In this document: one piece after another, positions 1 to 64,000 of the stretch
Numbering within the stretch: position 1 is the stretch's first letter
Layout: each line of letters opens with the position of its first letter
NCBI GenBank assembly: GCA_963749655.1
Contig: CAVVOB010000028.1
Location: 96,001-160,000 of the forward strand
Reading direction: 5' to 3'
From: Nitrospirota bacterium
GTDB taxonomy: Bacteria > Nitrospirota > UBA9217
DNA length: 64,000 bases
Notes under the pieces: model-generated
Told to the model about the DNA's origin: nothing
Database searches by the model: none
Seen by the model: the letters and a program-made list of their open reading frames with translations, nothing else
Position numbers and translations under genes: made by a program

Positions 1-1909
1 TGGGAACGATGATGTGGGTGCCGTATTCCTTGTTCATCCCTTCAAGGCGCGATCCCAGGTTTACCGAATCTCCCATGACCGTGTAATCGAACCGCAAGTG
101 AGATCCCATATTGCCGACGGTAACGTTTCCCGTCGACAGTCCGATGCCGATGTCGAGCCTGGGTATCCCCCGCTGTTCCCATTCGGCTTGCAGTTCGCGG
201 AGCCGCGCCATCATTTCCAGCGCTGTTCTTGCCGCCCGGACGGCGTGATCATCCTGCCAGACCGGCGCCCCCCAGAATGCCATGATCGCGTCACCCATGT
301 ATTTGTCCACCGTTCCTCCGTGCTTGAGAACGATGTCCGTCATGGGGGTCAGGTAATCGTTGATGAGCCTGACGAGGACCTGCGGCTCCAGTCCCTCGGA
401 GAGGGTCGTGAAGCCGCGGATATCGGAGAAGAAGATCGTCAGCCGGCGCTCCTCGCCGCCGAGCACCAGTTTGGCGGGGTCCTTCATGATGTCCTGCACC
501 AGCGACGGCGCAACGTACCGGCTGAACGCGTCCTTGATCTCCTTCTTCTTCCGTTCCTCGGTCAGGATGCGATAGGTGGTCACGCCGCCGAACACGATCA
601 CCATGGTCATGCCCGGATAGATCGCCGTGAGCCAGACCTTCCAGTGGGTAAAGATATACTGGTCGGCGAGGAAATACGCCGCCAGCAGGCTGAGGGTAAA
701 GAGCGTGGAGACGATCGGCGTCAGACGGGACATGACCGCGGACAGCAGGAGGCCGATCAGGAGGATTGCGGCGACGTCGAACATCACGATCCATTCGGGC
801 CTGCTCAGGGCGTCGCCCTGGAGGATGGTGTCGATGACGTTCGCGTGGATCTCGACTCCCGGGAACGTCCCCGAAAAGGGGGTGACCCGCATGTCGTAGA
901 TGCCGATGGCCGTGGCGCCGACCAGCACGATCTTGTCCTTGAGCTTCTCGGCCGGCACCTTGCCGTCTACGACGTCGGCAATGGAATAATGGGGGAAGGT
1001 CTTCTCCGTGCCCCGGAAATTGATGAGCAGCCTGCCCGCCTCATCGGTCGGAATGGACAGCTTGCCGACCTGGATGGACTCGACCCCGTATTCGGCGGCG
1101 TTGATGAAAAGCGGAGGCGATCCGACATACCTGCGGACCGCCTCCAGCGAAAGATGGGGATAGATCTCGCTTCCGTACTGCATGGCGAGAGGCACCCACC
1201 GCACGGTGCCGTCCTCGTCCGGCTGGATGTTGAAGTAGCCGAAGCTCTCCGTGGCCTTTGCCAGCTGCGAGATATTCTGCTCCACGGCCAATGCCTTGGG
1301 CAGCTTTTTCGGCGGCTCGATGCCTGCGTCGAGATACCGTATGGAGGTAAACCGCGAGGGAATGTAATAGCCTGCCTCGTCGCCTGTCCGCTCCTTCCGG
1401 TGCTTGATCTCCTCCTTCGACGGAAGAAAAGAAGTATCCGAGGGTCACGTTCTTGTTCCGGCTGAGCGACGACGCCAGCGACAGCGTCGTTGTCCGATGC
1501 CTTTGCCGCCTCTTCGAGCGCCGCCTTTGCGGCCCGGTCTTTCACCCGTGACTGCAGGTCCCGGAACAGTCCGGCTCCGGAGCTGTGGTCGGGCTCGGAA
1601 AATACGACGTCGAAGGCCACGACCTTTGCGCCGTAGCGGCCCAGCTTGTCGATGAGTTCGGCTATCCTCGTCCGGGGCCAGGGCCATCTCCCGAACCGGT
1701 CAAGGCTTTTTTCGTCAATGCAGACGATCGCCACTTCATTGCCCGGCTGAGGTACCCGCGTCCCGATAGCGAAAATGCAGGTCATAGGCCCGCAACTCCA
1801 TCATGTTCAGGAAAGGGAATCCCGCCTTGTAGATTACGAGGGAGAGGACTGTCAGGAGTAGACCGATCTTGAAGCCCGTCGGCGCGAGCAGGTTTTTCAG
1901 CTTTTTCAT
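1..1909 (-). CDS. CHASE2-domain class III adenylate/guanylate cyclase (3' end runs off the window; at least 3 frameshifts near 1760, 1470 and 1420)
   Basis: Stitched frames give MKKLKNLL..., CHASE2 motifs IDEKSLDRFGRWPWPR and DEDGTVRWVPL, TM helices, then cyclase motifs FSDIRGFT, DKYMGDAIMAFWGAP and GNMGSHLRFDYTVMGDSVNLGSRLEG. Confidence 0.9.
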
Positions 1910-1985
1910 GATTGTCTTTGTTGCCATCCTGACGAACGTTTCTCTCAAGGGCCCACGAGGCCGGCCAGCCGTTCCCCCGGCGAGA

Positions 1986-3647
1986 TCACCACTGATCACC
2001 GTTCTTATTAAATGACATGACGACGGCATCGAGGGAGGAGGTCACCCAGCTGGCTCCGATAATGAAAGCATTGCCATAGTTGTCGGCAACAACCCCGTTC
2101 CCTTCGTCGTTGTAAACGGTTCCGATCTGCCTGGTCCAGATTTTATTGCCACTGGTGTCGTATTTGGCAAGAAAGATGTCGCCGTCGCCAGCGCTCGCGT
2201 TTCCGTCAAGTGATCCGGTCGTTATTCCCGTTACATAGAGGTATCCTGAAGGATCGTATGCTATGCCCTGGCTGGTGTCGAATGCGCGCGATCCGAGCTG
2301 CGCGGTCGGCACCTGCAGGCCGTCGACGTTAAGTTTCGCGATGAACACATCGGGAGTTATCCCACTCGGATCGCTGTTCGTGTTTCCGTCGAAGCCGCCC
2401 CACGTCGAACCCGTGATGTAGGCGTTTCCTGCGTTATCCACGGCGATTGCGGCCGCCACGTCTGAGAGCGGCGTTCCAAACTGTGTCATTGACACGAACC
2501 TGAACGTCTGACCGCCGGAAATATAGCGTATCAGGCAAACGTCCGGCGATACTCCGGCTGAGCCGGCCATATTAGTGCTCCCAAGGTCTCCATAGGTCGA
2601 TGCCGCCACATACATGTTATCTGAAGTGTCGATTGCGATGCCCTCGGCCGTATCTTTATACGGCGTGCCCTGCTGGTCGAGCGCCAAAAGGTTCCCATCT
2701 TTATCGTACTCTGCAACAAAAATGTCGGCGGATCCTGCATTGGTGAACGTACCCAGGCTGCCGTAGGTTTCCCCCGTGATAAATACGTTTCCCGTGCTGT
2801 CAATAGCGATCGAATTGGCGACGTCCGACGCTGTGCTGCCGAGAAGCTTCGTCCAGAGCACACTCCCGGATGCGTCGAGCTTGACCAAGAAGGCATCGGC
2901 ACTCGTCAGCGTTGTATCGGCATTCGTTTGGCTGTTGAGATTCCCCGTCGTCGATCCTGTGACATAGATGTTGCCGCTGGCGTCTATCGCCACGCCGGAT
3001 ACAACCTCGCCCTGGCTGGATCCGAACTGCCGCGACCAAATTTTCGAGCCGGTGATGCTGAATTTTGTTACGAACACATCCGGGCTCCTGTGGAAAACAT
3101 CGGCATTCGGAGATCCGTCCAGATTCCCCCAGGTCATTCCTACGGCGATAAGATTTCCGCCGCTGTCCCGCGCCATGGCCGTTCCCCTGTCTCTCCAGGA
3201 AGTGCTGATTACCTGCTCGCCGGAGAGGAACTGCTGCACCATCATGATCGAGACCTCCACGGGCTGATTGTTGTCATTCCCCGCCAGATCCGAAGTGCTG
3301 CTGCCGGCATAGACCACGATGCCCGAGGAATCGACCGCTTCCACGAGAAAGACCCTGCCAGTCCCGTTCGGGACATCGAAGGATTCTTCAATCGTACCGG
3401 GAGGAGTAAACGCTACCTCCTGCTGGATCGTGGTCATGTCCGAAGCGCTGATAGTGAACCGGAGGGTTACGACCACGGGGGTCGCCTTTGCAATTGCCGG
3501 CGCTGCCATGGCGTTCGTGCCGGTCGTGACGACAAGGACCACCGTGGACGAACCTTTGCCTTGAGGCGTATATGTGCCGGCTGTGCAGGCCGTAAGGAGC
3601 ACACAGCACAAGAGAGACTGAACAACCTGAATAGGACGACGGCTCAT
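1986..3647 (-). CDS. Lipoprotein with SBBP-type beta-propeller repeats
   Basis: Lipobox LLTAC; repeated IAIDxxGNxYVTGxTxG and DxFxxKxDxxG..W motifs. Confidence 0.85.
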   Translation of the reverse strand: MSRRPIQVVQSLLCCVLLTACTAGTYTPQGKGSSTVVLVVTTGTNAMAAPAIAKATPVVVTLRFTISASDMTTIQQEVAFTPPGTIEESFDVPNGTGRVFLVEAVDSSGIVVYAGSSTSDLAGNDNNQPVEVSIMMVQQFLSGEQVISTSWRDRGTAMARDSGGNLIAVGMTWGNLDGSPNADVFHRSPDVFVTKFSITGSKIWSRQFGSSQGEVVSGVAIDASGNIYVTGSTTGNLNSQTNADTTLTSADAFLVKLDASGSVLWTKLLGSTASDVANSIAIDSTGNVFITGETYGSLGTFTNAGSADIFVAEYDKDGNLLALDQQGTPYKDTAEGIAIDTSDNMYVAASTYGDLGSTNMAGSAGVSPDVCLIRYISGGQTFRFVSMTQFGTPLSDVAAAIAVDNAGNAYITGSTWGGFDGNTNSDPSGITPDVFIAKLNVDGLQVPTAQLGSRAFDTSQGIAYDPSGYLYVTGITTGSLDGNASAGDGDIFLAKYDTSGNKIWTRQIGTVYNDEGNGVVADNYGNAFIIGASWVTSSLDAVVMSFNKNGDQW

Positions 3648-3669
3648 GGCCCATTCCTCCTTAAGCGAT

Positions 3670-3720
3670 AAAAGAACGGGAGAGCGTCGGCGTTGTACGC
3701 ATCCGCTGACAGCAACTCCC
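3670..3720 (-). terminator. Intra-operon terminator-like hairpin between the FecR gene and the lipoprotein gene
   Basis: GGGAG...CTCCC stem followed by GTTCTTTT on the minus strand. Confidence 0.4.
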
Positions 3721-3735
3721 TAAAATTCGCCGGAC

Positions 3736-4653
3736 TTACATGGCGACCTTCACCTTTACTTTGGTCGTGACCAGCTCCGGATGCGTTACGCTGACGGGGA
3801 TCGACTCGGGAGTCCCCGAGACGATGCCTCCCGGGATCGTACCCCCCGAGGTTCCGCCCTGAGTCGCGGAGGACAGGTTTCCGCCGTCTGCAATCGCGCC
3901 GGTGAGCACCGCAGACGTCGAATTGGGCGCATTGATGTCCACGGTGACACCCTCCGTGCCGTTGCCGCCGGACCCCTGCGAACCCTCGCTGCCGGCGTTG
4001 GTATTCTGAACATGGGAATCAATGAGGGAATTGGACACGTCTACCGGCTTCGTGGGGGCCATGGCTGCATCGCGGATGAAGGCGGCCTGCCCTCCGCGCA
4101 GAAGAATGACACGGTCCGGCATCTGCGGGTTATAGGAAAAACCGGCGCCTTCGATGAAGATGACCCCCGAGACGCCCCGTTCATAGAACACGATGAAGTC
4201 CGTCCCCTTCACGCCCGCGATGGCCGTTGGTGTTTTGATCTGGAACCCGGCATCGCCGCTGCCGGTCGCCACCACGGCGGCTTTCAGCTTCGACACCATG
4301 GCTCGCACTTTTCCGCGGATCAGGCTGAGCACCCCCCGCTCGCGGGACCCGCCTGAACGGAAGGAATACTCATCTATGACGATGCGCGATTCCGGGGCGA
4401 GCTGGATCACCGAGTCGTCGCGGAACTGGACCTCCGCTTTGCCGCGGCGCTTGGTGCGGATGGCGTCTCCCATCGCTACCGGGTCGCCGACGCGCGCCGG
4501 GACCGGCGCGGCCTGCGAGGCCCTCAGAATGTCCACGGCCCCTTCGACCCGCTTGAAGGTTCCCACTGCCTCGGCAAAGGACGTTTCGTGCAGCAGGACC
4601 GTCAAAAGTAGAGCGGCGAGCACGGTTTGAATGGTTCGTTTGCAGACTGTCAT
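3736..4653 (-). CDS. Secreted FecR-domain protein
   Basis: Signal peptide ending SFA-EA; FecR motifs GDAIRT, FRDDSVIQLAPES and IKTPTAIAGVKGTDF; Gly/Ser-rich tail. Confidence 0.88.
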   Translation of the reverse strand: MTVCKRTIQTVLAALLLTVLLHETSFAEAVGTFKRVEGAVDILRASQAAPVPARVGDPVAMGDAIRTKRRGKAEVQFRDDSVIQLAPESRIVIDEYSFRSGGSRERGVLSLIRGKVRAMVSKLKAAVVATGSGDAGFQIKTPTAIAGVKGTDFIVFYERGVSGVIFIEGAGFSYNPQMPDRVILLRGGQAAFIRDAAMAPTKPVDVSNSLIDSHVQNTNAGSEGSQGSGGNGTEGVTVDINAPNSTSAVLTGAIADGGNLSSATQGGTSGGTIPGGIVSGTPESIPVSVTHPELVTTKVKVKVAM

Positions 4654-4675
4654 GACTCCCTCCGCAAGAAGCTTG

Positions 4676-6250
4676 TTAGAACTTCACGTATACTCCGGCC
4701 CCGACGACGTTCTTATGATATTTATAAATGGATTCCGTGGAATCGGCCTGGACATAAACGTATTGGGCATGCAGGTCGATGTTCGCGGTGATTGCGTACA
4801 GACCGTCAAGGGATGCGGTATAGATGGTGTCCCTTCGCTTAACGTCCACCTGCGAGGACGGGTCCTGGCGGGCATTGTCGTAGTTCTGAAAGTAAGCCTC
4901 CAGACCGGCACTGAATTTCATACGGTCGGTAGCCGGAAACAACGCGCCGGCAAAGGCCTTATTGCCGAGATAGCTCCAGTTACGTCCTTTTGTTTTTTCC
5001 TTGTTCAATTCGTATTTCACGTTGAGGTAGCCCTTTTGCGCGGCGATAAGCTTATACCAGGAAAAACCGGCTGCCGTATCGTACCCGTCGCGGTTTTCAT
5101 CGGTCATCGATGAGTCGAGCGGGTAAAGGTAGTCATTCTGCTGAAAACGAAGAAGCACCTTGGTATACTGGTTCTCGCCCGTTACGAACAGGTACTCCGG
5201 CGAAAGGGACAGGGCCTGATAATATTTTTTGTTGTCCACGAGCATGAAGGAGCCGTTGACGTCGATGCTGGCCAGGTTCTGGCCGATGCGGTAGGTCGGC
5301 GTCACGCCGACCGTGTGGTTCTGGACGTCATAGGTCCTCAGCTTTTGATATAGGCTCGCGTAGAAAGAGTAATCGAGCTTCAGGCCGTAGGGCGCGGAAA
5401 GTTCGGGCTCGTATTCAGCCCGCACCGCGGCCACGGCCGCGGAATCGCTTTTACCGCTTATACTGCTGACGCTCCCGTCCGGCATCAGCACGACGTTACT
5501 GTCGTACTGGTACTGGAGATCGGCCGTAGCATGAAACGCTTTCTTGGATTCCATGCGGCTCGTCAGAGCCTCGGCCTGCTGGCGCGCCATCATGCCGATG
5601 TCCGATTCTCCGTCGGCGTTCGCGACCTGCAGGAACAGGTCCCGGGCCTTTCCGGTTTCGCCCGATCGGTCGTAGATCACGGCAAGCTGAAAATCCGCCG
5701 AAGGCGCAAGGCTTGCGTCGAGCGATTTGGCCTTCTCGAACGACGACGCAGCGTCGCGGTATTTGTTCTTCTTCATCTGTACCAGCCCCTTGAGCAGTGA
5801 TGTCTGTCCGGGTTCGACCCCTTCCTGTTCGCATGACTCCAGGGCCTTGAGCGCGGCCTCGGTGCTGCCTTCGGCATAATAGGCATCGGCGAGCTCCAGG
5901 TAGGCCTGATTGACCGGCGGCTGGAGTGTTACGGCGGCCCGAAGGTGGGGGACGGCCTTGCCGAACTGCTGCAGTTTCTTGAGCGTTGCGCCGAGATAAT
6001 AGGCGGCGACCGAGGAGTCAGGCGCTTTGTCCCGCGCTTTCACGAGGTCGTCGTAAGCTTCTTCGTAGTTGCCCTCGCGATAGTTGGCAACGCCCCGGAG
6101 CAATTCCGGCTCCTGCGCAGGGCTGCTTTTGACCGCCGGAGACGCCGTATCCGAAGCGGGCGGCGTTTTCGGAGCGGCCTGGACATATGAGGCGGTTCCG
6201 GACAGGAGCAGCAGAATTGTCGTGAACAACATCGTTCTTCGTTTCATCAT
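4676..6250 (-). CDS. TPR-containing outer-membrane beta-barrel (Slam/DUF560-like)
   Basis: Probable start MMKRR at 6250 with signal peptide; N-terminal TPRs; YDSNV barrel start; alternating aromatic strands; C-terminal GVYVKF beta-signal. Confidence 0.8.
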   Translation of the reverse strand: MMKRRTMLFTTILLLLSGTASYVQAAPKTPPASDTASPAVKSSPAQEPELLRGVANYREGNYEEAYDDLVKARDKAPDSSVAAYYLGATLKKLQQFGKAVPHLRAAVTLQPPVNQAYLELADAYYAEGSTEAALKALESCEQEGVEPGQTSLLKGLVQMKKNKYRDAASSFEKAKSLDASLAPSADFQLAVIYDRSGETGKARDLFLQVANADGESDIGMMARQQAEALTSRMESKKAFHATADLQYQYDSNVVLMPDGSVSSISGKSDSAAVAAVRAEYEPELSAPYGLKLDYSFYASLYQKLRTYDVQNHTVGVTPTYRIGQNLASIDVNGSFMLVDNKKYYQALSLSPEYLFVTGENQYTKVLLRFQQNDYLYPLDSSMTDENRDGYDTAAGFSWYKLIAAQKGYLNVKYELNKEKTKGRNWSYLGNKAFAGALFPATDRMKFSAGLEAYFQNYDNARQDPSSQVDVKRRDTIYTASLDGLYAITANIDLHAQYVYVQADSTESIYKYHKNVVGAGVYVKF

Positions 6251-6610
6251 GGTTTCTCCGCAACGTTCAGGACTTGATAGGTCCCCGCGAGTGTCCCCAA
6301 TGCGCACCTGCGGCCCGGGCTTTGCCGCAGAATTGGTTACGACAATTTGAACTGCGATTGAACGGAAGATGCAAACGGGCCCCGCCGGAGGCCTGAGAGA
6401 TGGAGTATCGATGAAGGAACTCTTCTGCAGCCATCCGGAAAAAGCGGACAGGGAACCGAGTAACAAGGTTATTGATCTACGGACTGCCGATTGCGAAATC
6501 CTGCTGAATCGGAATGTGAGACGGCCGCGTGAGGCTCATGGTTGAAAGGATTGTCTTCTGTCTCCGGTCAAGCCGTTCTCATATCCGTCAACACGTGGTC
6601 CGATTAGCGC

Positions 6611-6666
6611 AGTCTAGCCTTTTTCCCGGGGAATGTAAATAGTCTTGATAGGGTATTTTAAGGGTA
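6611..6666 (-). promoter_or_regulatory. Sigma70-like promoter with upstream TACCC direct-repeat box
   Basis: Minus strand: TACCCTTAAAATACCCTAT, 8 nt, TTTACA-N17-TAGACT. Confidence 0.6.
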
Positions 6667-6832
6667 GAGATGCAGAAAATCGCAACTCTTGCAGCGCCTG
6701 ACACGCCTGCTCGAGAAGCCTACTGTTCGATGCAGTCCGGAAACCTGCGGCCGCTGTGAATGAGTCGCCGCCCTGCATGAAAAGCCGGCCGGAGAGGAGC
6801 CCTCCGTCCGGCGATCTGGATCAAGAGCCCCG

Positions 6833-7720
6833 CTACTTCAGGCTGAGAACCGTCTGCAAAAGCTCATCGGTGGTCGTGATGATCTTCGAGTTTGCCTGGA
6901 ACCCGCGCTGGGCGGCGATCATGTTCACAAATTCCGCAGCCAGGTCCACATTGGTGAGTTCGAGGCTGTTCGACAGCACCTTGCCGAGCCCCGAGGTGTT
7001 CGCCGCTCCGACGAGTGGCTGTCCGGACCCGAAGGATTCGGCATAGAGGTTTCCGCCCATCTTGGTCAGCTCTGTGGGAGCGACGAACCGGGCGAGCGCA
7101 ACCTCCCCGATGGCGCGCGACTGACCGTTCGAGAACACGCCGGTGATGACGCCGTCCTCGCCCACGGACACGCTCGAAAGCGAGCCGGCCGGATATCCGT
7201 CCTGGGTCAGCTGCATGACGGAAAAATCGGACGCGAACTGCGTCGTCATGTCGAAGCCCGTGCCTGCGGGCGTTTCCGCGGTTCCGGTGCCGAAGTTAAA
7301 GCCGATGTTCTGCGCAGGCATGACCCCGCCGAAGTTGAATGTGAGCGTCGTGCCGCTGTTGTCGTTTGCCAGGGAGCCGTCCGTATAGAAGGTCAGCTGC
7401 TGGCTCGTACCCGCTCCGGTCGGGGGAAGCCCTGCGCCGCCCGTGGTCTGGCCCGCCTCCATGAGCTGACCCGTATTGGACGGGTCCTCGATCGCGTAGT
7501 GGACGTCCCAGGCGTTCGCCGCCGTTTTCACGAAATACATCGTCACCTGGTGCGATCCGCCCTGCGAATCGTAGACCGTCGCCGTATTCGAGAAATTATA
7601 GTTCGCCGGATCGTCCTGCGTGCCGTCTGCGTTGCCGTCGAGCGTAAAGGCCGCCGCCGGCACGGTTGCCGACGCATCCAGATTGACGGCCGTCGTAACC
7701 GCTGTCGTCGGATTCGAATA
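6833..7720 (-). pseudogene. flgE: Flagellar hook protein FlgE, C-terminal half only
   Basis: VYDSQGGSH, QDGYPAGSL and LELTNVDLAAEFVNMIAAQRGFQANSKIITTTDELLQ; the N-terminal rod domain is absent. Confidence 0.88.
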
Positions 7721-7884
7721 TTCACAGCTCCGCGAACGTTGTGAGCGAAGGCGATACGGTCGATGCCGGGTCGATTATTGCACAGGTGGGATCCATGGCA
7801 GGTCAGCCGGGCCCAATGTAACTTCGAGGTGCTCTACCGGGTCGGAAAGTGAACTCTGACATCCTCCTTTCTGCAGGATAAGAT

Positions 7885-7911
7885 TTAAGATTTTTCTGCT
7901 TCTGCCGATAT
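7885..7911 (+). promoter_or_regulatory. Sigma28 (FliA) promoter of flgM
   Basis: TTAA-N15-GCCGATAT upstream of flgM. Confidence 0.75.
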
Positions 7912-7947
7912 GAAAATCACAAACCTTACTCCGACAGGGAGGCTTTT

Positions 7948-8247
7948 ATGAAATTATACTCCGATAAGCCGCCGGAAAACCAGGGACCGAACCGCGGCGC
8001 CCAGAAAGTGCAGAAGCAGGGCGGCGTTGAGCAGAAAGACAACGTTACCCCGGCAAAATCTGCGGGCGCCGATGACCGCGTAAACATCTCGGGCCGGAGC
8101 AAGGAAGTTGCCTATATCATGACGTCGGTGAACCAGCTCCCGGAAATACGAGAAGCCAAGGTACAGGACATCAAGCAACGCGTCGACGCCGGCACCTACA
8201 TCGTCGATCCGCAGAAGGTGGCCGAGTCCATCCTGAAGAACATATGA
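7948..8247 (+). CDS. flgM: Anti-sigma28 factor FlgM
   Basis: DRVNIS...PEIREAKVQDIKQRVDAGTYIVDPQKVAESIL; GGAGG RBS; flagellar context. Confidence 0.92.
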   Translation: MKLYSDKPPENQGPNRGAQKVQKQGGVEQKDNVTPAKSAGADDRVNISGRSKEVAYIMTSVNQLPEIREAKVQDIKQRVDAGTYIVDPQKVAESILKNI

Positions 8248-8312
8248 ACACGGCAACGAATATCAAAGCCATCCTCATGGAGCAGGTCGAGGGGTACCGG
8301 GCGCTGATGGAA
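8244..8312 (+). pseudogene. flgN: FlgN N-terminal remnant
   Basis: ATG overlaps the flgM stop; MNTATNIKAILMEQVEGYRALME, then resemblance ends; matches the usual flgM-flgN order. Confidence 0.5.
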
Positions 8313-8384
8313 ACTCCATTTCTGTACACCCGCCGGCATGCGCATCGAAACAACTGAACCGCTCCCGGGAGAGGACGCGGATCA

Positions 8385-8585
8385 GACGTCTGCGCTGCGG
8401 GGCATGCTCTTCAATTTCGCGAACACGCAGAATAACGGCCAGAACATCTTTTCCGGCTTTGTTTCGGGGACCCAGGCGTACGCGACGGCACCTATGCCTG
8501 TCAGGGCGACGCCGGCGTCATCTGTGCGCCTCTCGACAAGGACATATCGGTAGCGGTCAATATTCCGGGCAGCAGCGCCTTCAGC
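8385..8585 (+). pseudogene. flgL: FlgL (hook-associated protein 3) internal remnant
   Basis: LFNFANTQNNGQNIFSG then, in a shifted frame, YACQGDAG...VAVNIPGSSAF; both are FlgL-like motifs. Confidence 0.65.
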
Positions 8586-8651
8586 TTGCCGCTCCGACGT
8601 CGCGGCGGATCAGCGGCGACAGGTATGGTTGCTACACGCCCGGGGTCACGC

Positions 8652-9329
8652 TCACGGCGCTGCGCGACTCCGCGTCCCGCGTCCTGTCACAATCCCTCTT
8701 TGATTTTCTGAAATAGCCCGCGGACTCTTTTTCGGCGTCCCGCTCCCCGGTACTCCCGCACCCGATGATCTTTCTGAAGCGTCCCTCTTTGGATTGTCCT
8801 TTGCCATCTCCAGGATCTCGATCACGGACCGCCAATTCCGGCCGGTCAGCGGGACGCCGATCAGCCGCTCGGCGCCGGCAGCGAGTTTCGACCTGCCCAC
8901 GCCGTCGGGCGCATGAAGATAGAAGACGCATCCTTGAAGCCAGAACCGCTCGTTCCTGCCCCTGAGGCTTTCCAGCGCTGTCAGGTCCGGCGCCGTGGCC
9001 GCTGATAAGAGAAAAAGGACATGCAGGCTTTTCGGGTCCGGTCCCGCTTCCGGGAAGGGATTCGATGCAATGACCTTCTCCAGCTCCGTCGGCTCCAGCA
9101 CGAGGACCCGGGGCGCAAAGCCGCGGCGTTTCATGATTTCGACGCTTATTTTCTCCGAGAGCCTGCGGGCATTCTGCTCCCGGCAGCGGAATACTGCGTT
9201 GCCGCTCTGAATATAGGTCTTCACATGGCGGAGGCCGAGTTTTTCAAGGAGAGCGGTGAGCTCTTTCATGGCCAGGAGATTATGCCCGCCGATGTTGATG
9301 CCCCGGAACAGAGCGATGTAGGTTTTCAT
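8652..9329 (-). CDS. DUF1697 family protein
   Basis: MKTYIALFRGINIGG, TYIQSGNAVF and TGRNWRSV; start reassigned to 9329. Confidence 0.88.
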   Translation of the reverse strand: MKTYIALFRGINIGGHNLLAMKELTALLEKLGLRHVKTYIQSGNAVFRCREQNARRLSEKISVEIMKRRGFAPRVLVLEPTELEKVIASNPFPEAGPDPKSLHVLFLLSAATAPDLTALESLRGRNERFWLQGCVFYLHAPDGVGRSKLAAGAERLIGVPLTGRNWRSVIEILEMAKDNPKRDASERSSGAGVPGSGTPKKSPRAISENQRGIVTGRGTRSRAAP

Positions 9330-9494
9330 CGGACCCCTTTCGATGCGCCGAGCAACACGGTGCTCACAGGAGCGGGAAGAACCGGCGCTGGCCGGTCTTG
9401 ATTCGTTTGTAGAGAAGCAAACTCGCCGCCGAGACGCTGGGGCGCTGAGAATAACCAGGATACCAAAGTCGCCTCTGCCCTGCAGCACAGCTTC

Positions 9495-9920
9495 TTACTT
9501 TCCCGCCTTTTCCGCGGCGCTCTTCATCGGGCCGAGCACGTAGCGCCGCATCTGCGACAGGACGATCGGCTTCACAAAAGGCGCAGCAAGACGGTAGAGA
9601 CCTTTTAGACGGACCTCGGCGCTCACCGTATACCGCGTGCCGCCTGCTTCCGGTTCGAACCGGTTCTGAAACGCGGCATCGTAGCGGCGCTTCCGCTCTT
9701 CGAGGTCTATACGCGCCGGAGATATTTTGCGCACCACGTTGATGACCTTGCCTGCATACACATGGTCGACCTCGACCATGATCTCATCCCCTGATTCTCT
9801 GACGATCCTGGTTGCGCGGATCGTGGGGAAGATCCCCGACCAGTTGGCCGGATCAGCGTAGAGGCCGTACGTCCGCCCTGCAGGTGCATTGATATGCTCC
9901 GAAACAGATGCACGAACCAT
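9495..9920 (-). CDS. SRPBCC (polyketide cyclase/START-like) protein
   Basis: VSEHINAPAGRTYGLYADPANWSGIFP; start reassigned to 9920 after GAGGG. Confidence 0.7.
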   Translation of the reverse strand: MVRASVSEHINAPAGRTYGLYADPANWSGIFPTIRATRIVRESGDEIMVEVDHVYAGKVINVVRKISPARIDLEERKRRYDAAFQNRFEPEAGGTRYTVSAEVRLKGLYRLAAPFVKPIVLSQMRRYVLGPMKSAAEKAGK

Positions 9921-10488
9921 CAAGAGACCCTCCGCAGCATTGCTGAAAACCGTAAAAATTACCGCTGCCGGGACTGCAATACCGATCGCCGATATAAGGA
10001 GCGCCGGCACGCTCATACGCTTATTGATAAGCACGGTCGCCGCCACGCGACGCAATCACCCGGAGCGGGAACACCGTTAATCGGGCGCGAACGAACCGGT
10101 TTTCTTAGCTCCTCGTACGACCTTCGATACATACGCGCGGCAGTGTGTGGACCCGCCGGCAGACTGCCGAATCATTGCGTCTATAATATAAATATATCAA
10201 TCCTCCGGTAATCCTTTTCCCATTTCAAGCATCTAAATTTCTACTGTAACCTCGAATCAGTCTCACCAGGCGGCAATTGCCGGTGATAGAATAAAAAATG
10301 ATGCACGAATTGCCGAACGTTCAACGTCGGGATGCGGAGCCGTCCCTGCCGGTTGCCGGTGCTCCTGGTGCATTGAACCGGTCATATTGTTTTATCCCTG
10401 CCCATTTTCGGAATTTTTGTGATTTTCAAGAGCGCCGCGGACAAATGCGACTGCTGCGGTTCAGCAGCAGCTGAAAGGATCTTTCCAC

Positions 10489-11562
10489 ATGGATAACAAT
10501 GAATACAGGCGGGGAAAACTGAAGACCTTCCGCCTTACGACCGGCTTCATACTGGTATTGCTGATCGGCTTTATTGATTACGTGACCGGTTATGATCTGC
10601 GGCTGGAAATATTGTATTTGATGCCCATTGCTTTCGTTGTCTGGTTTGCCGGAAGGAGAGCGGGGGTGCTCATTTCCGCGGTTTCCATCGTCGTCATTAT
10701 GCTGTCCGACCTCCTGTCGGGCAAGATCTTCCAGAACCATCTTATCGAATCCTGGAACATGGCGATGCTGTTTTTATTTTTCATCATTGTGACTCTTTTG
10801 CTTTCGAAATTGCGGGTCACCCTGCTGGAGCGCACGGAGCTCACGCGTGAGCTTGAAAATGCGCTGCATGACGTCGAAATGACCAATAAGGAGCTGAAAT
10901 CTTTCGCCCATGCGGTTTCCCACGACCTGAAATCGCCCCTTGCGATCATTGGCGGCTTCATCGATATGATCGACAGAAAATATGCCGACCGGCTGGATGA
11001 GAGCATGGGCAGGTATCTGCGCCGTATCAGCGAGTCCGCTGCGCGCATGGAAGAGATCATCGACGCACTCTTGAAGTTGTCGCGCGTTACCACGGCCGAG
11101 ATGACGCACAGCGCTGTCGATCTCAGTTCGCTTGTGCAGGGCGCTGCCGACGATCTTATCCAGTCAGATCCGGGACGGCGGGTGGAGTTCGACATAGCCA
11201 GGGGCGTCTCCGCCTCAGGAGATCCCGCAATGCTGCGTGTCATGGTCGACAATCTTCTCAGAAATGCATGGAAATTCACGTGCAAAAAAGAAAGGGCGAA
11301 AATCGAGTTCGGGGTCGCTGTGTTCGACAATGAACCCGTCTATTTTATCAGGGACAACGGAGCGGGGTTCGATATGAAGGCTGCTGACAAGCTTTTCATC
11401 CCCTTCCAGCGACTCCACGCGCATGAGGATTTTCCCGGCGTCGGGATCGGCCTCACTACCGTACAGCGCATTGTGCAGCGCCACGGCGGCAGCATCTGGG
11501 CTGAAGGCGATCCGGCAAAAGGGGCCACCTTTTTCTTTACTCTTGCCTCGGCCCGGCCGTAG
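10489..11562 (+). CDS. Membrane sensor histidine kinase
   Basis: About four N-terminal TM helices; H-box VSHDLKSPL; NLLRNAWKF, DNGAGF and GVGIGL. Confidence 0.93.
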   Translation: MDNNEYRRGKLKTFRLTTGFILVLLIGFIDYVTGYDLRLEILYLMPIAFVVWFAGRRAGVLISAVSIVVIMLSDLLSGKIFQNHLIESWNMAMLFLFFIIVTLLLSKLRVTLLERTELTRELENALHDVEMTNKELKSFAHAVSHDLKSPLAIIGGFIDMIDRKYADRLDESMGRYLRRISESAARMEEIIDALLKLSRVTTAEMTHSAVDLSSLVQGAADDLIQSDPGRRVEFDIARGVSASGDPAMLRVMVDNLLRNAWKFTCKKERAKIEFGVAVFDNEPVYFIRDNGAGFDMKAADKLFIPFQRLHAHEDFPGVGIGLTTVQRIVQRHGGSIWAEGDPAKGATFFFTLASARP

Positions 11563-11631
11563 TCGACGGGGCCTGCTGAAGTCAATTTTGCAAGGTTCTC
11601 TACGGATCCTTTATTACATTGCGCGCACCGC

Positions 11632-14119
11632 TTATGCCGCAAGGGGTTCGAACGGAAGCGAGCCTGCAGCCATGAGCTTTTCAAAAGCATCCACGGGAAG
11701 CGGTTTGCTGAAAAGATACCCTTGTATCTCCTCACAACCGGCTTCGCGGAGAAATCCCAGCTGGTCCTTTGTTTCAACTCCCTCAGCCACGGTCCTTATG
11801 TTCATGCTCCGCGCCATGGAAGCGACCGCGCTGATCATTGCCCGGTCATCTGCATCGGTGGCGATATTCTGAACGAGCGACTTACCGATCTGGAGTTTGT
11901 CAACAGAAAGCTTTTTGAGGTTCATCAGCAGCGAGTGACCGGTCCCGAAGTCGTCGATGGAGAGATGCACGCCCAATTCCGTCAGTTCGTGCGCACAGGC
12001 AAGGGAGCGTTCCATGTTGCTCCTCGCCGTGATTTCGGTGATCTCGATGGCCAGCGACTGGGGAGACACGCCGGTTTCCGCGAGGATGTCCCTGATGGTG
12101 CCGACAAACCCGGGACCGTGAAATCCCTTTGAGGAGATATTCACCGTGATGCGGATCGGGGGCAGCCCGGCTTCATTCCACGCCTTGAGCTGCCTGCACA
12201 CTTTTCTCAGGACCCATCCGTCTATTTCGGCAATGAACCCCGTGTCACGGGCGGCCTGAATAAAATCCTTCGGTTCGAGGAAACCAAGCTCGGGATGGCG
12301 CCAGCGCACCAGCGCCTCGGCGCTTTCCATGTGCCTCGTATCAAGTCTCACCTGGGGTTGGTAGTAGAGGACCAATTCCTCCCGCACGAGGGATTGCCGC
12401 AGCGTGTCTTCGATCCTCCTGCGCTCGAGGGAACGAGCGTTGTCCGCAGCGGCATAGAACGCGTATGTGTTTCTTCCCCTTTCCTTGGCCTGGTACATGG
12501 CCTTGTCCGCAAATCGCAGCAAGTTGTCGATCTCCTCGCCGTCATCGGGATAAATGCTGATCCCGATGCTGGAGGTGATTGTTACCTCATGCCCGGATAT
12601 CAGGAAGGGCGTTCGGAAGCAGTCCGCAATTTTGCCCACGACTTCGGAGATGTCCTCGACCTGCGAGAAGTCCGCGAGCAGGACGTTGAATTCATCCCCT
12701 CCGATACGTGCAGCCGTGTCCGACTCCCGTATCGTGGACCTCGAGTTTTTCGGCCGCCCCCTTAAGCAGTTCGTCCCCCGCCTCGTGGCCGAGCGTGTCG
12801 TTTATTTCCTTGAAATGGTCGAGGTCGAGATACAAGACGGCAAGCTTCCTTTTATACCGCTTTGCCTGCGCCGCTTCGACCGCGATAATTTCCTGAAACA
12901 GGCGCCTGTTCGGCAGCCCGGTGAGCACGTCATGCTGGGCCATATGTTTGATTTCGTCTTCCATCTGCTTATGCTTCGTGATGTCCCGTACAATGCCGAG
13001 CATGCGTTTTGGTCCGCCCTGTTCATCGATAAGGGAGCGTCCCCTCGCCCAGATCCACCGGAGAGCGTTGTCTGCGCACCGGATCCGGAACTCGATGTTC
13101 CACTCCCGGGATCCCGTGAGGGCCTTCTGGAAATCTTGATTGACCGCTTCCCGGTCCTCGGGCAACACGTGTTCGAGAAAGGTCTCATAGTTCCAAGCCG
13201 GCGGCGCTTCCGAGTACCCGAATATCTGATCGTACCGGTGCGACCGCCACATGGAAAGATCGGACAGATTCAGGTCCCAGACCCCTAGTTCCGCAGCCTC
13301 CATCGTAAACTTGAAACGCCGTTCGCTGAAGCGAAGGGCCTGTTCTGCATTCTTGTGCTCCGTAATGTCCTGGATAACGCCGACGCCCAGAACCGGCGCG
13401 CCGTGGGCGTCACGGATGACAGCCCCCGACACGGACACCCATACAACCTGCCCGTCCTTTCGTATATATCGCTTCTCTTCCGTGTAGGGAGACGTCTTCC
13501 CGCTGATCAGCTGTTTGAAGTGTTCCTCCTCCGCTTCCCGGTCGTCGGGATGGGTAATATCCCTGATCGTCATGGTCAGCAGTTCCTCCCGGCTGTAACC
13601 GGTGATCCTGCAAAAGCGGTCGTTAACCTGCAGAAAACCATTAGTCGCAGGGTTCACCTGGGCCGCTCCCACGTTTGCCATTTCAAAGAACGCCCGAAAG
13701 CGGGCTTCGCTGTTCTGCAGCTCCTCCATGGCGTGCTTTCGTTCGATGGCGTAACGGATCGCGCGTTTCAGCAAGCTTTTGTCGATCTGCCCTTTGACGA
13801 GATAATCCTGGACATCCATCTGCAGCGCTTTCAAGGCAAGTTCTTCGCTGTCGAGGCCTGTCAGCACGATGATGGGAATTCGTCCCGCATGTCTGCGCAG
13901 CATCAGCGCGCCATCTATCCCGCTGCTGTCCGGAAGACCGAGATCGAGCAGCACGATATCGAAGTGCTGCTTCCTGAGACAGGCAAGCCCCTCGAAAAGC
14001 AGCTGGGCGTGCACGAGCTTGAAAACAGGCTGTCGGCTTTGCGACAGAAACCTTTGCAGAAGGAGGGCGTCGTCCCGGTTGTCCTCGATCAGAAGAACTT
14101 GAATGCTTTCTGCGCTCAT
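11632..14119 (-). CDS. REC-PAS-PAS-GGDEF-EAL protein (frameshift near 12740)
   Basis: Receiver LLDLGLPD; PAS/PAC repeats; HDVLTGLPNR; RIGGDEF in the second frame; AEALVRW and DDFGTG. Confidence 0.9.
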
Positions 14120-14148
14120 AATCGACCCCCGCCCTCAGAATGGTGAAC

Positions 14149-14195
14149 AAAAAAGCCGAACACGCACAAAGTATTGCATCCTTTGGCAGTTCGGC
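14149..14195 (-). terminator. Riboswitch-controlled intrinsic terminator
   Basis: GCCGAAC...GTTCGGC followed by TTTTTT; the 5' arm overlaps the aptamer 3' end. Confidence 0.7.
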
Positions 14196-14266
14196 TGTCT
14201 TTTGAAAAGACCCGTAACTTTCCGCGCCTTTCTCAGAACATGAAAGGTCAGGCTTTATCGGGATAG
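14182..14266 (-). ncRNA. Cyclic-dinucleotide (c-di-GMP-I/GEMM-I) riboswitch aptamer
   Basis: CGATAAAGCC..CCTTTC..GAAAGG.GCGGAAAG TTACGGGTCTTTTCAAAAGACAGCCGAACTGCC fits the GEMM-I layout; upstream of the GGDEF-EAL gene. Confidence 0.75.
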
Positions 14267-14299
14267 AGTAGATTATTCATGTTGATATACTAATAATTT

Positions 14300-14328
14300 A
14301 CCTTATCACTGCCGCCCGGCACTGTCAA
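14300..14328 (-). promoter_or_regulatory. Sigma70 promoter of the riboswitch leader
   Basis: TTGACA-N17-TAAGGT with extended TG. Confidence 0.6.
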
Positions 14329-14480
14329 GGAAGGCGCAGTTCGTCATGGAGCGCCGCTGCCGATCGATGGATTCTTATTTTCATATGGTATGACCGGCCG
14401 TCGGCAAAGAAATGCTGCAATATCAAAAACAGCGCTGTCGCTGGAGCCGATCATGCAGCCAATACAAAGGAGAACCTGCC

Positions 14481-16199
14481 ATGACAACAACCAAGTCCAC
14501 AGCTGAATTGGTCTTTGCGCCCAACGAAACGGTTTTCCCCTCGCCGGTTGACTGGAGGGATCAGTTCATCTATTTCCTTCTTGTCGACCGCTTTGACAAT
14601 AATGAAACCGGCATCCCTGCGTACGATCCCGCGACGGCCCCTAAAGGCCGCGATGCCGAAGAGGGGGGACTTTTCCAGGGAGGATGCCTGAAGGGAGCAA
14701 TGCGAAGGCTCGACTATATCAAGAACCTCGGCTGCACAACCCTCTGGCTCAGTCCCATTTTCAGAAACCGGATGGAAAAGAACGACACCTACCACGGCTA
14801 CGGCATTCAAAATTTTCTCGAAGTGGACGAACGCTTCGGAACGGAGCAGGACCTCCGGGACCTCGTGAAACAGGCCCATAAACGCGGCATGTACGTGATC
14901 CTGGACATCATCATCAATCACTCAGGCGACAACTGGGCCTATCCCGGCGATCAGCCCTATTATTTTTGGAAAGAGGCAAGTGGTCCCTTCGACTTCGGCT
15001 GGTGGCGCGAAGTGGACCCTGCGCAGGGCCACCAGGAACATGACGCAGTCTGGCCCAGGGAGCTCCAGAAGCCGGACTGCTACAAGAGGCGGGGACAGAT
15101 CAGGAACTGGAGCGATCCGGACGAGGCGATGAACGGAGACTTCCTGAGCCTCAAGGAACTGGACGTCAGGAGGTCCGACGTGCTCGGGGCGCTCATCAGC
15201 TCGTACAAATACTGGATCGCGTCGGCCGACATCGACGGGTTCCGGGTCGACACGGTGAAGCACATGGAAGACAGCGCCACGGCCCTGTTCTGCAACGCCG
15301 TTCGGGAATACGCCCAGAGCATCGGCAAGAAGAATTTTTTCATTTTCGGCGAGATCGTGGGAGACGACCTGACGCTGCAGCGCTACATCGGCAGGAACAG
15401 CAGGATCGAGGGCACGAACGAGCGCTTTCCGTCGCTTAACGCGGCCCTGGATTTTCCCCTCTACTTCATTCTCGAGGAGACGATAAAAGGGTTCATGAGT
15501 CCCGATGAATTGCGGGACCGCTACGAACGGTTCAAGACCCTCTATGCCGACCACGGGGAAGCGGGCAGGTACTTCGTCACCTTCGTGGACAACCACGATC
15601 AGATGTCCAGGCCTTACCGGAGATTCATGAACAAAAATCCGAATGGGAAGCAGGCAGTGCTCGCCCTGGGGTATCTCCTGACGAGCCAGGGGGTGCCCTG
15701 TATCTATTATGGCACGGAGCAGGGGTTCGACGGGGGCGGAGACAACGACAAGTACGTGCGGGAATGCATGTTCGGCGGAAAGTGGGGCGCCTTCGATACC
15801 ACGGGAGTTCACTTCTTCAATGACGGGCATCCGATCTACAAGGGGATCTCCGCCATTGCAGCAGTGCGCGCGCAGGAGCCTGCGCTCCGATACGGCCGGC
15901 AATACTTCCGCGAGATCTCGGGCAACGGCTCGTCCTTCGGCCATCCCCTGGACGGGCAATGCACGCTCGCGTTCTCGAGGATCCTCGATGCCTCTGAGAT
16001 ACTCGTCGCATTGAATCTTGACGGAAATCCGAGGAGCGACTACATCACCATTGATGCGGGCCTGACACCGGCGGGAAGATCAATGGTGAACCTGCTCAAA
16101 CCGGCGCCTGCTTGCCCGGTCATGACCGCAGGCGAACGCCGCTGCGTGCAGGTCCCTTTGGAACCTCATGAGATGGCGATCTTGAAGATTGTGAAATGA
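14481..16199 (+). CDS. GH13 alpha-amylase family glycoside hydrolase
   Basis: YHGYG, DIIINH, DGFRVDTVKH, FGEI and FVDNHD catalytic regions; AGGAG RBS before 14481. Confidence 0.92.
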   Translation: MTTTKSTAELVFAPNETVFPSPVDWRDQFIYFLLVDRFDNNETGIPAYDPATAPKGRDAEEGGLFQGGCLKGAMRRLDYIKNLGCTTLWLSPIFRNRMEKNDTYHGYGIQNFLEVDERFGTEQDLRDLVKQAHKRGMYVILDIIINHSGDNWAYPGDQPYYFWKEASGPFDFGWWREVDPAQGHQEHDAVWPRELQKPDCYKRRGQIRNWSDPDEAMNGDFLSLKELDVRRSDVLGALISSYKYWIASADIDGFRVDTVKHMEDSATALFCNAVREYAQSIGKKNFFIFGEIVGDDLTLQRYIGRNSRIEGTNERFPSLNAALDFPLYFILEETIKGFMSPDELRDRYERFKTLYADHGEAGRYFVTFVDNHDQMSRPYRRFMNKNPNGKQAVLALGYLLTSQGVPCIYYGTEQGFDGGGDNDKYVRECMFGGKWGAFDTTGVHFFNDGHPIYKGISAIAAVRAQEPALRYGRQYFREISGNGSSFGHPLDGQCTLAFSRILDASEILVALNLDGNPRSDYITIDAGLTPAGRSMVNLLKPAPACPVMTAGERRCVQVPLEPHEMAILKIVK

Positions 16200-16223
16200 G
16201 AGGTGAAGGACTTAAACGCTTCG

Positions 16224-16338
16224 TCCGCAGATTTCGCAGATGGACGCAGAATAAGGCAGAAAGCAAACCCCAAGGGCTTTTAGATTTCCATGAACTGTGT
16301 ACTTTGAATTTTCTGCGTAATCTGCGTCATCTGTGGAT
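16224..16338. repeat. Inverted array of degenerate 9-mer repeats
   Basis: CGCAGAT-type units facing ATCTGCG-type units between convergent genes. Confidence 0.7.
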
Positions 16339-16345
16339 AAAAGTT

Positions 16346-17176
16346 TTATTTAGTATCCTTGCCTGCAACCCTTGGAACGAGTGAGATCGCGCCGACTTCG
16401 CACGCCTTGCGGCAGAGGCCGCAGCCGAAGCATCTCTGCGGATCAATGTGAGCATGTGATTCGCCGCCGTGCTTGTGGCTGTCGATCGCCTTGAAGTGGC
16501 ACGCCTCGTCACAGAGCCCGCAACCGGTGCAGAGCGCCTCGTCGACCGTGCCCACATATTCCGCCCGCTCCATGGTCTCGATCGCGGTCCGCGATAGGGT
16601 CAGCATGGCAAGACAATCCTCGGGCCTGCAGTTGCAGATCGCGCCGATGAAGGGGGTCATCATGGTCCATATGGTATGAACCGAACCCTGCTCTTCCAGG
16701 GCCGTCATCTGCGCCATGGCTTCTTCGGGCCGAAGCGGCTCCAGCCCCTCGTCCGAGGCCTTGCCGAAGTACGACAGGTCGATGTCCCGGTACCAGGCCT
16801 CGGGCCCGTAACTTACGGCGTAGCAGCAGCGCTCCTCTTTTTTCCCGATGTTCCACCGGCAGGCGCAGGGCATGCGGACCACGGTCCTGGCCATGCCCAC
16901 AACGTGGCCGATCTCCTCGATCGGCAGGACCTGGCCGAAGTGCTCGGCCTTGGCCTTGGCCACCATGGCCGCGGCAACGGCCCTCGGCAGTTTTCCCTTC
17001 TTCCGGTAGATGGTCTCGAGCCTGCCGAGTGTTTCGAACCCTTCTTTGAAGGCAGAGGTCAGAAAGTTCTCGATATAGCGCCGCCGCTTGAGGTCGGAGA
17101 GAAGGTCCTGACCGTAGTTCGCGGCGTTCTTGTACCAGACCTTTCCCTCGCCGTGTTTTGTACAGAACTCACACAT
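16346..17176 (-). CDS. 4Fe-4S dicluster-containing protein
   Basis: MCEFCTKHG N-terminus, CACR and ICNC motifs, two CxxCxxCxxxC motifs. Confidence 0.88.
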   Translation of the reverse strand: MCEFCTKHGEGKVWYKNAANYGQDLLSDLKRRRYIENFLTSAFKEGFETLGRLETIYRKKGKLPRAVAAAMVAKAKAEHFGQVLPIEEIGHVVGMARTVVRMPCACRWNIGKKEERCCYAVSYGPEAWYRDIDLSYFGKASDEGLEPLRPEEAMAQMTALEEQGSVHTIWTMMTPFIGAICNCRPEDCLAMLTLSRTAIETMERAEYVGTVDEALCTGCGLCDEACHFKAIDSHKHGGESHAHIDPQRCFGCGLCRKACEVGAISLVPRVAGKDTK

Positions 17177-17401
17177 GGTCCATTGTAACCGCGGCAGACG
17201 TCGATGTACAGGTTATTTGTGAGGGATGATGCGCTTTACTCGATCCGTGCTCCCGGCATGCTCTGCGGACGCAACAGGATAATTCGGCAGCAACACCGTG
17301 AAAACACCGTAAAATGAAATATACAAGCCTGCATCGTGTTGCCCGGATTGTTCACAAGACCGCATTCGGCGAAGGCTGCTCTGATGCCGAGCGCCGGGCC
17401 A

Positions 17402-19375
17402 TCATTGATTGCAGGCGCCTTTCCGCGACGGCGCCCGTTTCCCCTTCGAGGTCCGGGCCGTCATTTGTTTCGCAGCCAGTATTTCCAGATTATTCCCGGC
17501 CATCGTGTCGTCGGGATTGAGTTTCTTCACGATCTGAAATTCACGAATCGCGTCGTCCACATTCTCCTGCTGCGAATAAGCGACCCCAAGAAAATAATGG
17601 ATTTTCGCATCAGCGGGGGTTTGCCTTATCGCCGTTTGATATTCACGAATGGCCTCGTCGAGACAGCCCAGTTCCGAATACCCGTTGGCAAGATTGTACC
17701 GAAGATCGACGTCATCGGGCTTGAAGTTCAAAGCGGTCTTGTATAAACGAACCGCTTCATGAATACGGCCCTGGCGCATGTATGCCACACCGAGATTATT
17801 ATAGATATCCGTCAGAAGAGAATAGGCCTCTTTCTTCGTCAGCGCCTTTTCATAGGCGCCGATGGCCTCCTCCGTCCGGCCTTTGTCGTCATAGGCAAGC
17901 CCGAGATGGTACCAGGTCCGGGCTTTCCCGGGGCTTTTCCTGACCATATCCTCGCATAAACTCAAGCTTTGCCTCCACACGGCGTTTCTCGAATATGCGG
18001 CAACGGAAAGGACGGAAACCGCCAGAACCATCAGATACAGGGGTATCTTCTTAAAAGCCGTCCCGGTCCTCCACCGTGCGCCGGCTAGGTCCACGGCTGC
18101 AACGAACGCTATACTGAGCCCGGCGGAGGGGAGATAAAGCCGGTGTTCAAAGATCACATCAGCGATTGGGATGATGCCGGACTCCGCCGCAATAGTCAGG
18201 AAGAACCAGAATATCCCGAACGACATCAGCCGGAGCCAGGGGCGGGCCTCCAGGTTCGTGCCGCGGGAAAGCCGGTAAAGAGCGGTCCCCAGGCCGAGCA
18301 GCGACAACAGAAACAGAAACGAAAAAAGAACCTCGGGGACGAAGAAGGAGGTGTAGACCGGGTAATCGTAATCAAGGTTCTGGTTTACCGGGAACACCAG
18401 CAGCCTGAGATAGGTCACGATCACCCGAAACTGGGTAAACAGATAGCTTTCCCGGGAGATGCTGTCAGAAGCCCCGGAAACCTTCGCCGCCGTCTCGTAG
18501 GTGTCGCCGATGGTCCCTCCGGCGTCTACCAGGGACAACGGAATAATGAGCGAGGCAAGAACGTAAGGGAGCAGGTACAGGAACCGCTTCCTTCCCGTCC
18601 CTGTTGGGAACATGATTTCGTACAGAACCATCATGGCGGGCAGCGTAAAGGCGAACTCCTTCGTCTTCATCGCCAGGATCGCTGACAGGAGGGAGCCGGC
18701 ATAAAGCGACCATGCCCTGGCCTTGACCTTGAACCCAGGGGGCCAGGCTCCGGGACCCGATGCCTGAATGGAAATCCTGAATTGCAGGTACAGCACCAGC
18801 GCCAGCAGATACAACAGTGCGGCAAGGGAGGCGAACCTCTGAACAATATAGGTGACCGCCTGCGTCTGTACCGGGTGCGTCGCGAACAGGAGCGCGGCAA
18901 ACAGTGCAATGAAGCCCCTTGAACCTTCCGGGAGAGTCCCCCCATGCGCCGCAAAGAACGGGGTCCTGAATGTCAGGAGTACGAGCCGGTAGAGGAGCAG
19001 GGAAACGATCACATGAATCAGAATGTTGGTAAGATGGTAGCCCCGGACATCGAAGCCGTGCACCCGGTTGTTCATCGCAAAGGTCCAATAGCCGACCGAG
19101 CGCGTTCTCAATAAGGGCTTGATATGCTCGGTTGTCTGTTCGCTCGTTTCACGGCCCGTTCCCGGGGATAAGCTTACATCCTTGATTGCCGGGTTATAGA
19201 CGATATTATCCAGGTCGTCGAACTCAAAAGGCGCATTGATCGTGTTGGAATAGACCAGAGAAACGGCAAGGAGAATAAACAGCGCGTGAACAAAAGGCCT
19301 GTTGAGTATGTGCACCGAGGGGCCTCCGAGATCAGCGGCGAAACAGCGAGGATGCGTTCCTGGAACGAGGGACAA
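17402..19375 (-). CDS. TMTC-like GT-C membrane glycosyltransferase with C-terminal TPRs (start possibly GTG near 19313)
   Basis: FDD loop motif, HPVQTQAVTYIVQR, KTKE and FEHRLYLP; many TM helices; TPRs. Confidence 0.85.
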   Translation of the reverse strand: MSLVPGTHPRCFAADLGGPSVHILNRPFVHALFILLAVSLVYSNTINAPFEFDDLDNIVYNPAIKDVSLSPGTGRETSEQTTEHIKPLLRTRSVGYWTFAMNNRVHGFDVRGYHLTNILIHVIVSLLLYRLVLLTFRTPFFAAHGGTLPEGSRGFIALFAALLFATHPVQTQAVTYIVQRFASLAALLYLLALVLYLQFRISIQASGPGAWPPGFKVKARAWSLYAGSLLSAILAMKTKEFAFTLPAMMVLYEIMFPTGTGRKRFLYLLPYVLASLIIPLSLVDAGGTIGDTYETAAKVSGASDSISRESYLFTQFRVIVTYLRLLVFPVNQNLDYDYPVYTSFFVPEVLFSFLFLLSLLGLGTALYRLSRGTNLEARPWLRLMSFGIFWFFLTIAAESGIIPIADVIFEHRLYLPSAGLSIAFVAAVDLAGARWRTGTAFKKIPLYLMVLAVSVLSVAAYSRNAVWRQSLSLCEDMVRKSPGKARTWYHLGLAYDDKGRTEEAIGAYEKALTKKEAYSLLTDIYNNLGVAYMRQGRIHEAVRLYKTALNFKPDDVDLRYNLANGYSELGCLDEAIREYQTAIRQTPADAKIHYFLGVAYSQQENVDDAIREFQIVKKLNPDDTMAGNNLEILAAKQMTARTSKGKRAPSRKGACNQ

Positions 19376-19558
19376 CGGTCAATGGTCGATCCTACCTCAG
19401 CGTGAGCCCGCATGTCAACGGAGAAAGCGGTATCCTCGGTTTTTATAATATGTTTGACACGACCCAGGCGGCAAGCTATAATTCGGCGTCATCCATCGCG
19501 AGCATGTTCAGCAAGGCCGATTCCAGGCTCCTTCCCAAAGAGCAGCGGAGAGCAGTTT

Positions 19559-21052
19559 GTGGCGCCGAAAAACAAAGTCTTCATACTTTATCCTCCCATT
19601 TCGAAGATGGAGCGATATTCTTCCAAGCTGGGGAGTGTCGGCGGCGAGCAGCTGCCGCTCGGCATCTTTTATCTCGCGTCCTATATTCGACAGAACGGCT
19701 ATGAAGTAATGGTTTGTGACGCGGAGGCTGAAAAGCTGACCGCCGATGATATCCTCGGACATATACAACAGTTCGCGCCCCGCGTCGTCGGAATAAGTTC
19801 CACCACCGTGGCATTTCACCGGGCCCTTGAGCTTGCTGAAGCCGTAAAGGGCTCTTTCCCGGACATAAAAATCGTCCTTGGCGGTCCCCACATCACCTCG
19901 AACAGCGACCATGCTCTGTCGTTTCCCGCTTTCGACTACGGGGTGCTGGGCGAAGGTGAATTGACCTTTCTCGAACTGCTGAACGCCCTCGCCGCGAACC
20001 GCCCGGTTGAGCACATTCAAGGCCTCGCGTTCCGCAAGGACGGGAAGGTGGTCGGGACCGGGCGGCGGGAGTTCATCGCCAACCTCGACATTCTCCCCAT
20101 GCCCGCCTTCGACCTGGTGAAGGACATGGGGAGATACGCGCCCCCGCCGTCGAATTACAGGACGCTGCCGGTGATGAACGTCATAACGTCCCGCGGCTGC
20201 CCGAACGAATGCACGTTCTGCGACAGGAATATCTTCGGCAGGAAATACCGGGAGCGGTCGGCGGAAAACGTTTTCACCGAGATCAAGCATCTGTATGACA
20301 CGTACGGAGTCCGGGAATTCGCCTTTGTCGACGACACGTTTCTGATCAACAAGGAGCGTATCCAAAAACTCTTCGAACTGGTCCGGCGCGGGGGCATCTC
20401 ATTCCCCTGGACCTGCATGGCGCGCATCAACAACGTAACCTACGAATTCCTGAAATACCTGAAGGAGAACGGGTGCTGGAGCATCGCCTTTGGGATCGAG
20501 TCCGGCGACGAGCAGGTATTAAAGGTCATCAAGAAGAACATCACCCTGGAGCGGGTCAGGATAGTTACCGACTGGTGTTACGAGCTGGGCATCGAGACCA
20601 AGGGATTCTTCATCATCGGTCACCCGACGGAGACGCTCGCAACGATCGACAAGACCATCGATTTTGCGCTCAGCCTCAAATTGAATGCCGTTGTCGTCAC
20701 GATCAACACCCCGATCCCCGGTTCACAGCAGTATGCCGAAGCGCATCTTTACGGAAAGCTCGACACTACTGACTGGGCGCGGTTCAATTACTGGCGTCCG
20801 GTATTCGTGCCCTCGGGATTGACCGAAGAACTTTTGCTGAAGAAGCAAGAAGATTTCTATCTCCGTTTCTATATGCGGCCCAGGATCATCGGCAATTATG
20901 TCCGCGGCTTTTTCGGAAAAGGCGGGCTGCGCAGATTCAGGTCGGTCATGAATATTTTCCTGAGCAGGGAATCGATGGCCAAGGTTTTCGGTCATTTCCT
21001 GGTTTTCAAGAAAGGCGTCCGCGGGCGGGAACCGCGGAAAACCGGCATCTGA
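19559..21052 (+). CDS. Cobalamin-dependent (class B) radical SAM enzyme
   Basis: B12-binding domain (PLGIFYLASY, LGGPH, GEGE); TSRGCPNECTFC; FGIESG; start likely GTG 19559. Confidence 0.9.
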   Translation: MAPKNKVFILYPPISKMERYSSKLGSVGGEQLPLGIFYLASYIRQNGYEVMVCDAEAEKLTADDILGHIQQFAPRVVGISSTTVAFHRALELAEAVKGSFPDIKIVLGGPHITSNSDHALSFPAFDYGVLGEGELTFLELLNALAANRPVEHIQGLAFRKDGKVVGTGRREFIANLDILPMPAFDLVKDMGRYAPPPSNYRTLPVMNVITSRGCPNECTFCDRNIFGRKYRERSAENVFTEIKHLYDTYGVREFAFVDDTFLINKERIQKLFELVRRGGISFPWTCMARINNVTYEFLKYLKENGCWSIAFGIESGDEQVLKVIKKNITLERVRIVTDWCYELGIETKGFFIIGHPTETLATIDKTIDFALSLKLNAVVVTINTPIPGSQQYAEAHLYGKLDTTDWARFNYWRPVFVPSGLTEELLLKKQEDFYLRFYMRPRIIGNYVRGFFGKGGLRRFRSVMNIFLSRESMAKVFGHFLVFKKGVRGREPRKTGI

Positions 21053-21079
21053 CCGATTCATAAACATCGCCCCCGCGCG

Positions 21080-22216
21080 TTGCTTACGGACAGTCAGGGA
21101 GAAAGTACGGAGCAGTTTTTGGACAAAAGCGCCTCAGAAAGCTCTCACCGGAACGTCATTGTTCTGATTCCGGCATTCAATCCCGATGACCGCCTGCCGC
21201 AATTGATCGACGACCTCCTGGCGTCCGGCTTCGGTCATATCGTCGTGGTCAACGACGGCAGCAGCGCTGCGTACGCTCCCCTGTTCGAAAAGATCGGGAT
21301 GAAAGCGCGCTGTCAGGTGCTGCGGCACGCAGTCAACCTCGGGAAAGGACGGGCGCTCAAGACCGGCCTGAATCATATCCTGCTGCAGTTTCTCTCAGCG
21401 CCGGGCGTAGTCACGTGCGACGCCGACGGCCAGCACCGCGTAGAGGACGTCATTACCGTTGCGCAGACCCTGCTGGACCACCCGGGCAGCCTCACTCTCG
21501 GCGTGCGAAGTTTCAGTTCGGATGTACCGCTGCGCAGCAAATTGGGAAACGTGATAACAAGGGGCTTTTTCTTTTTCCTCCTGGGCAAATATCTTTCCGA
21601 CACGCAGACAGGACTCCGGGGAATTCCTCTCGGATGCGCGCCCTGGCTGGCCCACCTCGAGGGGGAAGGGTATGAATACGAGATGAATATGCTGATCGCG
21701 ACCAAGACGCGGGGAATCGCGATCGTGGAAGAGAAAATCAGCACGATCTACCTGGACAACAACAAGTCTTCCCATTTCGACCCCCTGATCGATTCGATGA
21801 AGATCTATTTTCTCCTCCTGCGGTTCGCATCTTCGTCCCTCCTGGCAAGCGTCCTTGATTTCGTCCTGTTCTCCATCACCTATGGATTGACCGCGAATAT
21901 CCTCCTGAGCATTTTCATCGGCAGATATACCATCGGCCCGGTCGTAAACTACACCATTAACAGGAACTTCGTTTTCCATCACAAAGGCAGAATGAGCGGA
22001 ACACTGGTACGGTATTATGCATTTGCGACCGTGATGGGCGCCTGCGCGTACTTTCTCATCAAGGCAGTATCCGCCCACTTGTCCATCAGCGTGATTGCGG
22101 CGAAGATCTCGGTGGAGACCTTCCTGTTCATCATCAGTTTCACGGTCCAGCGGGACTATATCTTTTCCCGGAGAACGTCGTACATTCCGGGGACGTCCGG
22201 CGTTCCGAAAGGATGA
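21080..22216 (+). CDS. GT2 polyprenol-phosphate glycosyltransferase fused to a GtrA-like flippase
   Basis: LIPAFNP, VNDGS, NLGKGRALK, DADGQH and DTQTGLRG; 4-TM C-terminus with NRNFVF. Confidence 0.9.
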   Translation: MLTDSQGESTEQFLDKSASESSHRNVIVLIPAFNPDDRLPQLIDDLLASGFGHIVVVNDGSSAAYAPLFEKIGMKARCQVLRHAVNLGKGRALKTGLNHILLQFLSAPGVVTCDADGQHRVEDVITVAQTLLDHPGSLTLGVRSFSSDVPLRSKLGNVITRGFFFFLLGKYLSDTQTGLRGIPLGCAPWLAHLEGEGYEYEMNMLIATKTRGIAIVEEKISTIYLDNNKSSHFDPLIDSMKIYFLLLRFASSSLLASVLDFVLFSITYGLTANILLSIFIGRYTIGPVVNYTINRNFVFHHKGRMSGTLVRYYAFATVMGACAYFLIKAVSAHLSISVIAAKISVETFLFIISFTVQRDYIFSRRTSYIPGTSGVPKG

Positions 22217-22249
22217 CCATGCGGCCGCCGGCACCCTGCGATACGTGAT

Positions 22250-24229
22250 ATGCGTTACCTGAACAGACAGCTCGTTCACATCCTGGTCATCGTTGTCGCC
22301 GTCTTCCTGGCGTATTCCAACACGTTCCCGGTCCCCTTTCAGCTCGACGACATCGACAATATCGTGAACAACCCTGCGATCAAGAATGTCCGCTATTTCA
22401 CCGATCCGTCCTGGATCGACAGCGCGGACAATACGGACGTTTTTGACAAACCCCTCTTCAAGACAAGATTTATCGGGTATTCTACCTTCGCCCTGAACTA
22501 CGCGCTGGACGGACTGAATGTCCGGGGCTATCATCTGGTGAATCTCCTGATCCATGCCGTCAATGCCGCGCTCCTCTATTGGATCATTATCCTGACGTTG
22601 AGGACGCCCTCCTTTCCGGCCGACAGCGGCACAGAGCGCTCCCTTTTCTCCTCTCCCCGGGATCTTTTTGCGCTCTTTACCGCACTGCTCTTCGCCGTCC
22701 ATCCGGTCCAGACCCAGGCGGTTACGTACATTGTCCAGCGATTTGCCTCACTCGCCACGCTCTTCGCCTTCCTTGCGCTTTTGCTGTATATACGGTTCAG
22801 GCTTGCCGGGCTCAACCCCCGCGTTGTTCCTCGACCGTTCGGCTTTGGGGCATCGCTGAAGCAATACGCCGCATATGCCGGATCCCTCGTTTCGGTCGTA
22901 CTTGCGATGAAGACCAAGGAATTCGGCATGCTCCTTCCCGTGGTCATTACGATGTATGAGCTCCTGTTCTTTGAAGGAAGCGCTAAGAAGAGGCTTCAAT
23001 ACCTGCTCCCCTTCGGCCTGACCATGGCCATCCTCCCCATCACCCTGCTCAACATTGCCGGCTCGCTGCCCGGAGCAGGCGGGGTCAATGATGTGGCATC
23101 GCAAATATCGGGCACGCAGGGAGGAATCCCGCGTCTGGACTACCTGTTTACCCAGTTTCGCGTGATCGTTACCTATATCCGCTTGCTTTTCCTGCCGATC
23201 GACCAGGCTTTTGATTACGACTATCCGGTCTACCATTCGCTCTTGGCGCCCCCTGTAGCGGTCTCGCTCCTTTTCCTCCTGTCGATTTTTACCGCCGGTC
23301 TCCATATGTACCGCCTGTCCCGCGTCGAAGGGACCCATGGCCACCTGTACCGGCTCTGTTCGTTCGGAATCTTCTGGTTCTTTCTGACCATCACTCCCGA
23401 GTCAAGCATCATCCCCATAGCAGACGTGATCTTCGAGCACCGGGTCTATCTTCCGTCGGCCGGCTTCTTTATCTCGCTGACATCGATCGTCGCCCTGGTC
23501 TTTGCGCACTGGCAGAACAGAACAAGATCGACGAACGGAGTTCTGATTGCCGCGGCGGTTTTACTGATGATAGCGCTGGCAACGGCCACCTATGCACGCA
23601 ACGTTGTCTGGCAAAGCAGCATCGCGCAGCTGCAGGACGATATCAGGAAGAGCCCGGGAAAAGCGCGGCCGCACCGGGCACTGGGAGGCATCTATGCAGA
23701 GCAGGGCAGGATAGCAGAAGCGCTGTATCACATCAGGACGGCAATAGCGCTCAAACCCGACGACGCAGATGCCCACTATTCCCTCGGCCTTCTGTTTGCA
23801 GGGTTGGGACGCATGGAGGAAGCCGTAAACGAATACAAGCTCGCCATTGGAATCAGGTTCGAGTACGCTGAAGCCCACGGAAATCTGGGAGTTGCCTATG
23901 CGCAGCAGGGTCGAACCGATGAGGCAATACGCGAATACCGGACCGTATTGATGATCACCCCAGCGTCCGCAAGGACCCGCAACAACCTCGCTAATGCCCT
24001 GGGAAAGCTGGGCCGCACGGAAGAAGCGATCAATGAATACCGGACTGCCCTCCGCTTCGAGCCCGGTCTTGTCGAAGCCCATTACAACCTGGGCAATGCC
24101 TACGCGAGACTGGGACGCAGGGAAGAGGCGCTGGCCGAATACCGGACCGCCCTCCGGCTTAAGCCCGATTTCCTCGAAGCGCACCGGCAGATCGAAGGGA
24201 ACAGCCAGAAGGATTACAGCCGAAAATGA
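22250..24229 (+). CDS. TMTC-like GT-C glycosyltransferase with TPRs (paralog of 17402-19375)
   Basis: LDD loop, HPVQTQAVTYIVQR, FEHRVYLP, about five TPRs. Confidence 0.87.
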   Translation: MRYLNRQLVHILVIVVAVFLAYSNTFPVPFQLDDIDNIVNNPAIKNVRYFTDPSWIDSADNTDVFDKPLFKTRFIGYSTFALNYALDGLNVRGYHLVNLLIHAVNAALLYWIIILTLRTPSFPADSGTERSLFSSPRDLFALFTALLFAVHPVQTQAVTYIVQRFASLATLFAFLALLLYIRFRLAGLNPRVVPRPFGFGASLKQYAAYAGSLVSVVLAMKTKEFGMLLPVVITMYELLFFEGSAKKRLQYLLPFGLTMAILPITLLNIAGSLPGAGGVNDVASQISGTQGGIPRLDYLFTQFRVIVTYIRLLFLPIDQAFDYDYPVYHSLLAPPVAVSLLFLLSIFTAGLHMYRLSRVEGTHGHLYRLCSFGIFWFFLTITPESSIIPIADVIFEHRVYLPSAGFFISLTSIVALVFAHWQNRTRSTNGVLIAAAVLLMIALATATYARNVVWQSSIAQLQDDIRKSPGKARPHRALGGIYAEQGRIAEALYHIRTAIALKPDDADAHYSLGLLFAGLGRMEEAVNEYKLAIGIRFEYAEAHGNLGVAYAQQGRTDEAIREYRTVLMITPASARTRNNLANALGKLGRTEEAINEYRTALRFEPGLVEAHYNLGNAYARLGRREEALAEYRTALRLKPDFLEAHRQIEGNSQKDYSRK

Positions 24230-24627
24230 TCGGCACGAAGCACGTCAGATCGAATCATGTTTTTATGGATTAGGCGAAGTCTGTCCGCTTGATCATACGT
24301 GAACCCGGCTACAGTCTCACTCAATTCCGGCCCCTACCCGCCGTACTCCGTATCATAGTCCCATCCGAACGCAACTCCCTCTTTCGATGCACCGGGCTGA
24401 ACCATGGTCCGTGCTTACGCCGTTTTCCCCGTACTGCAGTCCATATTTTTTCACCCAACACCGGCAAGAAATTCTTAAATCCATAATAACAGCGGCCGCA
24501 TGTGCTGCAGGCTGAAAACGGCAGAGGAGGTGAGACCTCAGCCATCGGCGTCCGAGACCGGGGGGTTGCGGGATCCGGCGAGAAGGCAGTTGAGCCGAAG
24601 CTCGTCTTCAATTCTCCGTTAAACACC

Positions 24628-24680
24628 AATGGCTGGGCTGGTCGGAAGATCCTTCTTCGGCAGCCCGGCCATTCTTTTTC
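24628..24680 (+). terminator. Intrinsic terminator
   Basis: AATGGCTGGGCTG...CAGCCCGGCCATT followed by CTTTTT. Confidence 0.7.
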
Positions 24681-24698
24681 ATCGGATGTTCTGCTCCA

Positions 24699-25730
24699 TT
24701 ACGTCAACTGCGGCGCAAGGGTGAAGCGGTGCTCTCCTACTTTTTCGATCGTGGTCGTCACCACGTCTCCCGGCTTGAGCCAGACCTGCTTTTCAGGCGG
24801 ATAGCCCAGGATCACGCCCTCGGGCGTGCCCGTAAAGATGATGTCACCGGGCTTGAGCGTCCAGACCTGGGAGATATAGCTGACGATGGTCTTGCAGTCG
24901 AAGATCATGTCGTTGGTGTTCGACGACTGGCGGACCACGCCGTTCACCCGGCACTCGAGCTTCAGGTTCTGCGGGTCCGGGATTTGGTCTGCGGTGACCA
25001 GCCAGGGACCGAGCGGAGCGAAGCCGTCGCTGGTCTTGCCGAGCATCAGCTGGCTCGTCTTGAACTGCAGGTCGCGGGCCGAGAAGTCGTTGCCTGTTGT
25101 GTAGCCGAAGACGTACGAAAGCGCGTCCTCCACGCTCACGTTGCGCGCCGTCCTGCCGATCACGATCACCAGCTCGACCTCGTAATCGAACTTCTTCGCA
25201 ACGTTCTGCGGCAGGTTGATGACGCCGTTGTGAAAATTGAGCGCATTGTTGAACTTGTTGAAGAGCACCGGCGAGCTGGGCGTCGGGATGTGCATCTCCG
25301 CAACATGCTTCTTGTAGTTGTAACCGAGGCAGATGATCTTCTCCGGGTTCGTCACCGCGGGGCCGAAGGCAATTTTGTCCTCGGCTGTGAATGCGGACAC
25401 CAGCCCGTCGCTCGCAAGCGCTTCATCGACAAACGCCTTCAGCGAAGCGGCGTCCATGCCCATGAGCACTTCAGTGATGGACGTGGGTGCGCTCTTCCCG
25501 AGGATCTTGGACGCCCGCACCACATCGAGAACTCCTTTTGCCGTCCGGATACCGAGCGTGTACACGCCGTCGCGGCGAATTGTACAAAACGTCATCTGCT
25601 TTGGAAGGTCTCGGCCTCCGGCCGTTAGAGTCTTCAACTCCGCGGCGTTCGTGATGAGCGCCGGCCCTAGGGCCGCGGCTATGCCCGCGGCGCCCGCTAA
25701 TTTAAGAAAGCTTCTTCGCGTCTGCTCCAT
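24699..25730 (-). CDS. Fumarylacetoacetate hydrolase family protein with Tat signal
   Basis: TRRSFLK; KIICLGYNY, DYEVEL, NDFSARDLQ and GDIIFTGTPEGV. Confidence 0.92.
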   Translation of the reverse strand: MEQTRRSFLKLAGAAGIAAALGPALITNAAELKTLTAGGRDLPKQMTFCTIRRDGVYTLGIRTAKGVLDVVRASKILGKSAPTSITEVLMGMDAASLKAFVDEALASDGLVSAFTAEDKIAFGPAVTNPEKIICLGYNYKKHVAEMHIPTPSSPVLFNKFNNALNFHNGVINLPQNVAKKFDYEVELVIVIGRTARNVSVEDALSYVFGYTTGNDFSARDLQFKTSQLMLGKTSDGFAPLGPWLVTADQIPDPQNLKLECRVNGVVRQSSNTNDMIFDCKTIVSYISQVWTLKPGDIIFTGTPEGVILGYPPEKQVWLKPGDVVTTTIEKVGEHRFTLAPQLT

Positions 25731-25946
25731 GGTAAAACCTCCTTTCCCAAGGGTTGAGCTACCTTAGGACTATGTACGACTGGATTTTTTTATCGGACTA
25801 TTAATATAAATATAATACCTTTTGAAATGCATGCTGATCAGGCAGGGCGTATCATACGAGAGGGCAGGGTGAAAAAAGACGGACGCAGATTAAACCAGGT
25901 CGGGATGACCCGTTCCATCTGCGTCCACGTTCGACATCTGCGGATA

Positions 25947-26075
25947 GATGATATCGTAAAAAGTCTTTTTTTCCGCAGAAGTCACAAAATTTTAAAAACT
26001 ATCATGGTTTTTTAAAGACTCTCTTTGTGCTTTTTGTGCCTTTTGTGGCAAATCTTGACTTCATACGACTTCATC
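25947..26075. mobile_element. MITE-like element with GATG..TCGTAAAAAGTC ends
   Basis: Imperfect terminal inverted repeats enclosing TTTGTGC-type repeats. Confidence 0.55.
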
Positions 26076-26109
26076 ATGGAAGATATTTCGTTTCCATTTT
26101 TAAATGCTT

Positions 26110-26430
26110 CTAGGGCATCGCTGAAACTCCGACTTCACCGGCTAGGGCCTGTTTTTCGCTGTACAGTAAGGGCATCTTCTCCTCTTGTTCATCGGCAAGA
26201 TGCCAGGCGCGCTTATACAGACCGGCCGGCTGCTTGACGACCACTCTGAATTGCCCCTCTTCCAGAGTAACGGGCATGAACACGCCGGCCTCCTGTGCAT
26301 GAAGGTTGGCCTGTATGAGCGCCCACTCGCTTCCCGTGGTGAATCCTGCGTCCCTGCCGAGCGGGAATCCGACGGCAAAACCCGCCCCCAGTAAAACCAG
26401 CGCCAATGCTGTCCACGTTATGATCTTCAT
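26110..26430 (-). CDS. Small membrane-anchored hypothetical protein
   Basis: AGGAGAGGA RBS; MKIITWTALALVLLGAGF hydrophobic N-terminus. Confidence 0.65.
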   Translation of the reverse strand: MKIITWTALALVLLGAGFAVGFPLGRDAGFTTGSEWALIQANLHAQEAGVFMPVTLEEGQFRVVVKQPAGLYKRAWHLADEQEEKMPLLYSEKQALAGEVGVSAMP

Positions 26431-27051
26431 TTCCTCTCCTTTCGACAAGCGAAGATGAGGTGAGCAACCGCCTGTGTCGTCCGGGGAAGCAGTGAAGCGG
26501 TCCCCTGCTTGCCCGACCCCGGGCGAATACTGTATCAATGGCTTTCTTGCGAAGACATTTCTGCAAGTCTGTTAGACGATCAATTGTGTCAGCGAATTTG
26601 AACTACCTGCAGCATGTTGCAGGGAATGCACTACTTAATTCACTTTCATTTACTATTTATTGAATCAGCTGTCTGCGCTCGGGTGTCGATGTTCAGATTA
26701 CAACTTGAAGCTTCCATCCGTGTGCTTAAGGAGCAAGTTCAATGCCGTTTGATGAATCGCAATATATCAATCCCTTGTATTCTTCCTGATTCCCTCTGAA
26801 CACCGGATTGTGCCTTTGGGAAACATTTCTACTTAATTCTTTATGCGCAGCATCGATGGTCTTGTTGCCTTTAAGGTCAATTTAATTAGCTGGTTGAAGG
26901 TTAAGAGATATCTTTAATGAGTGGAGCTATCGGATACAACTTAAGTCAGAAATCTGACGGTGCCGCAGTATACCTTTCGTGTGTCTTTTCAAGTAGCAAT
27001 AACCGTCCGATGAGCGTACCATAGGATAATAACTTCCCCGGGAGAGGCTGA

Positions 27052-27486
27052 ATGAAGATATCTGAAATGATCAAGGATGCAATCGACAAAAAGGGGTTCA
27101 AGAACCTCAAAGATGCTTCCAAGGCGCTGGGGATCAGCGCGGAGCTCCTGCGCGTCATAATCGGCAAGGGACATATTCCGAAAGACGCCACCCTCACCAA
27201 GATCGCAAAAATTTTGAAGATGGAAATGTCCACGCTTGTTCTCGCCGCTCACCAGGAAAAAGTGCCTGACGAGGTCAAAGGCTTCTTTCTCGTTCCCTCG
27301 CAGGCCAAGTTCAACCGGGGCAAGCGTAAATTCCCTCTTTCCGAGGAACAGACCACGTACCTCGAAAAGATCCTGGGGATTGATGAGATCATGATGCTGA
27401 GGAAATGCCGGCAGGTAACCGATGAGGCGCGGACGCAGATAGCGGGATATGTGGACTTCATGTATGGATCGAAGAAAGAGTCCTGA
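27052..27486 (+). CDS. XRE-like HTH transcriptional regulator
   Basis: LKDASKALGISAELLRVII..GHIPKDATLTKIAKIL; GGAGAGG RBS. Confidence 0.75.
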   Translation: MKISEMIKDAIDKKGFKNLKDASKALGISAELLRVIIGKGHIPKDATLTKIAKILKMEMSTLVLAAHQEKVPDEVKGFFLVPSQAKFNRGKRKFPLSEEQTTYLEKILGIDEIMMLRKCRQVTDEARTQIAGYVDFMYGSKKES

Positions 27487-27555
27487 TCTTCAGCAGGGCA
27501 ACGATACAATTGCGCACATATTCAGATTCCAGTATCTGACCCGTAAGGGATACAG

Positions 27556-27613
27556 AATCCCCGTTCCCGATACCCGCGGTTGAAAGCCGGGATCCCGGGA
27601 ACGGGGATTTTTT
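27556..27613 (+). terminator. Intrinsic terminator
   Basis: AATCCCCGTTCCCG...CGGGAACGGGGATT followed by a T-run. Confidence 0.8.
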
Positions 27614-27626
27614 AAGGAAACTACTA

Positions 27627-27764
27627 CTTGATGATCTCTTAAAAAGTCGAAGATCGCAAACGGGCGGTCATTCCGGCTTGTCCGGAATCGTTTCTTAACA
27701 AAACGCTATATATGGCATTATGATTCCCGACAAGCGGGAATGACGACTTTTTACGAGTTCATCA
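27627..27764. mobile_element. MITE-like element containing a REP doublet
   Basis: GATG..TAAAAAGTC / GACTTTTTACGA..CATC ends around GTCATTCCGGCTTGTCCGGAATC and GATTCCCGACAAGCGGGAATGAC. Confidence 0.7.
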
Positions 27765-28593
27765 CTACTGCTTCCACGCAATCGTCGCTTCGTTTCTCGG
27801 CGGCAGCAGGCGGTACTTGTATTTCGGGTAGCCCGCCATCATGGCGCCGAATGCAGCGTGGCCTTCGGGAATGCCGATGCGCCTGCTGAAGCGGGGGATA
27901 TTGCGGTATCGCGAGCATGAAGAAACCGGCCCAACATGCGCCGAGTCCCAGGGTAGGAGCAGCGAGATCGAAATAGGAGAGCGCGTTGGCGCAGTCGATC
28001 GACCCCAGGGGGTACTGTTTGGGAGCGTGAGCGATCACGATCGCAGGAGCGCTCCGGGCGATGATGTCGATGCCGGCTTCCCACGCGCCGATGATGTTGG
28101 TGAGGTTGTAGGCCTGCGCCAGGGGATGGTTGGCCTTGATCATTTCACGCAGCAGATCGATGATCATGGCGGCCAGCTTGCGCACCCCCTCACGCGTATC
28201 GACAACGATCCATCCGACAAGCTGGCTGTTCGACCCTGTCGGCGCGTAGTGGGCGAGCTCGATGAGCTTTGCGAGTTTCTCGCGCTCCACGGGCTTGTCC
28301 TGGTACGTGCGGATGGACCGCCGCGAACGCAGGAAGTGCTCGGTTTGTTCGAGGGAGAGCGCGAGCTCTTTTCTCAGGGGAGCAAAATCCGCTGTCCTTA
28401 TCATCGTGTGGGTAAAGGCGCCGTGCGGGCAGACCGCAACGCAGTGACCGCATTTGATGCAGCGGGCCTCGGCATCCGCGACGGGTGTCGGCGTTGATTC
28501 GGCGTCCTTCATCTCAATGAGCTTCAAGGGACATTCGGCGACGCAGATGCCGTCGCGCTTGCACTTCTTTTCGTCGATCGTGAATAAAGCCAT
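27765..28593 (-). CDS. Ferredoxin-nitroreductase fusion (frameshift near 27885)
   Basis: CKRDGICVAECP and CIKCGHCVAVCP; RRSIRTY, APTGSNSQ and LGLGACWAG; true C-terminus ..GYPKYKY..WKQ in another frame. Confidence 0.88.
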
Positions 28594-28600
28594 GACGCCT

Positions 28601-28739
28601 CCTGTTGAAAAATTGCGGCTCGAAGACCTTAGCCGTCATTCCTGCGCAGGCAGGAAGCCAGTTTTTTTAATATGATTCTGGATGCCAGCCTTCGCTGGCA
28701 TGACGAAATTTGTCGTGCTTGAGCTTTTTCAGCAACCTG
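28601..28739. repeat. REP doublet inside IS-like ends
   Basis: CCTGTTGAAAAA...TTTTTCAGCAACCTG enclosing GTCATTCCTGCGCAGGCAGGAAGCCAG and CTGGATGCCAGCCTTCGCTGGCATGAC. Confidence 0.65.
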
Positions 28740-28756
28740 TTAGAATGATAACGACG

Positions 28757-29341
28757 CTATGACGCGAGTTTTCTGCCGAACGCCTTTGCCCGCTCCTGCA
28801 GGTCGCGGTCCTGCTTCATGGCCTCATTGTACATCGAAGCGTTCGGCACGAGAAACGAGTCGAACCCCGCGCCGGCAAATCCGGCAATAACACTGAATGT
28901 GTCCTCGATGAGCCTCAGACCCGGCTCGATCCCGCCCCCGCCGGTCGCGATCACGGCCATGTTGATCTTGCCGAGTTTGTGGTCGTACCCGCCTTTATTC
29001 GTATTGAATTTGGCAAGGGAATACATCCGGTCGACCAAGGACTTGATCTGCGCGCTCGGCCCGAAGAAATACGTGGGCGTTGCGAACACAACGACGTCGG
29101 CATCGGGGATTCGCACTATCACCGGCTTCACTTCGTCATCCACTGCACATTCGAATTTGTCGGACTTCTGGCAGCCCATGCAGCCGATGCACCCGCCGAA
29201 CTTGCTTTTGAGCCTGGTCACATCGATGATTTCAACATTCGCGCCCGCTTCTTGCGCGCCTTGTGCAAACCACCCCACTACCGTATTCGTATTGCCGTTC
29301 TTCCGGGCACTGCCGGATAGAACCATGATCTTCTTTGTCAT
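28757..29341 (-). CDS. Flavodoxin / iron-sulfur flavoprotein family
   Basis: GSARKNGNT, CIGCMGC..C and ADVVVFATPTYF. Confidence 0.9.
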   Translation of the reverse strand: MTKKIMVLSGSARKNGNTNTVVGWFAQGAQEAGANVEIIDVTRLKSKFGGCIGCMGCQKSDKFECAVDDEVKPVIVRIPDADVVVFATPTYFFGPSAQIKSLVDRMYSLAKFNTNKGGYDHKLGKINMAVIATGGGGIEPGLRLIEDTFSVIAGFAGAGFDSFLVPNASMYNEAMKQDRDLQERAKAFGRKLAS

Positions 29342-29406
29342 AAAGCCCTCCTTGATGAAATTGCGTCAGCGGTCGCTGACGGCATAGTACCGGTGAGCCA
29401 CTGCAG

Positions 29407-29421
29407 AAACCGACCGGTCGA
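29407..29421. promoter_or_regulatory. TetR (NemR-like) operator upstream of the flavodoxin gene
   Basis: AAACCGACCGGTCG, similar to AGACCGAACGGTCG at 30051. Confidence 0.65.
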
Positions 29422-29442
29422 TTAATTGCATAATTTAAAAAA

Positions 29443-30030
29443 CTACTTCTTCAACCCGAGCATGATCTTGAGCGACTTCAAACCGTCCCGCAGCGGCTTC
29501 TCGCTTTTCTCGAGCCGCGAGAGCATGATGCCGCCTTCGAGCACCATGATGATATGCCTCGCGAGAAGGTCCGCCGGGATATCTTTCGTAACGGTCCCGG
29601 TCTTCTGCGCGGCCTGCACTACTTCACGGATCTTTTCGATCCATTCATCGAACAGGCCGCGAACGAATGCTGCGACGCGTTTGTCCTTGTCGCTCATTTC
29701 CGAGGCAATATTGCCGAAGATGCAGCCGCCCGAAAAATCCATACTTTTTTGGTAATCGAGCACGCCCTGCAGAAAATTTTCGAGCTTATCAGCAGGCGTC
29801 TTCCCCTGCAGCGCCGCGTCCACCAGTCTGAACAGGTCTGCCTTCGACTTTTCGAGGATCGCGAGCAGCAGTTCGTCCTTGCCGGTAAAATGAAAATACA
29901 GGCAGCCCTTCTGCAGGCCCGTGGCTTCCACAAGGTCGCTCATGCTGGTGGCTTCGAAGCCCCTCTTCTGAACGAGCTTGGTGGCTTCAGCCACGATCTT
30001 TTGTTTTGTTAATTCGCCTTTGGAGGTCAT
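29443..30030 (-). CDS. TetR/AcrR family regulator (NemR-like)
   Basis: GFEATSMSDLVEATGLQKGCLYFHFTGKDEL; GCIFGN. Confidence 0.92.
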   Translation of the reverse strand: MTSKGELTKQKIVAEATKLVQKRGFEATSMSDLVEATGLQKGCLYFHFTGKDELLLAILEKSKADLFRLVDAALQGKTPADKLENFLQGVLDYQKSMDFSGGCIFGNIASEMSDKDKRVAAFVRGLFDEWIEKIREVVQAAQKTGTVTKDIPADLLARHIIMVLEGGIMLSRLEKSEKPLRDGLKSLKIMLGLKK

Positions 30031-30050
30031 ATCACGAGCGGCCAAAAAAC

Positions 30051-30094
30051 AGACCGAACGGTCGGATATTATCATGAGGGGTGGACTGTGTCAA
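30051..30094 (-). promoter_or_regulatory. tetR promoter with adjacent autoregulatory operator
   Basis: TTGACA-N17-TAATAT followed immediately by the near-palindrome AGACCGAACGGTCG. Confidence 0.7.
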
Positions 30095-30558
30095 TAAGGA
30101 ATGTGATGGAGGTCGCGTCAGGGTTCTCACAACAACAAATTCTTTCCATGACTGATCGATATCTAGCCTGACCTCTTTGAGAGTTCGGGGTTTGGCTGAG
30201 TTATCTTATGCCGTGAACCACCCTGCTTTCACCGGCAGCCCAAATTATAATTTGAGGACCCACGGAAAATGTGACTATTACCTTGACTGAGTCCGGCTTT
30301 TGATGCAGAATCGACTTTGATACGGCATGTCTTCATGCAGGCGAGCTCCGCAAGATGGTCGTCACGGGGAAGTCCTCCTGCGCGAATTTGACTGCCGCGG
30401 ACGCCTTGGAAGCGTTCAACCGGACCTGTGACGAAAGCACGGGGACCGCGCAGTTCATTTCCACGGGGCTCAAATGGCCTCCAGATATCAATTAATACCT
30501 TTTCAGGATCAGCGTTCCAGGAACTCAATCCCGTCATCCGTAGAAAGGAGAGCAACAG

Positions 30559-31230
30559 ATGGAAAAGCAAGGCATTGATTTCGCGGCTATGCCGGTAACG
30601 GCAATCAAGGTAATAACATCACCTGCTGTTTTTTTCAGGGAGATGCCGAAGACGGGGGGCTTTGTTGAACCGCTCGTGTTCATGGCTGTCATGGGTGCTG
30701 TTGCCGGCCTCGTGCAGGCCATCCTGGCCATCCTTGGCTTTAACCTCGGCACAGGAACGGGGATGGCAATTTCCTCGATCATCATCTTCCCCATTATGGC
30801 TGCGATCTTCGGGTTCATCGGCGCGGCGATCGCCTTTGTGATCTGGAAGCTCATGGGCTCAACGGAGCCCTACGAGACCGCATACCGGTGCGTCGCATAC
30901 ATAACCGCACTCTGGCCGGTCACGACGATCCTGGGGACCATTCCCTATCTCGGCATAGTGCTCGTCATTGCGCTCACGGTATACTACTATGCGATTGCGG
31001 GCATCGAGGCCCACAAGATAGCCACGCAGACCGCATGGCTCGTCTCCGGGATCATCGGCGTAATCCTCATCGCGATGTCGATCGGCGGGGCGATCGCGTC
31101 ACGTTCCCTCCGAAGCGAGTCGCTTCAATACCAGAAGCAGATGGAAGAGACGGCGAAGGAAATGCAGAAGAGTTCGGAAGCGACAAAAAAGGCGCTGGAA
31201 GAGCTGCAAAAGAAGATGCAGAATAAGTAG
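30559..31230 (+). CDS. Yip1 family membrane protein
   Basis: VITSPAVFF, five TM helices, coiled-coil tail; AAGGAG RBS. Confidence 0.82.
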   Translation: MEKQGIDFAAMPVTAIKVITSPAVFFREMPKTGGFVEPLVFMAVMGAVAGLVQAILAILGFNLGTGTGMAISSIIIFPIMAAIFGFIGAAIAFVIWKLMGSTEPYETAYRCVAYITALWPVTTILGTIPYLGIVLVIALTVYYYAIAGIEAHKIATQTAWLVSGIIGVILIAMSIGGAIASRSLRSESLQYQKQMEETAKEMQKSSEATKKALEELQKKMQNK

Positions 31231-31284
31231 CTTGGCAGGAAACGCGCCTGTGTTTTGAGCAGTATTCTTAAGCGATGCTTGACG

Positions 31285-31314
31285 AGAGCGGTAGGTCCCC
31301 TACCGCTCTTTTTT
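31285..31314 (+). terminator. Intrinsic terminator overlapping the convergent gene's stop
   Basis: AGAGCGGTAG/CTACCGCTCT followed by a T-run. Confidence 0.7.
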
Positions 31315-31923
31315 GTTGGGAGGTCTGGGACCCCGCGAAGGCGGAAAAACCATTTCGGGCTCGGGCCATGACTTTCGGTCCAGTTCCTTGAATAGAGCCG
31401 TGAGTGATCGCTTCAGCTCTTGGTAGGCGGTCTTCGTGAGCGTATTGCTGAACCCGATTTCCACCCCGGCAGTCATGGTTTGAGCCGAAAGCCTGAATCC
31501 CATGGATAGAACGAAGGATTCGTTACTCGGAAACCCGCCCTCTTCCGCCATCATCTCATCAAACTGTGGGAAGTCCTTCGCAAGAGACCATTTCTCGATC
31601 TTCAGTTCGGGATGCCGTTTGCGCCAATCGGAAAAACATCTTTCAATCCCGGCTTCCGCCTCTTTGATCAAGGGCGCGTGTTTTCTTCGGAACTCTTCGT
31701 TCTGCTCGTTGATTATCTGCTGCAATTTATGGGGATCGGATTCAGACCAATGTTTATACACCATCGACGCGATGGAGATCCGGTACCACTCTTTATCAAC
31801 CGTGACGCTATTGGGTCCGCTCGTAAGTGCCTCCTGAGGAAAGATCACCGAGACCGCTAGCGCGATCATCGCGCTGAACAGCGGCACACGGCTGAAAATA
31901 AACAGAAAGGAATTTCGTTTCAT
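31300..31923 (-). CDS. Hypothetical secreted protein
   Basis: 207-aa ORF with hydrophobic N-terminus; no family recognised. Confidence 0.55.
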   Translation of the reverse strand: MKRNSFLFIFSRVPLFSAMIALAVSVIFPQEALTSGPNSVTVDKEWYRISIASMVYKHWSESDPHKLQQIINEQNEEFRRKHAPLIKEAEAGIERCFSDWRKRHPELKIEKWSLAKDFPQFDEMMAEEGGFPSNESFVLSMGFRLSAQTMTAGVEIGFSNTLTKTAYQELKRSLTALFKELDRKSWPEPEMVFPPSRGPRPPNKKER

Positions 31924-31935
31924 GGCGTCGATTCT

Positions 31936-32718
31936 TCATCCTCGAAAATTCCAACCGACCGCAACACCCAAAGCCTGAACGACCACCCCCCCTGCCCAGA
32001 GAGTATTCCGCAACAGCACCATCCGGTAGGTTGGTGCCATGTCATTCAAATCGATTGGGAACGGGATTGTGAGGCCCGCCTTGAGGGTCGATACCCACCA
32101 GAACAGGACTCCAACCGCGAACACGGGGAATCCACCCGCGTAGCCAAGTAAAAAAGCACTGATTCCGGCGCCGGCAACCACGAAATACGCGAGCTGCCAC
32201 AGCCCGCCCAGGGCCTGGATTCCGTACTGCCATGTCAAAGCCACGGTCGTTCCCAGCGGGAACCCGTTTGCTTTCATGTAGGCCCCGGCAAAGCCGGCGT
32301 AGACAGCCGCGCGCAGGAAGAACTCCACAAGTAATTCCGCACAGATCAGAATCAGCGCGCCCTTCGCCCAAAGCGGCAGACTCGCACGGGGACGGGTCAT
32401 GAAAGAGATGAAGGCCGGTCCCCAAAGAGCCCAGTACGCATAGCCCAGCGCCACCACCCCGCAAGGAAGAAGGACGAACGCACCGAACGCCGTTGGATAC
32501 AAGATCACTCCGTCGGCGAGCGAGTGGTGCGCAGACTTCATGAATAGGACGAGGATTGCCAGAGAAAGAAGACCCAGGGTGACCAGGATGATCCCCTCGG
32601 TTTTTGCAACTGTCGAGGCGGAAGTGTGAAGCAAACCCGGAAGAAACCTTACGCTTCCGACAAGTAATCCGAAGACCAGGAGATTCGAGATAATTGATAT
32701 CGATACTATCTTCATCAT
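31936..32718 (-). CDS. Hypothetical multi-pass membrane protein
   Basis: About seven hydrophobic segments. Confidence 0.6.
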   Translation of the reverse strand: MMKIVSISIISNLLVFGLLVGSVRFLPGLLHTSASTVAKTEGIILVTLGLLSLAILVLFMKSAHHSLADGVILYPTAFGAFVLLPCGVVALGYAYWALWGPAFISFMTRPRASLPLWAKGALILICAELLVEFFLRAAVYAGFAGAYMKANGFPLGTTVALTWQYGIQALGGLWQLAYFVVAGAGISAFLLGYAGGFPVFAVGVLFWWVSTLKAGLTIPFPIDLNDMAPTYRMVLLRNTLWAGGVVVQALGVAVGWNFRG

Positions 32719-32774
32719 TGTGATTGTGATCGTGCTTTCGGTAGATACGCTGATTGACCGGTGTTATGATTGCA

Positions 32775-32908
32775 ATGAACCTCCCCGCAGCAAGCTGCGG
32801 GGTATCTGTAACAGGGAAGGCTAATGTCATTTGAGCAACCTGCGGTTTCTCAAACTCTTCCCTTTATAAGGTGACCCTGTAGCGAGCTACAGGGAATTGC
32901 AAGTTCAA
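32775..32908. mobile_element. IS200/IS605-type non-autonomous element (PATE-like)
   Basis: Two sub-terminal hairpins, CCCCGCAG-CAAG-CTGCGGGG and CCCTGTAG-CGAG-CTACAGGG; no ORF. Confidence 0.6.
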
Positions 32909-32964
32909 GCACAGGGAAGTCAAGAACAAAAGGGGGCGCTTTGCGAGACGAGCGACGGCGCCCA

Positions 32965-33452
32965 TTATTTTCGTATGCGAAAGTTCGAAAGCGCTTCGAG
33001 ATGCGTTTTGATCACCTGGTCTTCGGTTCCGGTCGGAACGGCTAGAAAGCCCCGAACAGCGCTCATTCCACCATTGTTCTGATAGGGAATATGACCCGGG
33101 TGACTAACGGCGAAAAGATAATTACTCCCCACGTTAAGAGCATCAAACTGCTTACTGCGGCCAAAGCCACCCCATAAAATCATCGATCTTTTCCCGTGCC
33201 GTTGAGGATCTTTACAATCTGGACGGACAACGCGTCAGCCTCGCTTCGGGTGCCTTCAGCGGAAACAAATTTTTCAACGACGGTTGCAAGAACCAGTATT
33301 GAATTTCCTTCGGCACAGGATTGCAAAGCCTCTTGCGAAATCATTTTTCCTCGCTCCTTACCGTAAAGCGATGACGAAACAACTGCTATTCCGACAACAT
33401 AGCAGAACCATACAATTCCCAAACGTACTTTTGTCATTGCAACCCCGGACAA
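32965..33452 (-). CDS. Hypothetical secreted protein (split near 33185)
   Basis: Two abutting ORFs, the first with a signal-like N-terminus. Confidence 0.45.
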
Positions 33453-33477
33453 AGTCGACTTCCTAATAAAGGAAAAA

Positions 33478-34023
33478 TCAATCTGCGAAAACTACGATCG
33501 ATCGTGCGGCCAGGTCGTGAATAGCCCGCCGTTTTTGACTGAAAGGCAGGGTAAAGAATGAAAGCATTCCGAGAAACGCTTTTATGAGAATCCGGGTGTA
33601 TGCCATGAGTAGCGAGATGCGTTCTAAGGAAGGGTATCGCCTGACCCGCACCCTCATGATCTTCTGGCCGAGCGTGCAAAAGCGGCTGGTGCATAACGGC
33701 TCATATACGAAAAACAGGAACAGGATCAGGCCGACTCGGACCTTGACGCCGGTGTCACTTGCGTTGTCGAAAACATAGGCGATCGAGATAATCGAAGCGA
33801 GAACGAAGCCAACGTCGATTGCCGTCGCGATATAGCGGCGTGTCAGCGTAGGATATTCCCCGTCCTCAACAGCGACTTTTATTTCCCAATATTCCCCCGA
33901 GCCGGACTGCTCGCTGGATACGGCCGGCTTTTGGACGCGCTCCCGGTATTTATCGAAAATGATCCCACAGAAGTTACACTCGATATCCGAGGGTGATTTC
34001 TTATGGCATTTCGGGCATTGCAT
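33478..34023 (-). CDS. RDD family protein with N-terminal zinc ribbon
   Basis: MQCPKC..CNFCG; RRYIATAID, TLGQKIMRVRV and RAIHDLAA. Confidence 0.85.
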   Translation of the reverse strand: MQCPKCHKKSPSDIECNFCGIIFDKYRERVQKPAVSSEQSGSGEYWEIKVAVEDGEYPTLTRRYIATAIDVGFVLASIISIAYVFDNASDTGVKVRVGLILFLFFVYEPLCTSRFCTLGQKIMRVRVRRYPSLERISLLMAYTRILIKAFLGMLSFFTLPFSQKRRAIHDLAARSIVVFAD

Positions 34024-34153
34024 TTGTTTATGTTCAGGTCCTTTATTTATTTGCACGCTGCGTATCAGCGTCCCGGTGTTGAAAATGACAATATTCAAGT
34101 CTGACCCCATTTCGCTTGACGGCGCCTTTTAATGGGTGACCCCATAAGGTACA

Positions 34154-36010
34154 CTACCCGAATGACTGGCTGGGGCCTGCCTGCTTGATGGGCGGTGGTA
34201 AGAGCTGTACCTTGGTGTCCCCAATCGTCAGCGTGTAACCCTTCAGAGAAACCTTAACGCCGTTGACTTCCACAACCTTCGTCGCGCGGTCGTTCTTGCG
34301 TTCGAATTGCATCGGCCATTCTATCTTAGGGATCCTGGGAATGGTGAAAAAGCTCCTCGACTCGTGGAAGCTGATTCTAGTCGTGAAGAGATGTTGCGTG
34401 ACGTCAAAAGCCTGGCCTATCGCATCCAATCCTTGTGCGCGGATTGGCAACCCCTGCTGCACGAAACCCTCAGAGACGATTCCCATCCCATCCTCTGGGA
34501 GTATCCAGCACCAGTCCCCCCGACGACCGAACCTAAACACGGCGCGACTGCCGTTTTGCGTGAAGGGCCTGGGCGTCCAAACCACGTTCTGGAGAGGCCA
34601 GCTCGGGTTGTCGCTCGGAGAGAAAAAACCCGCATCAAGGAGCTCGAGTTCCACCTCAAGCTGTGCATAGTAGTTCGTAACCGATGTCCCTATGCTGCCG
34701 CCCTGCCAGTGGGGGAAGACGCTCACCGTCTGGCTCTCAACAAGCGAGTCAGGGGCATCGAAATCAGGACTGATACTCCCCGCTGATAACGATGGCCGGG
34801 GGAACACAATACCGGCCATGCCTTGCGCGGAGGTGTATAGCGAGTCATCAGGAACCCAGTAGTCAAGATCGGCCTTGTCGACAGTACCTTTTACCAGCAC
34901 GTTATACGCGTAGGGATTACTGCTTGAAAGCTCGATGGGAACCTGGATAACCGGCCACGTGGTGGGCAGGGACCACAGCGATAACCCATATACACGGTAC
35001 ATATAGCTGACCGTGCCTTTTAGGTTGGTCTGCATCTCGAGCTTTACCCTGTAGCCCCCCTTCGGTCCCGGCAACATCGTCTTGCCAAGGATCTTAGCGC
35101 TGACCATGAGACTGGCGGGAACTGGGGCAGGCAGCACGAGGGAGGGCGTAGCCGGGAGGTAGGAGCGGAGTTTCAGTTCAATCGCCCGACTGCACACCGC
35201 ACAGAATCGAGGCGACAGATCTCGCATGGTGCAGCTGTGCTCCGGACGGAATAGCCCGCGACTGTAATAGCCGCCCCCCTCAAACAGCCCGACCGTGCCG
35301 GCGCTGACACTAGGGGGGGTGGGACAGGGCGTCGAGGGCAAGACCAGATCCTCCCACTTGAGCCCGACTCTTGTGTTGTGTGCGGTGATGTTGACTTCCC
35401 AGGGCTCAAGCCACAAGAACCCACCCCATGTGCGGTTGTCATCCGTGCCATTGCAGGCGTAGCACTCGTACTCGTCCGCAAGCCCGAACATATGGCCGAG
35501 TTCATGGATGGCGACTTTTTCCCAGCCTGGCTCACTCGAGAACTTGGCCACGGAACCGCCCGCTCCTACGCCGAGTCCGTTGTTAATGAGCACGAGAATC
35601 GTCGTGTAGTTGGGCACGAACGCGCGTACCGTGTCCTCCACCAGCCACGAATCTATCTGTGGAACGCGTCGAACACCGTAGCCGCAAGTTGCCGAGTCGA
35701 AATAGGTGGCTACCTTATTCCCGCTTCCGGTAGTACCATCCGCGCAGGTCAAGGGGTCGTCAATCCCGGAGTCTGTGGAGCGAACGTCCAGCCGGTGGAT
35801 GTTGATGGCAGACCAACTATCGTGGAAGGGCTGAGTCCAGTACAGAGCCCTCACAAACGCCAAGCATTGAGAGCGGTACGTCTCAATCTCGTCGAGCGTC
35901 GCATCCTGCCGATACCCCTCGGAAACCAGCACGATATTGTACCGGGAGGAGTTCGGCCCGTTGGAAACAAGTTTGCTGTACTGAACAACCCCGCCATCTT
36001 GTCGCCCCAT
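34154..36010 (-). CDS. M64 family metallopeptidase with C-terminal extension
   Basis: NIVLVSEGY, HELGHMFGLADEY, GLFEGG and CTMR..FCAVC. Confidence 0.88.
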   Translation of the reverse strand: MGRQDGGVVQYSKLVSNGPNSSRYNIVLVSEGYRQDATLDEIETYRSQCLAFVRALYWTQPFHDSWSAINIHRLDVRSTDSGIDDPLTCADGTTGSGNKVATYFDSATCGYGVRRVPQIDSWLVEDTVRAFVPNYTTILVLINNGLGVGAGGSVAKFSSEPGWEKVAIHELGHMFGLADEYECYACNGTDDNRTWGGFLWLEPWEVNITAHNTRVGLKWEDLVLPSTPCPTPPSVSAGTVGLFEGGGYYSRGLFRPEHSCTMRDLSPRFCAVCSRAIELKLRSYLPATPSLVLPAPVPASLMVSAKILGKTMLPGPKGGYRVKLEMQTNLKGTVSYMYRVYGLSLWSLPTTWPVIQVPIELSSSNPYAYNVLVKGTVDKADLDYWVPDDSLYTSAQGMAGIVFPRPSLSAGSISPDFDAPDSLVESQTVSVFPHWQGGSIGTSVTNYYAQLEVELELLDAGFFSPSDNPSWPLQNVVWTPRPFTQNGSRAVFRFGRRGDWCWILPEDGMGIVSEGFVQQGLPIRAQGLDAIGQAFDVTQHLFTTRISFHESRSFFTIPRIPKIEWPMQFERKNDRATKVVEVNGVKVSLKGYTLTIGDTKVQLLPPPIKQAGPSQSFG

Positions 36011-36011
36011 C

Positions 36012-36758
36012 TTACGCTCCCCTCTCGTCTTTGAGTGCACTGATTGTGAACGTGACGGTGTTAACAAACTCTACGTTGCCAGCGCGGTCCTCCGACCAGA
36101 ACTCCAGCGTGTGACTGCCGGGGGTGCTTACGACGACGGTGGTTCCCTCCTGCTGGGCTCCGCCGTCCACCTTGTAGTAGGTGTGAGCGACGCCTGAGCC
36201 GCCGGCGTTATCGGTGGCTTCCAGGCGGATAGTAGCCGAGTCGGTGTAGTTGACCAACGTGTTAGAGACCGTGAGGGGAGCGGTCAGGTCAGATCCTGCC
36301 GCATCCGGACCGATGGCCTTCGCGAGCGTGAATCGGGCAATCTCGGTGGGCGGTCTTGAGACATCGAGTTCCGCACCGGGTTTCGGAGGTGTGAATCCAA
36401 ACAGAACCACCGAGTGTGCGTCATCCAAGTCGGGCACCGTTATTGTGTAGAACCCCTCTGGCCGTTCTGTCCTTCTAAACGCCAGGGGCCTTTCCGGGTC
36501 GCCGGTCGCAACCTCCACCCAAGGGTCCAGCGGGTTGCGGTCGAAGCCACGGTATAGGCGTTCGCCTCCTTTGGCTTGAACTTCGTACCAGAAGCGGGCG
36601 CGTGGCTGGTCGGGCCCGAGGTCTGCCGATGGCAGCACAGGCATGTTCACGCTGCGTTCAAAGACGAGTTGGAAGGCGGATCCGTCGAGCGAGAATGTCA
36701 GTCGAATCGCCTGCGGTGGTCGCACGTCATCCTGCGACTGTCTGGAATCAGGCCTCAT
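36012..36758 (-). CDS. Hypothetical protein with C-terminal Ig-like domain, abutting the M64 gene
   Basis: ATDNAGGSGVAHTYYKVDG..GSHTLEFWSEDRAGNVE; stop lies 1 nt from the M64 ATG. Confidence 0.75.
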   Translation of the reverse strand: MRPDSRQSQDDVRPPQAIRLTFSLDGSAFQLVFERSVNMPVLPSADLGPDQPRARFWYEVQAKGGERLYRGFDRNPLDPWVEVATGDPERPLAFRRTERPEGFYTITVPDLDDAHSVVLFGFTPPKPGAELDVSRPPTEIARFTLAKAIGPDAAGSDLTAPLTVSNTLVNYTDSATIRLEATDNAGGSGVAHTYYKVDGGAQQEGTTVVVSTPGSHTLEFWSEDRAGNVEFVNTVTFTISALKDERGA

Positions 36759-37030
36759 GCGCAGCCCCCCCTACGTGCAACCCGGATCCAAGTGGCATCT
36801 TTATCATGCGAATCTCCCGCCCTGTTTTTTCAGCCTTTTCTTCGGAGATAAATTCGGACATCGTTTCCTCGCTTTCCTCGGGCAATTGCTTCGAATTCTA
36901 CTCTATCATTTGCCGGCTTATCTTTTTGGGTGAAGACGTATTTGTGACCGTAGGGGGTCAGTGGATCCCGGGGGCCAGACTTTGAAATTGGCATTCTCAT
37001 CTGACGGCACCCTCACGCGGACCCCTAACC

Positions 37031-37645
37031 TCATTGATTGTTTGCGATCCGAAGCGGCCACTTCCATGCCACAAAAGCCCACAAAATATAATAGGCCGTA
37101 ACAAACAGAAGATTGCGGCCCTGAATGATCTTCTCGACAAAACCAAGGCGCCCCTGGATAAATGTCTCTTGCCAGGAAGTTCCGAAGCCTTGGCCAAAAG
37201 AAAGTACCGCGATCAATATCATCATCGGAAAAAACATGAGCATATTTTTCAATACTTCAGCTCGCATCATATCCTCATCAGCGGTCTGCAGCGATAGTAT
37301 GCCCAGCCCGCGCGTGACCAGAATTGCATAAAATCCGATCAGGGCGCCATGGTCCCTATGAAACAGGTAGGTGGAGGTTCCCAGAATGAAATAGAAAACG
37401 ATCAGCCCCCAGTAAATGCGCTGGAGCTCTTTTGAGCCCCCCTCCATATGCATGACCATTGCCGTGCCTGCCAGGAGGGTGATGGCATGACAGGAGAGAA
37501 ACTCCATAAGGCAAAGCTTATTAAAGCTCACCCAGCCTATAAGTTTTTCACCTGTGCCAAATCGCGGATTCAACCAGGCCATGAAATACAGGAGGGCCGT
37601 AACAACATAGCCGAAAGCTGAATGTAAAGAAGCGTTTAATCTCAT
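37031..37645 (-). CDS. Hypothetical multi-pass membrane protein
   Basis: About six hydrophobic segments. Confidence 0.6.
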   Translation of the reverse strand: MRLNASLHSAFGYVVTALLYFMAWLNPRFGTGEKLIGWVSFNKLCLMEFLSCHAITLLAGTAMVMHMEGGSKELQRIYWGLIVFYFILGTSTYLFHRDHGALIGFYAILVTRGLGILSLQTADEDMMRAEVLKNMLMFFPMMILIAVLSFGQGFGTSWQETFIQGRLGFVEKIIQGRNLLFVTAYYILWAFVAWKWPLRIANNQ

Positions 37646-37687
37646 ACGGTAAACTCTGCACTGAAACCAGTTTTGTAAAGCGCCAAA

Positions 37688-38121
37688 TCACGGTGTCTGC
37701 CCGATATAGTGGCAGTCGGGGAGTTCCTCCATTGCGTCCGTCTGCTCAATCAGTTCGGGATATACGTGGCCAACCAGGAAGCCCATGGACATGTTCAGCC
37801 GAACGAACCGGGTCTGGCCCTGGGCGAGCGTTAACGTCAGTTTTCGTTCGACCTCCGTCGTCGTTGCCAGTTCATAGTTCCCCGGCAAAAGATCGACATA
37901 GAAGAAGCCTCTTGGGACCGCTTGGCCGATCACGGTGCCGTTCAGCTGGACCTTCGGCTGGACCGCCATTCCGTAGGAACCCGAACGGTACAGAGAAATA
38001 TTCTTCCCTTTTCCGGAGATAACGGCGTTATCCTGTCAGCCATCTCTGAGAACTTCGGTCCTGACGCGCAACCGCCTGTCACCACCACAAACAGCAAAAG
38101 AAACCTTAGCATCCTTACCAT
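37688..38121 (-). CDS. DUF2846-like lipoprotein (frameshift near 37985)
   Basis: VTGGCASG lipobox; GRIFL..; QPKVQLNG..GFFYVDLLPGNY. Confidence 0.75.
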
Positions 38122-38140
38122 ATCTCCCTCCCTCATGTGA

Positions 38141-38548
38141 CTATGGATTCACATTCACGGCCGTGATAACAAGCTGTACGGGCTTCTCAAGCGGCGAGAA
38201 ACTTTGCTCGACCGGAAGATAGAATCCGACCAGCCGCGATGAAGAGACGACGATATACGCTTCGTGGATGTGCGACGCTTCAACGGTCAGGATCTGTTCG
38301 CTGCTCTTGAAAACCTGTCCATAGGAAGTCGTACCGATGTAGTTCCACCTGGTATTTGCGCGCAGGGTTCTGTTGTACCCTGTTCCGAGCGATACATTTA
38401 CATTCTTATCGAGTATGAAGGACGAAGATGTACTGTTGTCGGTAACGAGTGCCGTGGGTAGCTGAGTCACGTGGACTACATTGAACGGACATGCATTCAG
38501 CAGCACGATCACGATAAAGAGAAACGCGGACCTGTACGCTTTATTCAT
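38141..38548 (-). CDS. Hypothetical lipoprotein
   Basis: LLNAC lipobox; GGAGG RBS. Confidence 0.72.
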   Translation of the reverse strand: MNKAYRSAFLFIVIVLLNACPFNVVHVTQLPTALVTDNSTSSSFILDKNVNVSLGTGYNRTLRANTRWNYIGTTSYGQVFKSSEQILTVEASHIHEAYIVVSSSRLVGFYLPVEQSFSPLEKPVQLVITAVNVNP

Positions 38549-38714
38549 CGAGCATCCTCCAAAGGTCGAAACCTGCTCATGGTCACTACTGATCATATCA
38601 ACAGCAGCGTCATGACGTACACGAAAATATAAGGCTCCCGGCCACGGGTAAATTTTCGTTTTAAATACTCCAGGAATTGACAACTACCGGGGAATGGACA
38701 CGGTTGATGGGACG

Positions 38715-38770
38715 AGAATAGGACAAACGAATAGAAAAGGCAAGCATCTCGATGGGGTATTTTTGGGGGA
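38715..38770 (-). promoter_or_regulatory. Sigma70-like promoter with upstream TACCC-type box
   Basis: Minus strand: TCCCCCAAAAATACCCCAT, 8 nt, TTGCCT-N17-TATTCT. Confidence 0.6.
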
Positions 38771-38782
38771 GGACTTTACTGC

Positions 38783-38919
38783 AGTTCAAAGTTCATAGTT
38801 CTGAGTTCAGAGTGAAGGTTATGGTTCGCCGGTTGAATTTAATGCGAGATTTTTCAAAAGGGACAACTGCCTGCTGACCTTTACCAACTCCCGACTCAAA
38901 ACTAGAAACTCAAAACTGA
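38783..38919. repeat. Inverted heptamer tandem repeats
   Basis: AGTTCAA/AGTTCAT/AGTTCTG/AGTTCAG facing AACTCCC/GACTCAA/AACTAGA/AACTCAA. Confidence 0.65.
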
Positions 38920-39129
38920 TTTATGACCGCCCGTTCAAAACAGGCCAGTCATTTTGTTGCCATCTATTGATTCCAAGCGGGCCTCAAGTCCGATTAACCT
39001 TTTGATTTAAAATAACTTCAAAAGACTATATAGCTTTGGTCTTTATATTGCAGTCTATTGCAACAAAACCCATGGAAATACTAAAGATCGGGCATCAACC
39101 GAGGTCATCTACGAGAGGGGGAACTCTTT

Positions 39130-39408
39130 ATGCCGCTCCGCAAGATCGATACCCTGCCGGACCCTGACTTGTCAGATAAGACAGTCGTCGAAATCCATGG
39201 CGCAGGCCTCAGACCCAGGGAACTGGACAGCGATACGGTTGTGTTCTGCAGGCACGTCAACGGGCTGGCGCCGGACCACGTTTGCGTCATTTTCAGAAGG
39301 CAGACAGCCGAGACGGGAAAACGCATGTGCGAGGGGTGCGTCATTGATGCGGTACTGTATCGAAGTCAAGAAGCGGTCCGGGATTGTGTTCGCGTGTGCA
39401 ACGCTTAG
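39130..39408 (+). CDS. Small Cys-rich hypothetical protein
   Basis: GAGGGGG RBS; six Cys including CEGC. Confidence 0.4.
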   Translation: MPLRKIDTLPDPDLSDKTVVEIHGAGLRPRELDSDTVVFCRHVNGLAPDHVCVIFRRQTAETGKRMCEGCVIDAVLYRSQEAVRDCVRVCNA

Positions 39409-39466
39409 GACCGGAGGATTCTGACTGACGGTTCTTACGGGGCTTCTTTGCTCCGAATGGAATTTA

Positions 39467-39649
39467 TTATAAACAGGTTTTTTCGATGACCTTCTTTGCT
39501 TCTTCTCTGGTTATGCCGTATTGATAATATATATATAATGACACCATGTCTGCCAGTTGATCCTTGGAAATATCCGGCATGATCTCGAGGATCTCTTCCT
39601 TAAAATAATTGGCTGCTTCACAAAGCGGCATGTCGTCTTTCTTGATCAT
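39467..39649 (-). CDS. Small hypothetical protein
   Basis: AGGGGA RBS; 60 aa with protein-like helical composition. Confidence 0.6.
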   Translation of the reverse strand: MIKKDDMPLCEAANYFKEEILEIMPDISKDQLADMVSLYIYYQYGITREEAKKVIEKTCL

Positions 39650-39874
39650 TCTCGTTCCCCTTTCCTCTCCGGAAGTTGCGCACCTGGTTCAGAACAAGCC
39701 GGCCGCCTGCATCAATAGTAGCAAGTATAGCATAACGCAAAGGAAGTCGAGGGACATCTTGAGGAAGCGGGACAGGGTGGGATTTTTCTTAAGGGTTTAT
39801 AGACTTGACGTCAGCTCCTGAGCATTGGTCGTCACTCAGAACTCAAAACCAAGAACTCAACACTGCAGTAAAAA

Positions 39875-40845
39875 CTACCACAAATGATGCACCTGCGGCC
39901 GAATGTGGCGGTCGTAGATCGCCTGGATTTTTTCCATGGTGGAGTCTGAAAGCGGGGGCAGGTCCGCAGCGCGGATGTTGTCCTCGGCCTGCGTCGGCCG
40001 CTTGGCGCCCGGGATGGTGCAGGTCACGGCATCGTACATCAGGATCCACCGCAGGGCCAGCTGGGCCATGGTGGCTTCTGGCGGGACGAGGGAACGCAAC
40101 TCCTCGACAGCTTTGAGTCCGGTCTCGAAATCCACGCCGGAAAAGGTCTCGCCCCGGTCGAATGCCCGGCCCTCGCGGTTGAAGGTTCGGTGGTCGTCGG
40201 GAGAGAACGTGGTGGCGGGCGTCATCTTTCCGGTGAGCATGCCGGACGCGAGAGGCACGCGGGCGATGATGCCCACGCCGCGGCGTTTTGGCCTTCGGCG
40301 AAAAAACCTTCGGCAGGACGCAGGCGGAAGATGTTGAAGATGATCATCACGGATTGCACATCGGGGTATTCAATGGCCTTCTCTGCTTCGTCGATGCGTT
40401 CCACGCTGACGCCGTAGTGGCGGATCTTGCCCTGCTGCACCAGGTCATCCAGGATCCCGAACACTTCGGAGTTGTAGACGGCAACGGGCGGGCAGTGCAG
40501 CTGCATGAGGTCTATGGTTTCGACGCCGAGGTTTTGCAAACTCTCCTCGACAAAGGCGGTCATATTTTCGCGATTGTAGCCTTGAACGTCGGGATTGACC
40601 TGCATGCCCATCTTGGTGGCGATGTAAAAGGGCTCATTCCGCTGTTGCCGCAGACGGCCCAGAAGCGGTTCGCTGCCGTATACGTCCGCGGTGTCGAAAA
40701 AGTTGACGCCGAGGTCCAACGCGCGGTTGAGCGTAGCAAGCGATTCACGATCGTCCACCGGGCCCCACAAGCTGCCCATTGCCCACGTGCCGAGGCCGAT
40801 GGTCGATACTTTCCAGCCTGTGCGTCCGAGTTCACGGTATTCCAT
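39875..40845 (-). CDS. Aldo/keto reductase (frameshift near 40290)
   Basis: GLGTW, FFDTADVYG, GKIRHYGVS, ARVPLASG and IPGAK. Confidence 0.9.
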
Positions 40846-40929
40846 GGTATCTCCGTCCCATACAGTCGCCTAATTAAACTATACTCCGTTTTTTAGGCGC
40901 CCGCGGAAACGTGAGGGACCGTGCAAATG

Positions 40930-41119
40930 TGATAGCCTCGTAATAGTTGTCATTCCCGCTTGTCGGGAATCGTGTTGCCGCTTAACGCACTGATAAGATA
41001 CGATTCCAGACAAGCCCCGACTGGTCGGGGCCGGCCGGCAGCGCCCCGCATCAATATTTCACAAGAAGCGGGGAATGGCTGTACTTTGGTGATCTTCGAC
41101 TTTTTACGAATACATCAAG
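40930..41119. mobile_element. Inverted copy of the MITE/REP element at 27627
   Basis: The reverse complement of 41085-41119 closely matches 27627-27660; internal GTCATTCCCGCTTGTCGGGAATC. Confidence 0.7.
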
Positions 41120-41340
41120 TGTAGAACCTTACCAACTGCGGAATGGAAAAGACAGCGGTCGGTAGTCGGCAGCAAGGGGCACGGAATGAAATTGCGATTT
41201 GCGGATTCTAAAACAAGCTGAAAGCTGCCCGCTGACAGCGTGTTGAATTTTAAATTGCGGATTGCCGGCTTCCGGCATCCGGACCCTGGCTACTGGCCCC
41301 AGGACCCCGTTTCTAACGACCTGAGACATGAAACAGACCA

Positions 41341-42306
41341 TCACCGGTTCATGCTCTCGGTATACATGATCATCCGGATGCTCGCATCAACTACGGCCCG
41401 GTACCTGCTTTCCAGGAACGTGCGGCAGGCGTTGTTGTTTCCCTTGGACGTACAAATGCCGCCGGACAGACTGAACCGCTTTTCATCATCGTTGCCGGCA
41501 TAGGGAGCGAAGCCCGGCTTTACGGTTTTCGGATAGCTTCCGTCCTGCGCAGGGTTCCGTATGGTCCAGAAGACCTCGGTCCACGTCTTGCCCTTCATGT
41601 CGAACGAATCAGCGGCAATGGACTTCTTCATTTCCCTTCTCGTATCATCTGCAAGTTCCTTAAGCAGCGCTTCGAGAGCGCGGGCGATTCCCTCTTCTGT
41701 GTTTCCATATTTCAGAATAGCCTCTCTGTTCAAAGCCTTTAACTCCTCGCAGCGCCCGGTCGACAGCCGGTAATCTATCCGCGCGGGGTCGAGATATTCG
41801 TCGAAGGGATCGGGCTTATTCTTCGTGAACAAGCCCTTCCACCCCTCGGCTTTTACATGATAGTTGGGCGCGACATGGGCCGGCACTGCCGTTTCCTGGA
41901 TATAATGCAATACCCTCCCGCCTGCCTCATAGAGGTCCCTGCTGTTTTTTTCCCTGCCCGCTTTCACGAACTCCTGCAGCCGCTTCTTGAAAATGCGATG
42001 GAACGACTGGGACGCTTTCATCGCATCCTTCGTCCCGTTGAAGGCATCGTAGAAATGCCAGTTTCTGATCCGGGTGCAGGTCAGATCGTCCTCATGCCGG
42101 GTGAAGTCGACAAGGATCTGTCCTGATTTTGCATCTAGCGGTTTTGCACCCGATGCACCCTGCAGCGGGCTGACGCAGGCGTTGTTGTATTCTTCAATCG
42201 CATGCGCCGTGACCTTCGAATGGAGCGCAGCGTCGATCGCGCCGGCATTCTGCCCGAAACCGAGGAACGCGATTATTAGGAATACGATGGTCGCCGAGTT
42301 TTTCAT
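41341..42306 (-). CDS. Secreted protein, phospholipase C/P1 nuclease-like zinc fold
   Basis: Signal peptide; HSKVT, WHFY and LHYIQETAVPAHV motifs. Confidence 0.55.
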   Translation of the reverse strand: MKNSATIVFLIIAFLGFGQNAGAIDAALHSKVTAHAIEEYNNACVSPLQGASGAKPLDAKSGQILVDFTRHEDDLTCTRIRNWHFYDAFNGTKDAMKASQSFHRIFKKRLQEFVKAGREKNSRDLYEAGGRVLHYIQETAVPAHVAPNYHVKAEGWKGLFTKNKPDPFDEYLDPARIDYRLSTGRCEELKALNREAILKYGNTEEGIARALEALLKELADDTRREMKKSIAADSFDMKGKTWTEVFWTIRNPAQDGSYPKTVKPGFAPYAGNDDEKRFSLSGGICTSKGNNNACRTFLESRYRAVVDASIRMIMYTESMNR

Positions 42307-42833
42307 TGAGGATATCTCCTTCAATTCCTTTTGTTTGAAGAACAGGAGTTATCGTGGAGGGACTGATTGATTATAAGGATATGCGGTCCGGTGTCAAGGC
42401 CGGGAAAGCCGGGTCCTGGGTCCAGCACAGCCGGGGTGCGGATGTCAAAAGACCGCAAACCCGGAAAGAATTTTTTTATGCTATTATATACCGCAAGAGG
42501 GGGGGGCGAAAGGAGCAATGATGAGTGCATTCGTTCAGGAAGCCGCGAGTCCGCGCCTGTCATCGGTCCGAAAAAGAACGGCACGGAGGTCCGTCAAATG
42601 GACCAACCTCTGTCCCTATACCCTCGAGGACCGCAGCAAGTGCTCTTCAAAGAAGCCCTTCAGGCGCGTGTGTGCATACACTCTCGAGGCCGGCTGCAAA
42701 TGATCCCGGCCGATTGTTTATTCTTGATCTGTAATGGGGATTCTCACTGGTCTGAGGAGTTGGGCCTTGAAATATCAGTTGCGAAAATTTACAACTGGCC
42801 GTTAAATCGCGGAAAATTTCGAGCGGCCGCAAC

Positions 42834-43058
42834 TTGCGTAATCGAAAATCTATGCTATACTTTGAGCCAGGTTGTCTGAAATCATTCAACACAGTTTGCC
42901 TTGGGTTTTGAGAGGAGAGGTACCGCAAGTATACAAAATGCCTTCATGCATCATGCGGTGTGCAAGCCCTCACGGAAGCAGAGAGGGTAGCCTAAAGCAT
43001 GTGCTGGGGCGGACTACTTGTCAACCAGCCTCGCAACTACTCAAAACTCAAGGCAGAC
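42834..43058 (+). ncRNA. Candidate ncRNA: sigma70 promoter plus 165-nt rod-like hairpin
   Basis: TTGCGT-N16-TATACT with TG; 19-bp closing stem 42894-42912/43040-43058 and nested stems. Confidence 0.45.
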
Positions 43059-43128
43059 CTTAATTCCCTTCTGTAAACCCCTCGTAGACTGAAACAACCT
43101 CAATCCTCTCGGCAATTTAGAACCCCAC

Positions 43129-44135
43129 ATGGGGTCAGACATCGGAAACTAGGTTTTATCCAGCTGTCTTTTGATCTTGGCAACGTGTCCGGCCATGCTC
43201 AAGCGTTCCGGTTCATAGCCGCTGATCGAAGCTCCGTCGATGGAAAGATAGGCCGCTATATCTTTGACCGTATGACCCATGCTTCGCGCAACAAAGCTGA
43301 CAACATTTCTCGCTCTCGTTACAGTTCTAACACGCGTCCCTGACCGAAGTGTCGCCTTATCAATGCCTTCTGTGCGTTCTACCGCGTCCGCGATGTCATC
43401 CAATGACACCCGTTTCCTTTTTGAAGAATTATCTTCTATCCGCTCAGCCAGCACACGTTCGACAAACGCGTCGCTTCCCTTCAGCCTCTGATCTTTGACA
43501 GCATAGACTTCATCGGGTTTCAGATCCTCCGGTTCCCGCATGAATTCCCGATACAGGCGCTTCGCCCGGGACTTACTCTCCGAGAACATCCTCAATACAT
43601 GATCCGTATCAACCAGACTCAACGGGTTTAATTTTCCCGAATAGGCATGATGACTGCTCCAGGGGTAGCGGTCCAGACGGTCGGCAATCTTGGCTCGGAG
43701 GGAATTTCTCTGGAGATACCGGAGCAAAGCCAGCAGGTACTCTTCCTTCTCGCACAGGATCGCCTTGTAACGTCCCTGGAACTAATGGCCGACCGTACGG
43801 TACTTGTGGTTGTAATAGAGAGTGTATCGTTGATTGAGGCCCTGGAGTATCTTGGACAGCGGTATCTCTCGGGTTTCGATCAGAAGATGAACATGGTTCC
43901 CCATGAGAATATAGGCATGGAGGAAGAACTTATAGCGGTTTTTATAGATCGCGAGGAACTGGAGATATTTCTGGTAATCCGGGGTATCTTGGAAAATCTT
44001 CTGGCGCTGGTTGCCGCGGGTAATGATGTGATAGAATGCGCCCTCGTACTCGATGCGAGGTTTGCGTGCCATGGCGCAAGAGTATTAAAAGGCGGCGCAG
44101 ATGTCAATAACCTAATTTCCGATGTCTGACCCCAT
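43129..44135 (-). mobile_element. RAYT-like HUH (Y1) transposase element with 27-bp terminal inverted repeats
   Basis: ATGGGGTCAGACATCGGAAA(C/T)TAGGTT at both ends, 26/27 identical. Confidence 0.8.
43149..44072 (-). pseudogene. REP-associated tyrosine transposase-like gene with C-terminal HTH and an in-frame TAG at 43782-43784
   Basis: MARKPR, YHIITRGN, LMGNHVHLL (HUH), GH*FQGRYK, RYLQRN, YPWSS; DnaA-C-like tail. Confidence 0.85.
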
Positions 44136-44145
44136 TCGGTCCCCC

Positions 44146-44664
44146 TTATCTTATGGTGCCTGAGAGGACAGGGACGAGACCAGCAATATCAGCCCCATTC
44201 ATGTCTTTTGTAACAAGGCCGGACAGACTGAAGTCCTCCACCGTGGGGCTATACCCCGCTGAGATCGAGCAGTTGACGGTGGAGAACTCCCCCATACTGA
44301 ATCCGTGTGCGCTGGCGATCACGATTTTTATCGTTGCCGGGAATGTGCCTGAAGCCGCCGAGTATACCCCATACGTTATCGAATCCGGGGCCGCCGCACC
44401 TGATGCAGTAACTACGCCGTCGTCGGTCCATGGCGGGTTCACGGTACTGTTCGCCGTAACTCCCGGCGGCAGAGCGAGAGTAACATCTATGCCGTATATC
44501 ACGGTTGCAGTCCCTGATGTAGCCAGCGAGATAACTGCCGCGGTCGGCTGAGGCGCTGCGTTGTTGCCGCCCCCCGTGCTGCCGCACGCAGCAAGCATGA
44601 GCAGCATCAGTATAAATGTCAGGGATCCTGGATTCACCATTTTCTTCATAGAAGTATTCTCCAT
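44146..44664 (-). CDS. Lipoprotein, putative cohesin-like beta-sandwich
   Basis: LAACG lipobox, Gly linker, IYGIDVTLALPPGVT..IVIASAHGFSMGEFSTV. Confidence 0.65.
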   Translation of the reverse strand: MENTSMKKMVNPGSLTFILMLLMLAACGSTGGGNNAAPQPTAAVISLATSGTATVIYGIDVTLALPPGVTANSTVNPPWTDDGVVTASGAAAPDSITYGVYSAASGTFPATIKIVIASAHGFSMGEFSTVNCSISAGYSPTVEDFSLSGLVTKDMNGADIAGLVPVLSGTIR

Positions 44665-44674
44665 AGAAAAAATT

Positions 44675-47600
44675 TTACCAGATTATCAAGCCGACTGCCC
44701 GTCTCAGGATCACGACAACATCTCCTATGTCGATCGTTCCGTTCGGCTGGGGCTGCCCGTTTACGAGCGGCGACACGTCGCCGTGGACTAGATCGTCGGA
44801 TGTTGCCGTCTCGACTCCCGCTACGATGCGAAGAGCCTTAAGAGCATCGGTCACGTCAACAATACCATCTTTGTTAAAGTCACCGTCCGGCACCCACCTG
44901 ATAGTCGTGCTAGTAAAAGTTGCCGTTACCCCACCGATGGTAAGCGTCGTATCCATTGCAGTTGAATAGGCGTCAGATGATATTTGCCGCACCACGACTG
45001 CCTGTCCGTTTGTTATGGTCCCGGTCTCTGAAGTGTACAAACCTCCGTCAATGGAATACTTTCCTCCTGTGATGCTGATAGATGCAGGCGTATTGATACC
45101 TGTCACTGTTATGGAATCCGATATAATTTCGCTGTTCAGAGAGACATCAATTTGACTCGCAAAAACAAAAGCATCGGGCTCGCGATCCAAATATTCATAT
45201 GCTCCGATGTCCACATACTGGCCTAAGACTCTCGGATTTCCGTCAATGTCTTTGGATAGCATGGAGGGAGCGGAGTTTTCCCCCGCATCGATCAGGGGTG
45301 AATTCGACGAAAGATGATAATCACCGGCGGACTGGTTATTGAACAGAGGATCTCTATTCAGATTAGAGCCCTCGATCGTGAAAGTACCCGATACTTTATC
45401 AGGATCAAAATCATTGTTAAAAGCATTTACCGTCGAACCAAGACGAGAATTATCTATGAAAATTTCGCCGCCTTGCTGGTCTGCATTACCCCATATGACA
45501 TTGCTGTACATATTGACGACCGTCGTATAATTGCCTATATGGAGATAGAAGCCGGCGCCGCTCTGCGTGCCTGCTCCATTCCCGCTTATCGTGTTGTTGA
45601 TAACATCGGCGTTCCCGGCAACAAACAAGTACAAGCCGGCAAATAAATCGCTGGCATGATTGTCAGTGATGACATTGCCGGATACGATCAATGAGCCGGG
45701 ATTATTAACGTTGACTCTAGCGCCTCCTCCAAAGCTTGCAGTATTGTTGCTTATTATATTTCCAGTGAGATTTACGGAACCGCTTGAGCCCATATTTATC
45801 CCACCAACCTCATTCGCGGCCGTATTATTCTGTATGATACTGTTTGATACGGCTATCCGGTTGCCGTTGCTCCACAAAAGCAGCCCTCCGTTATTGTAAG
45901 CTTTGCCGTTTTTGATGGAAACGCCGTCAACAACGAGCTGAGCAGATGGTGTGCTGTTCAATCCGTAAATGTAAAGGACCCCCGGGGAACCATATCCCTG
46001 ATCTATATTTTCTCCATCAAGAACCGTATTGGCAGGATTGAGGTCCCTTACAGCGCAATCCAGAGAGACGCCGGAGTACCCCCCCTGGAGAACGAGGCTA
46101 TAGGGCTTGTCAGTTTGATAAGAGAACGCCGACCTGTTGTTCTCCGATATGCCATACGTCCCCTGTAGTATTTTAACGATGTTGTTTTCATTGTTGATCT
46201 TTGCATTATTGAGCGCATTTTGAAGTTCTCCACTTGTATGTACACAATGGACCTGAGTGCAGGCATCTCCAAAACCAAAGCCATTGGAGTCAAGTTGATC
46301 GGGATTGTATGTCGTCGGACAATTGTCAAGAACATCCGCGATTCCATCACCATCGGCATCCAGCGCTTCGACTCCCGCAGTAGTAACGGTGAAGACATCA
46401 CTCATTTCGCCGATGAAAAGGGTTGCTTCGACCGTTGTCGAAGCGCTTGATGATGAATTTAGACGAACTGTAACCGCCTGACCATTGACGACAGAGCCCA
46501 TAAGAGAAGTATATACTCCCCCATTAATCGAATATTCTCCACCGATAACAGCAATGGAAACGGGGACGGTGATGCCGGTAATTGTAATCGTATTCGAACT
46601 GACGAGCGTGTTGATTTGAACGCCCGTCTGATCCTCAAGTACAAAGGCATCCGGCGTGGCATCTGAAGCCTCTGTTGTTACGGAGAAGATACCTGCAACA
46701 TCGCCAATCGTGAGGCTGGCACCAGTGGTCGTTGAATTATTCGGAGAAGACGTGACCCGTAATCGAACCGAGTCGCCGTTACGAATCGTACCGGCTGTGC
46801 CGACCCACTGACCGCTGTTATCGACCTCATACTCGCCGCCGCTGATTGAGATCACAGCAGTACTGTTTATCCCGGTCACAGTAATGGCATTCGACATGAC
46901 CTGGGCGTTCACTGTGATGCCGGTTTGAGCGATAAAGCTGAACGCGTCGGGAGTGGCATCGTATGCGACGATCTTTCTGATACGGTGATCGCCCGTGTCG
47001 GCGATATAGACATCTCCCGTACTGTCGAAAGCAACACCGGAAGGCCCGTTCATGCTTGCATCGGTGGCAGGGCCGTAGTCGCCGGCAGAACTGTAATCTC
47101 CATTTCCGGCTATTGTACTGATCAATCCGGTTGAAGCATCTACCTTCCGAACATTATACGTGTCAGCAATGAATAAATCTCCCCCGCTCGTGACGCTGAT
47201 GCCGCGCGGGTTATACAATGTGCGCCAACGTGGCAGCACCGTTGTCTCCGGAGTATCCGGAAGTTCCATTTCCCGCAACGGTCGTTATCAATCCTGTTGT
47301 TGCATCTACCTTCCGGATACTGCTGTTATTCGTGTCCGAAATATAAATATTCCCGGAGCCGTCAACGGCCACAGCCTGCGGCATTGCAAGGCTCGCTGCT
47401 GTGGCAGGACCATTGTCTCCGGCATAACCGTAACCGTAACTGCCGGCAACAGTCGTGATCACGCCGGTAATTGCGTCCACTCTCCGAATACGGCTGTTAT
47501 ACGTGTCCGCAATATATATGTTGCCGTAGCTGTCAAGGGCGACTCCAAAAGGAACGCTGATCCACGCTGATGTCGCCGGTCTGTTATCTCCCGAATACCC

Positions 47601-50600
47601 TCCTGACCCACTGCCTGCCACCGTCGTGATCACTCCGGTAGTTGCATCCACTCTCCGAATACGGTTGTTATTCGTGTCTGCGATGTAAATGTTCCCGGGA
47701 CCGTCGACCGCTATACCCCGGGGAGTAAAGAGACAAGCTGCTGCAGCCGGGCCGTTGTCTCCGCACAATCCAGAAGTTCCACTGCCCGCTACGGTTGCGA
47801 TAACGCCTGATAATGCGTCTACCCTCCTGATACGGTTGTTGTCTGTATCCGCAATAAAGATGTTGCCTTCCCTATCAACAGCAATGTTCCCGGGTTCAGA
47901 AAAGAGTGCGAAAACAGCAGGCCCGCCGTCTCCAGTATAGGCCCCGCCATAGGCACTGACGCTGACCCCCGCTACCGTAGAAATAACTCCTGTTGCTACA
48001 TCAACTCTTCTGATGCGGCTGTTATTCGTATCGACAATAAGAATTCCCGTTGCCTCTGCGACTACTCCACGAGGAGAAGCCAAACTTGCTGACACTGCAG
48101 TCCCCTTGTCGCCGGCAAATCCTGACGTGCCCGTTCCTGCTATCGTGGTGATGACTCCGCTCACAGCATCCACCTTCCGGACACGGTGATTAGTTGTGTC
48201 AGCTATATATACATTGCCGCCGCTGTCGGCACTGATACCGCTCGGGTAATACAATGCTGCCGATACTGCAGCGCCGTTGTCTCCGGAATATCCAAATGTT
48301 CCATTACCAGCCACGGTCGTGATCACTCCGGTAGTTGCATTTACCTTCCTTATGCGGCTGTTACTCGAGTCCGCAATATAAACATTTCCGGAACCATCGA
48401 CCGCCACGCTTTCCGTATAACTGAGGCGAGCAGTTGTGGCAGGACCGGTGTCTCCGGAAAATCCATACGTCCCATCGCCCGCTATGGTCGTAATAATTCC
48501 TGTTTGTGCATTTACCTTCCTGATGCGGTAGTTGCTTGTATCTGCGATATACATATTGTTAAAGCTGTCTACAGCAATTCCTCCAGGGTTGATTTGTGCT
48601 GAAGTGGCCGGTCCATTGTCTCCGGAAAAACCTGCGGTCCCATTGCCAGCCACCGTTGTGATCACTCCCGTCTCTGCGCTTATCTTTCTGACGCGTTCGT
48701 TGTTCCCGTCACTGAAGTAGATATTTCCTGCGCTGTCGAGCGCTACACCCACCGGATAGCTTAGCGCAGCTGACGAAGCAGCACCGTTATCCCCTGAGTA
48801 GCCGGCCGAACCATTACCGGCAATAGTAGAAATCACTCCTGTTGCAGCATCGATTTTTCGTATTCGATTCCCGGAAGAATCTGCAATGTATATGTTTCCG
48901 ACTGCGTCTTTCGCCGCGCTGGAAGGATGCGCAAGTCTTGCCGTGGTCGCCGGCCCGCCGTCACCAACGCCTCCGGCTATAGTATAGATATCCCCGATGT
49001 TGTACAGATTGTATGTTATTGATGTTTCCGCCGGGTACGCTGTGAGATCCCCCATGTTCCGTACCTGCACGCCGACCATATACTCTCCGGATTGATAGCC
49101 GGTTGTGTCCCAGCTCCAGGTATTGGAGGTCGAATAGTCCTGAACCGTTGCCCAGGTCCCCGCAGTCCGAAGTCGAAATTTATACTCGTAGTGACCTGTG
49201 CCGCCGCTGCCGGTGGCTATGAACGAAACAAGCGAGCCGGCCGGCTGAGGATTCACAAGGTTTGTCGTCAGAGCAGCGCTGATATCTGATGACGTTACAA
49301 CACCGAAGGTGGATGAAACCCATCCGATTGTCAGAATGGTATCGGTCCTTGTGCCGTACGTTGGTGCTGACATCTGGCGCACCCGGACAACGTTGCCGTT
49401 GACAACGGTGCCGGCCATGCTTGTCCAAGTTCCGCTGTCGTTGACCTCGTACTCGCCGCCCGAGATTGTCAGTGGCGCAGGTGAATTGATGCCCGTGACA
49501 GTGACACTGTTCGATATAATCACCGTATTGATCGCTGCATTCGTCTGTTCACTGAAGATGAACGGCTCAGGCGTCGTATCGGGAGGCATAGTAGTAACTC
49601 CGAAAGTATCGGAAACCCCTCCAATCATCAGAACCGCGTTGGTCGTCGTAGAATACCTTGATGACGACATCAGCCGTACCCGGATCGTATCGCTATTGTT
49701 GGCGGTCCCACTCGCGCTCGACCAGATCCCGCTCCCGTTGATTTCGTACTCACCGCCCGAGATCATAATCGTTGTGGCCGCGACAATACCGTTAACGGTG
49801 ATGCTATTAGAGATAATCATCGTATTGGTTGCCGCGTCAGTCTGGTCGGTTAATGCGAACGGATCCGGCGTGGTATCGGGTGGCAGGGTGGTAACACTAA
49901 AGGTATCGGAAACCCCTCCGATCGTCAGAACCGCATTGGTCGTTGTTGAATAGGCTGAAGACGACATCAACCGAATACGGACCGGATTCTCGTTACTCAC
50001 CGTTCCTGTCTGAGACGTCCAAAGCCCGCTATTGTTGATCTCATATTGACCGCCTGTTATCGAGATCGGAACTCCTCCTGTAATACCGGTGACCGTTATT
50101 GTATTCGAAGTAGCAAGCGTGGACAGCGGGAAGTTTGCCTGGTCAATGAAACTGAAATTATTTGGTGGTGTGCCCCACGGAATGACGCTATTTGAAGCTT
50201 CTGACTCCGGCCCGGTTCCGACTGCGTTTGTCGCCCTTACCTTAAAGGTATAGGCCGTGCCGTTCATGAGTCCGGTCACGATGTGCGTAGTATCAGGCGA
50301 TCCGCCCGTGCTGTCCACACCGCCGACCGGATTTGATATTACGGTATACGCCGTTATCGGGCTGCCGCCATCATAGGCCGGCGCCGTAAACGTTACGGTC
50401 GCTGACTCATAACCTGCAATCGCTGTGACATCGGTCGGTGCGTCGGGACCCGTCTGCGGGGTCATAAGAGTATACGCGGTCATGCTTCCCGGGATAAGCG
50501 TGCTTTTATTCATGGAGGTTGCTTCCTGCCCATCGCCTGCAAATGCATATACCGTATGCAATCCCACAGTTTGTGAAGGGATAGTGAAACTTCCGCTATT

Positions 50601-52847
50601 GTCCGCTACAGTTGCATGCTGCCACGCGCCGGTCCACGTGTCTACTTGATAATATATATTTTGCACAGTGGGGGCTATGGGAGAGTAGCTGCTTGTTGTG
50701 GTATAACTAAGGGTAGGATTGCTGACGAGCGCAGTATTGCCCTCCAGCGGAGTGATGGCGACGGTAAGCGGAATGGGCTGGACCTCTTGTTCAGAAATGG
50801 CCGTAACATTAGCACTTGTATAGTTTGCCACGTATATCCTGTTCGTCGCCGGATTTACCGCGAGGGCGATCGGAGATGAACCGACTGCAACAGATACCGT
50901 TGTATTCGTAGCTCCATCGATCACGGTCACACTTGCATCGCCATTATTCACGGCGTATATTTTGTTGGTGGCAGGGTTCACGGTCACATCTTCGGGAAAC
51001 GCCCCTGCGCCGACACCGGACGTGCTGTTTGTTGCGCCGTCTATTACGGTTACGCTGGAGCCACCATGATTCGTGACATATATCCTGTTTGTAAACGGAT
51101 TTACTGCAATAGCATGGGGGAGTGAACCGACCGCGACAGTAGTTGGGACGTTCGTAGCTCCATCTATGACTGTTATACTGCTACTTTCATAATTTGCCAC
51201 GTAGACCTTGTTAGTGACGCTGTTCACGTCTATAGCACAGGGAGACGAGCCGACGGTAACCGCAGCTGTATCATTCGTGTCGCCGTCAATCACGGTTACA
51301 TTATTGTCGACGTGGCTTACGACATATATATTATTAGTGACTACATTAATTGCCAGCGCAGTCGGGAAAAGACCCACTGCGACATTTGTAGTCCCGTTCG
51401 TTTCTCCGTCAATAACGGTCACGGTATTGGTCCCGTTGTTTGAAACATAGATTTTATTGGTGACCGGATTTATTTTTATATGCTCGGGATTCGCGCCAAC
51501 GGGAACCGTTGTTGTCGTATTGGTCAAGCCGTCTATGACGGTTACTGTATCACTGTTATAGTTGGAGACATATATCTTGTTTGTTACAGGATTCACAGAG
51601 GCTTCGTACGGATATCTACCGGTCGCTATGGTAGCCGTCGTGTTGGTTTCGCCGTCTATCATCGTCACCGTGTCGGCGAGATAATTTGTAACATACACCT
51701 TGTTCGTTACAGCGTTCACGGCCACGGAACTGGGGCTGGAACCCGCATCAATAGTCGTGGTGACATTCTTCGCTCCGTCTATCACGCTGACGTTTTTGCT
51801 CCAATTATTCACCACGTATATCTTATTGGTGACGGAGTTTGCCGTCACTGCGACGGGGTACGAACCTGCGGATATTGTGCTCGTGGCATTCGTCGCCCCG
51901 TCTATTATGGTCACCACACTGCGGTTCGCCACATATACTCTGTTGGTAGCGGTGTTTACAGACACGGACCCGGGCTGCCAATCAGCGGCAATCGTGGTTG
52001 TTCCCTCCGTTGAGCCGTCTATGACCGTGACATTATAGCTTCCTGAATTTGCCACATAGATCTTGTTGGTGACGGGATTCGCTGCCACAGCGGTAGGATA
52101 CGATCCGGTTGCAATGGTGGCCGTGCTATTCGTCGCCCCGTCTATAACCGTAACGGTATTGCCCCAATAATTGGAAACGTATATCTTGTTAGCAACGGGA
52201 TTGACAGCTATGCTTACCGGACCGGAACCCGCGGTGATGGTTTCTAGGGCATTTGTTACCCCATCAATGACCGTTACGCTTGCACTATTCATGTTTGCCA
52301 CGTATATTTTGTTCGTAACGGGGTTTACCGCCACCGCATTAGGACTTGTCCCCGCGGTAACAGTGGATGTGGTGTTCGATTTCCCGTCGATAACGGTTAC
52401 ATTAGCACTATTAAAATTTGCAACATATATCTTATTGGTGATTGAGTTTACGGCTATTGCCATTGGGCAGGAACCGACGGCGACGGTCGACGTGGCGTTC
52501 GTTGCACCATCTATGACGGTAACAGTGTCGCTGCCTCTATTCCCCACGTATATTTTATTAGTAATAGAATTTACTGCTACGGGCCCTGGACTCACACCCA
52601 CCGAGACAGTGACGGCTGCGTTCGTCTCGCCATCTATCACGGTCACGGTTTGGCTGTCGAAATTCGTCACATATGTCTTGTTCGTAACAGGATTCACCGC
52701 TGCGTCAAGAGGGTTCGATCCGACGGGTATCGAAGCAGTTACATATTCGGCTTGAGCCAACAATGGTGCAAGCAGAAAAACACAAAAGAACATCGAGCAT
52801 ATGGCAACAGAGAGTGCCGGTTTCATAGATCTTCTAAAATGTTTCAT
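44675..52847 (-). CDS. Giant (about 2720 aa) secreted adhesin-like protein with C-terminal dockerin-like domain (1-nt frameshift near 47222)
   Basis: Signal peptide; 16 YVTN-type repeats; FN3; 6 DxTPDxF-type repeats; 12 NHL repeats; TSP3 motif DADGDGIADVLDNCP; beta-helix; GDFNKDGIVDVTDA..GTIDIGDV. Confidence 0.88.
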
Positions 52848-53251
52848 ATTATTGATACCCTCTTGTCATAAGGATCTTTGGAAACGTTCTTGCTATTTGA
52901 TAGTGGGAATCATATACAGGACAGGCTTAAAGTTTGTCTTGTTTCCCTTCTGCCAATTGAACCCCTGCTGGACCCACTCCGGGCGTCGCGGCATTTAAAG
53001 CTTTCTATTCCAGACGTCGTTCATATCGCAAAATGTGCCCGAGGCATTCTGCGAAAAACGCTCTTAAACACTGATCATAATGCCGTACAGGCGTTGAAAG
53101 GTCAGACCTTGAAGTAAAGGGACAGCCTCAATTCTTCAAACCCCTTTGCCGACCTGCCTGATCGAGGGATGGGATTTCAATTCGAAATGTGGAAAGAACT
53201 GTTTGAAATGATTTGATTAAACAGCGGAATCCATCGTAGCTGGATAGCGTG

Positions 53252-53306
53252 ATTATACGGATATACGACCTGTTGTCAAGAATGCCGATGGGGTATTTTT
53301 AGGGTA
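53252..53306 (-). promoter_or_regulatory. Consensus sigma70 promoter with upstream TACCC direct-repeat box
   Basis: Minus strand: TACCCTAAAAATACCCCAT, 8 nt, TTGACA-N16-TATAAT. Confidence 0.75.
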
Positions 53307-53377
53307 TGTGTTATACTAGCGCATCTTTTCGAACATAACACACGCTCGTGACACAGCCTTTTTACCGCTGCATCCCA

Positions 53378-53905
53378 TCAGCCAAGCGGTTCCCTTCGTT
53401 CGTAGTACTTCACCGTGGCAAAAAGCGCGGGAGACATTCTCGCGATTTTTCCTTCCCTGGTCAGGAAGAGGATCTTCTGCCGGTGCGTGCCGAGAAGCTC
53501 TCTCCCGCTGTAATCCTCGCGGTAGATGTCGAAATTCATCTGGACGCTCGTTCTTTTTATGTCCGAAAAGGTTACTGCGATGCGAATACGGTCCAGCAGC
53601 TTCGCTGAACGGAGAAATTTGTGGGTTACGTCGAGGACCGCGGGGCAGACGCTTCCAAGCTCGTCGGGGTGGTGGCTGAGAATGAACTCCTCTCTCGCCC
53701 TGGTGCACCAGTCGAAATATTTCAGATAATAGACCACGCCGTAAAAGTCGATGTCCCCGAACAGCACCTTCGTTTCCCAGGTGAAGACATTGCCGGCAGC
53801 CATTGTCTCTTTCCGGCTGTTGTCGCTGTCCAGGGCGGCCGGCGAAGACGAGGGATTGCTGTTGATCCGGTTGTTTGCAAGGCTGGAAAGCGTATTATCG
53901 GACAC
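53378..53905 (-). CDS. Acyl-CoA thioesterase, YbgC/4HBT family (start possibly 53803)
   Basis: VLFGDIDFYGVVYYLKYFDWCTRARE. Confidence 0.82.
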   Translation of the reverse strand: MSDNTLSSLANNRINSNPSSSPAALDSDNSRKETMAAGNVFTWETKVLFGDIDFYGVVYYLKYFDWCTRAREEFILSHHPDELGSVCPAVLDVTHKFLRSAKLLDRIRIAVTFSDIKRTSVQMNFDIYREDYSGRELLGTHRQKILFLTREGKIARMSPALFATVKYYERREPLG

Positions 53906-54169
53906 CCGTGCTCCTCGCCGCGCGGCGTCACTTCAGGGACGCTTTCGGGCGGCCGTTCTGCGGCTGCGGTTAACGCGGCTGTTTCGAAGAGGGGCTCGCA
54001 AGTCTCCGCGGCAACTCCTCCACGACGCGATAAGAGCGGCTGCAAAATGGGACGATTCCCTCGAATGTCGCCCATGAAAATACGACAAAGGGCGACGATG
54101 GCTTGATTTTTTTATGAATGATGTACTGCGAAAGATGAGCCGGCAAAGAAGAGCACGTGATGCGGTGCA

Positions 54170-54225
54170 TTGATATCATACCTGCAATCCATGGTCAATA
54201 AAAAAAATGGGGTATTTTTGGGGTA
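54170..54225 (-). promoter_or_regulatory. Sigma70-like promoter with upstream TACCC direct-repeat box
   Basis: Minus strand: TACCCCAAAAATACCCCAT, 8 nt, TTGACC-N17-TATCAA with TG. Confidence 0.6.
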
Positions 54226-54404
54226 CTACCCTGCAATTTGACATCAGAATGCTGCACGAAATAGCATTCCCCTTGACGATTCCGTGTCTGGCAAGTTTTT
54301 TTTCGTTTTCGATGCTGCTCACTTGGTGGAATGGTTAACAGACACACAAGGAAGGAGACGCGATTAACGCTCCTCCGTCCTTGTGTTTGTTTATCGACCG
54401 CCCC

Positions 54405-54797
54405 TCACTTCATAGAATGAAGCGCCAACCTGTTCCCCTCGCAGTCCTCGTAATGGGCGATAAACCCGTACTCTCCGATCCCGGTTTTCGGCATCAGCGT
54501 CTTCCCGCCGTTCGCAGTAATTCTCCTGAGCGTCTCCGGAATATCTTCAACGCTGAAATACAGGATCGCTCCCGTACGCGACGGTTCATAGGACTCGCCC
54601 TTGACGAGTCCGCCCGCTGCTCCCGGCGCGCCCTGCGTAAAAGGAAACATCGCCATTTTCATTTCCCCCATGTCTTCCCGGGTCAGCTGCACATCAAACA
54701 CTTTTTCATGGAACGTTACGGCCCTGTCCAGGTCTTTGACCGGGATCTCGAACCAGTTGGCAATATGAGACTTCACTGCAACCGTTGCCATAGACAC
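54405..54797 (-). CDS. VOC/glyoxalase family protein
   Basis: NWFEIPVKDLDRA; DCEGNRLALH. Confidence 0.9.
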   Translation of the reverse strand: MSMATVAVKSHIANWFEIPVKDLDRAVTFHEKVFDVQLTREDMGEMKMAMFPFTQGAPGAAGGLVKGESYEPSRTGAILYFSVEDIPETLRRITANGGKTLMPKTGIGEYGFIAHYEDCEGNRLALHSMK

Positions 54798-55097
54798 CTT
54801 CTTTCACCCGTCCCTCTCCGCTCAACGAGCAGTCCGAGGTCATACCGAGGTTCTATATTTCCGGAAAGGATCTTCCGCAGCCGCACTGTATGTCGGCTTT
54901 CATGATTCAAGTATAGCACTGCGTCCGGTTTCATCTATCTGCGGTCATCTGCATTCTCTGCGGAGAACTGTTGCTTTCTCGTCTACGCAAGACAAACAGG
55001 CCTATGACCCGCATAAACCTGACAAGAAGCGCAGGAGTGCTATTTTTTATTTATGGCTACAGCGCAGGATCGACATTCATCTTTAAAGGAGAACACC

Positions 55098-55436
55098 ATG
55101 GCGATATACACAATTGCTCAGTATCAGGTCAAACCGCAGGCAATCGATAAGGTCAAACTTGCAATCGAGGAATTCGTCCGCTATGTCAAGGCACATGAGC
55201 CCGGCACCCGGATGTACACGGCATGGCAGCAGAAGGATGATCCGACGCGCTTCGTGCACCTTTTTATTTTTGCAGATGAAGCTTCCCTTGCAGCCCATGG
55301 TGCATCAGAGGCGGTAAAACGCTTCGAATCAATCTACGCTCCCGAGCTGGCCGGTGGAGACGTCGTCTTTACCGATTATAACCTGGTGGCCACCAACGAG
55401 GAGAAGCACCAGCTTGACAAAGAAAAGGCCGCCTGA
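55098..55436 (+). CDS. ABM (antibiotic biosynthesis monooxygenase-like) protein
   Basis: EPGTRMY..DPTRFVHLFIFADEASLAAH; AGGAG RBS. Confidence 0.8.
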   Translation: MAIYTIAQYQVKPQAIDKVKLAIEEFVRYVKAHEPGTRMYTAWQQKDDPTRFVHLFIFADEASLAAHGASEAVKRFESIYAPELAGGDVVFTDYNLVATNEEKHQLDKEKAA

Positions 55437-55438
55437 CC

Positions 55439-55958
55439 TCACTTGTGCTGCTCTTTCAGGGGACGCATCCGGGGCACCCATCGGGGAACGCTCTTTTTAT
55501 ACTGGAGATAGTTTTCTCCGAACCGCTTCTCCAGGCCGGGCTCTTCCGACAGCACAAAGTACAGGTGGTTGATGCCCAGGAAGAGGATGAACCAGATGCC
55601 CGTTGCCCGCGAACCCGCGTAGAGGGCTTCGCCGAGCAGCATCAAGGCAACGCCGCTGATCATGGGATTCCGCACATACCGATAGGGACCCGCGGAAACC
55701 AGTTTGCGAGTCAGGGTCCCAGGGCGCCAGCGTTCCCGCTCCCTTCCGGGCAAACAGCGCCACGCACCATGCAAACAGAAATAAGCCTGCTGCAAAGACA
55801 AGTGAACCGAGACCATGAAACAGAAGGGGAATGACATCATTCCCCTTCCCTTGATCGTCGATGGCCTCCCCTGCGGTCATCAGCCAGTACGGCACTGCAA
55901 CGACCACCATGAACGGCATGAGCAGAATCGCGACCAGATGCCGAAACACCTTCACCAT
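55439..55958 (-). CDS. Isoprenylcysteine carboxyl methyltransferase-like membrane protein (frameshifted)
   Basis: GTLAPWDP, GPYRYVRNPMISG and EEPGLEKRFGENY..VPRW. Confidence 0.85.
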
Positions 55959-56104
55959 GGTCCCCCCTCACTAACGAACTACATCTGCAACCACGGGCGG
56001 CTTAGCCGCACACGGCAATGCACAAGCAGACGAGCACTTTTCCCCCCTCAGTGAGTGCGGCCCCGTCGCACCTGTGTTCCACGCGCCCGGTCTCTTCTTC
56101 AGCC

Positions 56105-56764
56105 TCACGCAATCTCCCTGCTCCGTTTCAGCGCGAGTAAGTGAAGCAGAATGAAGAGCGGCACGAAAAACGTCGGGATGAGGTTCACCGGAAATCTCGT
56201 CATGAGCGCCGTAGAAACGCCGGTCCTCAGGATCCCGTAGGAGCTGACGGAATAGAGAATGCCGAGCGAAATCGCCGACACGAGGTCGATCAGACCGAAT
56301 ATGTTCCACGCGATATATGCCGCGCGCAGGCGGGGCGACCGCTCAGGTTTACGAAGCGCCCTGGCCAGGGGCAGACAGAACGACGCGGCAATGATGTCGC
56401 CAAGCCCCTCGGGATACCCGAACTGGGGCGGCAAAACGTTCACCATGGCGCCGATCATGAAGCCGAGGCCGACAAAGCGCCAAGTATGCGTGATGGTTAT
56501 GAACCACAGCGGGATGCCGTCAACGGCGTGCCGGAGTCGCGGATTGGACGCGTAAGCGATGATGAACCCGACTATCGGCACGACCAGAAAAAGCCCCAAT
56601 AACACGGGCGGCGTGTCGGGCTGGTTCTGGCCGAAAAGCCCCCTCAGGCCTCCGATAAAAGCCGCTACAAACCAGAAGCCGACCACACCGTACACGGCAC
56701 GCAGCATTGCATGCGATTCCTCATCATGCGCTTCGTGCATAAATCGATGGAAAGAATATTTCAT
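56105..56764 (-). CDS. Hypothetical membrane protein
   Basis: HTWRFVG, GLGDII, WNIFGLIDL and LIPTFFVPL; about six TM helices. Confidence 0.72.
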   Translation of the reverse strand: MKYSFHRFMHEAHDEESHAMLRAVYGVVGFWFVAAFIGGLRGLFGQNQPDTPPVLLGLFLVVPIVGFIIAYASNPRLRHAVDGIPLWFITITHTWRFVGLGFMIGAMVNVLPPQFGYPEGLGDIIAASFCLPLARALRKPERSPRLRAAYIAWNIFGLIDLVSAISLGILYSVSSYGILRTGVSTALMTRFPVNLIPTFFVPLFILLHLLALKRSREIA

Positions 56765-56951
56765 ACGACTCACCCCCTTCCATGACTGACAGAAGACCTT
56801 ATTCTCGCCTTTCTCTATGTAATCTGCGTAATCCGTGGAAACAAGGCTAGACCCTTCTCTCCGCTGCTGTCCCTCGACAAATGCGTTTCGAGGGCAAGCT
56901 GTGAGCGCGCAGAAAAGGCTGATAAACACAACCGTTCTTTTCCGGATCTTC

Positions 56952-57923
56952 TTACGCTGCTTTTCTTTCCTTGTTGAACGCCTCAAGCAGCCCGGCAAGG
57001 CGGTCCATGCTCTCGTAGATCCCTTCCTCCATGCCCTCCCTGATCATGCCGTCGCGGTCCTCGACGGACTGAAACACCGTTTTCTCCGTCACCTTCGTCC
57101 CGCCGTCCGCTTCCTCGAACGTCACCGTATCCAGCGACGCATGGCCCGGCATGCCTTCGAATTCAAAGGTGCCGACGATCCTCTCGGGCGGACGGACCTC
57201 ATGGTAAACGCCGTGGAAGGCATACATGTTGCCCCCGGCGTCGCGGTGGACGAACCGCCATTTCCCGCCCGATTGAGCGTCCAGCTTGTCGATTATGGTC
57301 GTGAACCGCTTCGGTCCCCACCAGTTCGGGATCAGATAAGGATCGGTGTACGCCTTGAACACGAGATTTCGCGGCGCATCAAAAACACGGACGATCGTGA
57401 CCTCCTGTTTTCCTCGTTCCGCGATGATCCGGCTGCCGCCCTTCACGATGCTTTCCGCCAGCTTGTCGAACGACTCGCTCCAGCCCGTTTCGGTCATTTC
57501 GCGCATCAGGCCGGCGGGAATACCCTCGTGCCGCAGGACCATCTTCGTCTTGTTGCCCTCGTCTTCGAGCGTCACGGTCACGAGCAGCTCCAGCGGCCAG
57601 TCGCCCGCCATGCCGTAATGCGAGGCCGGGACGACATTGCCCTTCTCATCGGCAAAACTGTCGGTCACTACGAGCCGCTCATGAGGAACGATTTCCCGGT
57701 ACGTGCCGGTGGACCAGTAGTCCTTGCCGTCGGGACCGCGCATGCAGTTGAGATATTTACCTCCCACGCGAAGGTCGATCTTGCTGACCGGGGCTGTAAA
57801 GTATTTCGGGCCCCACCATGTTTTCGTCAGTTCGGGATCGGTCCAGGCTTTCCATACTCTCTCGCGCGGCGCATCGAATATGCGCGTGATTGTGAGTTCA
57901 TCTTTATTCTTTTCGATTGCCAT
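56952..57923 (-). CDS. Tandem SRPBCC/AHSA1-like domain protein
   Basis: Two copies of RxFDAPR..V.KA.TDP..WWGP. Confidence 0.9.
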   Translation of the reverse strand: MAIEKNKDELTITRIFDAPRERVWKAWTDPELTKTWWGPKYFTAPVSKIDLRVGGKYLNCMRGPDGKDYWSTGTYREIVPHERLVVTDSFADEKGNVVPASHYGMAGDWPLELLVTVTLEDEGNKTKMVLRHEGIPAGLMREMTETGWSESFDKLAESIVKGGSRIIAERGKQEVTIVRVFDAPRNLVFKAYTDPYLIPNWWGPKRFTTIIDKLDAQSGGKWRFVHRDAGGNMYAFHGVYHEVRPPERIVGTFEFEGMPGHASLDTVTFEEADGGTKVTEKTVFQSVEDRDGMIREGMEEGIYESMDRLAGLLEAFNKERKAA

Positions 57924-58031
57924 AGTGCGCCTCCTTCTCTTACGGTGCTTCAAACGAGCGTCTCGCTGCGGGTGCAGGAGGACGAGACGTTCCCTGACCT
58001 GAACGTCCTTGTCAGGACCAAACGAAACCGG

Positions 58032-58749
58032 TTATCGCTTCACTTCCACGAGCAGAAACTCGACATCCTCTTCTGCCCGGACTTCGATCATCTTCTCTTC
58101 CGTGATCATGGCCGACTCCCAGCGCCGGGACATGCGAGCCGTTCACGGTTATCGGCCCTCCCTCCAGCACATACAGATAGATGCCCCGTCCCGGCATCAA
58201 GGTCATAGCGCTCCGTCTTGCCCGCGTGCAGGAAGCTGGAGAACACCCGGGCATCGGCTGCAAGCGGCAGAGCTGCCCGGATCGCCGCTCGATACCAGCT
58301 CAAGGAAGCGGTCGGTCCTCTCCGCTCTTTTCGACGGGTTTCTGCTCCACCGACGGGTCGAGGCCGTGACGCGACGGATAGAACCACATCTGGATGAAGC
58401 GCATGGGCCGGTCCGGGAGGTTGTTGATCTCCGAGTGCCACATGCCGCGGCCTACCGTCGTATGCTGCACCCATCCTTTTTTCAGGACACCGCCCTTGCC
58501 GCGCTCGTCGGCGTGACGGAATTCTCCGTCTGCGACATAGGTGACCACTTCGTTGTCCCGGTGGGGATGAAGCGGCCAGATCGCGCCGGGCGAAAGCGTA
58601 TCGTCATTGAACACGCGCAGCGTGCCGAAATCCTCGAACTGCGGATCGTAATAGTCGCCGAAGGAGAAATGCCACCGGCCGTGGAAACTGCCGTTTTTGA
58701 GCTCGCCGTCGATCTGGTATATGGTTTCGGGAGCCCGAACTCGTATCAT
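58032..58749 (-). CDS. Pirin family protein (frameshifts near 58310 and 58150)
   Basis: HFSFGDYYDP, LRVFNDD, HPHRDNEVVTYV, HSEIN and FIQMW. Confidence 0.88.
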
Positions 58750-58850
58750 GGAACCGCCTCCACCTTACAGGATGGATTATATCTTCTTTATTTAAGTATA
58801 CATCCCGGAGACGATTTGGGGCGGCGGCGCTTTTCTTTTAGATTTTTCTT

Positions 58851-58889
58851 TTCCTTCTAATCTTCCTTTAATCTGCCCTGTGCTAGAGT
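58851..58889 (+). promoter_or_regulatory. Putative OmpR-family binding direct repeat and extended -10
   Basis: TAATC repeated with 11-bp period (58858 and 58869), then TGcTAGAGT. Confidence 0.5.
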
Positions 58890-58955
58890 GATTTCAACAG
58901 CAAGGATTCGATCGACGAATTCCATTTCCCCAGGATCATTACGAAGGAGGATATC

Positions 58956-59348
58956 ATGAAACTCAACGCAGAGAGGCTTATCAGTGAATCGAGATTCGCG
59001 AAAGTGCTGCAGCGGGCCGAAGTTTTTGCAGTAACCGCGGCGCTCAGCCTGTTTTTCGCGGCTGGAATGGCGGAAGCAGAGGATCATGGAGTCCGCCATG
59101 CAGGAGACGATCGACAGAGCGGCAGTGAGAGCAAGATCTACGGCATCGTCGAGAAGACGCCCCGGGGCGAGATCGGCACCTGGATCGTAAGCGGACGTGA
59201 GATCGTTGTGACCAAAGACACACGGATCAAGGAAAAGCACGGCAAGGCCGAGGCAGGAGCGTACGTTGAAGTGGAGGGAATTGCCGACGGCAAAACCTTC
59301 ACCGCCTACGAAGTCAAGGTAAAGAGGGCGACAGAAAGCAGGCGATGA
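58956..59348 (+). CDS. DUF5666-like secreted OB-fold protein
   Basis: Signal peptide; YGIVE..WIVSGREIVVTKDTRI..GAYVEVEG. Confidence 0.75.
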   Translation: MKLNAERLISESRFAKVLQRAEVFAVTAALSLFFAAGMAEAEDHGVRHAGDDRQSGSESKIYGIVEKTPRGEIGTWIVSGREIVVTKDTRIKEKHGKAEAGAYVEVEGIADGKTFTAYEVKVKRATESRR

Positions 59349-59400
59349 AAAGAATGGCAAATAAGAGATTCAAAATCGTAAAGCAGAAGACTACTTTTTG

Positions 59401-59471
59401 ACAGGATAACAGGATGAACAGGATATTTAAATCATTTTGGTCTTTATCAGATCTAATCCTGTTATCCTGTC
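59401..59471. repeat. Inverted 8-9-mer repeats
   Basis: ACAGGAT x3 facing ATCCTGT x2. Confidence 0.65.
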
Positions 59472-59518
59472 GAAAAAGAATATTTGCTGGATTTCCATAA
59501 TTTTGGAGGACAAACATC

Positions 59519-60148
59519 ATGACGAACAGCATCGACGATAAGAGCAGCTCCCTCGGCCCCTTTGCGATCCTGGTCCACCTGGGCCTTCTCCTCTTCGGCC
59601 TCTCAGCAGCCTTGACCGGCCTTCTGGCAGAGGATTACAAGAAAATCGAGCACCTGGGATTCACGATCCACAGCTGGCTCGGCATGGGCCTTGCGGGCCT
59701 TGTCGGGCTGCGGATGGCAACCGGGATCATCGGCCCCCGAAGCGTCCGCTTTGCGCGATGGATGCCCTTCACAGTGTCGCGCATGAGGCTCGTTTTCGAG
59801 GATGTTGCCGGTCTTTTGAAATTCCGCATGCCGGAGCGGCCCACGCACCAGGGCCTGGCCGGACTGGTCCAGACTTTCGGTCTTGCCGTGTTCCTTCTCA
59901 TGGCCGCGACCGGCGCATATCTCTATTTTTTCCTCGAACCCGGGCACAAGGCCCACGGCTTTGTCCACGACGTGAAGGAGCTGCACGAGGCCGGCGTTGT
60001 TCTCATCCCGGCCTTTCTGTCCCTTCATGGAGGCGCAGTCCTGATGCATGCCCTGCGCGGCAACCATATCTGGAAGAAAATATTTTTCATCTCTGATACA
60101 ATAAAGAAGCGCAGAAGCCGTGCGGAAACCCTGCTGGAAGAACGATGA
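59519..60148 (+). CDS. Cytochrome b/b6-like membrane protein
   Basis: Four TM helices with heme-ligand His (VHL, IHSWLG, LHE, LHG). Confidence 0.85.
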   Translation: MTNSIDDKSSSLGPFAILVHLGLLLFGLSAALTGLLAEDYKKIEHLGFTIHSWLGMGLAGLVGLRMATGIIGPRSVRFARWMPFTVSRMRLVFEDVAGLLKFRMPERPTHQGLAGLVQTFGLAVFLLMAATGAYLYFFLEPGHKAHGFVHDVKELHEAGVVLIPAFLSLHGGAVLMHALRGNHIWKKIFFISDTIKKRRSRAETLLEER

Positions 60149-60816
60149 AGATCCTTATTGTCGAAGACGAACAGAAGCTTGCCCGGATCCTGAAAAAAGG
60201 CCTCGAGGAAAACGACTTTACCGTGGACCTCTCCTTTGACGGCGACGAGGGAATGCACATGGCCGAGACTTATTCCTACGATGCCGTGCTCCTAGACCTC
60301 ATGCTTCCCGGAAGGGACGGCCTCTCGATCCTCAAGGCGCTTCGCGCGAAAAAGATAGACCTGCCGGTCCTTGTTCTCACCGCCCGCGGGGACGTCGAGG
60401 ACCGGATCAAAGGACTCGACATCGGAGCCGACGACTACATCGCCAAGCCCTTCGATTTCGCCGAGCTCATGGCACGCCTGCGCGCGGCAATAAGGAGGAG
60501 CAAGGGGAAGCCCTCGCCGATCATCAAGATCGCAAATCTGTCCATTGATTCGAACGCAAAAACGGTCTCCCGCTCGGGCAAGGCGATCGCGCTCTCGGCC
60601 CGGGAATACGCGCTGCTCGAATACCTCGCCCTCAACGCCGGCCGCGTCGTGAGCAGGACCGAGGTGATAGAGCACGTCTATTCCTCGGAGTACGAGTGGG
60701 ACAGCAACGTCATCGATGTGTACATCAACTACCTGAGGAACAAGGTCGACAAGGGCTTCGACAAGCCGCTCATTCACACGGTGCGCGGCGCGGGCTATGT
60801 CCTGAAAGGCGAATGA
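60145..60816 (+). CDS. OmpR-family response regulator
   Basis: LLDLMLP, GADDYIAKPF, SNVIDVYINYLRNK and TVRGAGY. Confidence 0.95.
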   Translation: MKILIVEDEQKLARILKKGLEENDFTVDLSFDGDEGMHMAETYSYDAVLLDLMLPGRDGLSILKALRAKKIDLPVLVLTARGDVEDRIKGLDIGADDYIAKPFDFAELMARLRAAIRRSKGKPSPIIKIANLSIDSNAKTVSRSGKAIALSAREYALLEYLALNAGRVVSRTEVIEHVYSSEYEWDSNVIDVYINYLRNKVDKGFDKPLIHTVRGAGYVLKGE

Positions 60817-62252
60817 TGACGATCGTACCCCGGTCCATAACAGGCAGGCTTTTTCTCTGGCTGTTTCTCGGCGGTGCCGTTGTGCTGATGTCCGCGGGTC
60901 TGTTTCTCGACAGCGAGGTCCGAAAGATCGTCATCGAATCCGTCGACCGCACGCTCCATTCCAAACGCCAGATGATCACCGGGCTCCTGCACGAGGAGCA
61001 CGGCGGGATCGAGCTCGAGCTCTCGGACATCATCGCCGGAGAATACATCATCCCCCGCTCAGGCCATTACTACCGCGTCATGATGGACGACCGTGTTCTC
61101 GCGGCCTCCCCCTCCCTTGTCAGGGACGACTTCCTTTTTCTTCCGGCAGGCGCCGCACCAGGGGGCACGGCGCCCCGAGAAGGCCTGTACACATCGATCG
61201 GGCCTGACGACGAACCGGTGCGCGTTCTCCGGTATCAATACGCAGCCTTCAGCAGGCAGTTTGACGTGGTCCTTGCGGAAAGCCTCGTTGACAGCCTCTC
61301 GATGATATCCACCTTCAGGAACTTCCTTGCCGTTTCCATACCCCTCTCCCTGCTGGTCCTTTGTTTCGCTGCCTGGTGGATCGCCAAAGCTTCCCTCCGG
61401 CCGCTCGCGTCCTTCTCCGCAGCCATTGAGGCGATCACCCACCGGGACCTCGAAAAGCGCATCGACGGGGTCGCGACCGTCCGGGAGCTGGCAAAACTCG
61501 CCCAATCCTTCAACGCCATGCTCGACCGCCTGAACTCGGTGTTCATGGGCCAGAAACGGCTCGTCGCCGATGCGTCCCATGAGCTCAAAACGCCCCTTTC
61601 GATCATCAGGGCTCAATGCGATGTGGCGCTTCAGCGGGCACGGACCGCGGAAGAGTACGTCGAGTCGCTCAAATCGATCCAGTCGACATCGCAGTCCATG
61701 GAAAAGCTCATCAGCGATCTGCTTTCCCTGGCGCGGCTTGATGCGGGACTGGTCTCTTCAGAAGGCGCTGCCGCTGTTCCCCTCGGGGAATGCGTCAAGA
61801 GCGCCCTTCAGATGACGGAAACGCTCGCAGCGGAGAGGCGCGTGACCGTGATTGCGGAGATCGATGAAACGCTTGTTGTATCCGGTTCCCGAACCGCTTT
61901 GTCGGAGGCCTGTTTGAACATTATCGAAAACGCCGTACGATATAACGCCGAAGGAGGTTCGGTCTCCGTGTCCGCGAAAGCCGACAGCGGGAGGGCGATC
62001 CTCACCGTTGCCGACACGGGGATCGGACTAAAAAGGGACGAACTGGACAGGATCTTCGAACGTTTTTACCGCGCTGACGCAGTACGGGGCACTGACGGGA
62101 CCGGCCTGGGACTCAGCATCGTGAAAGCCGTTGTCGAATCCCACGGCGGGACGATAACGGTAGAAAGCGAGCCCGGCAGGGGAAGCAGGTTCATCATCGT
62201 CCTTCCGATCGGCAGGAAAACGGGAACACCAGCACCCGACGGCAAGCCATGA
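60813..62252 (+). CDS. HAMP sensor histidine kinase
   Basis: Two TM helices, HAMP, DASHELKTPL, NAVRY and GTGLGLSIV. Confidence 0.94.
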   Translation: MMTIVPRSITGRLFLWLFLGGAVVLMSAGLFLDSEVRKIVIESVDRTLHSKRQMITGLLHEEHGGIELELSDIIAGEYIIPRSGHYYRVMMDDRVLAASPSLVRDDFLFLPAGAAPGGTAPREGLYTSIGPDDEPVRVLRYQYAAFSRQFDVVLAESLVDSLSMISTFRNFLAVSIPLSLLVLCFAAWWIAKASLRPLASFSAAIEAITHRDLEKRIDGVATVRELAKLAQSFNAMLDRLNSVFMGQKRLVADASHELKTPLSIIRAQCDVALQRARTAEEYVESLKSIQSTSQSMEKLISDLLSLARLDAGLVSSEGAAAVPLGECVKSALQMTETLAAERRVTVIAEIDETLVVSGSRTALSEACLNIIENAVRYNAEGGSVSVSAKADSGRAILTVADTGIGLKRDELDRIFERFYRADAVRGTDGTGLGLSIVKAVVESHGGTITVESEPGRGSRFIIVLPIGRKTGTPAPDGKP

Positions 62253-63352
62253 CAGGCGAGAGCTCATACCGGCTGGGGGATTTCCGGATCATCGTGTACG
62301 ATGACGTCCTACTTCGATGGGAGCGCCACGCGGCGCTCGGCATGGCGCAATCCGGGCGGTGCTATCTGCTGGGAGACGTGCTTGTCATCGGGGAAAAGAA
62401 CCGCGACGAAGACGGCTTCCTGATCGGCGAATTCCATGACATGCTGCAAAAGTTGCCGGCCTGGACCATGACGCGCTACTATTGCCATGCCAGCGGTTTG
62501 CTCGACACCGGGACCGGACAGAGCATCAACGGGAAAGCACTGGCTCGTTTTTCATTCCCTGCGAACGGGAGCGCGGCCCGGTCGAAGAAGGAGCTGCTCG
62601 CGGGTCCCGGCGAGTACCGGCTCGGCCATTATCAGATCACGGCCGTTCCCGGGGGCGGGATTTCATGGAAAGCCTATGGAGACGGGCACAGGATCGTGAG
62701 CGGGTCCTGCAGCATCGAGTCGGGCATCCTGGTCGTCGGACCGCGTGAGCGCGACGACCCCGGCACGGAACAGCGGAATTTTTCCGACAGCCTGGCACAT
62801 CTGCGGCCGTGGAACGAAACCGCGATCTGGTGCCACGCTTCCGTTCTTCAGCAGTGCCGGGATATGCTTCAGAAGGATACTGATACAAACGAAGTAAATA
62901 TTGTTACATCCGGGAAAATCCCCCTCGCCCAACCCTCTCCCCGCTGGGGAGAGGACAAAGGTGAGGGGCAAGGCAGTAACAAACCTAAATGCGTTTGTAT
63001 TAACAATGTCGGAATGAACAGGCTTTGTGCGGGATTGCTGAACCACCCTGTCGGGAGCAGACCGGCGCTGCGGATGAAAGCGCCCGAAGAGACCGCACCT
63101 CCTCTCCACAGGAAAACGGCAGACATTGACCGCTTCAAACGAAGGTCATTGCTGCTGTTGATGTCGGGATGGACTGCGCTCGTAAACGCCTGGCAGCGCG
63201 CGCAAAAAGGGATGGTGTGGTTGAAATGGCCTGTTGTGCTCCTCGTCGTACTGGTGCTGCTCGGCTTGACCGCGGCACTCATCATCGCCGGGAAGGGCTC
63301 CCACTGGATGCATGACCCCGGGAAGCACCACCACGACCACCACGACGACTGA
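62249..63352 (+). CDS. Hypothetical protein with internal duplication, C-terminal TM helix and His-rich tail
   Basis: Two copies of YRLG..I..W..SG.C....LV.G..F.D.L..L..W..T..CHAS; ends HHHDHHDD. Confidence 0.7.
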   Translation: MTGESSYRLGDFRIIVYDDVLLRWERHAALGMAQSGRCYLLGDVLVIGEKNRDEDGFLIGEFHDMLQKLPAWTMTRYYCHASGLLDTGTGQSINGKALARFSFPANGSAARSKKELLAGPGEYRLGHYQITAVPGGGISWKAYGDGHRIVSGSCSIESGILVVGPRERDDPGTEQRNFSDSLAHLRPWNETAIWCHASVLQQCRDMLQKDTDTNEVNIVTSGKIPLAQPSPRWGEDKGEGQGSNKPKCVCINNVGMNRLCAGLLNHPVGSRPALRMKAPEETAPPLHRKTADIDRFKRRSLLLLMSGWTALVNAWQRAQKGMVWLKWPVVLLVVLVLLGLTAALIIAGKGSHWMHDPGKHHHDHHDD

Positions 63353-63495
63353 CCTCATAACCCCCACCTTGACGAATTGATACAGTGAAGAACGAATACC
63401 TGCAGGACTCGTGCGCGCAATCGAATATTCCCAATCCAAAAATCGTATCTTTCAGTATGTTATGCGGCAAAACGATTCCCGATAAGACGGCGCTT

Positions 63496-64000
63496 TCAAT
63501 ACAGCTTCCGGCAAGATATCCCCGCTTTTTCAAAAGACGCACGCAGCTCCTCTCCCTTGTCCTGCAGAAAATCCTCGCCCCTCGCCTGCTCCATGCCGTA
63601 TTTTTTATATGCCCAGTCTGCATAGTGGTAATTGTACCGGTCTATCAGGACATGATCCACTTTGCCTTTTAAGAGATCAACGAGCCCCTCGGCATGAGGA
63701 AGCAGAGGCGCGATCATGACGAATGTCGATATGCCCTCGTCATGAAGGACCTTCAAAGCCTCGACCCGCTCGGCTATTGCAGGAGCGCCGGGCTCGAAGA
63801 TCTTCCGCACCTTCTCATCAGCTGTCGTGATGGTGAACCCAACCTCAACGTCCGCTGCTTTCTTCAGGAGGTCGATATCGCGCAGCACGAGGGGGGACTT
63901 TGTCTGGATCGTGACCGGCCATTTATTTTCAACGAGGATTGTGAGGCATTTTCGGGTCAGCTCGTATTTCTTTTCGAGATATTGGTAAGCATCGCAGACC
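63496..64000 (-). CDS. Radical SAM protein, spore photoproduct lyase-like family (5' end outside the window)
   Basis: DAYQYLEKKYELTRKCL, TKSPLVLRDIDLL, VGFTITT and FEPGA. Confidence 0.85.
   Translation of the reverse strand, partial: VCDAYQYLEKKYELTRKCLTILVENKWPVTIQTKSPLVLRDIDLLKKAADVEVGFTITTADEKVRKIFEPGAPAIAERVEALKVLHDEGISTFVMIAPLLPHAEGLVDLLKGKVDHVLIDRYNYHYADWAYKKYGMEQARGEDFLQDKGEELRASFEKAGISCRKLY

Follow-up and report, generated by a model that had tools for sequence, protein, structure and literature searches.

The window analysed here is a 64,000-nucleotide stretch of a Nitrospirota genome, and the genes and features at the locus are collected in Table 1. The motif that the original prediction saw recurring at the boundaries of co-oriented cargo genes is the terminal inverted repeat (TIR) of a TIRtron, a small mobile element that has already been named and has been little studied. 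As predicted, the motif forms the end of an HUH element, which is bordered by a 38-nt inverted repeat (43129-43166 and 44098-44135, 84% complementary) beginning ATGGGGTCAGAC, and whose similarity to the intact copy at C13:71243-72261 extends over its full length. The transposase gene carries a single in-frame TAG at codon 98, and its product shares 76% identity with that of a paralogue that is intact (C13:71318-72241). In its Y1 domain (PF01797), residues H60, H62 and Y119 are invariant across five aligned TIRYTs, and the C-terminal HTH/Bac_DnaA_C extension matches PF08299 (E=6e-7) with a score of 29.8, just below the curated cut-off of 31.5. According to the accessible text of the two published accounts, the TIRtron with its TIRYT (Di Nocera et al. 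2013, PMC3733652) is the same as TnpA-Y1 subclass 2.1 (Quentin et al. 2018, PMC6006769); the enzyme is a Y1 HUH transposase with an HTH/Bac_DnaA_C extension, its TIR consensus is GGGGWSAS, and additional solo, dimeric and clustered TIR copies occur in the genome. The flanking TIRs here fit GGGG[AT][CG]A[CG], and judged by its domains together with the TIR consensus the transposase is a TIRYT of subclass 2.1. Multi-copy relatives indicate that the tip of the element probably lies about 7 nt beyond GGGG.

Table 1. Genes and features at the locus, with positions in the window
Feature	Position	Strand	Basis or remark
RDD-family membrane protein, cargo	33478..34023	-	In 5 of 64 family genomes, neighbourhood different each time
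Solo TIR	34077..34110	-	Facing RDD gene, 85 nt upstream of ATG; profile 18.9
Second TIR, outer part (TATGGGGTCA), plus ~27 nt of IS1111-family right end	34110..34153	-	Composite
Peptidase M64 and upstream OmpL47-type domain gene, cargo	34154..36644	-	Homologue comparison
Worn double-ended remnant	36953..37025	.	Plus-strand TIR-like copy 36969 and GGGGTC joint 37025
Membrane protein of no known family, cargo	37031..37645	-	In 4 of 301 phylum genomes
TIRtron: TIRYT gene between GGGGTCAGAC TIRs	43129..44140	-	Inverted repeat; 77% nucleotide identity to intact copy
Y1-HUH transposase, Bac_DnaA_C-like C-terminus	43149..44072	-	Pfam Y1_Tnp, Bac_DnaA_C; pseudogene
Small lipoprotein and very large beta-propeller surface protein, cargo upstream of left TIR	44146..52847	-	

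The element shares its kind of HUH enzyme, and short repeats near gene 3' ends, with the REPtrons (TnpA-REP or RAYT, with REP/BIME) as these are described in the accessible text of PMC8266576 and PMC3733652. However, the REPs of TnpA-REP groups 2.2/2.5 are GTAG hairpins, whereas the TIRs here are linear and have no significant fold: when four TIR sites were folded against shuffled sequences the z-scores were -0.85, 0.21, 0.99 and -1.65, none significantly better. Moreover, the TIRtron gene, unlike that of a REPtron, is multi-copy and mobile, and the NCBIfam model REP_Tyr_transpos scored 70.6, below its cut-off of 80. Absence of a target duplication is a trait common to TIRtrons and IS200/IS605 elements, but the latter have a short TnpA, sub-terminal hairpins and non-inverted ends, while the protein here has 307 amino acids and the ends are inverted; the corresponding model, NF033573, gave 21 bits against a cut-off of 55.

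Exact GGGGTCAGAC occurs three times in the window (43131 on the plus strand, 44133 and 34108 on the minus strand) and 14 times genome-wide, where 3.2 are expected. With a profile built from 88 TIR ends of the host's bacterial family, including both ends of the 43129-44140 element, scores above 13 were obtained at 44133 (22.1), 34108 (Table 1), 43131 (13.5) and, inside a gene, 32422 (13.4), and weaker ones at 34143 (8.7), 36969 (6.0) and, below 3, at 53097 and 37025. The copy predicted at 34086-34110 is thus borne out by its profile score, and 34108 alone stands out clearly as a solo TIR, the copy at 36969 being worn and the one at 53097 lacking significance. In the solo TIR a TTGTCA hexamer stands at the place of the TTG (+17 to +19) of intact elements' left ends, and a sigma-70 scan gave no full match there and no match at the left TIR of the TIRtron. 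A second TGACCCCAT had been placed at 34137-34145 and is present, although what it belongs to is a second TIR, of profile score 8.7, that holds the stump of a TIR-targeting IS1111 element; the stump, at 34110-34136, is cut off by another TIR, and the TATGGGGTCA of the TIR that holds it lies 10 nt past the M64 stop. The same stump-plus-TIR composite recurs at C23:100714-100789, and a metagenome scan for it returned no hits. The 36969 copy does have the opposite orientation that was ascribed to it, but its 20 identities out of 25 require two 1-nt gaps (18 ungapped) and its score is low. On the other side of this remnant, the GGGGTC at 37025 begins 5 nt past the stop of the 37031 gene, and homology to a 91% identical gene in another genome (G014) stops 1 nt before it.

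Other candidate copies fell away. Several of the motif copies first cited match only by chance or belong to the end of a different element. At 53097-53116 the profile score is insignificant, no similar sequence was found, and by our estimate chance alone would give about 0.7 exact 8-mer matches in 22 kb. GGGGTC at 31334 is native coding sequence, since the C-terminal residues are shared with a homologue of 87% identity; GGGGTCC at 41308 is a member of a different short repeat family; and GGGGTTG at 33452 is without support as a TIR. Rfam gave no matches in 30000-54000. By eye, 37002-37020 resembles what we take to be domain VI of a group II intron, at a length insufficient to assign it. At least five other repeat families occupy spacers of the region.

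As predicted, GGGGTC or GGGGAC follows three stop codons within about 10 nt: GGGG[AT]C begins 10, 5 and 1 nt past the stops of the M64, 37031 and 44146 genes, respectively, the stop of the last lying about 13 nt from GGGGTCAGAC. Three of the 14 genes here end in this way (post-hoc P ~1.5e-5), compared with 16 of 3752 genes (0.4%) genome-wide, three of the 16 being these. The general bias towards gene ends that had been anticipated was not found in the genome-wide scan, in which 16 copies lay behind stops on the same strand and 25 on the opposite strand. The description of the genes as mostly minus-strand and unrelated holds, and many are exported or membrane-bound, but the aldo-keto reductase is not exported and the M64 N-terminus, on reading, has no obvious signal peptide. 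Same-strand neighbours are also the rule in this genome (2995/3813 adjacent pairs). The M64 protein, at 618 amino acids, is full length (homologues, ~590-665), and the beta-propeller gene is split by a frameshift near 47220; several genes in the region are broken.

Comparison with relatives bears out the expectation that gene content around TIR ends varies and that solo and derived ends lie at gene joints. In four of the five genomes that have the RDD gene, a co-oriented TIR stands 61-111 nt upstream of it, and across these four the TIR types differ and the spacers are unrelated. In two of its four phylum genomes (G066, G068) the 37031 gene is a fragment, of 130 and 195 bp, inside TIR-bounded patches, and in G014 there is no site behind it. 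The shared cargo genes thus adjoin TIRs in other genomes too, but with other TIR types, variable joints and as fragments. A search of relatives for a conserved empty locus found no syntenic anchor. The one DNA sequencing run found consists of low-depth contigs with no joints in them, and no RNA run is listed; a 167-nt contig of this run matches the end of the 37031 gene over just 32 nt, too short to count, and from 37026 on continues as the inner side of a TIR-like sequence.

In the host's bacterial family TIRtrons are multi-copy, with up to 17 transposase gene matches per genome and about 25-40 TIR-like ends per genome spread over many contigs. Near-identical copies at unrelated sites (L097/L099/L101/L102 and L072/L081/L084) end 7-14 nt beyond GGG, and TIRtron ends lie ~7-11 nt outside GGG[AT]C. 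None of 44 TIRtrons was flanked by direct repeats of more than 6 nt, while the tip 7-mer was reiterated at 20 of 88 ends, as against 0.6% of random positions. Tandem duplications extending from one tip were found at six loci (L032, L070, L084, L086, where part of the element is duplicated, L089 and L104); at L089 a DSBA/thioredoxin passenger gene is present three times, two of the copies cut mid-gene, and genes are also cut at the tips of L101, L099 and L073. Tips are thus fused to the middle of genes, with truncations, loss of flanks and tandem duplications of end plus gene. At L036 three TIRtrons alternate with low-GC genes. In two genomes the start of a toxin-antitoxin pair lies about 20 nt or less from a TIR tip, and in a third genome the pair adjoins the inner side of a TIR-like sequence. 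A co-oriented stop lay 35 nt or less from the left tip in 13 of 33 TIRtrons, versus 3 of 36 ends of DDE insertion sequences (IS), although a rank test of the distances gave p=0.07 and many DDE ends were only roughly placed.

In this family TIRtrons are also oriented with their neighbours: the nearest upstream gene was co-oriented in 52/63 cases (DDE IS, 20/38) and the nearest downstream gene in 57/65 (DDE IS, 18/39), that is, ~85% against ~50%. The genomes are related, and the orientation and distance counts are therefore not independent; with one element per locus the counts were 42/52 and 48/55. Co-orientation was slightly greater than for ordinary genes within 6 kb (mean 0.79 vs 0.71, p=0.04), and solo TIRs were aligned with the local transposase direction in 17 of 21 cases. 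As a general trait across phyla it was not found outside the host's family, being absent in 26 loci of other lineages (9/21 and 10/21). Replication strand was rejected as its cause, since 28 of 58 TIRtrons lay on the inferred leading strand according to a classifier that was correct for 157 of 179 test chunks. Low-GC cargo was likewise discarded as a special trait, GC3 upstream being like that of DDE IS and downstream higher. At 30 family loci with IS1111-marked TIR tips, counted by eye, genes were mostly co-oriented; in metagenomes the upstream gene of such tips was co-oriented in 36/72, a figure that is uninformative because left and right ends are indistinguishable there.

We consider it rather probable that the region is a variable island whose joints are marked by TIRtron ends and were made by the transposase through imprecise one-ended strand transfer. 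We favour this reading because tips fuse mid-gene, because homology with the G014 gene ends at GGGGTC and because the IS1111 stump is cut. By analogy with TnpA-REP, whose cut falls either 5' or 3' of the site and which links the 5'-phosphotyrosine to a 3'-OH (accessible text of PMC8266576), a single-strand nick 5' of GGGG, just outside the TIR end, would leave a 5'-phosphotyrosine on the tip, which a foreign 3'-OH could attack, so that the tip would be joined to unrelated DNA at imprecise positions. The single-stranded substrate would probably come from transcription, and the enzyme would be provided in trans by the intact paralogue. Such one-ended joining could move or duplicate neighbouring genes and would build no integron-like cassettes; the cargo genes would be passengers or bystanders of the churning, not unit cassettes with a site of their own. 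Against it stands the absence of any observed excision, circle or empty site, the reads being the one low-depth contig set described above. The inner side of the 34108 TIR faces the cargo gene, as does that of the TIR upstream of the RDD gene in four of five genomes; joining at the tip is therefore insufficient alone, and such TIRs would need a second cut or an ordinary deletion. The small excess of co-orientation over ordinary genes, its absence in other lineages and a GC3 of flanking genes no lower than beside DDE IS also count against it. DDE IS and other elements accumulate in such islands as well.

A wider reading, which we put forward tentatively and regard as doubtful, is that TIRYTs form a distinct HUH class performing transcription-aligned one-ended transfer, and that the family uses co-oriented TIRs for loose gene capture and amplification, units of end plus gene being copied, truncated and re-joined into surface and defence islands without an integrase. 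The stricter version, a dedicated HUH platform in which co-oriented TIRs serve as single-strand recombination sites circles of TIR plus gene are excised and re-inserted at other tips, and the array is retained for its adaptive cargo, integron-like without an IntI, is in our view unlikely. The three genes ending within 10 nt of the motif, the co-oriented TIR at the RDD gene, the tandem units of L089, the alternation at L036, the direction of the solo TIRs and the placement of the toxin-antitoxin pairs would all suit it, and integron arrays too contain co-oriented, unrelated, often exported accessory genes, with sites close behind stops that IS1111-family elements target (accessible text of PMC11187229), as they do the TIRs here. 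However, an integron cassette keeps its gene's own site and fixed boundaries, whereas here one gene has a different TIR type and spacer every time, fragments and mid-gene joints are common, and the blocks between sites hold one to several genes of very different sizes. Nor do the four sites fold into attC-like hairpins beyond their shuffles, and the integron-like cassette sites of the original prediction are not upheld. The scarcity and scatter of TIR-like ends, the loss of orientation bias outside the family and the lack of circles or alternative orders in the low-depth contigs argue in the same direction. The integrase model TIGR02249 found no IntI in the window or on contig C28; its matches lie on C29 (over the cut-off, with a stop), C38 and others.

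That TIRtrons and short derivatives merely insert, REP-like, behind genes of an island assembled otherwise and decay by deletion, marking joints without causing them, we hold to be quite improbable: REPs do lie near gene 3' ends and can even supply stop codons (accessible text of PMC3733652), at least five other repeat families lie in the spacers, several genes are broken, and the stump-plus-TIR composite stands behind stops at two unrelated sites, but simple insertion would keep both halves of the target, whereas tips abut mid-gene positions and the rest of the gene is either absent or present in duplicate, and tip reiterations suggest repeated reactions at the tip itself.

One-ended transfer is of wider interest since subclass 2.1 tyrosine transposases are widespread and have no described mechanism in the papers found. 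The accessible text of the TIRtron accounts (PMC3733652, PMC6006769) gives no mechanism, tip position, orientation bias, one-ended duplication of neighbours or IS1111 targeting, and our search of the open literature, with subscription papers and supplements outside its scope, found no paper on a TIRYT mechanism or on TIRYT cassette arrays. The junctions predict a nick 7-11 nt 5' of GGG[AT]C, one-ended joining to arbitrary 3' ends, no target duplication, and a polarity set by transcription, not replication; if passenger genes are moved by the joining as well, accessory-gene islands could arise by a route that needs no integrase.

The element behind the stump is itself aimed at the TIR. An IS1111-family element inserts into the core of the TIRtron TIR, GGGT-CA-[GA]GTC, which would add a natural target for an RNA-guided recombinase. 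In the accessible text of PMC11187229, IS1111 elements are defined by sub-terminal inverted repeats 7 and 3 nt from the ends and a long downstream non-coding region, and are aimed at TIRs of Tn21 (IS4321/IS5075), REPs (ISPa11) and attC (ISKpn4/ISPst6); the TIRtron TIR is not named there. The three full copies (L012, L020, L071) carry CCAT[AT]TAAAGGGCACC at both ends at these same distances, and the L071 copy encodes an IS110-type DEDD transposase (NF033542, 178 bits against a cut-off of 140; PF01548 and PF02371). Like known members, the element thus combines a DEDD IS110 recombinase and sub-terminal repeats with a single insertion position per repeat. Downstream of its gene lies a 401-nt non-coding region, and in eight distinct elements, chosen by that pattern, this region contains GGGTCA and a GACCT-like word; these would be candidate guide words, with one case of mismatch (L085), and no covariation with the target emerged.

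The window spans positions 96001-160000 of contig C28 in a genome that probably comes from a Nitrospirota bacterium, its nearest named loci being Nitrospirae. The Y1-HUH transposase gene of the window is broken by a single TAG at codon 98 and is enclosed by 38-nt inverted repeats starting ATGGGGTCAGAC. H60, H62 and Y119 are unchanged across five aligned relatives of the transposase, and the source genome (4.27 Mb, 39 contigs) carries on contig C13 an intact paralogue that has the same ends and 76% identity, together with four more distant paralogues on C23 and C30. Judged by sequence, the element matches, as a putative member, the TIRYT/TIRtron class (accessible text of Di Nocera et al., PMC3733652), in which a TIRYT gene lies between terminal inverted repeats (TIRs), and the consensus GGGG[AT][CG]A[CG] given for subclass 2.1 in the accessible part of Quentin et al. 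(PMC6006769). The feature is real, and it belongs to a known but uncharacterised kind of element: the class is already named in print, we found nothing on TIRYT mechanism or a cassette role in openly accessible literature, and the same accessible part of PMC6006769 calls for further analysis of these transposases. According to the accessible portion of Bertels et al. (10.1101/119735), Group 1 is the one among their RAYTs that most resembles insertion sequences. The present analysis adds a controlled orientation test, one-ended duplications of a passenger gene at nucleotide level and an IS1111 explanation for the TIR-like copy at 34137.

The intact TIRYT protein matched 44 of the 64 genomes of the source genome's family, at 195 places. 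We examined 54 loci from the best part of the match lists (150 of the 195 places), favouring long contigs, and four loci from the source genome, which gave 69 elements; 40 loci from 150 listed DDE IS places served as control, and genes were called with our own dicodon model. The sampled genomes are related and the loci are not a random draw. Near-identical TIRtron copies were found at unrelated sites, their similarity stopping 7-14 nt outside GGG[AT]C. Among 44 two-TIR elements, no flanking direct repeat was longer than 6 nt at any of 225 offsets, while DDE IS with clear ends had flanking direct repeats of 5-9 nt. The outer 7-mer was reiterated at 20 of 88 TIR ends, versus 0.6% at random.

A profile built from these 88 ends found 26 sites scoring at least 18 in the genome versus one in the reversed genome, and GGGGTCAGAC occurred 14 times genome-wide against 3.2 expected, three of them in the window. 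In the region the profile accepted 34108, 43131 and 44133, plus one in-gene match at 13.4; 34143 scored 8.7 and 37025 below 3. The original prediction had counted further relatives of the terminal repeat: the one at 53097 scored below 3 and was dropped, and that at 36969 (6.0) reached the claimed 20/25 identity to the 34086 copy only with gaps, 18/25 without. GGGG[AT]C does lie within 10 nt past the stop of three genes here; the further GGGGTC, at 31334, belongs to a native coding sequence and was ruled out as a joint. Genome-wide, 16 of 3752 genes have the hexamer at this distance, three of them in the region (post-hoc P 1.5e-5), and the suspected bias to stops was absent from the genome-wide scan, with 16 cases versus 25 on the opposite strand.

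The second TGACCCCAT claimed at 34137-34145 is present, but it is followed by sequence from the right end of an element of the IS1111 family. Of the 64 family genomes, 40 contain the pattern GGGTCACCCATTWAAAGG and a reversed control pattern in none; metagenomes gave at least 122 matches to the element's end pattern. Three full copies encode an IS110 transposase and have sub-terminal repeats of 16 bp, which lie 7 and 3 nt from the ends, and a downstream non-coding region of 401 nt, features by which the accessible text of PMC11187229 defines IS1111. Removal of the element in silico restored a TIR, GGGT-CA-GGTC; five of eight far-end matches were followed by GGTC, and the three with mismatches were set aside as unrelated. 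The insertion point of the IS1111-family element is the CA core of the TIRs of TIRtrons. Candidate guide words are present in the element. Many copies are short stubs remaining within a TIR, and non-autonomous copies were seen at L015/L157. In the window about 27 nt of the right end are left (34110-34136), and the same composite of stump and TIR is found on C23, where it follows a different foreign gene. Since a second TIR directly abuts the stump, the element probably entered one TIR first, and a second tip would have joined onto its end later.

Tandem duplications that begin at a TIR tip and stop mid-gene were found at six loci. At L032, L070, L084 and L086 the duplicated stretch is part of the element, and at L104 it is a block of repeat-protein sequence. 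At L089, immediately upstream of a TIRtron, a DSBA/thioredoxin gene is present as a tandem triplet in which two copies end prematurely at TIR tips; no other locus shows passenger duplication as clearly. Tips also interrupt other genes at L101, L099 and L073.

TIRtrons were co-oriented with the nearest upstream gene in 52/63 cases and with the nearest downstream gene in 57/65, versus 20/38 and 18/39 for DDE IS; with one TIRtron per locus the counts were 42/52 and 48/55. An ordinary gene shares its orientation with near neighbours in 79% of cases, and co-orientation within 6 kb averaged 0.79 at TIRtron loci versus 0.71 for ordinary genes (p=0.04). The bias was absent from 26 loci of other lineages (9/21, 10/21). 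A co-oriented stop was no more than 35 nt away for 13 of 33 left tips of TIRtrons versus 3 of 36 DDE IS ends (Fisher 0.004; rank test on distances 0.07, with DDE ends uncertain in many loci), and six of the 13 genes concerned read into the TIR. Related, REP-like repeats are habitually placed behind stops, according to the accessible text of PMC3733652. TIRtron orientation showed no tie to inferred replication direction (28/58).

Alongside the observed junction geometry, tip position, lack of target duplication, orientation and IS1111 targeting, we propose a mechanism modelled on TnpA-REP chemistry (accessible part of PMC8266576). The enzyme would bind the GGGG strand while single-stranded, nick 5' of GGGG and keep the tip as a 5'-phosphotyrosine, and any nearby 3'-OH could resolve this intermediate. 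Because inverted ends leave one site per strand, one-ended products would be expected, namely flank deletion, tandem duplication of an end plus DNA, and reiterated tips. As TIRtrons align with local genes and not with replication, the data suggest that transcription exposes the single strand; selection against operon clashes could add to the alignment. A gene facing the inner side of a TIR, as at 34108, would need a further cut or plain deletion, outside this mechanism.

Gene content around the motifs varies, as predicted, with relatives lacking any gene order in common with the region. The RDD gene is present in 5/64 family genomes, in five genera including the source genome; in four a co-oriented TIR precedes the gene by 61-111 nt, and in the fifth a worn tip stands right after the stop. 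Neither TIR types nor spacers are related between genomes. The 37031 gene occurs in 4/301 phylum genomes. In relative G014 it is 91% identical, homology stopping 1 nt short of the GGGGTC seen in the window, and no site separates it from the HNH gene that comes next; in G066 and G068 it is reduced to 130 and 195 bp within TIR-bounded patches. The M64 gene is full length, with a match in 1/200 other phylum genomes. Cargo thus moves among TIR-rich islands, but its boundaries are not constant and it keeps no dedicated site. The integron-like array of recombination sites first envisaged failed the fixed-cassette tests, and even a loose form of it is unlikely. TIR sites did not fold significantly; IntI-like genes of the source genome lie on other contigs, none on C28; no circles, joints or empty sites were seen in the one, shallow, sequencing run found; and genes flanking TIRtrons are by GC3 not more foreign than those beside DDE IS. 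Together with the small excess of co-orientation over that of ordinary genes and the lack of bias in other lineages, these results count against a special gene-capture role.

Some further features were noted in the region and elsewhere. Of two integron-integrase-like genes in other parts of the genome, one, over the curated cut-off, has an internal stop and the other is split. At L036 a tandem series of three TIRtrons, of two types, alternates with low-GC genes, and all of these share one strand; at L025, L029, L031 and L104 TIRtrons and solo TIRs lie amid large genes rich in repeats, behind which come small genes of low GC, an arrangement resembling RHS/YD toxin-immunity blocks. A Phd-ParE pair common to three genomes begins beside a TIR in each, and in two of them the cut falls at an identical base, where the following gene begins. 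At two places, sequences that by eye look like 3' ends of group II introns adjoin TIRs. Spacers are also filled by other dispersed repeats or conserved non-coding sequences, of at least five families, that recur in the genome or across the bacterial family, none matching Rfam. Genes for a large surface protein, a DUF2846 lipoprotein and an aldo-keto reductase are broken by frameshift, and the transposase gene by a stop.

Coordinates of features; unprefixed positions lie in the window, C denotes contigs of the source genome (G000) and L the retrieved loci
Feature	Position	Strand	Remark
Y1 HUH transposase gene, DnaA-type C-terminal helix-turn-helix	44072-43149	-	domain search
Four broken-gene positions	47211-47278, ~37990, ~40290, 43782-43784		decay or assembly error both possible
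Other repeats	32774-32908, 38696-38922, 39831-39869, 40930-41123, 41137-41315, 42833-43072, 53250-53308, 39471-39668		
Full IS1111-family copies	L012:1380-2907, L020:9836-11357, L071:8225-9753		
Further loci with IS1111-family element	L145-L174; L187-L307		
DSBA/thioredoxin gene copies	L089:3170-5756		
Tandem TIRtrons	L036:3626-9891		
Integron-integrase-like genes	C29:9153-9992, C38:149610-150547		
Phd-ParE pair	L011:11315-11985, C23:124391-125061, L098:9232-9908		
Group II intron-like 3' ends	L018:5800-5945, C27:47928-48213
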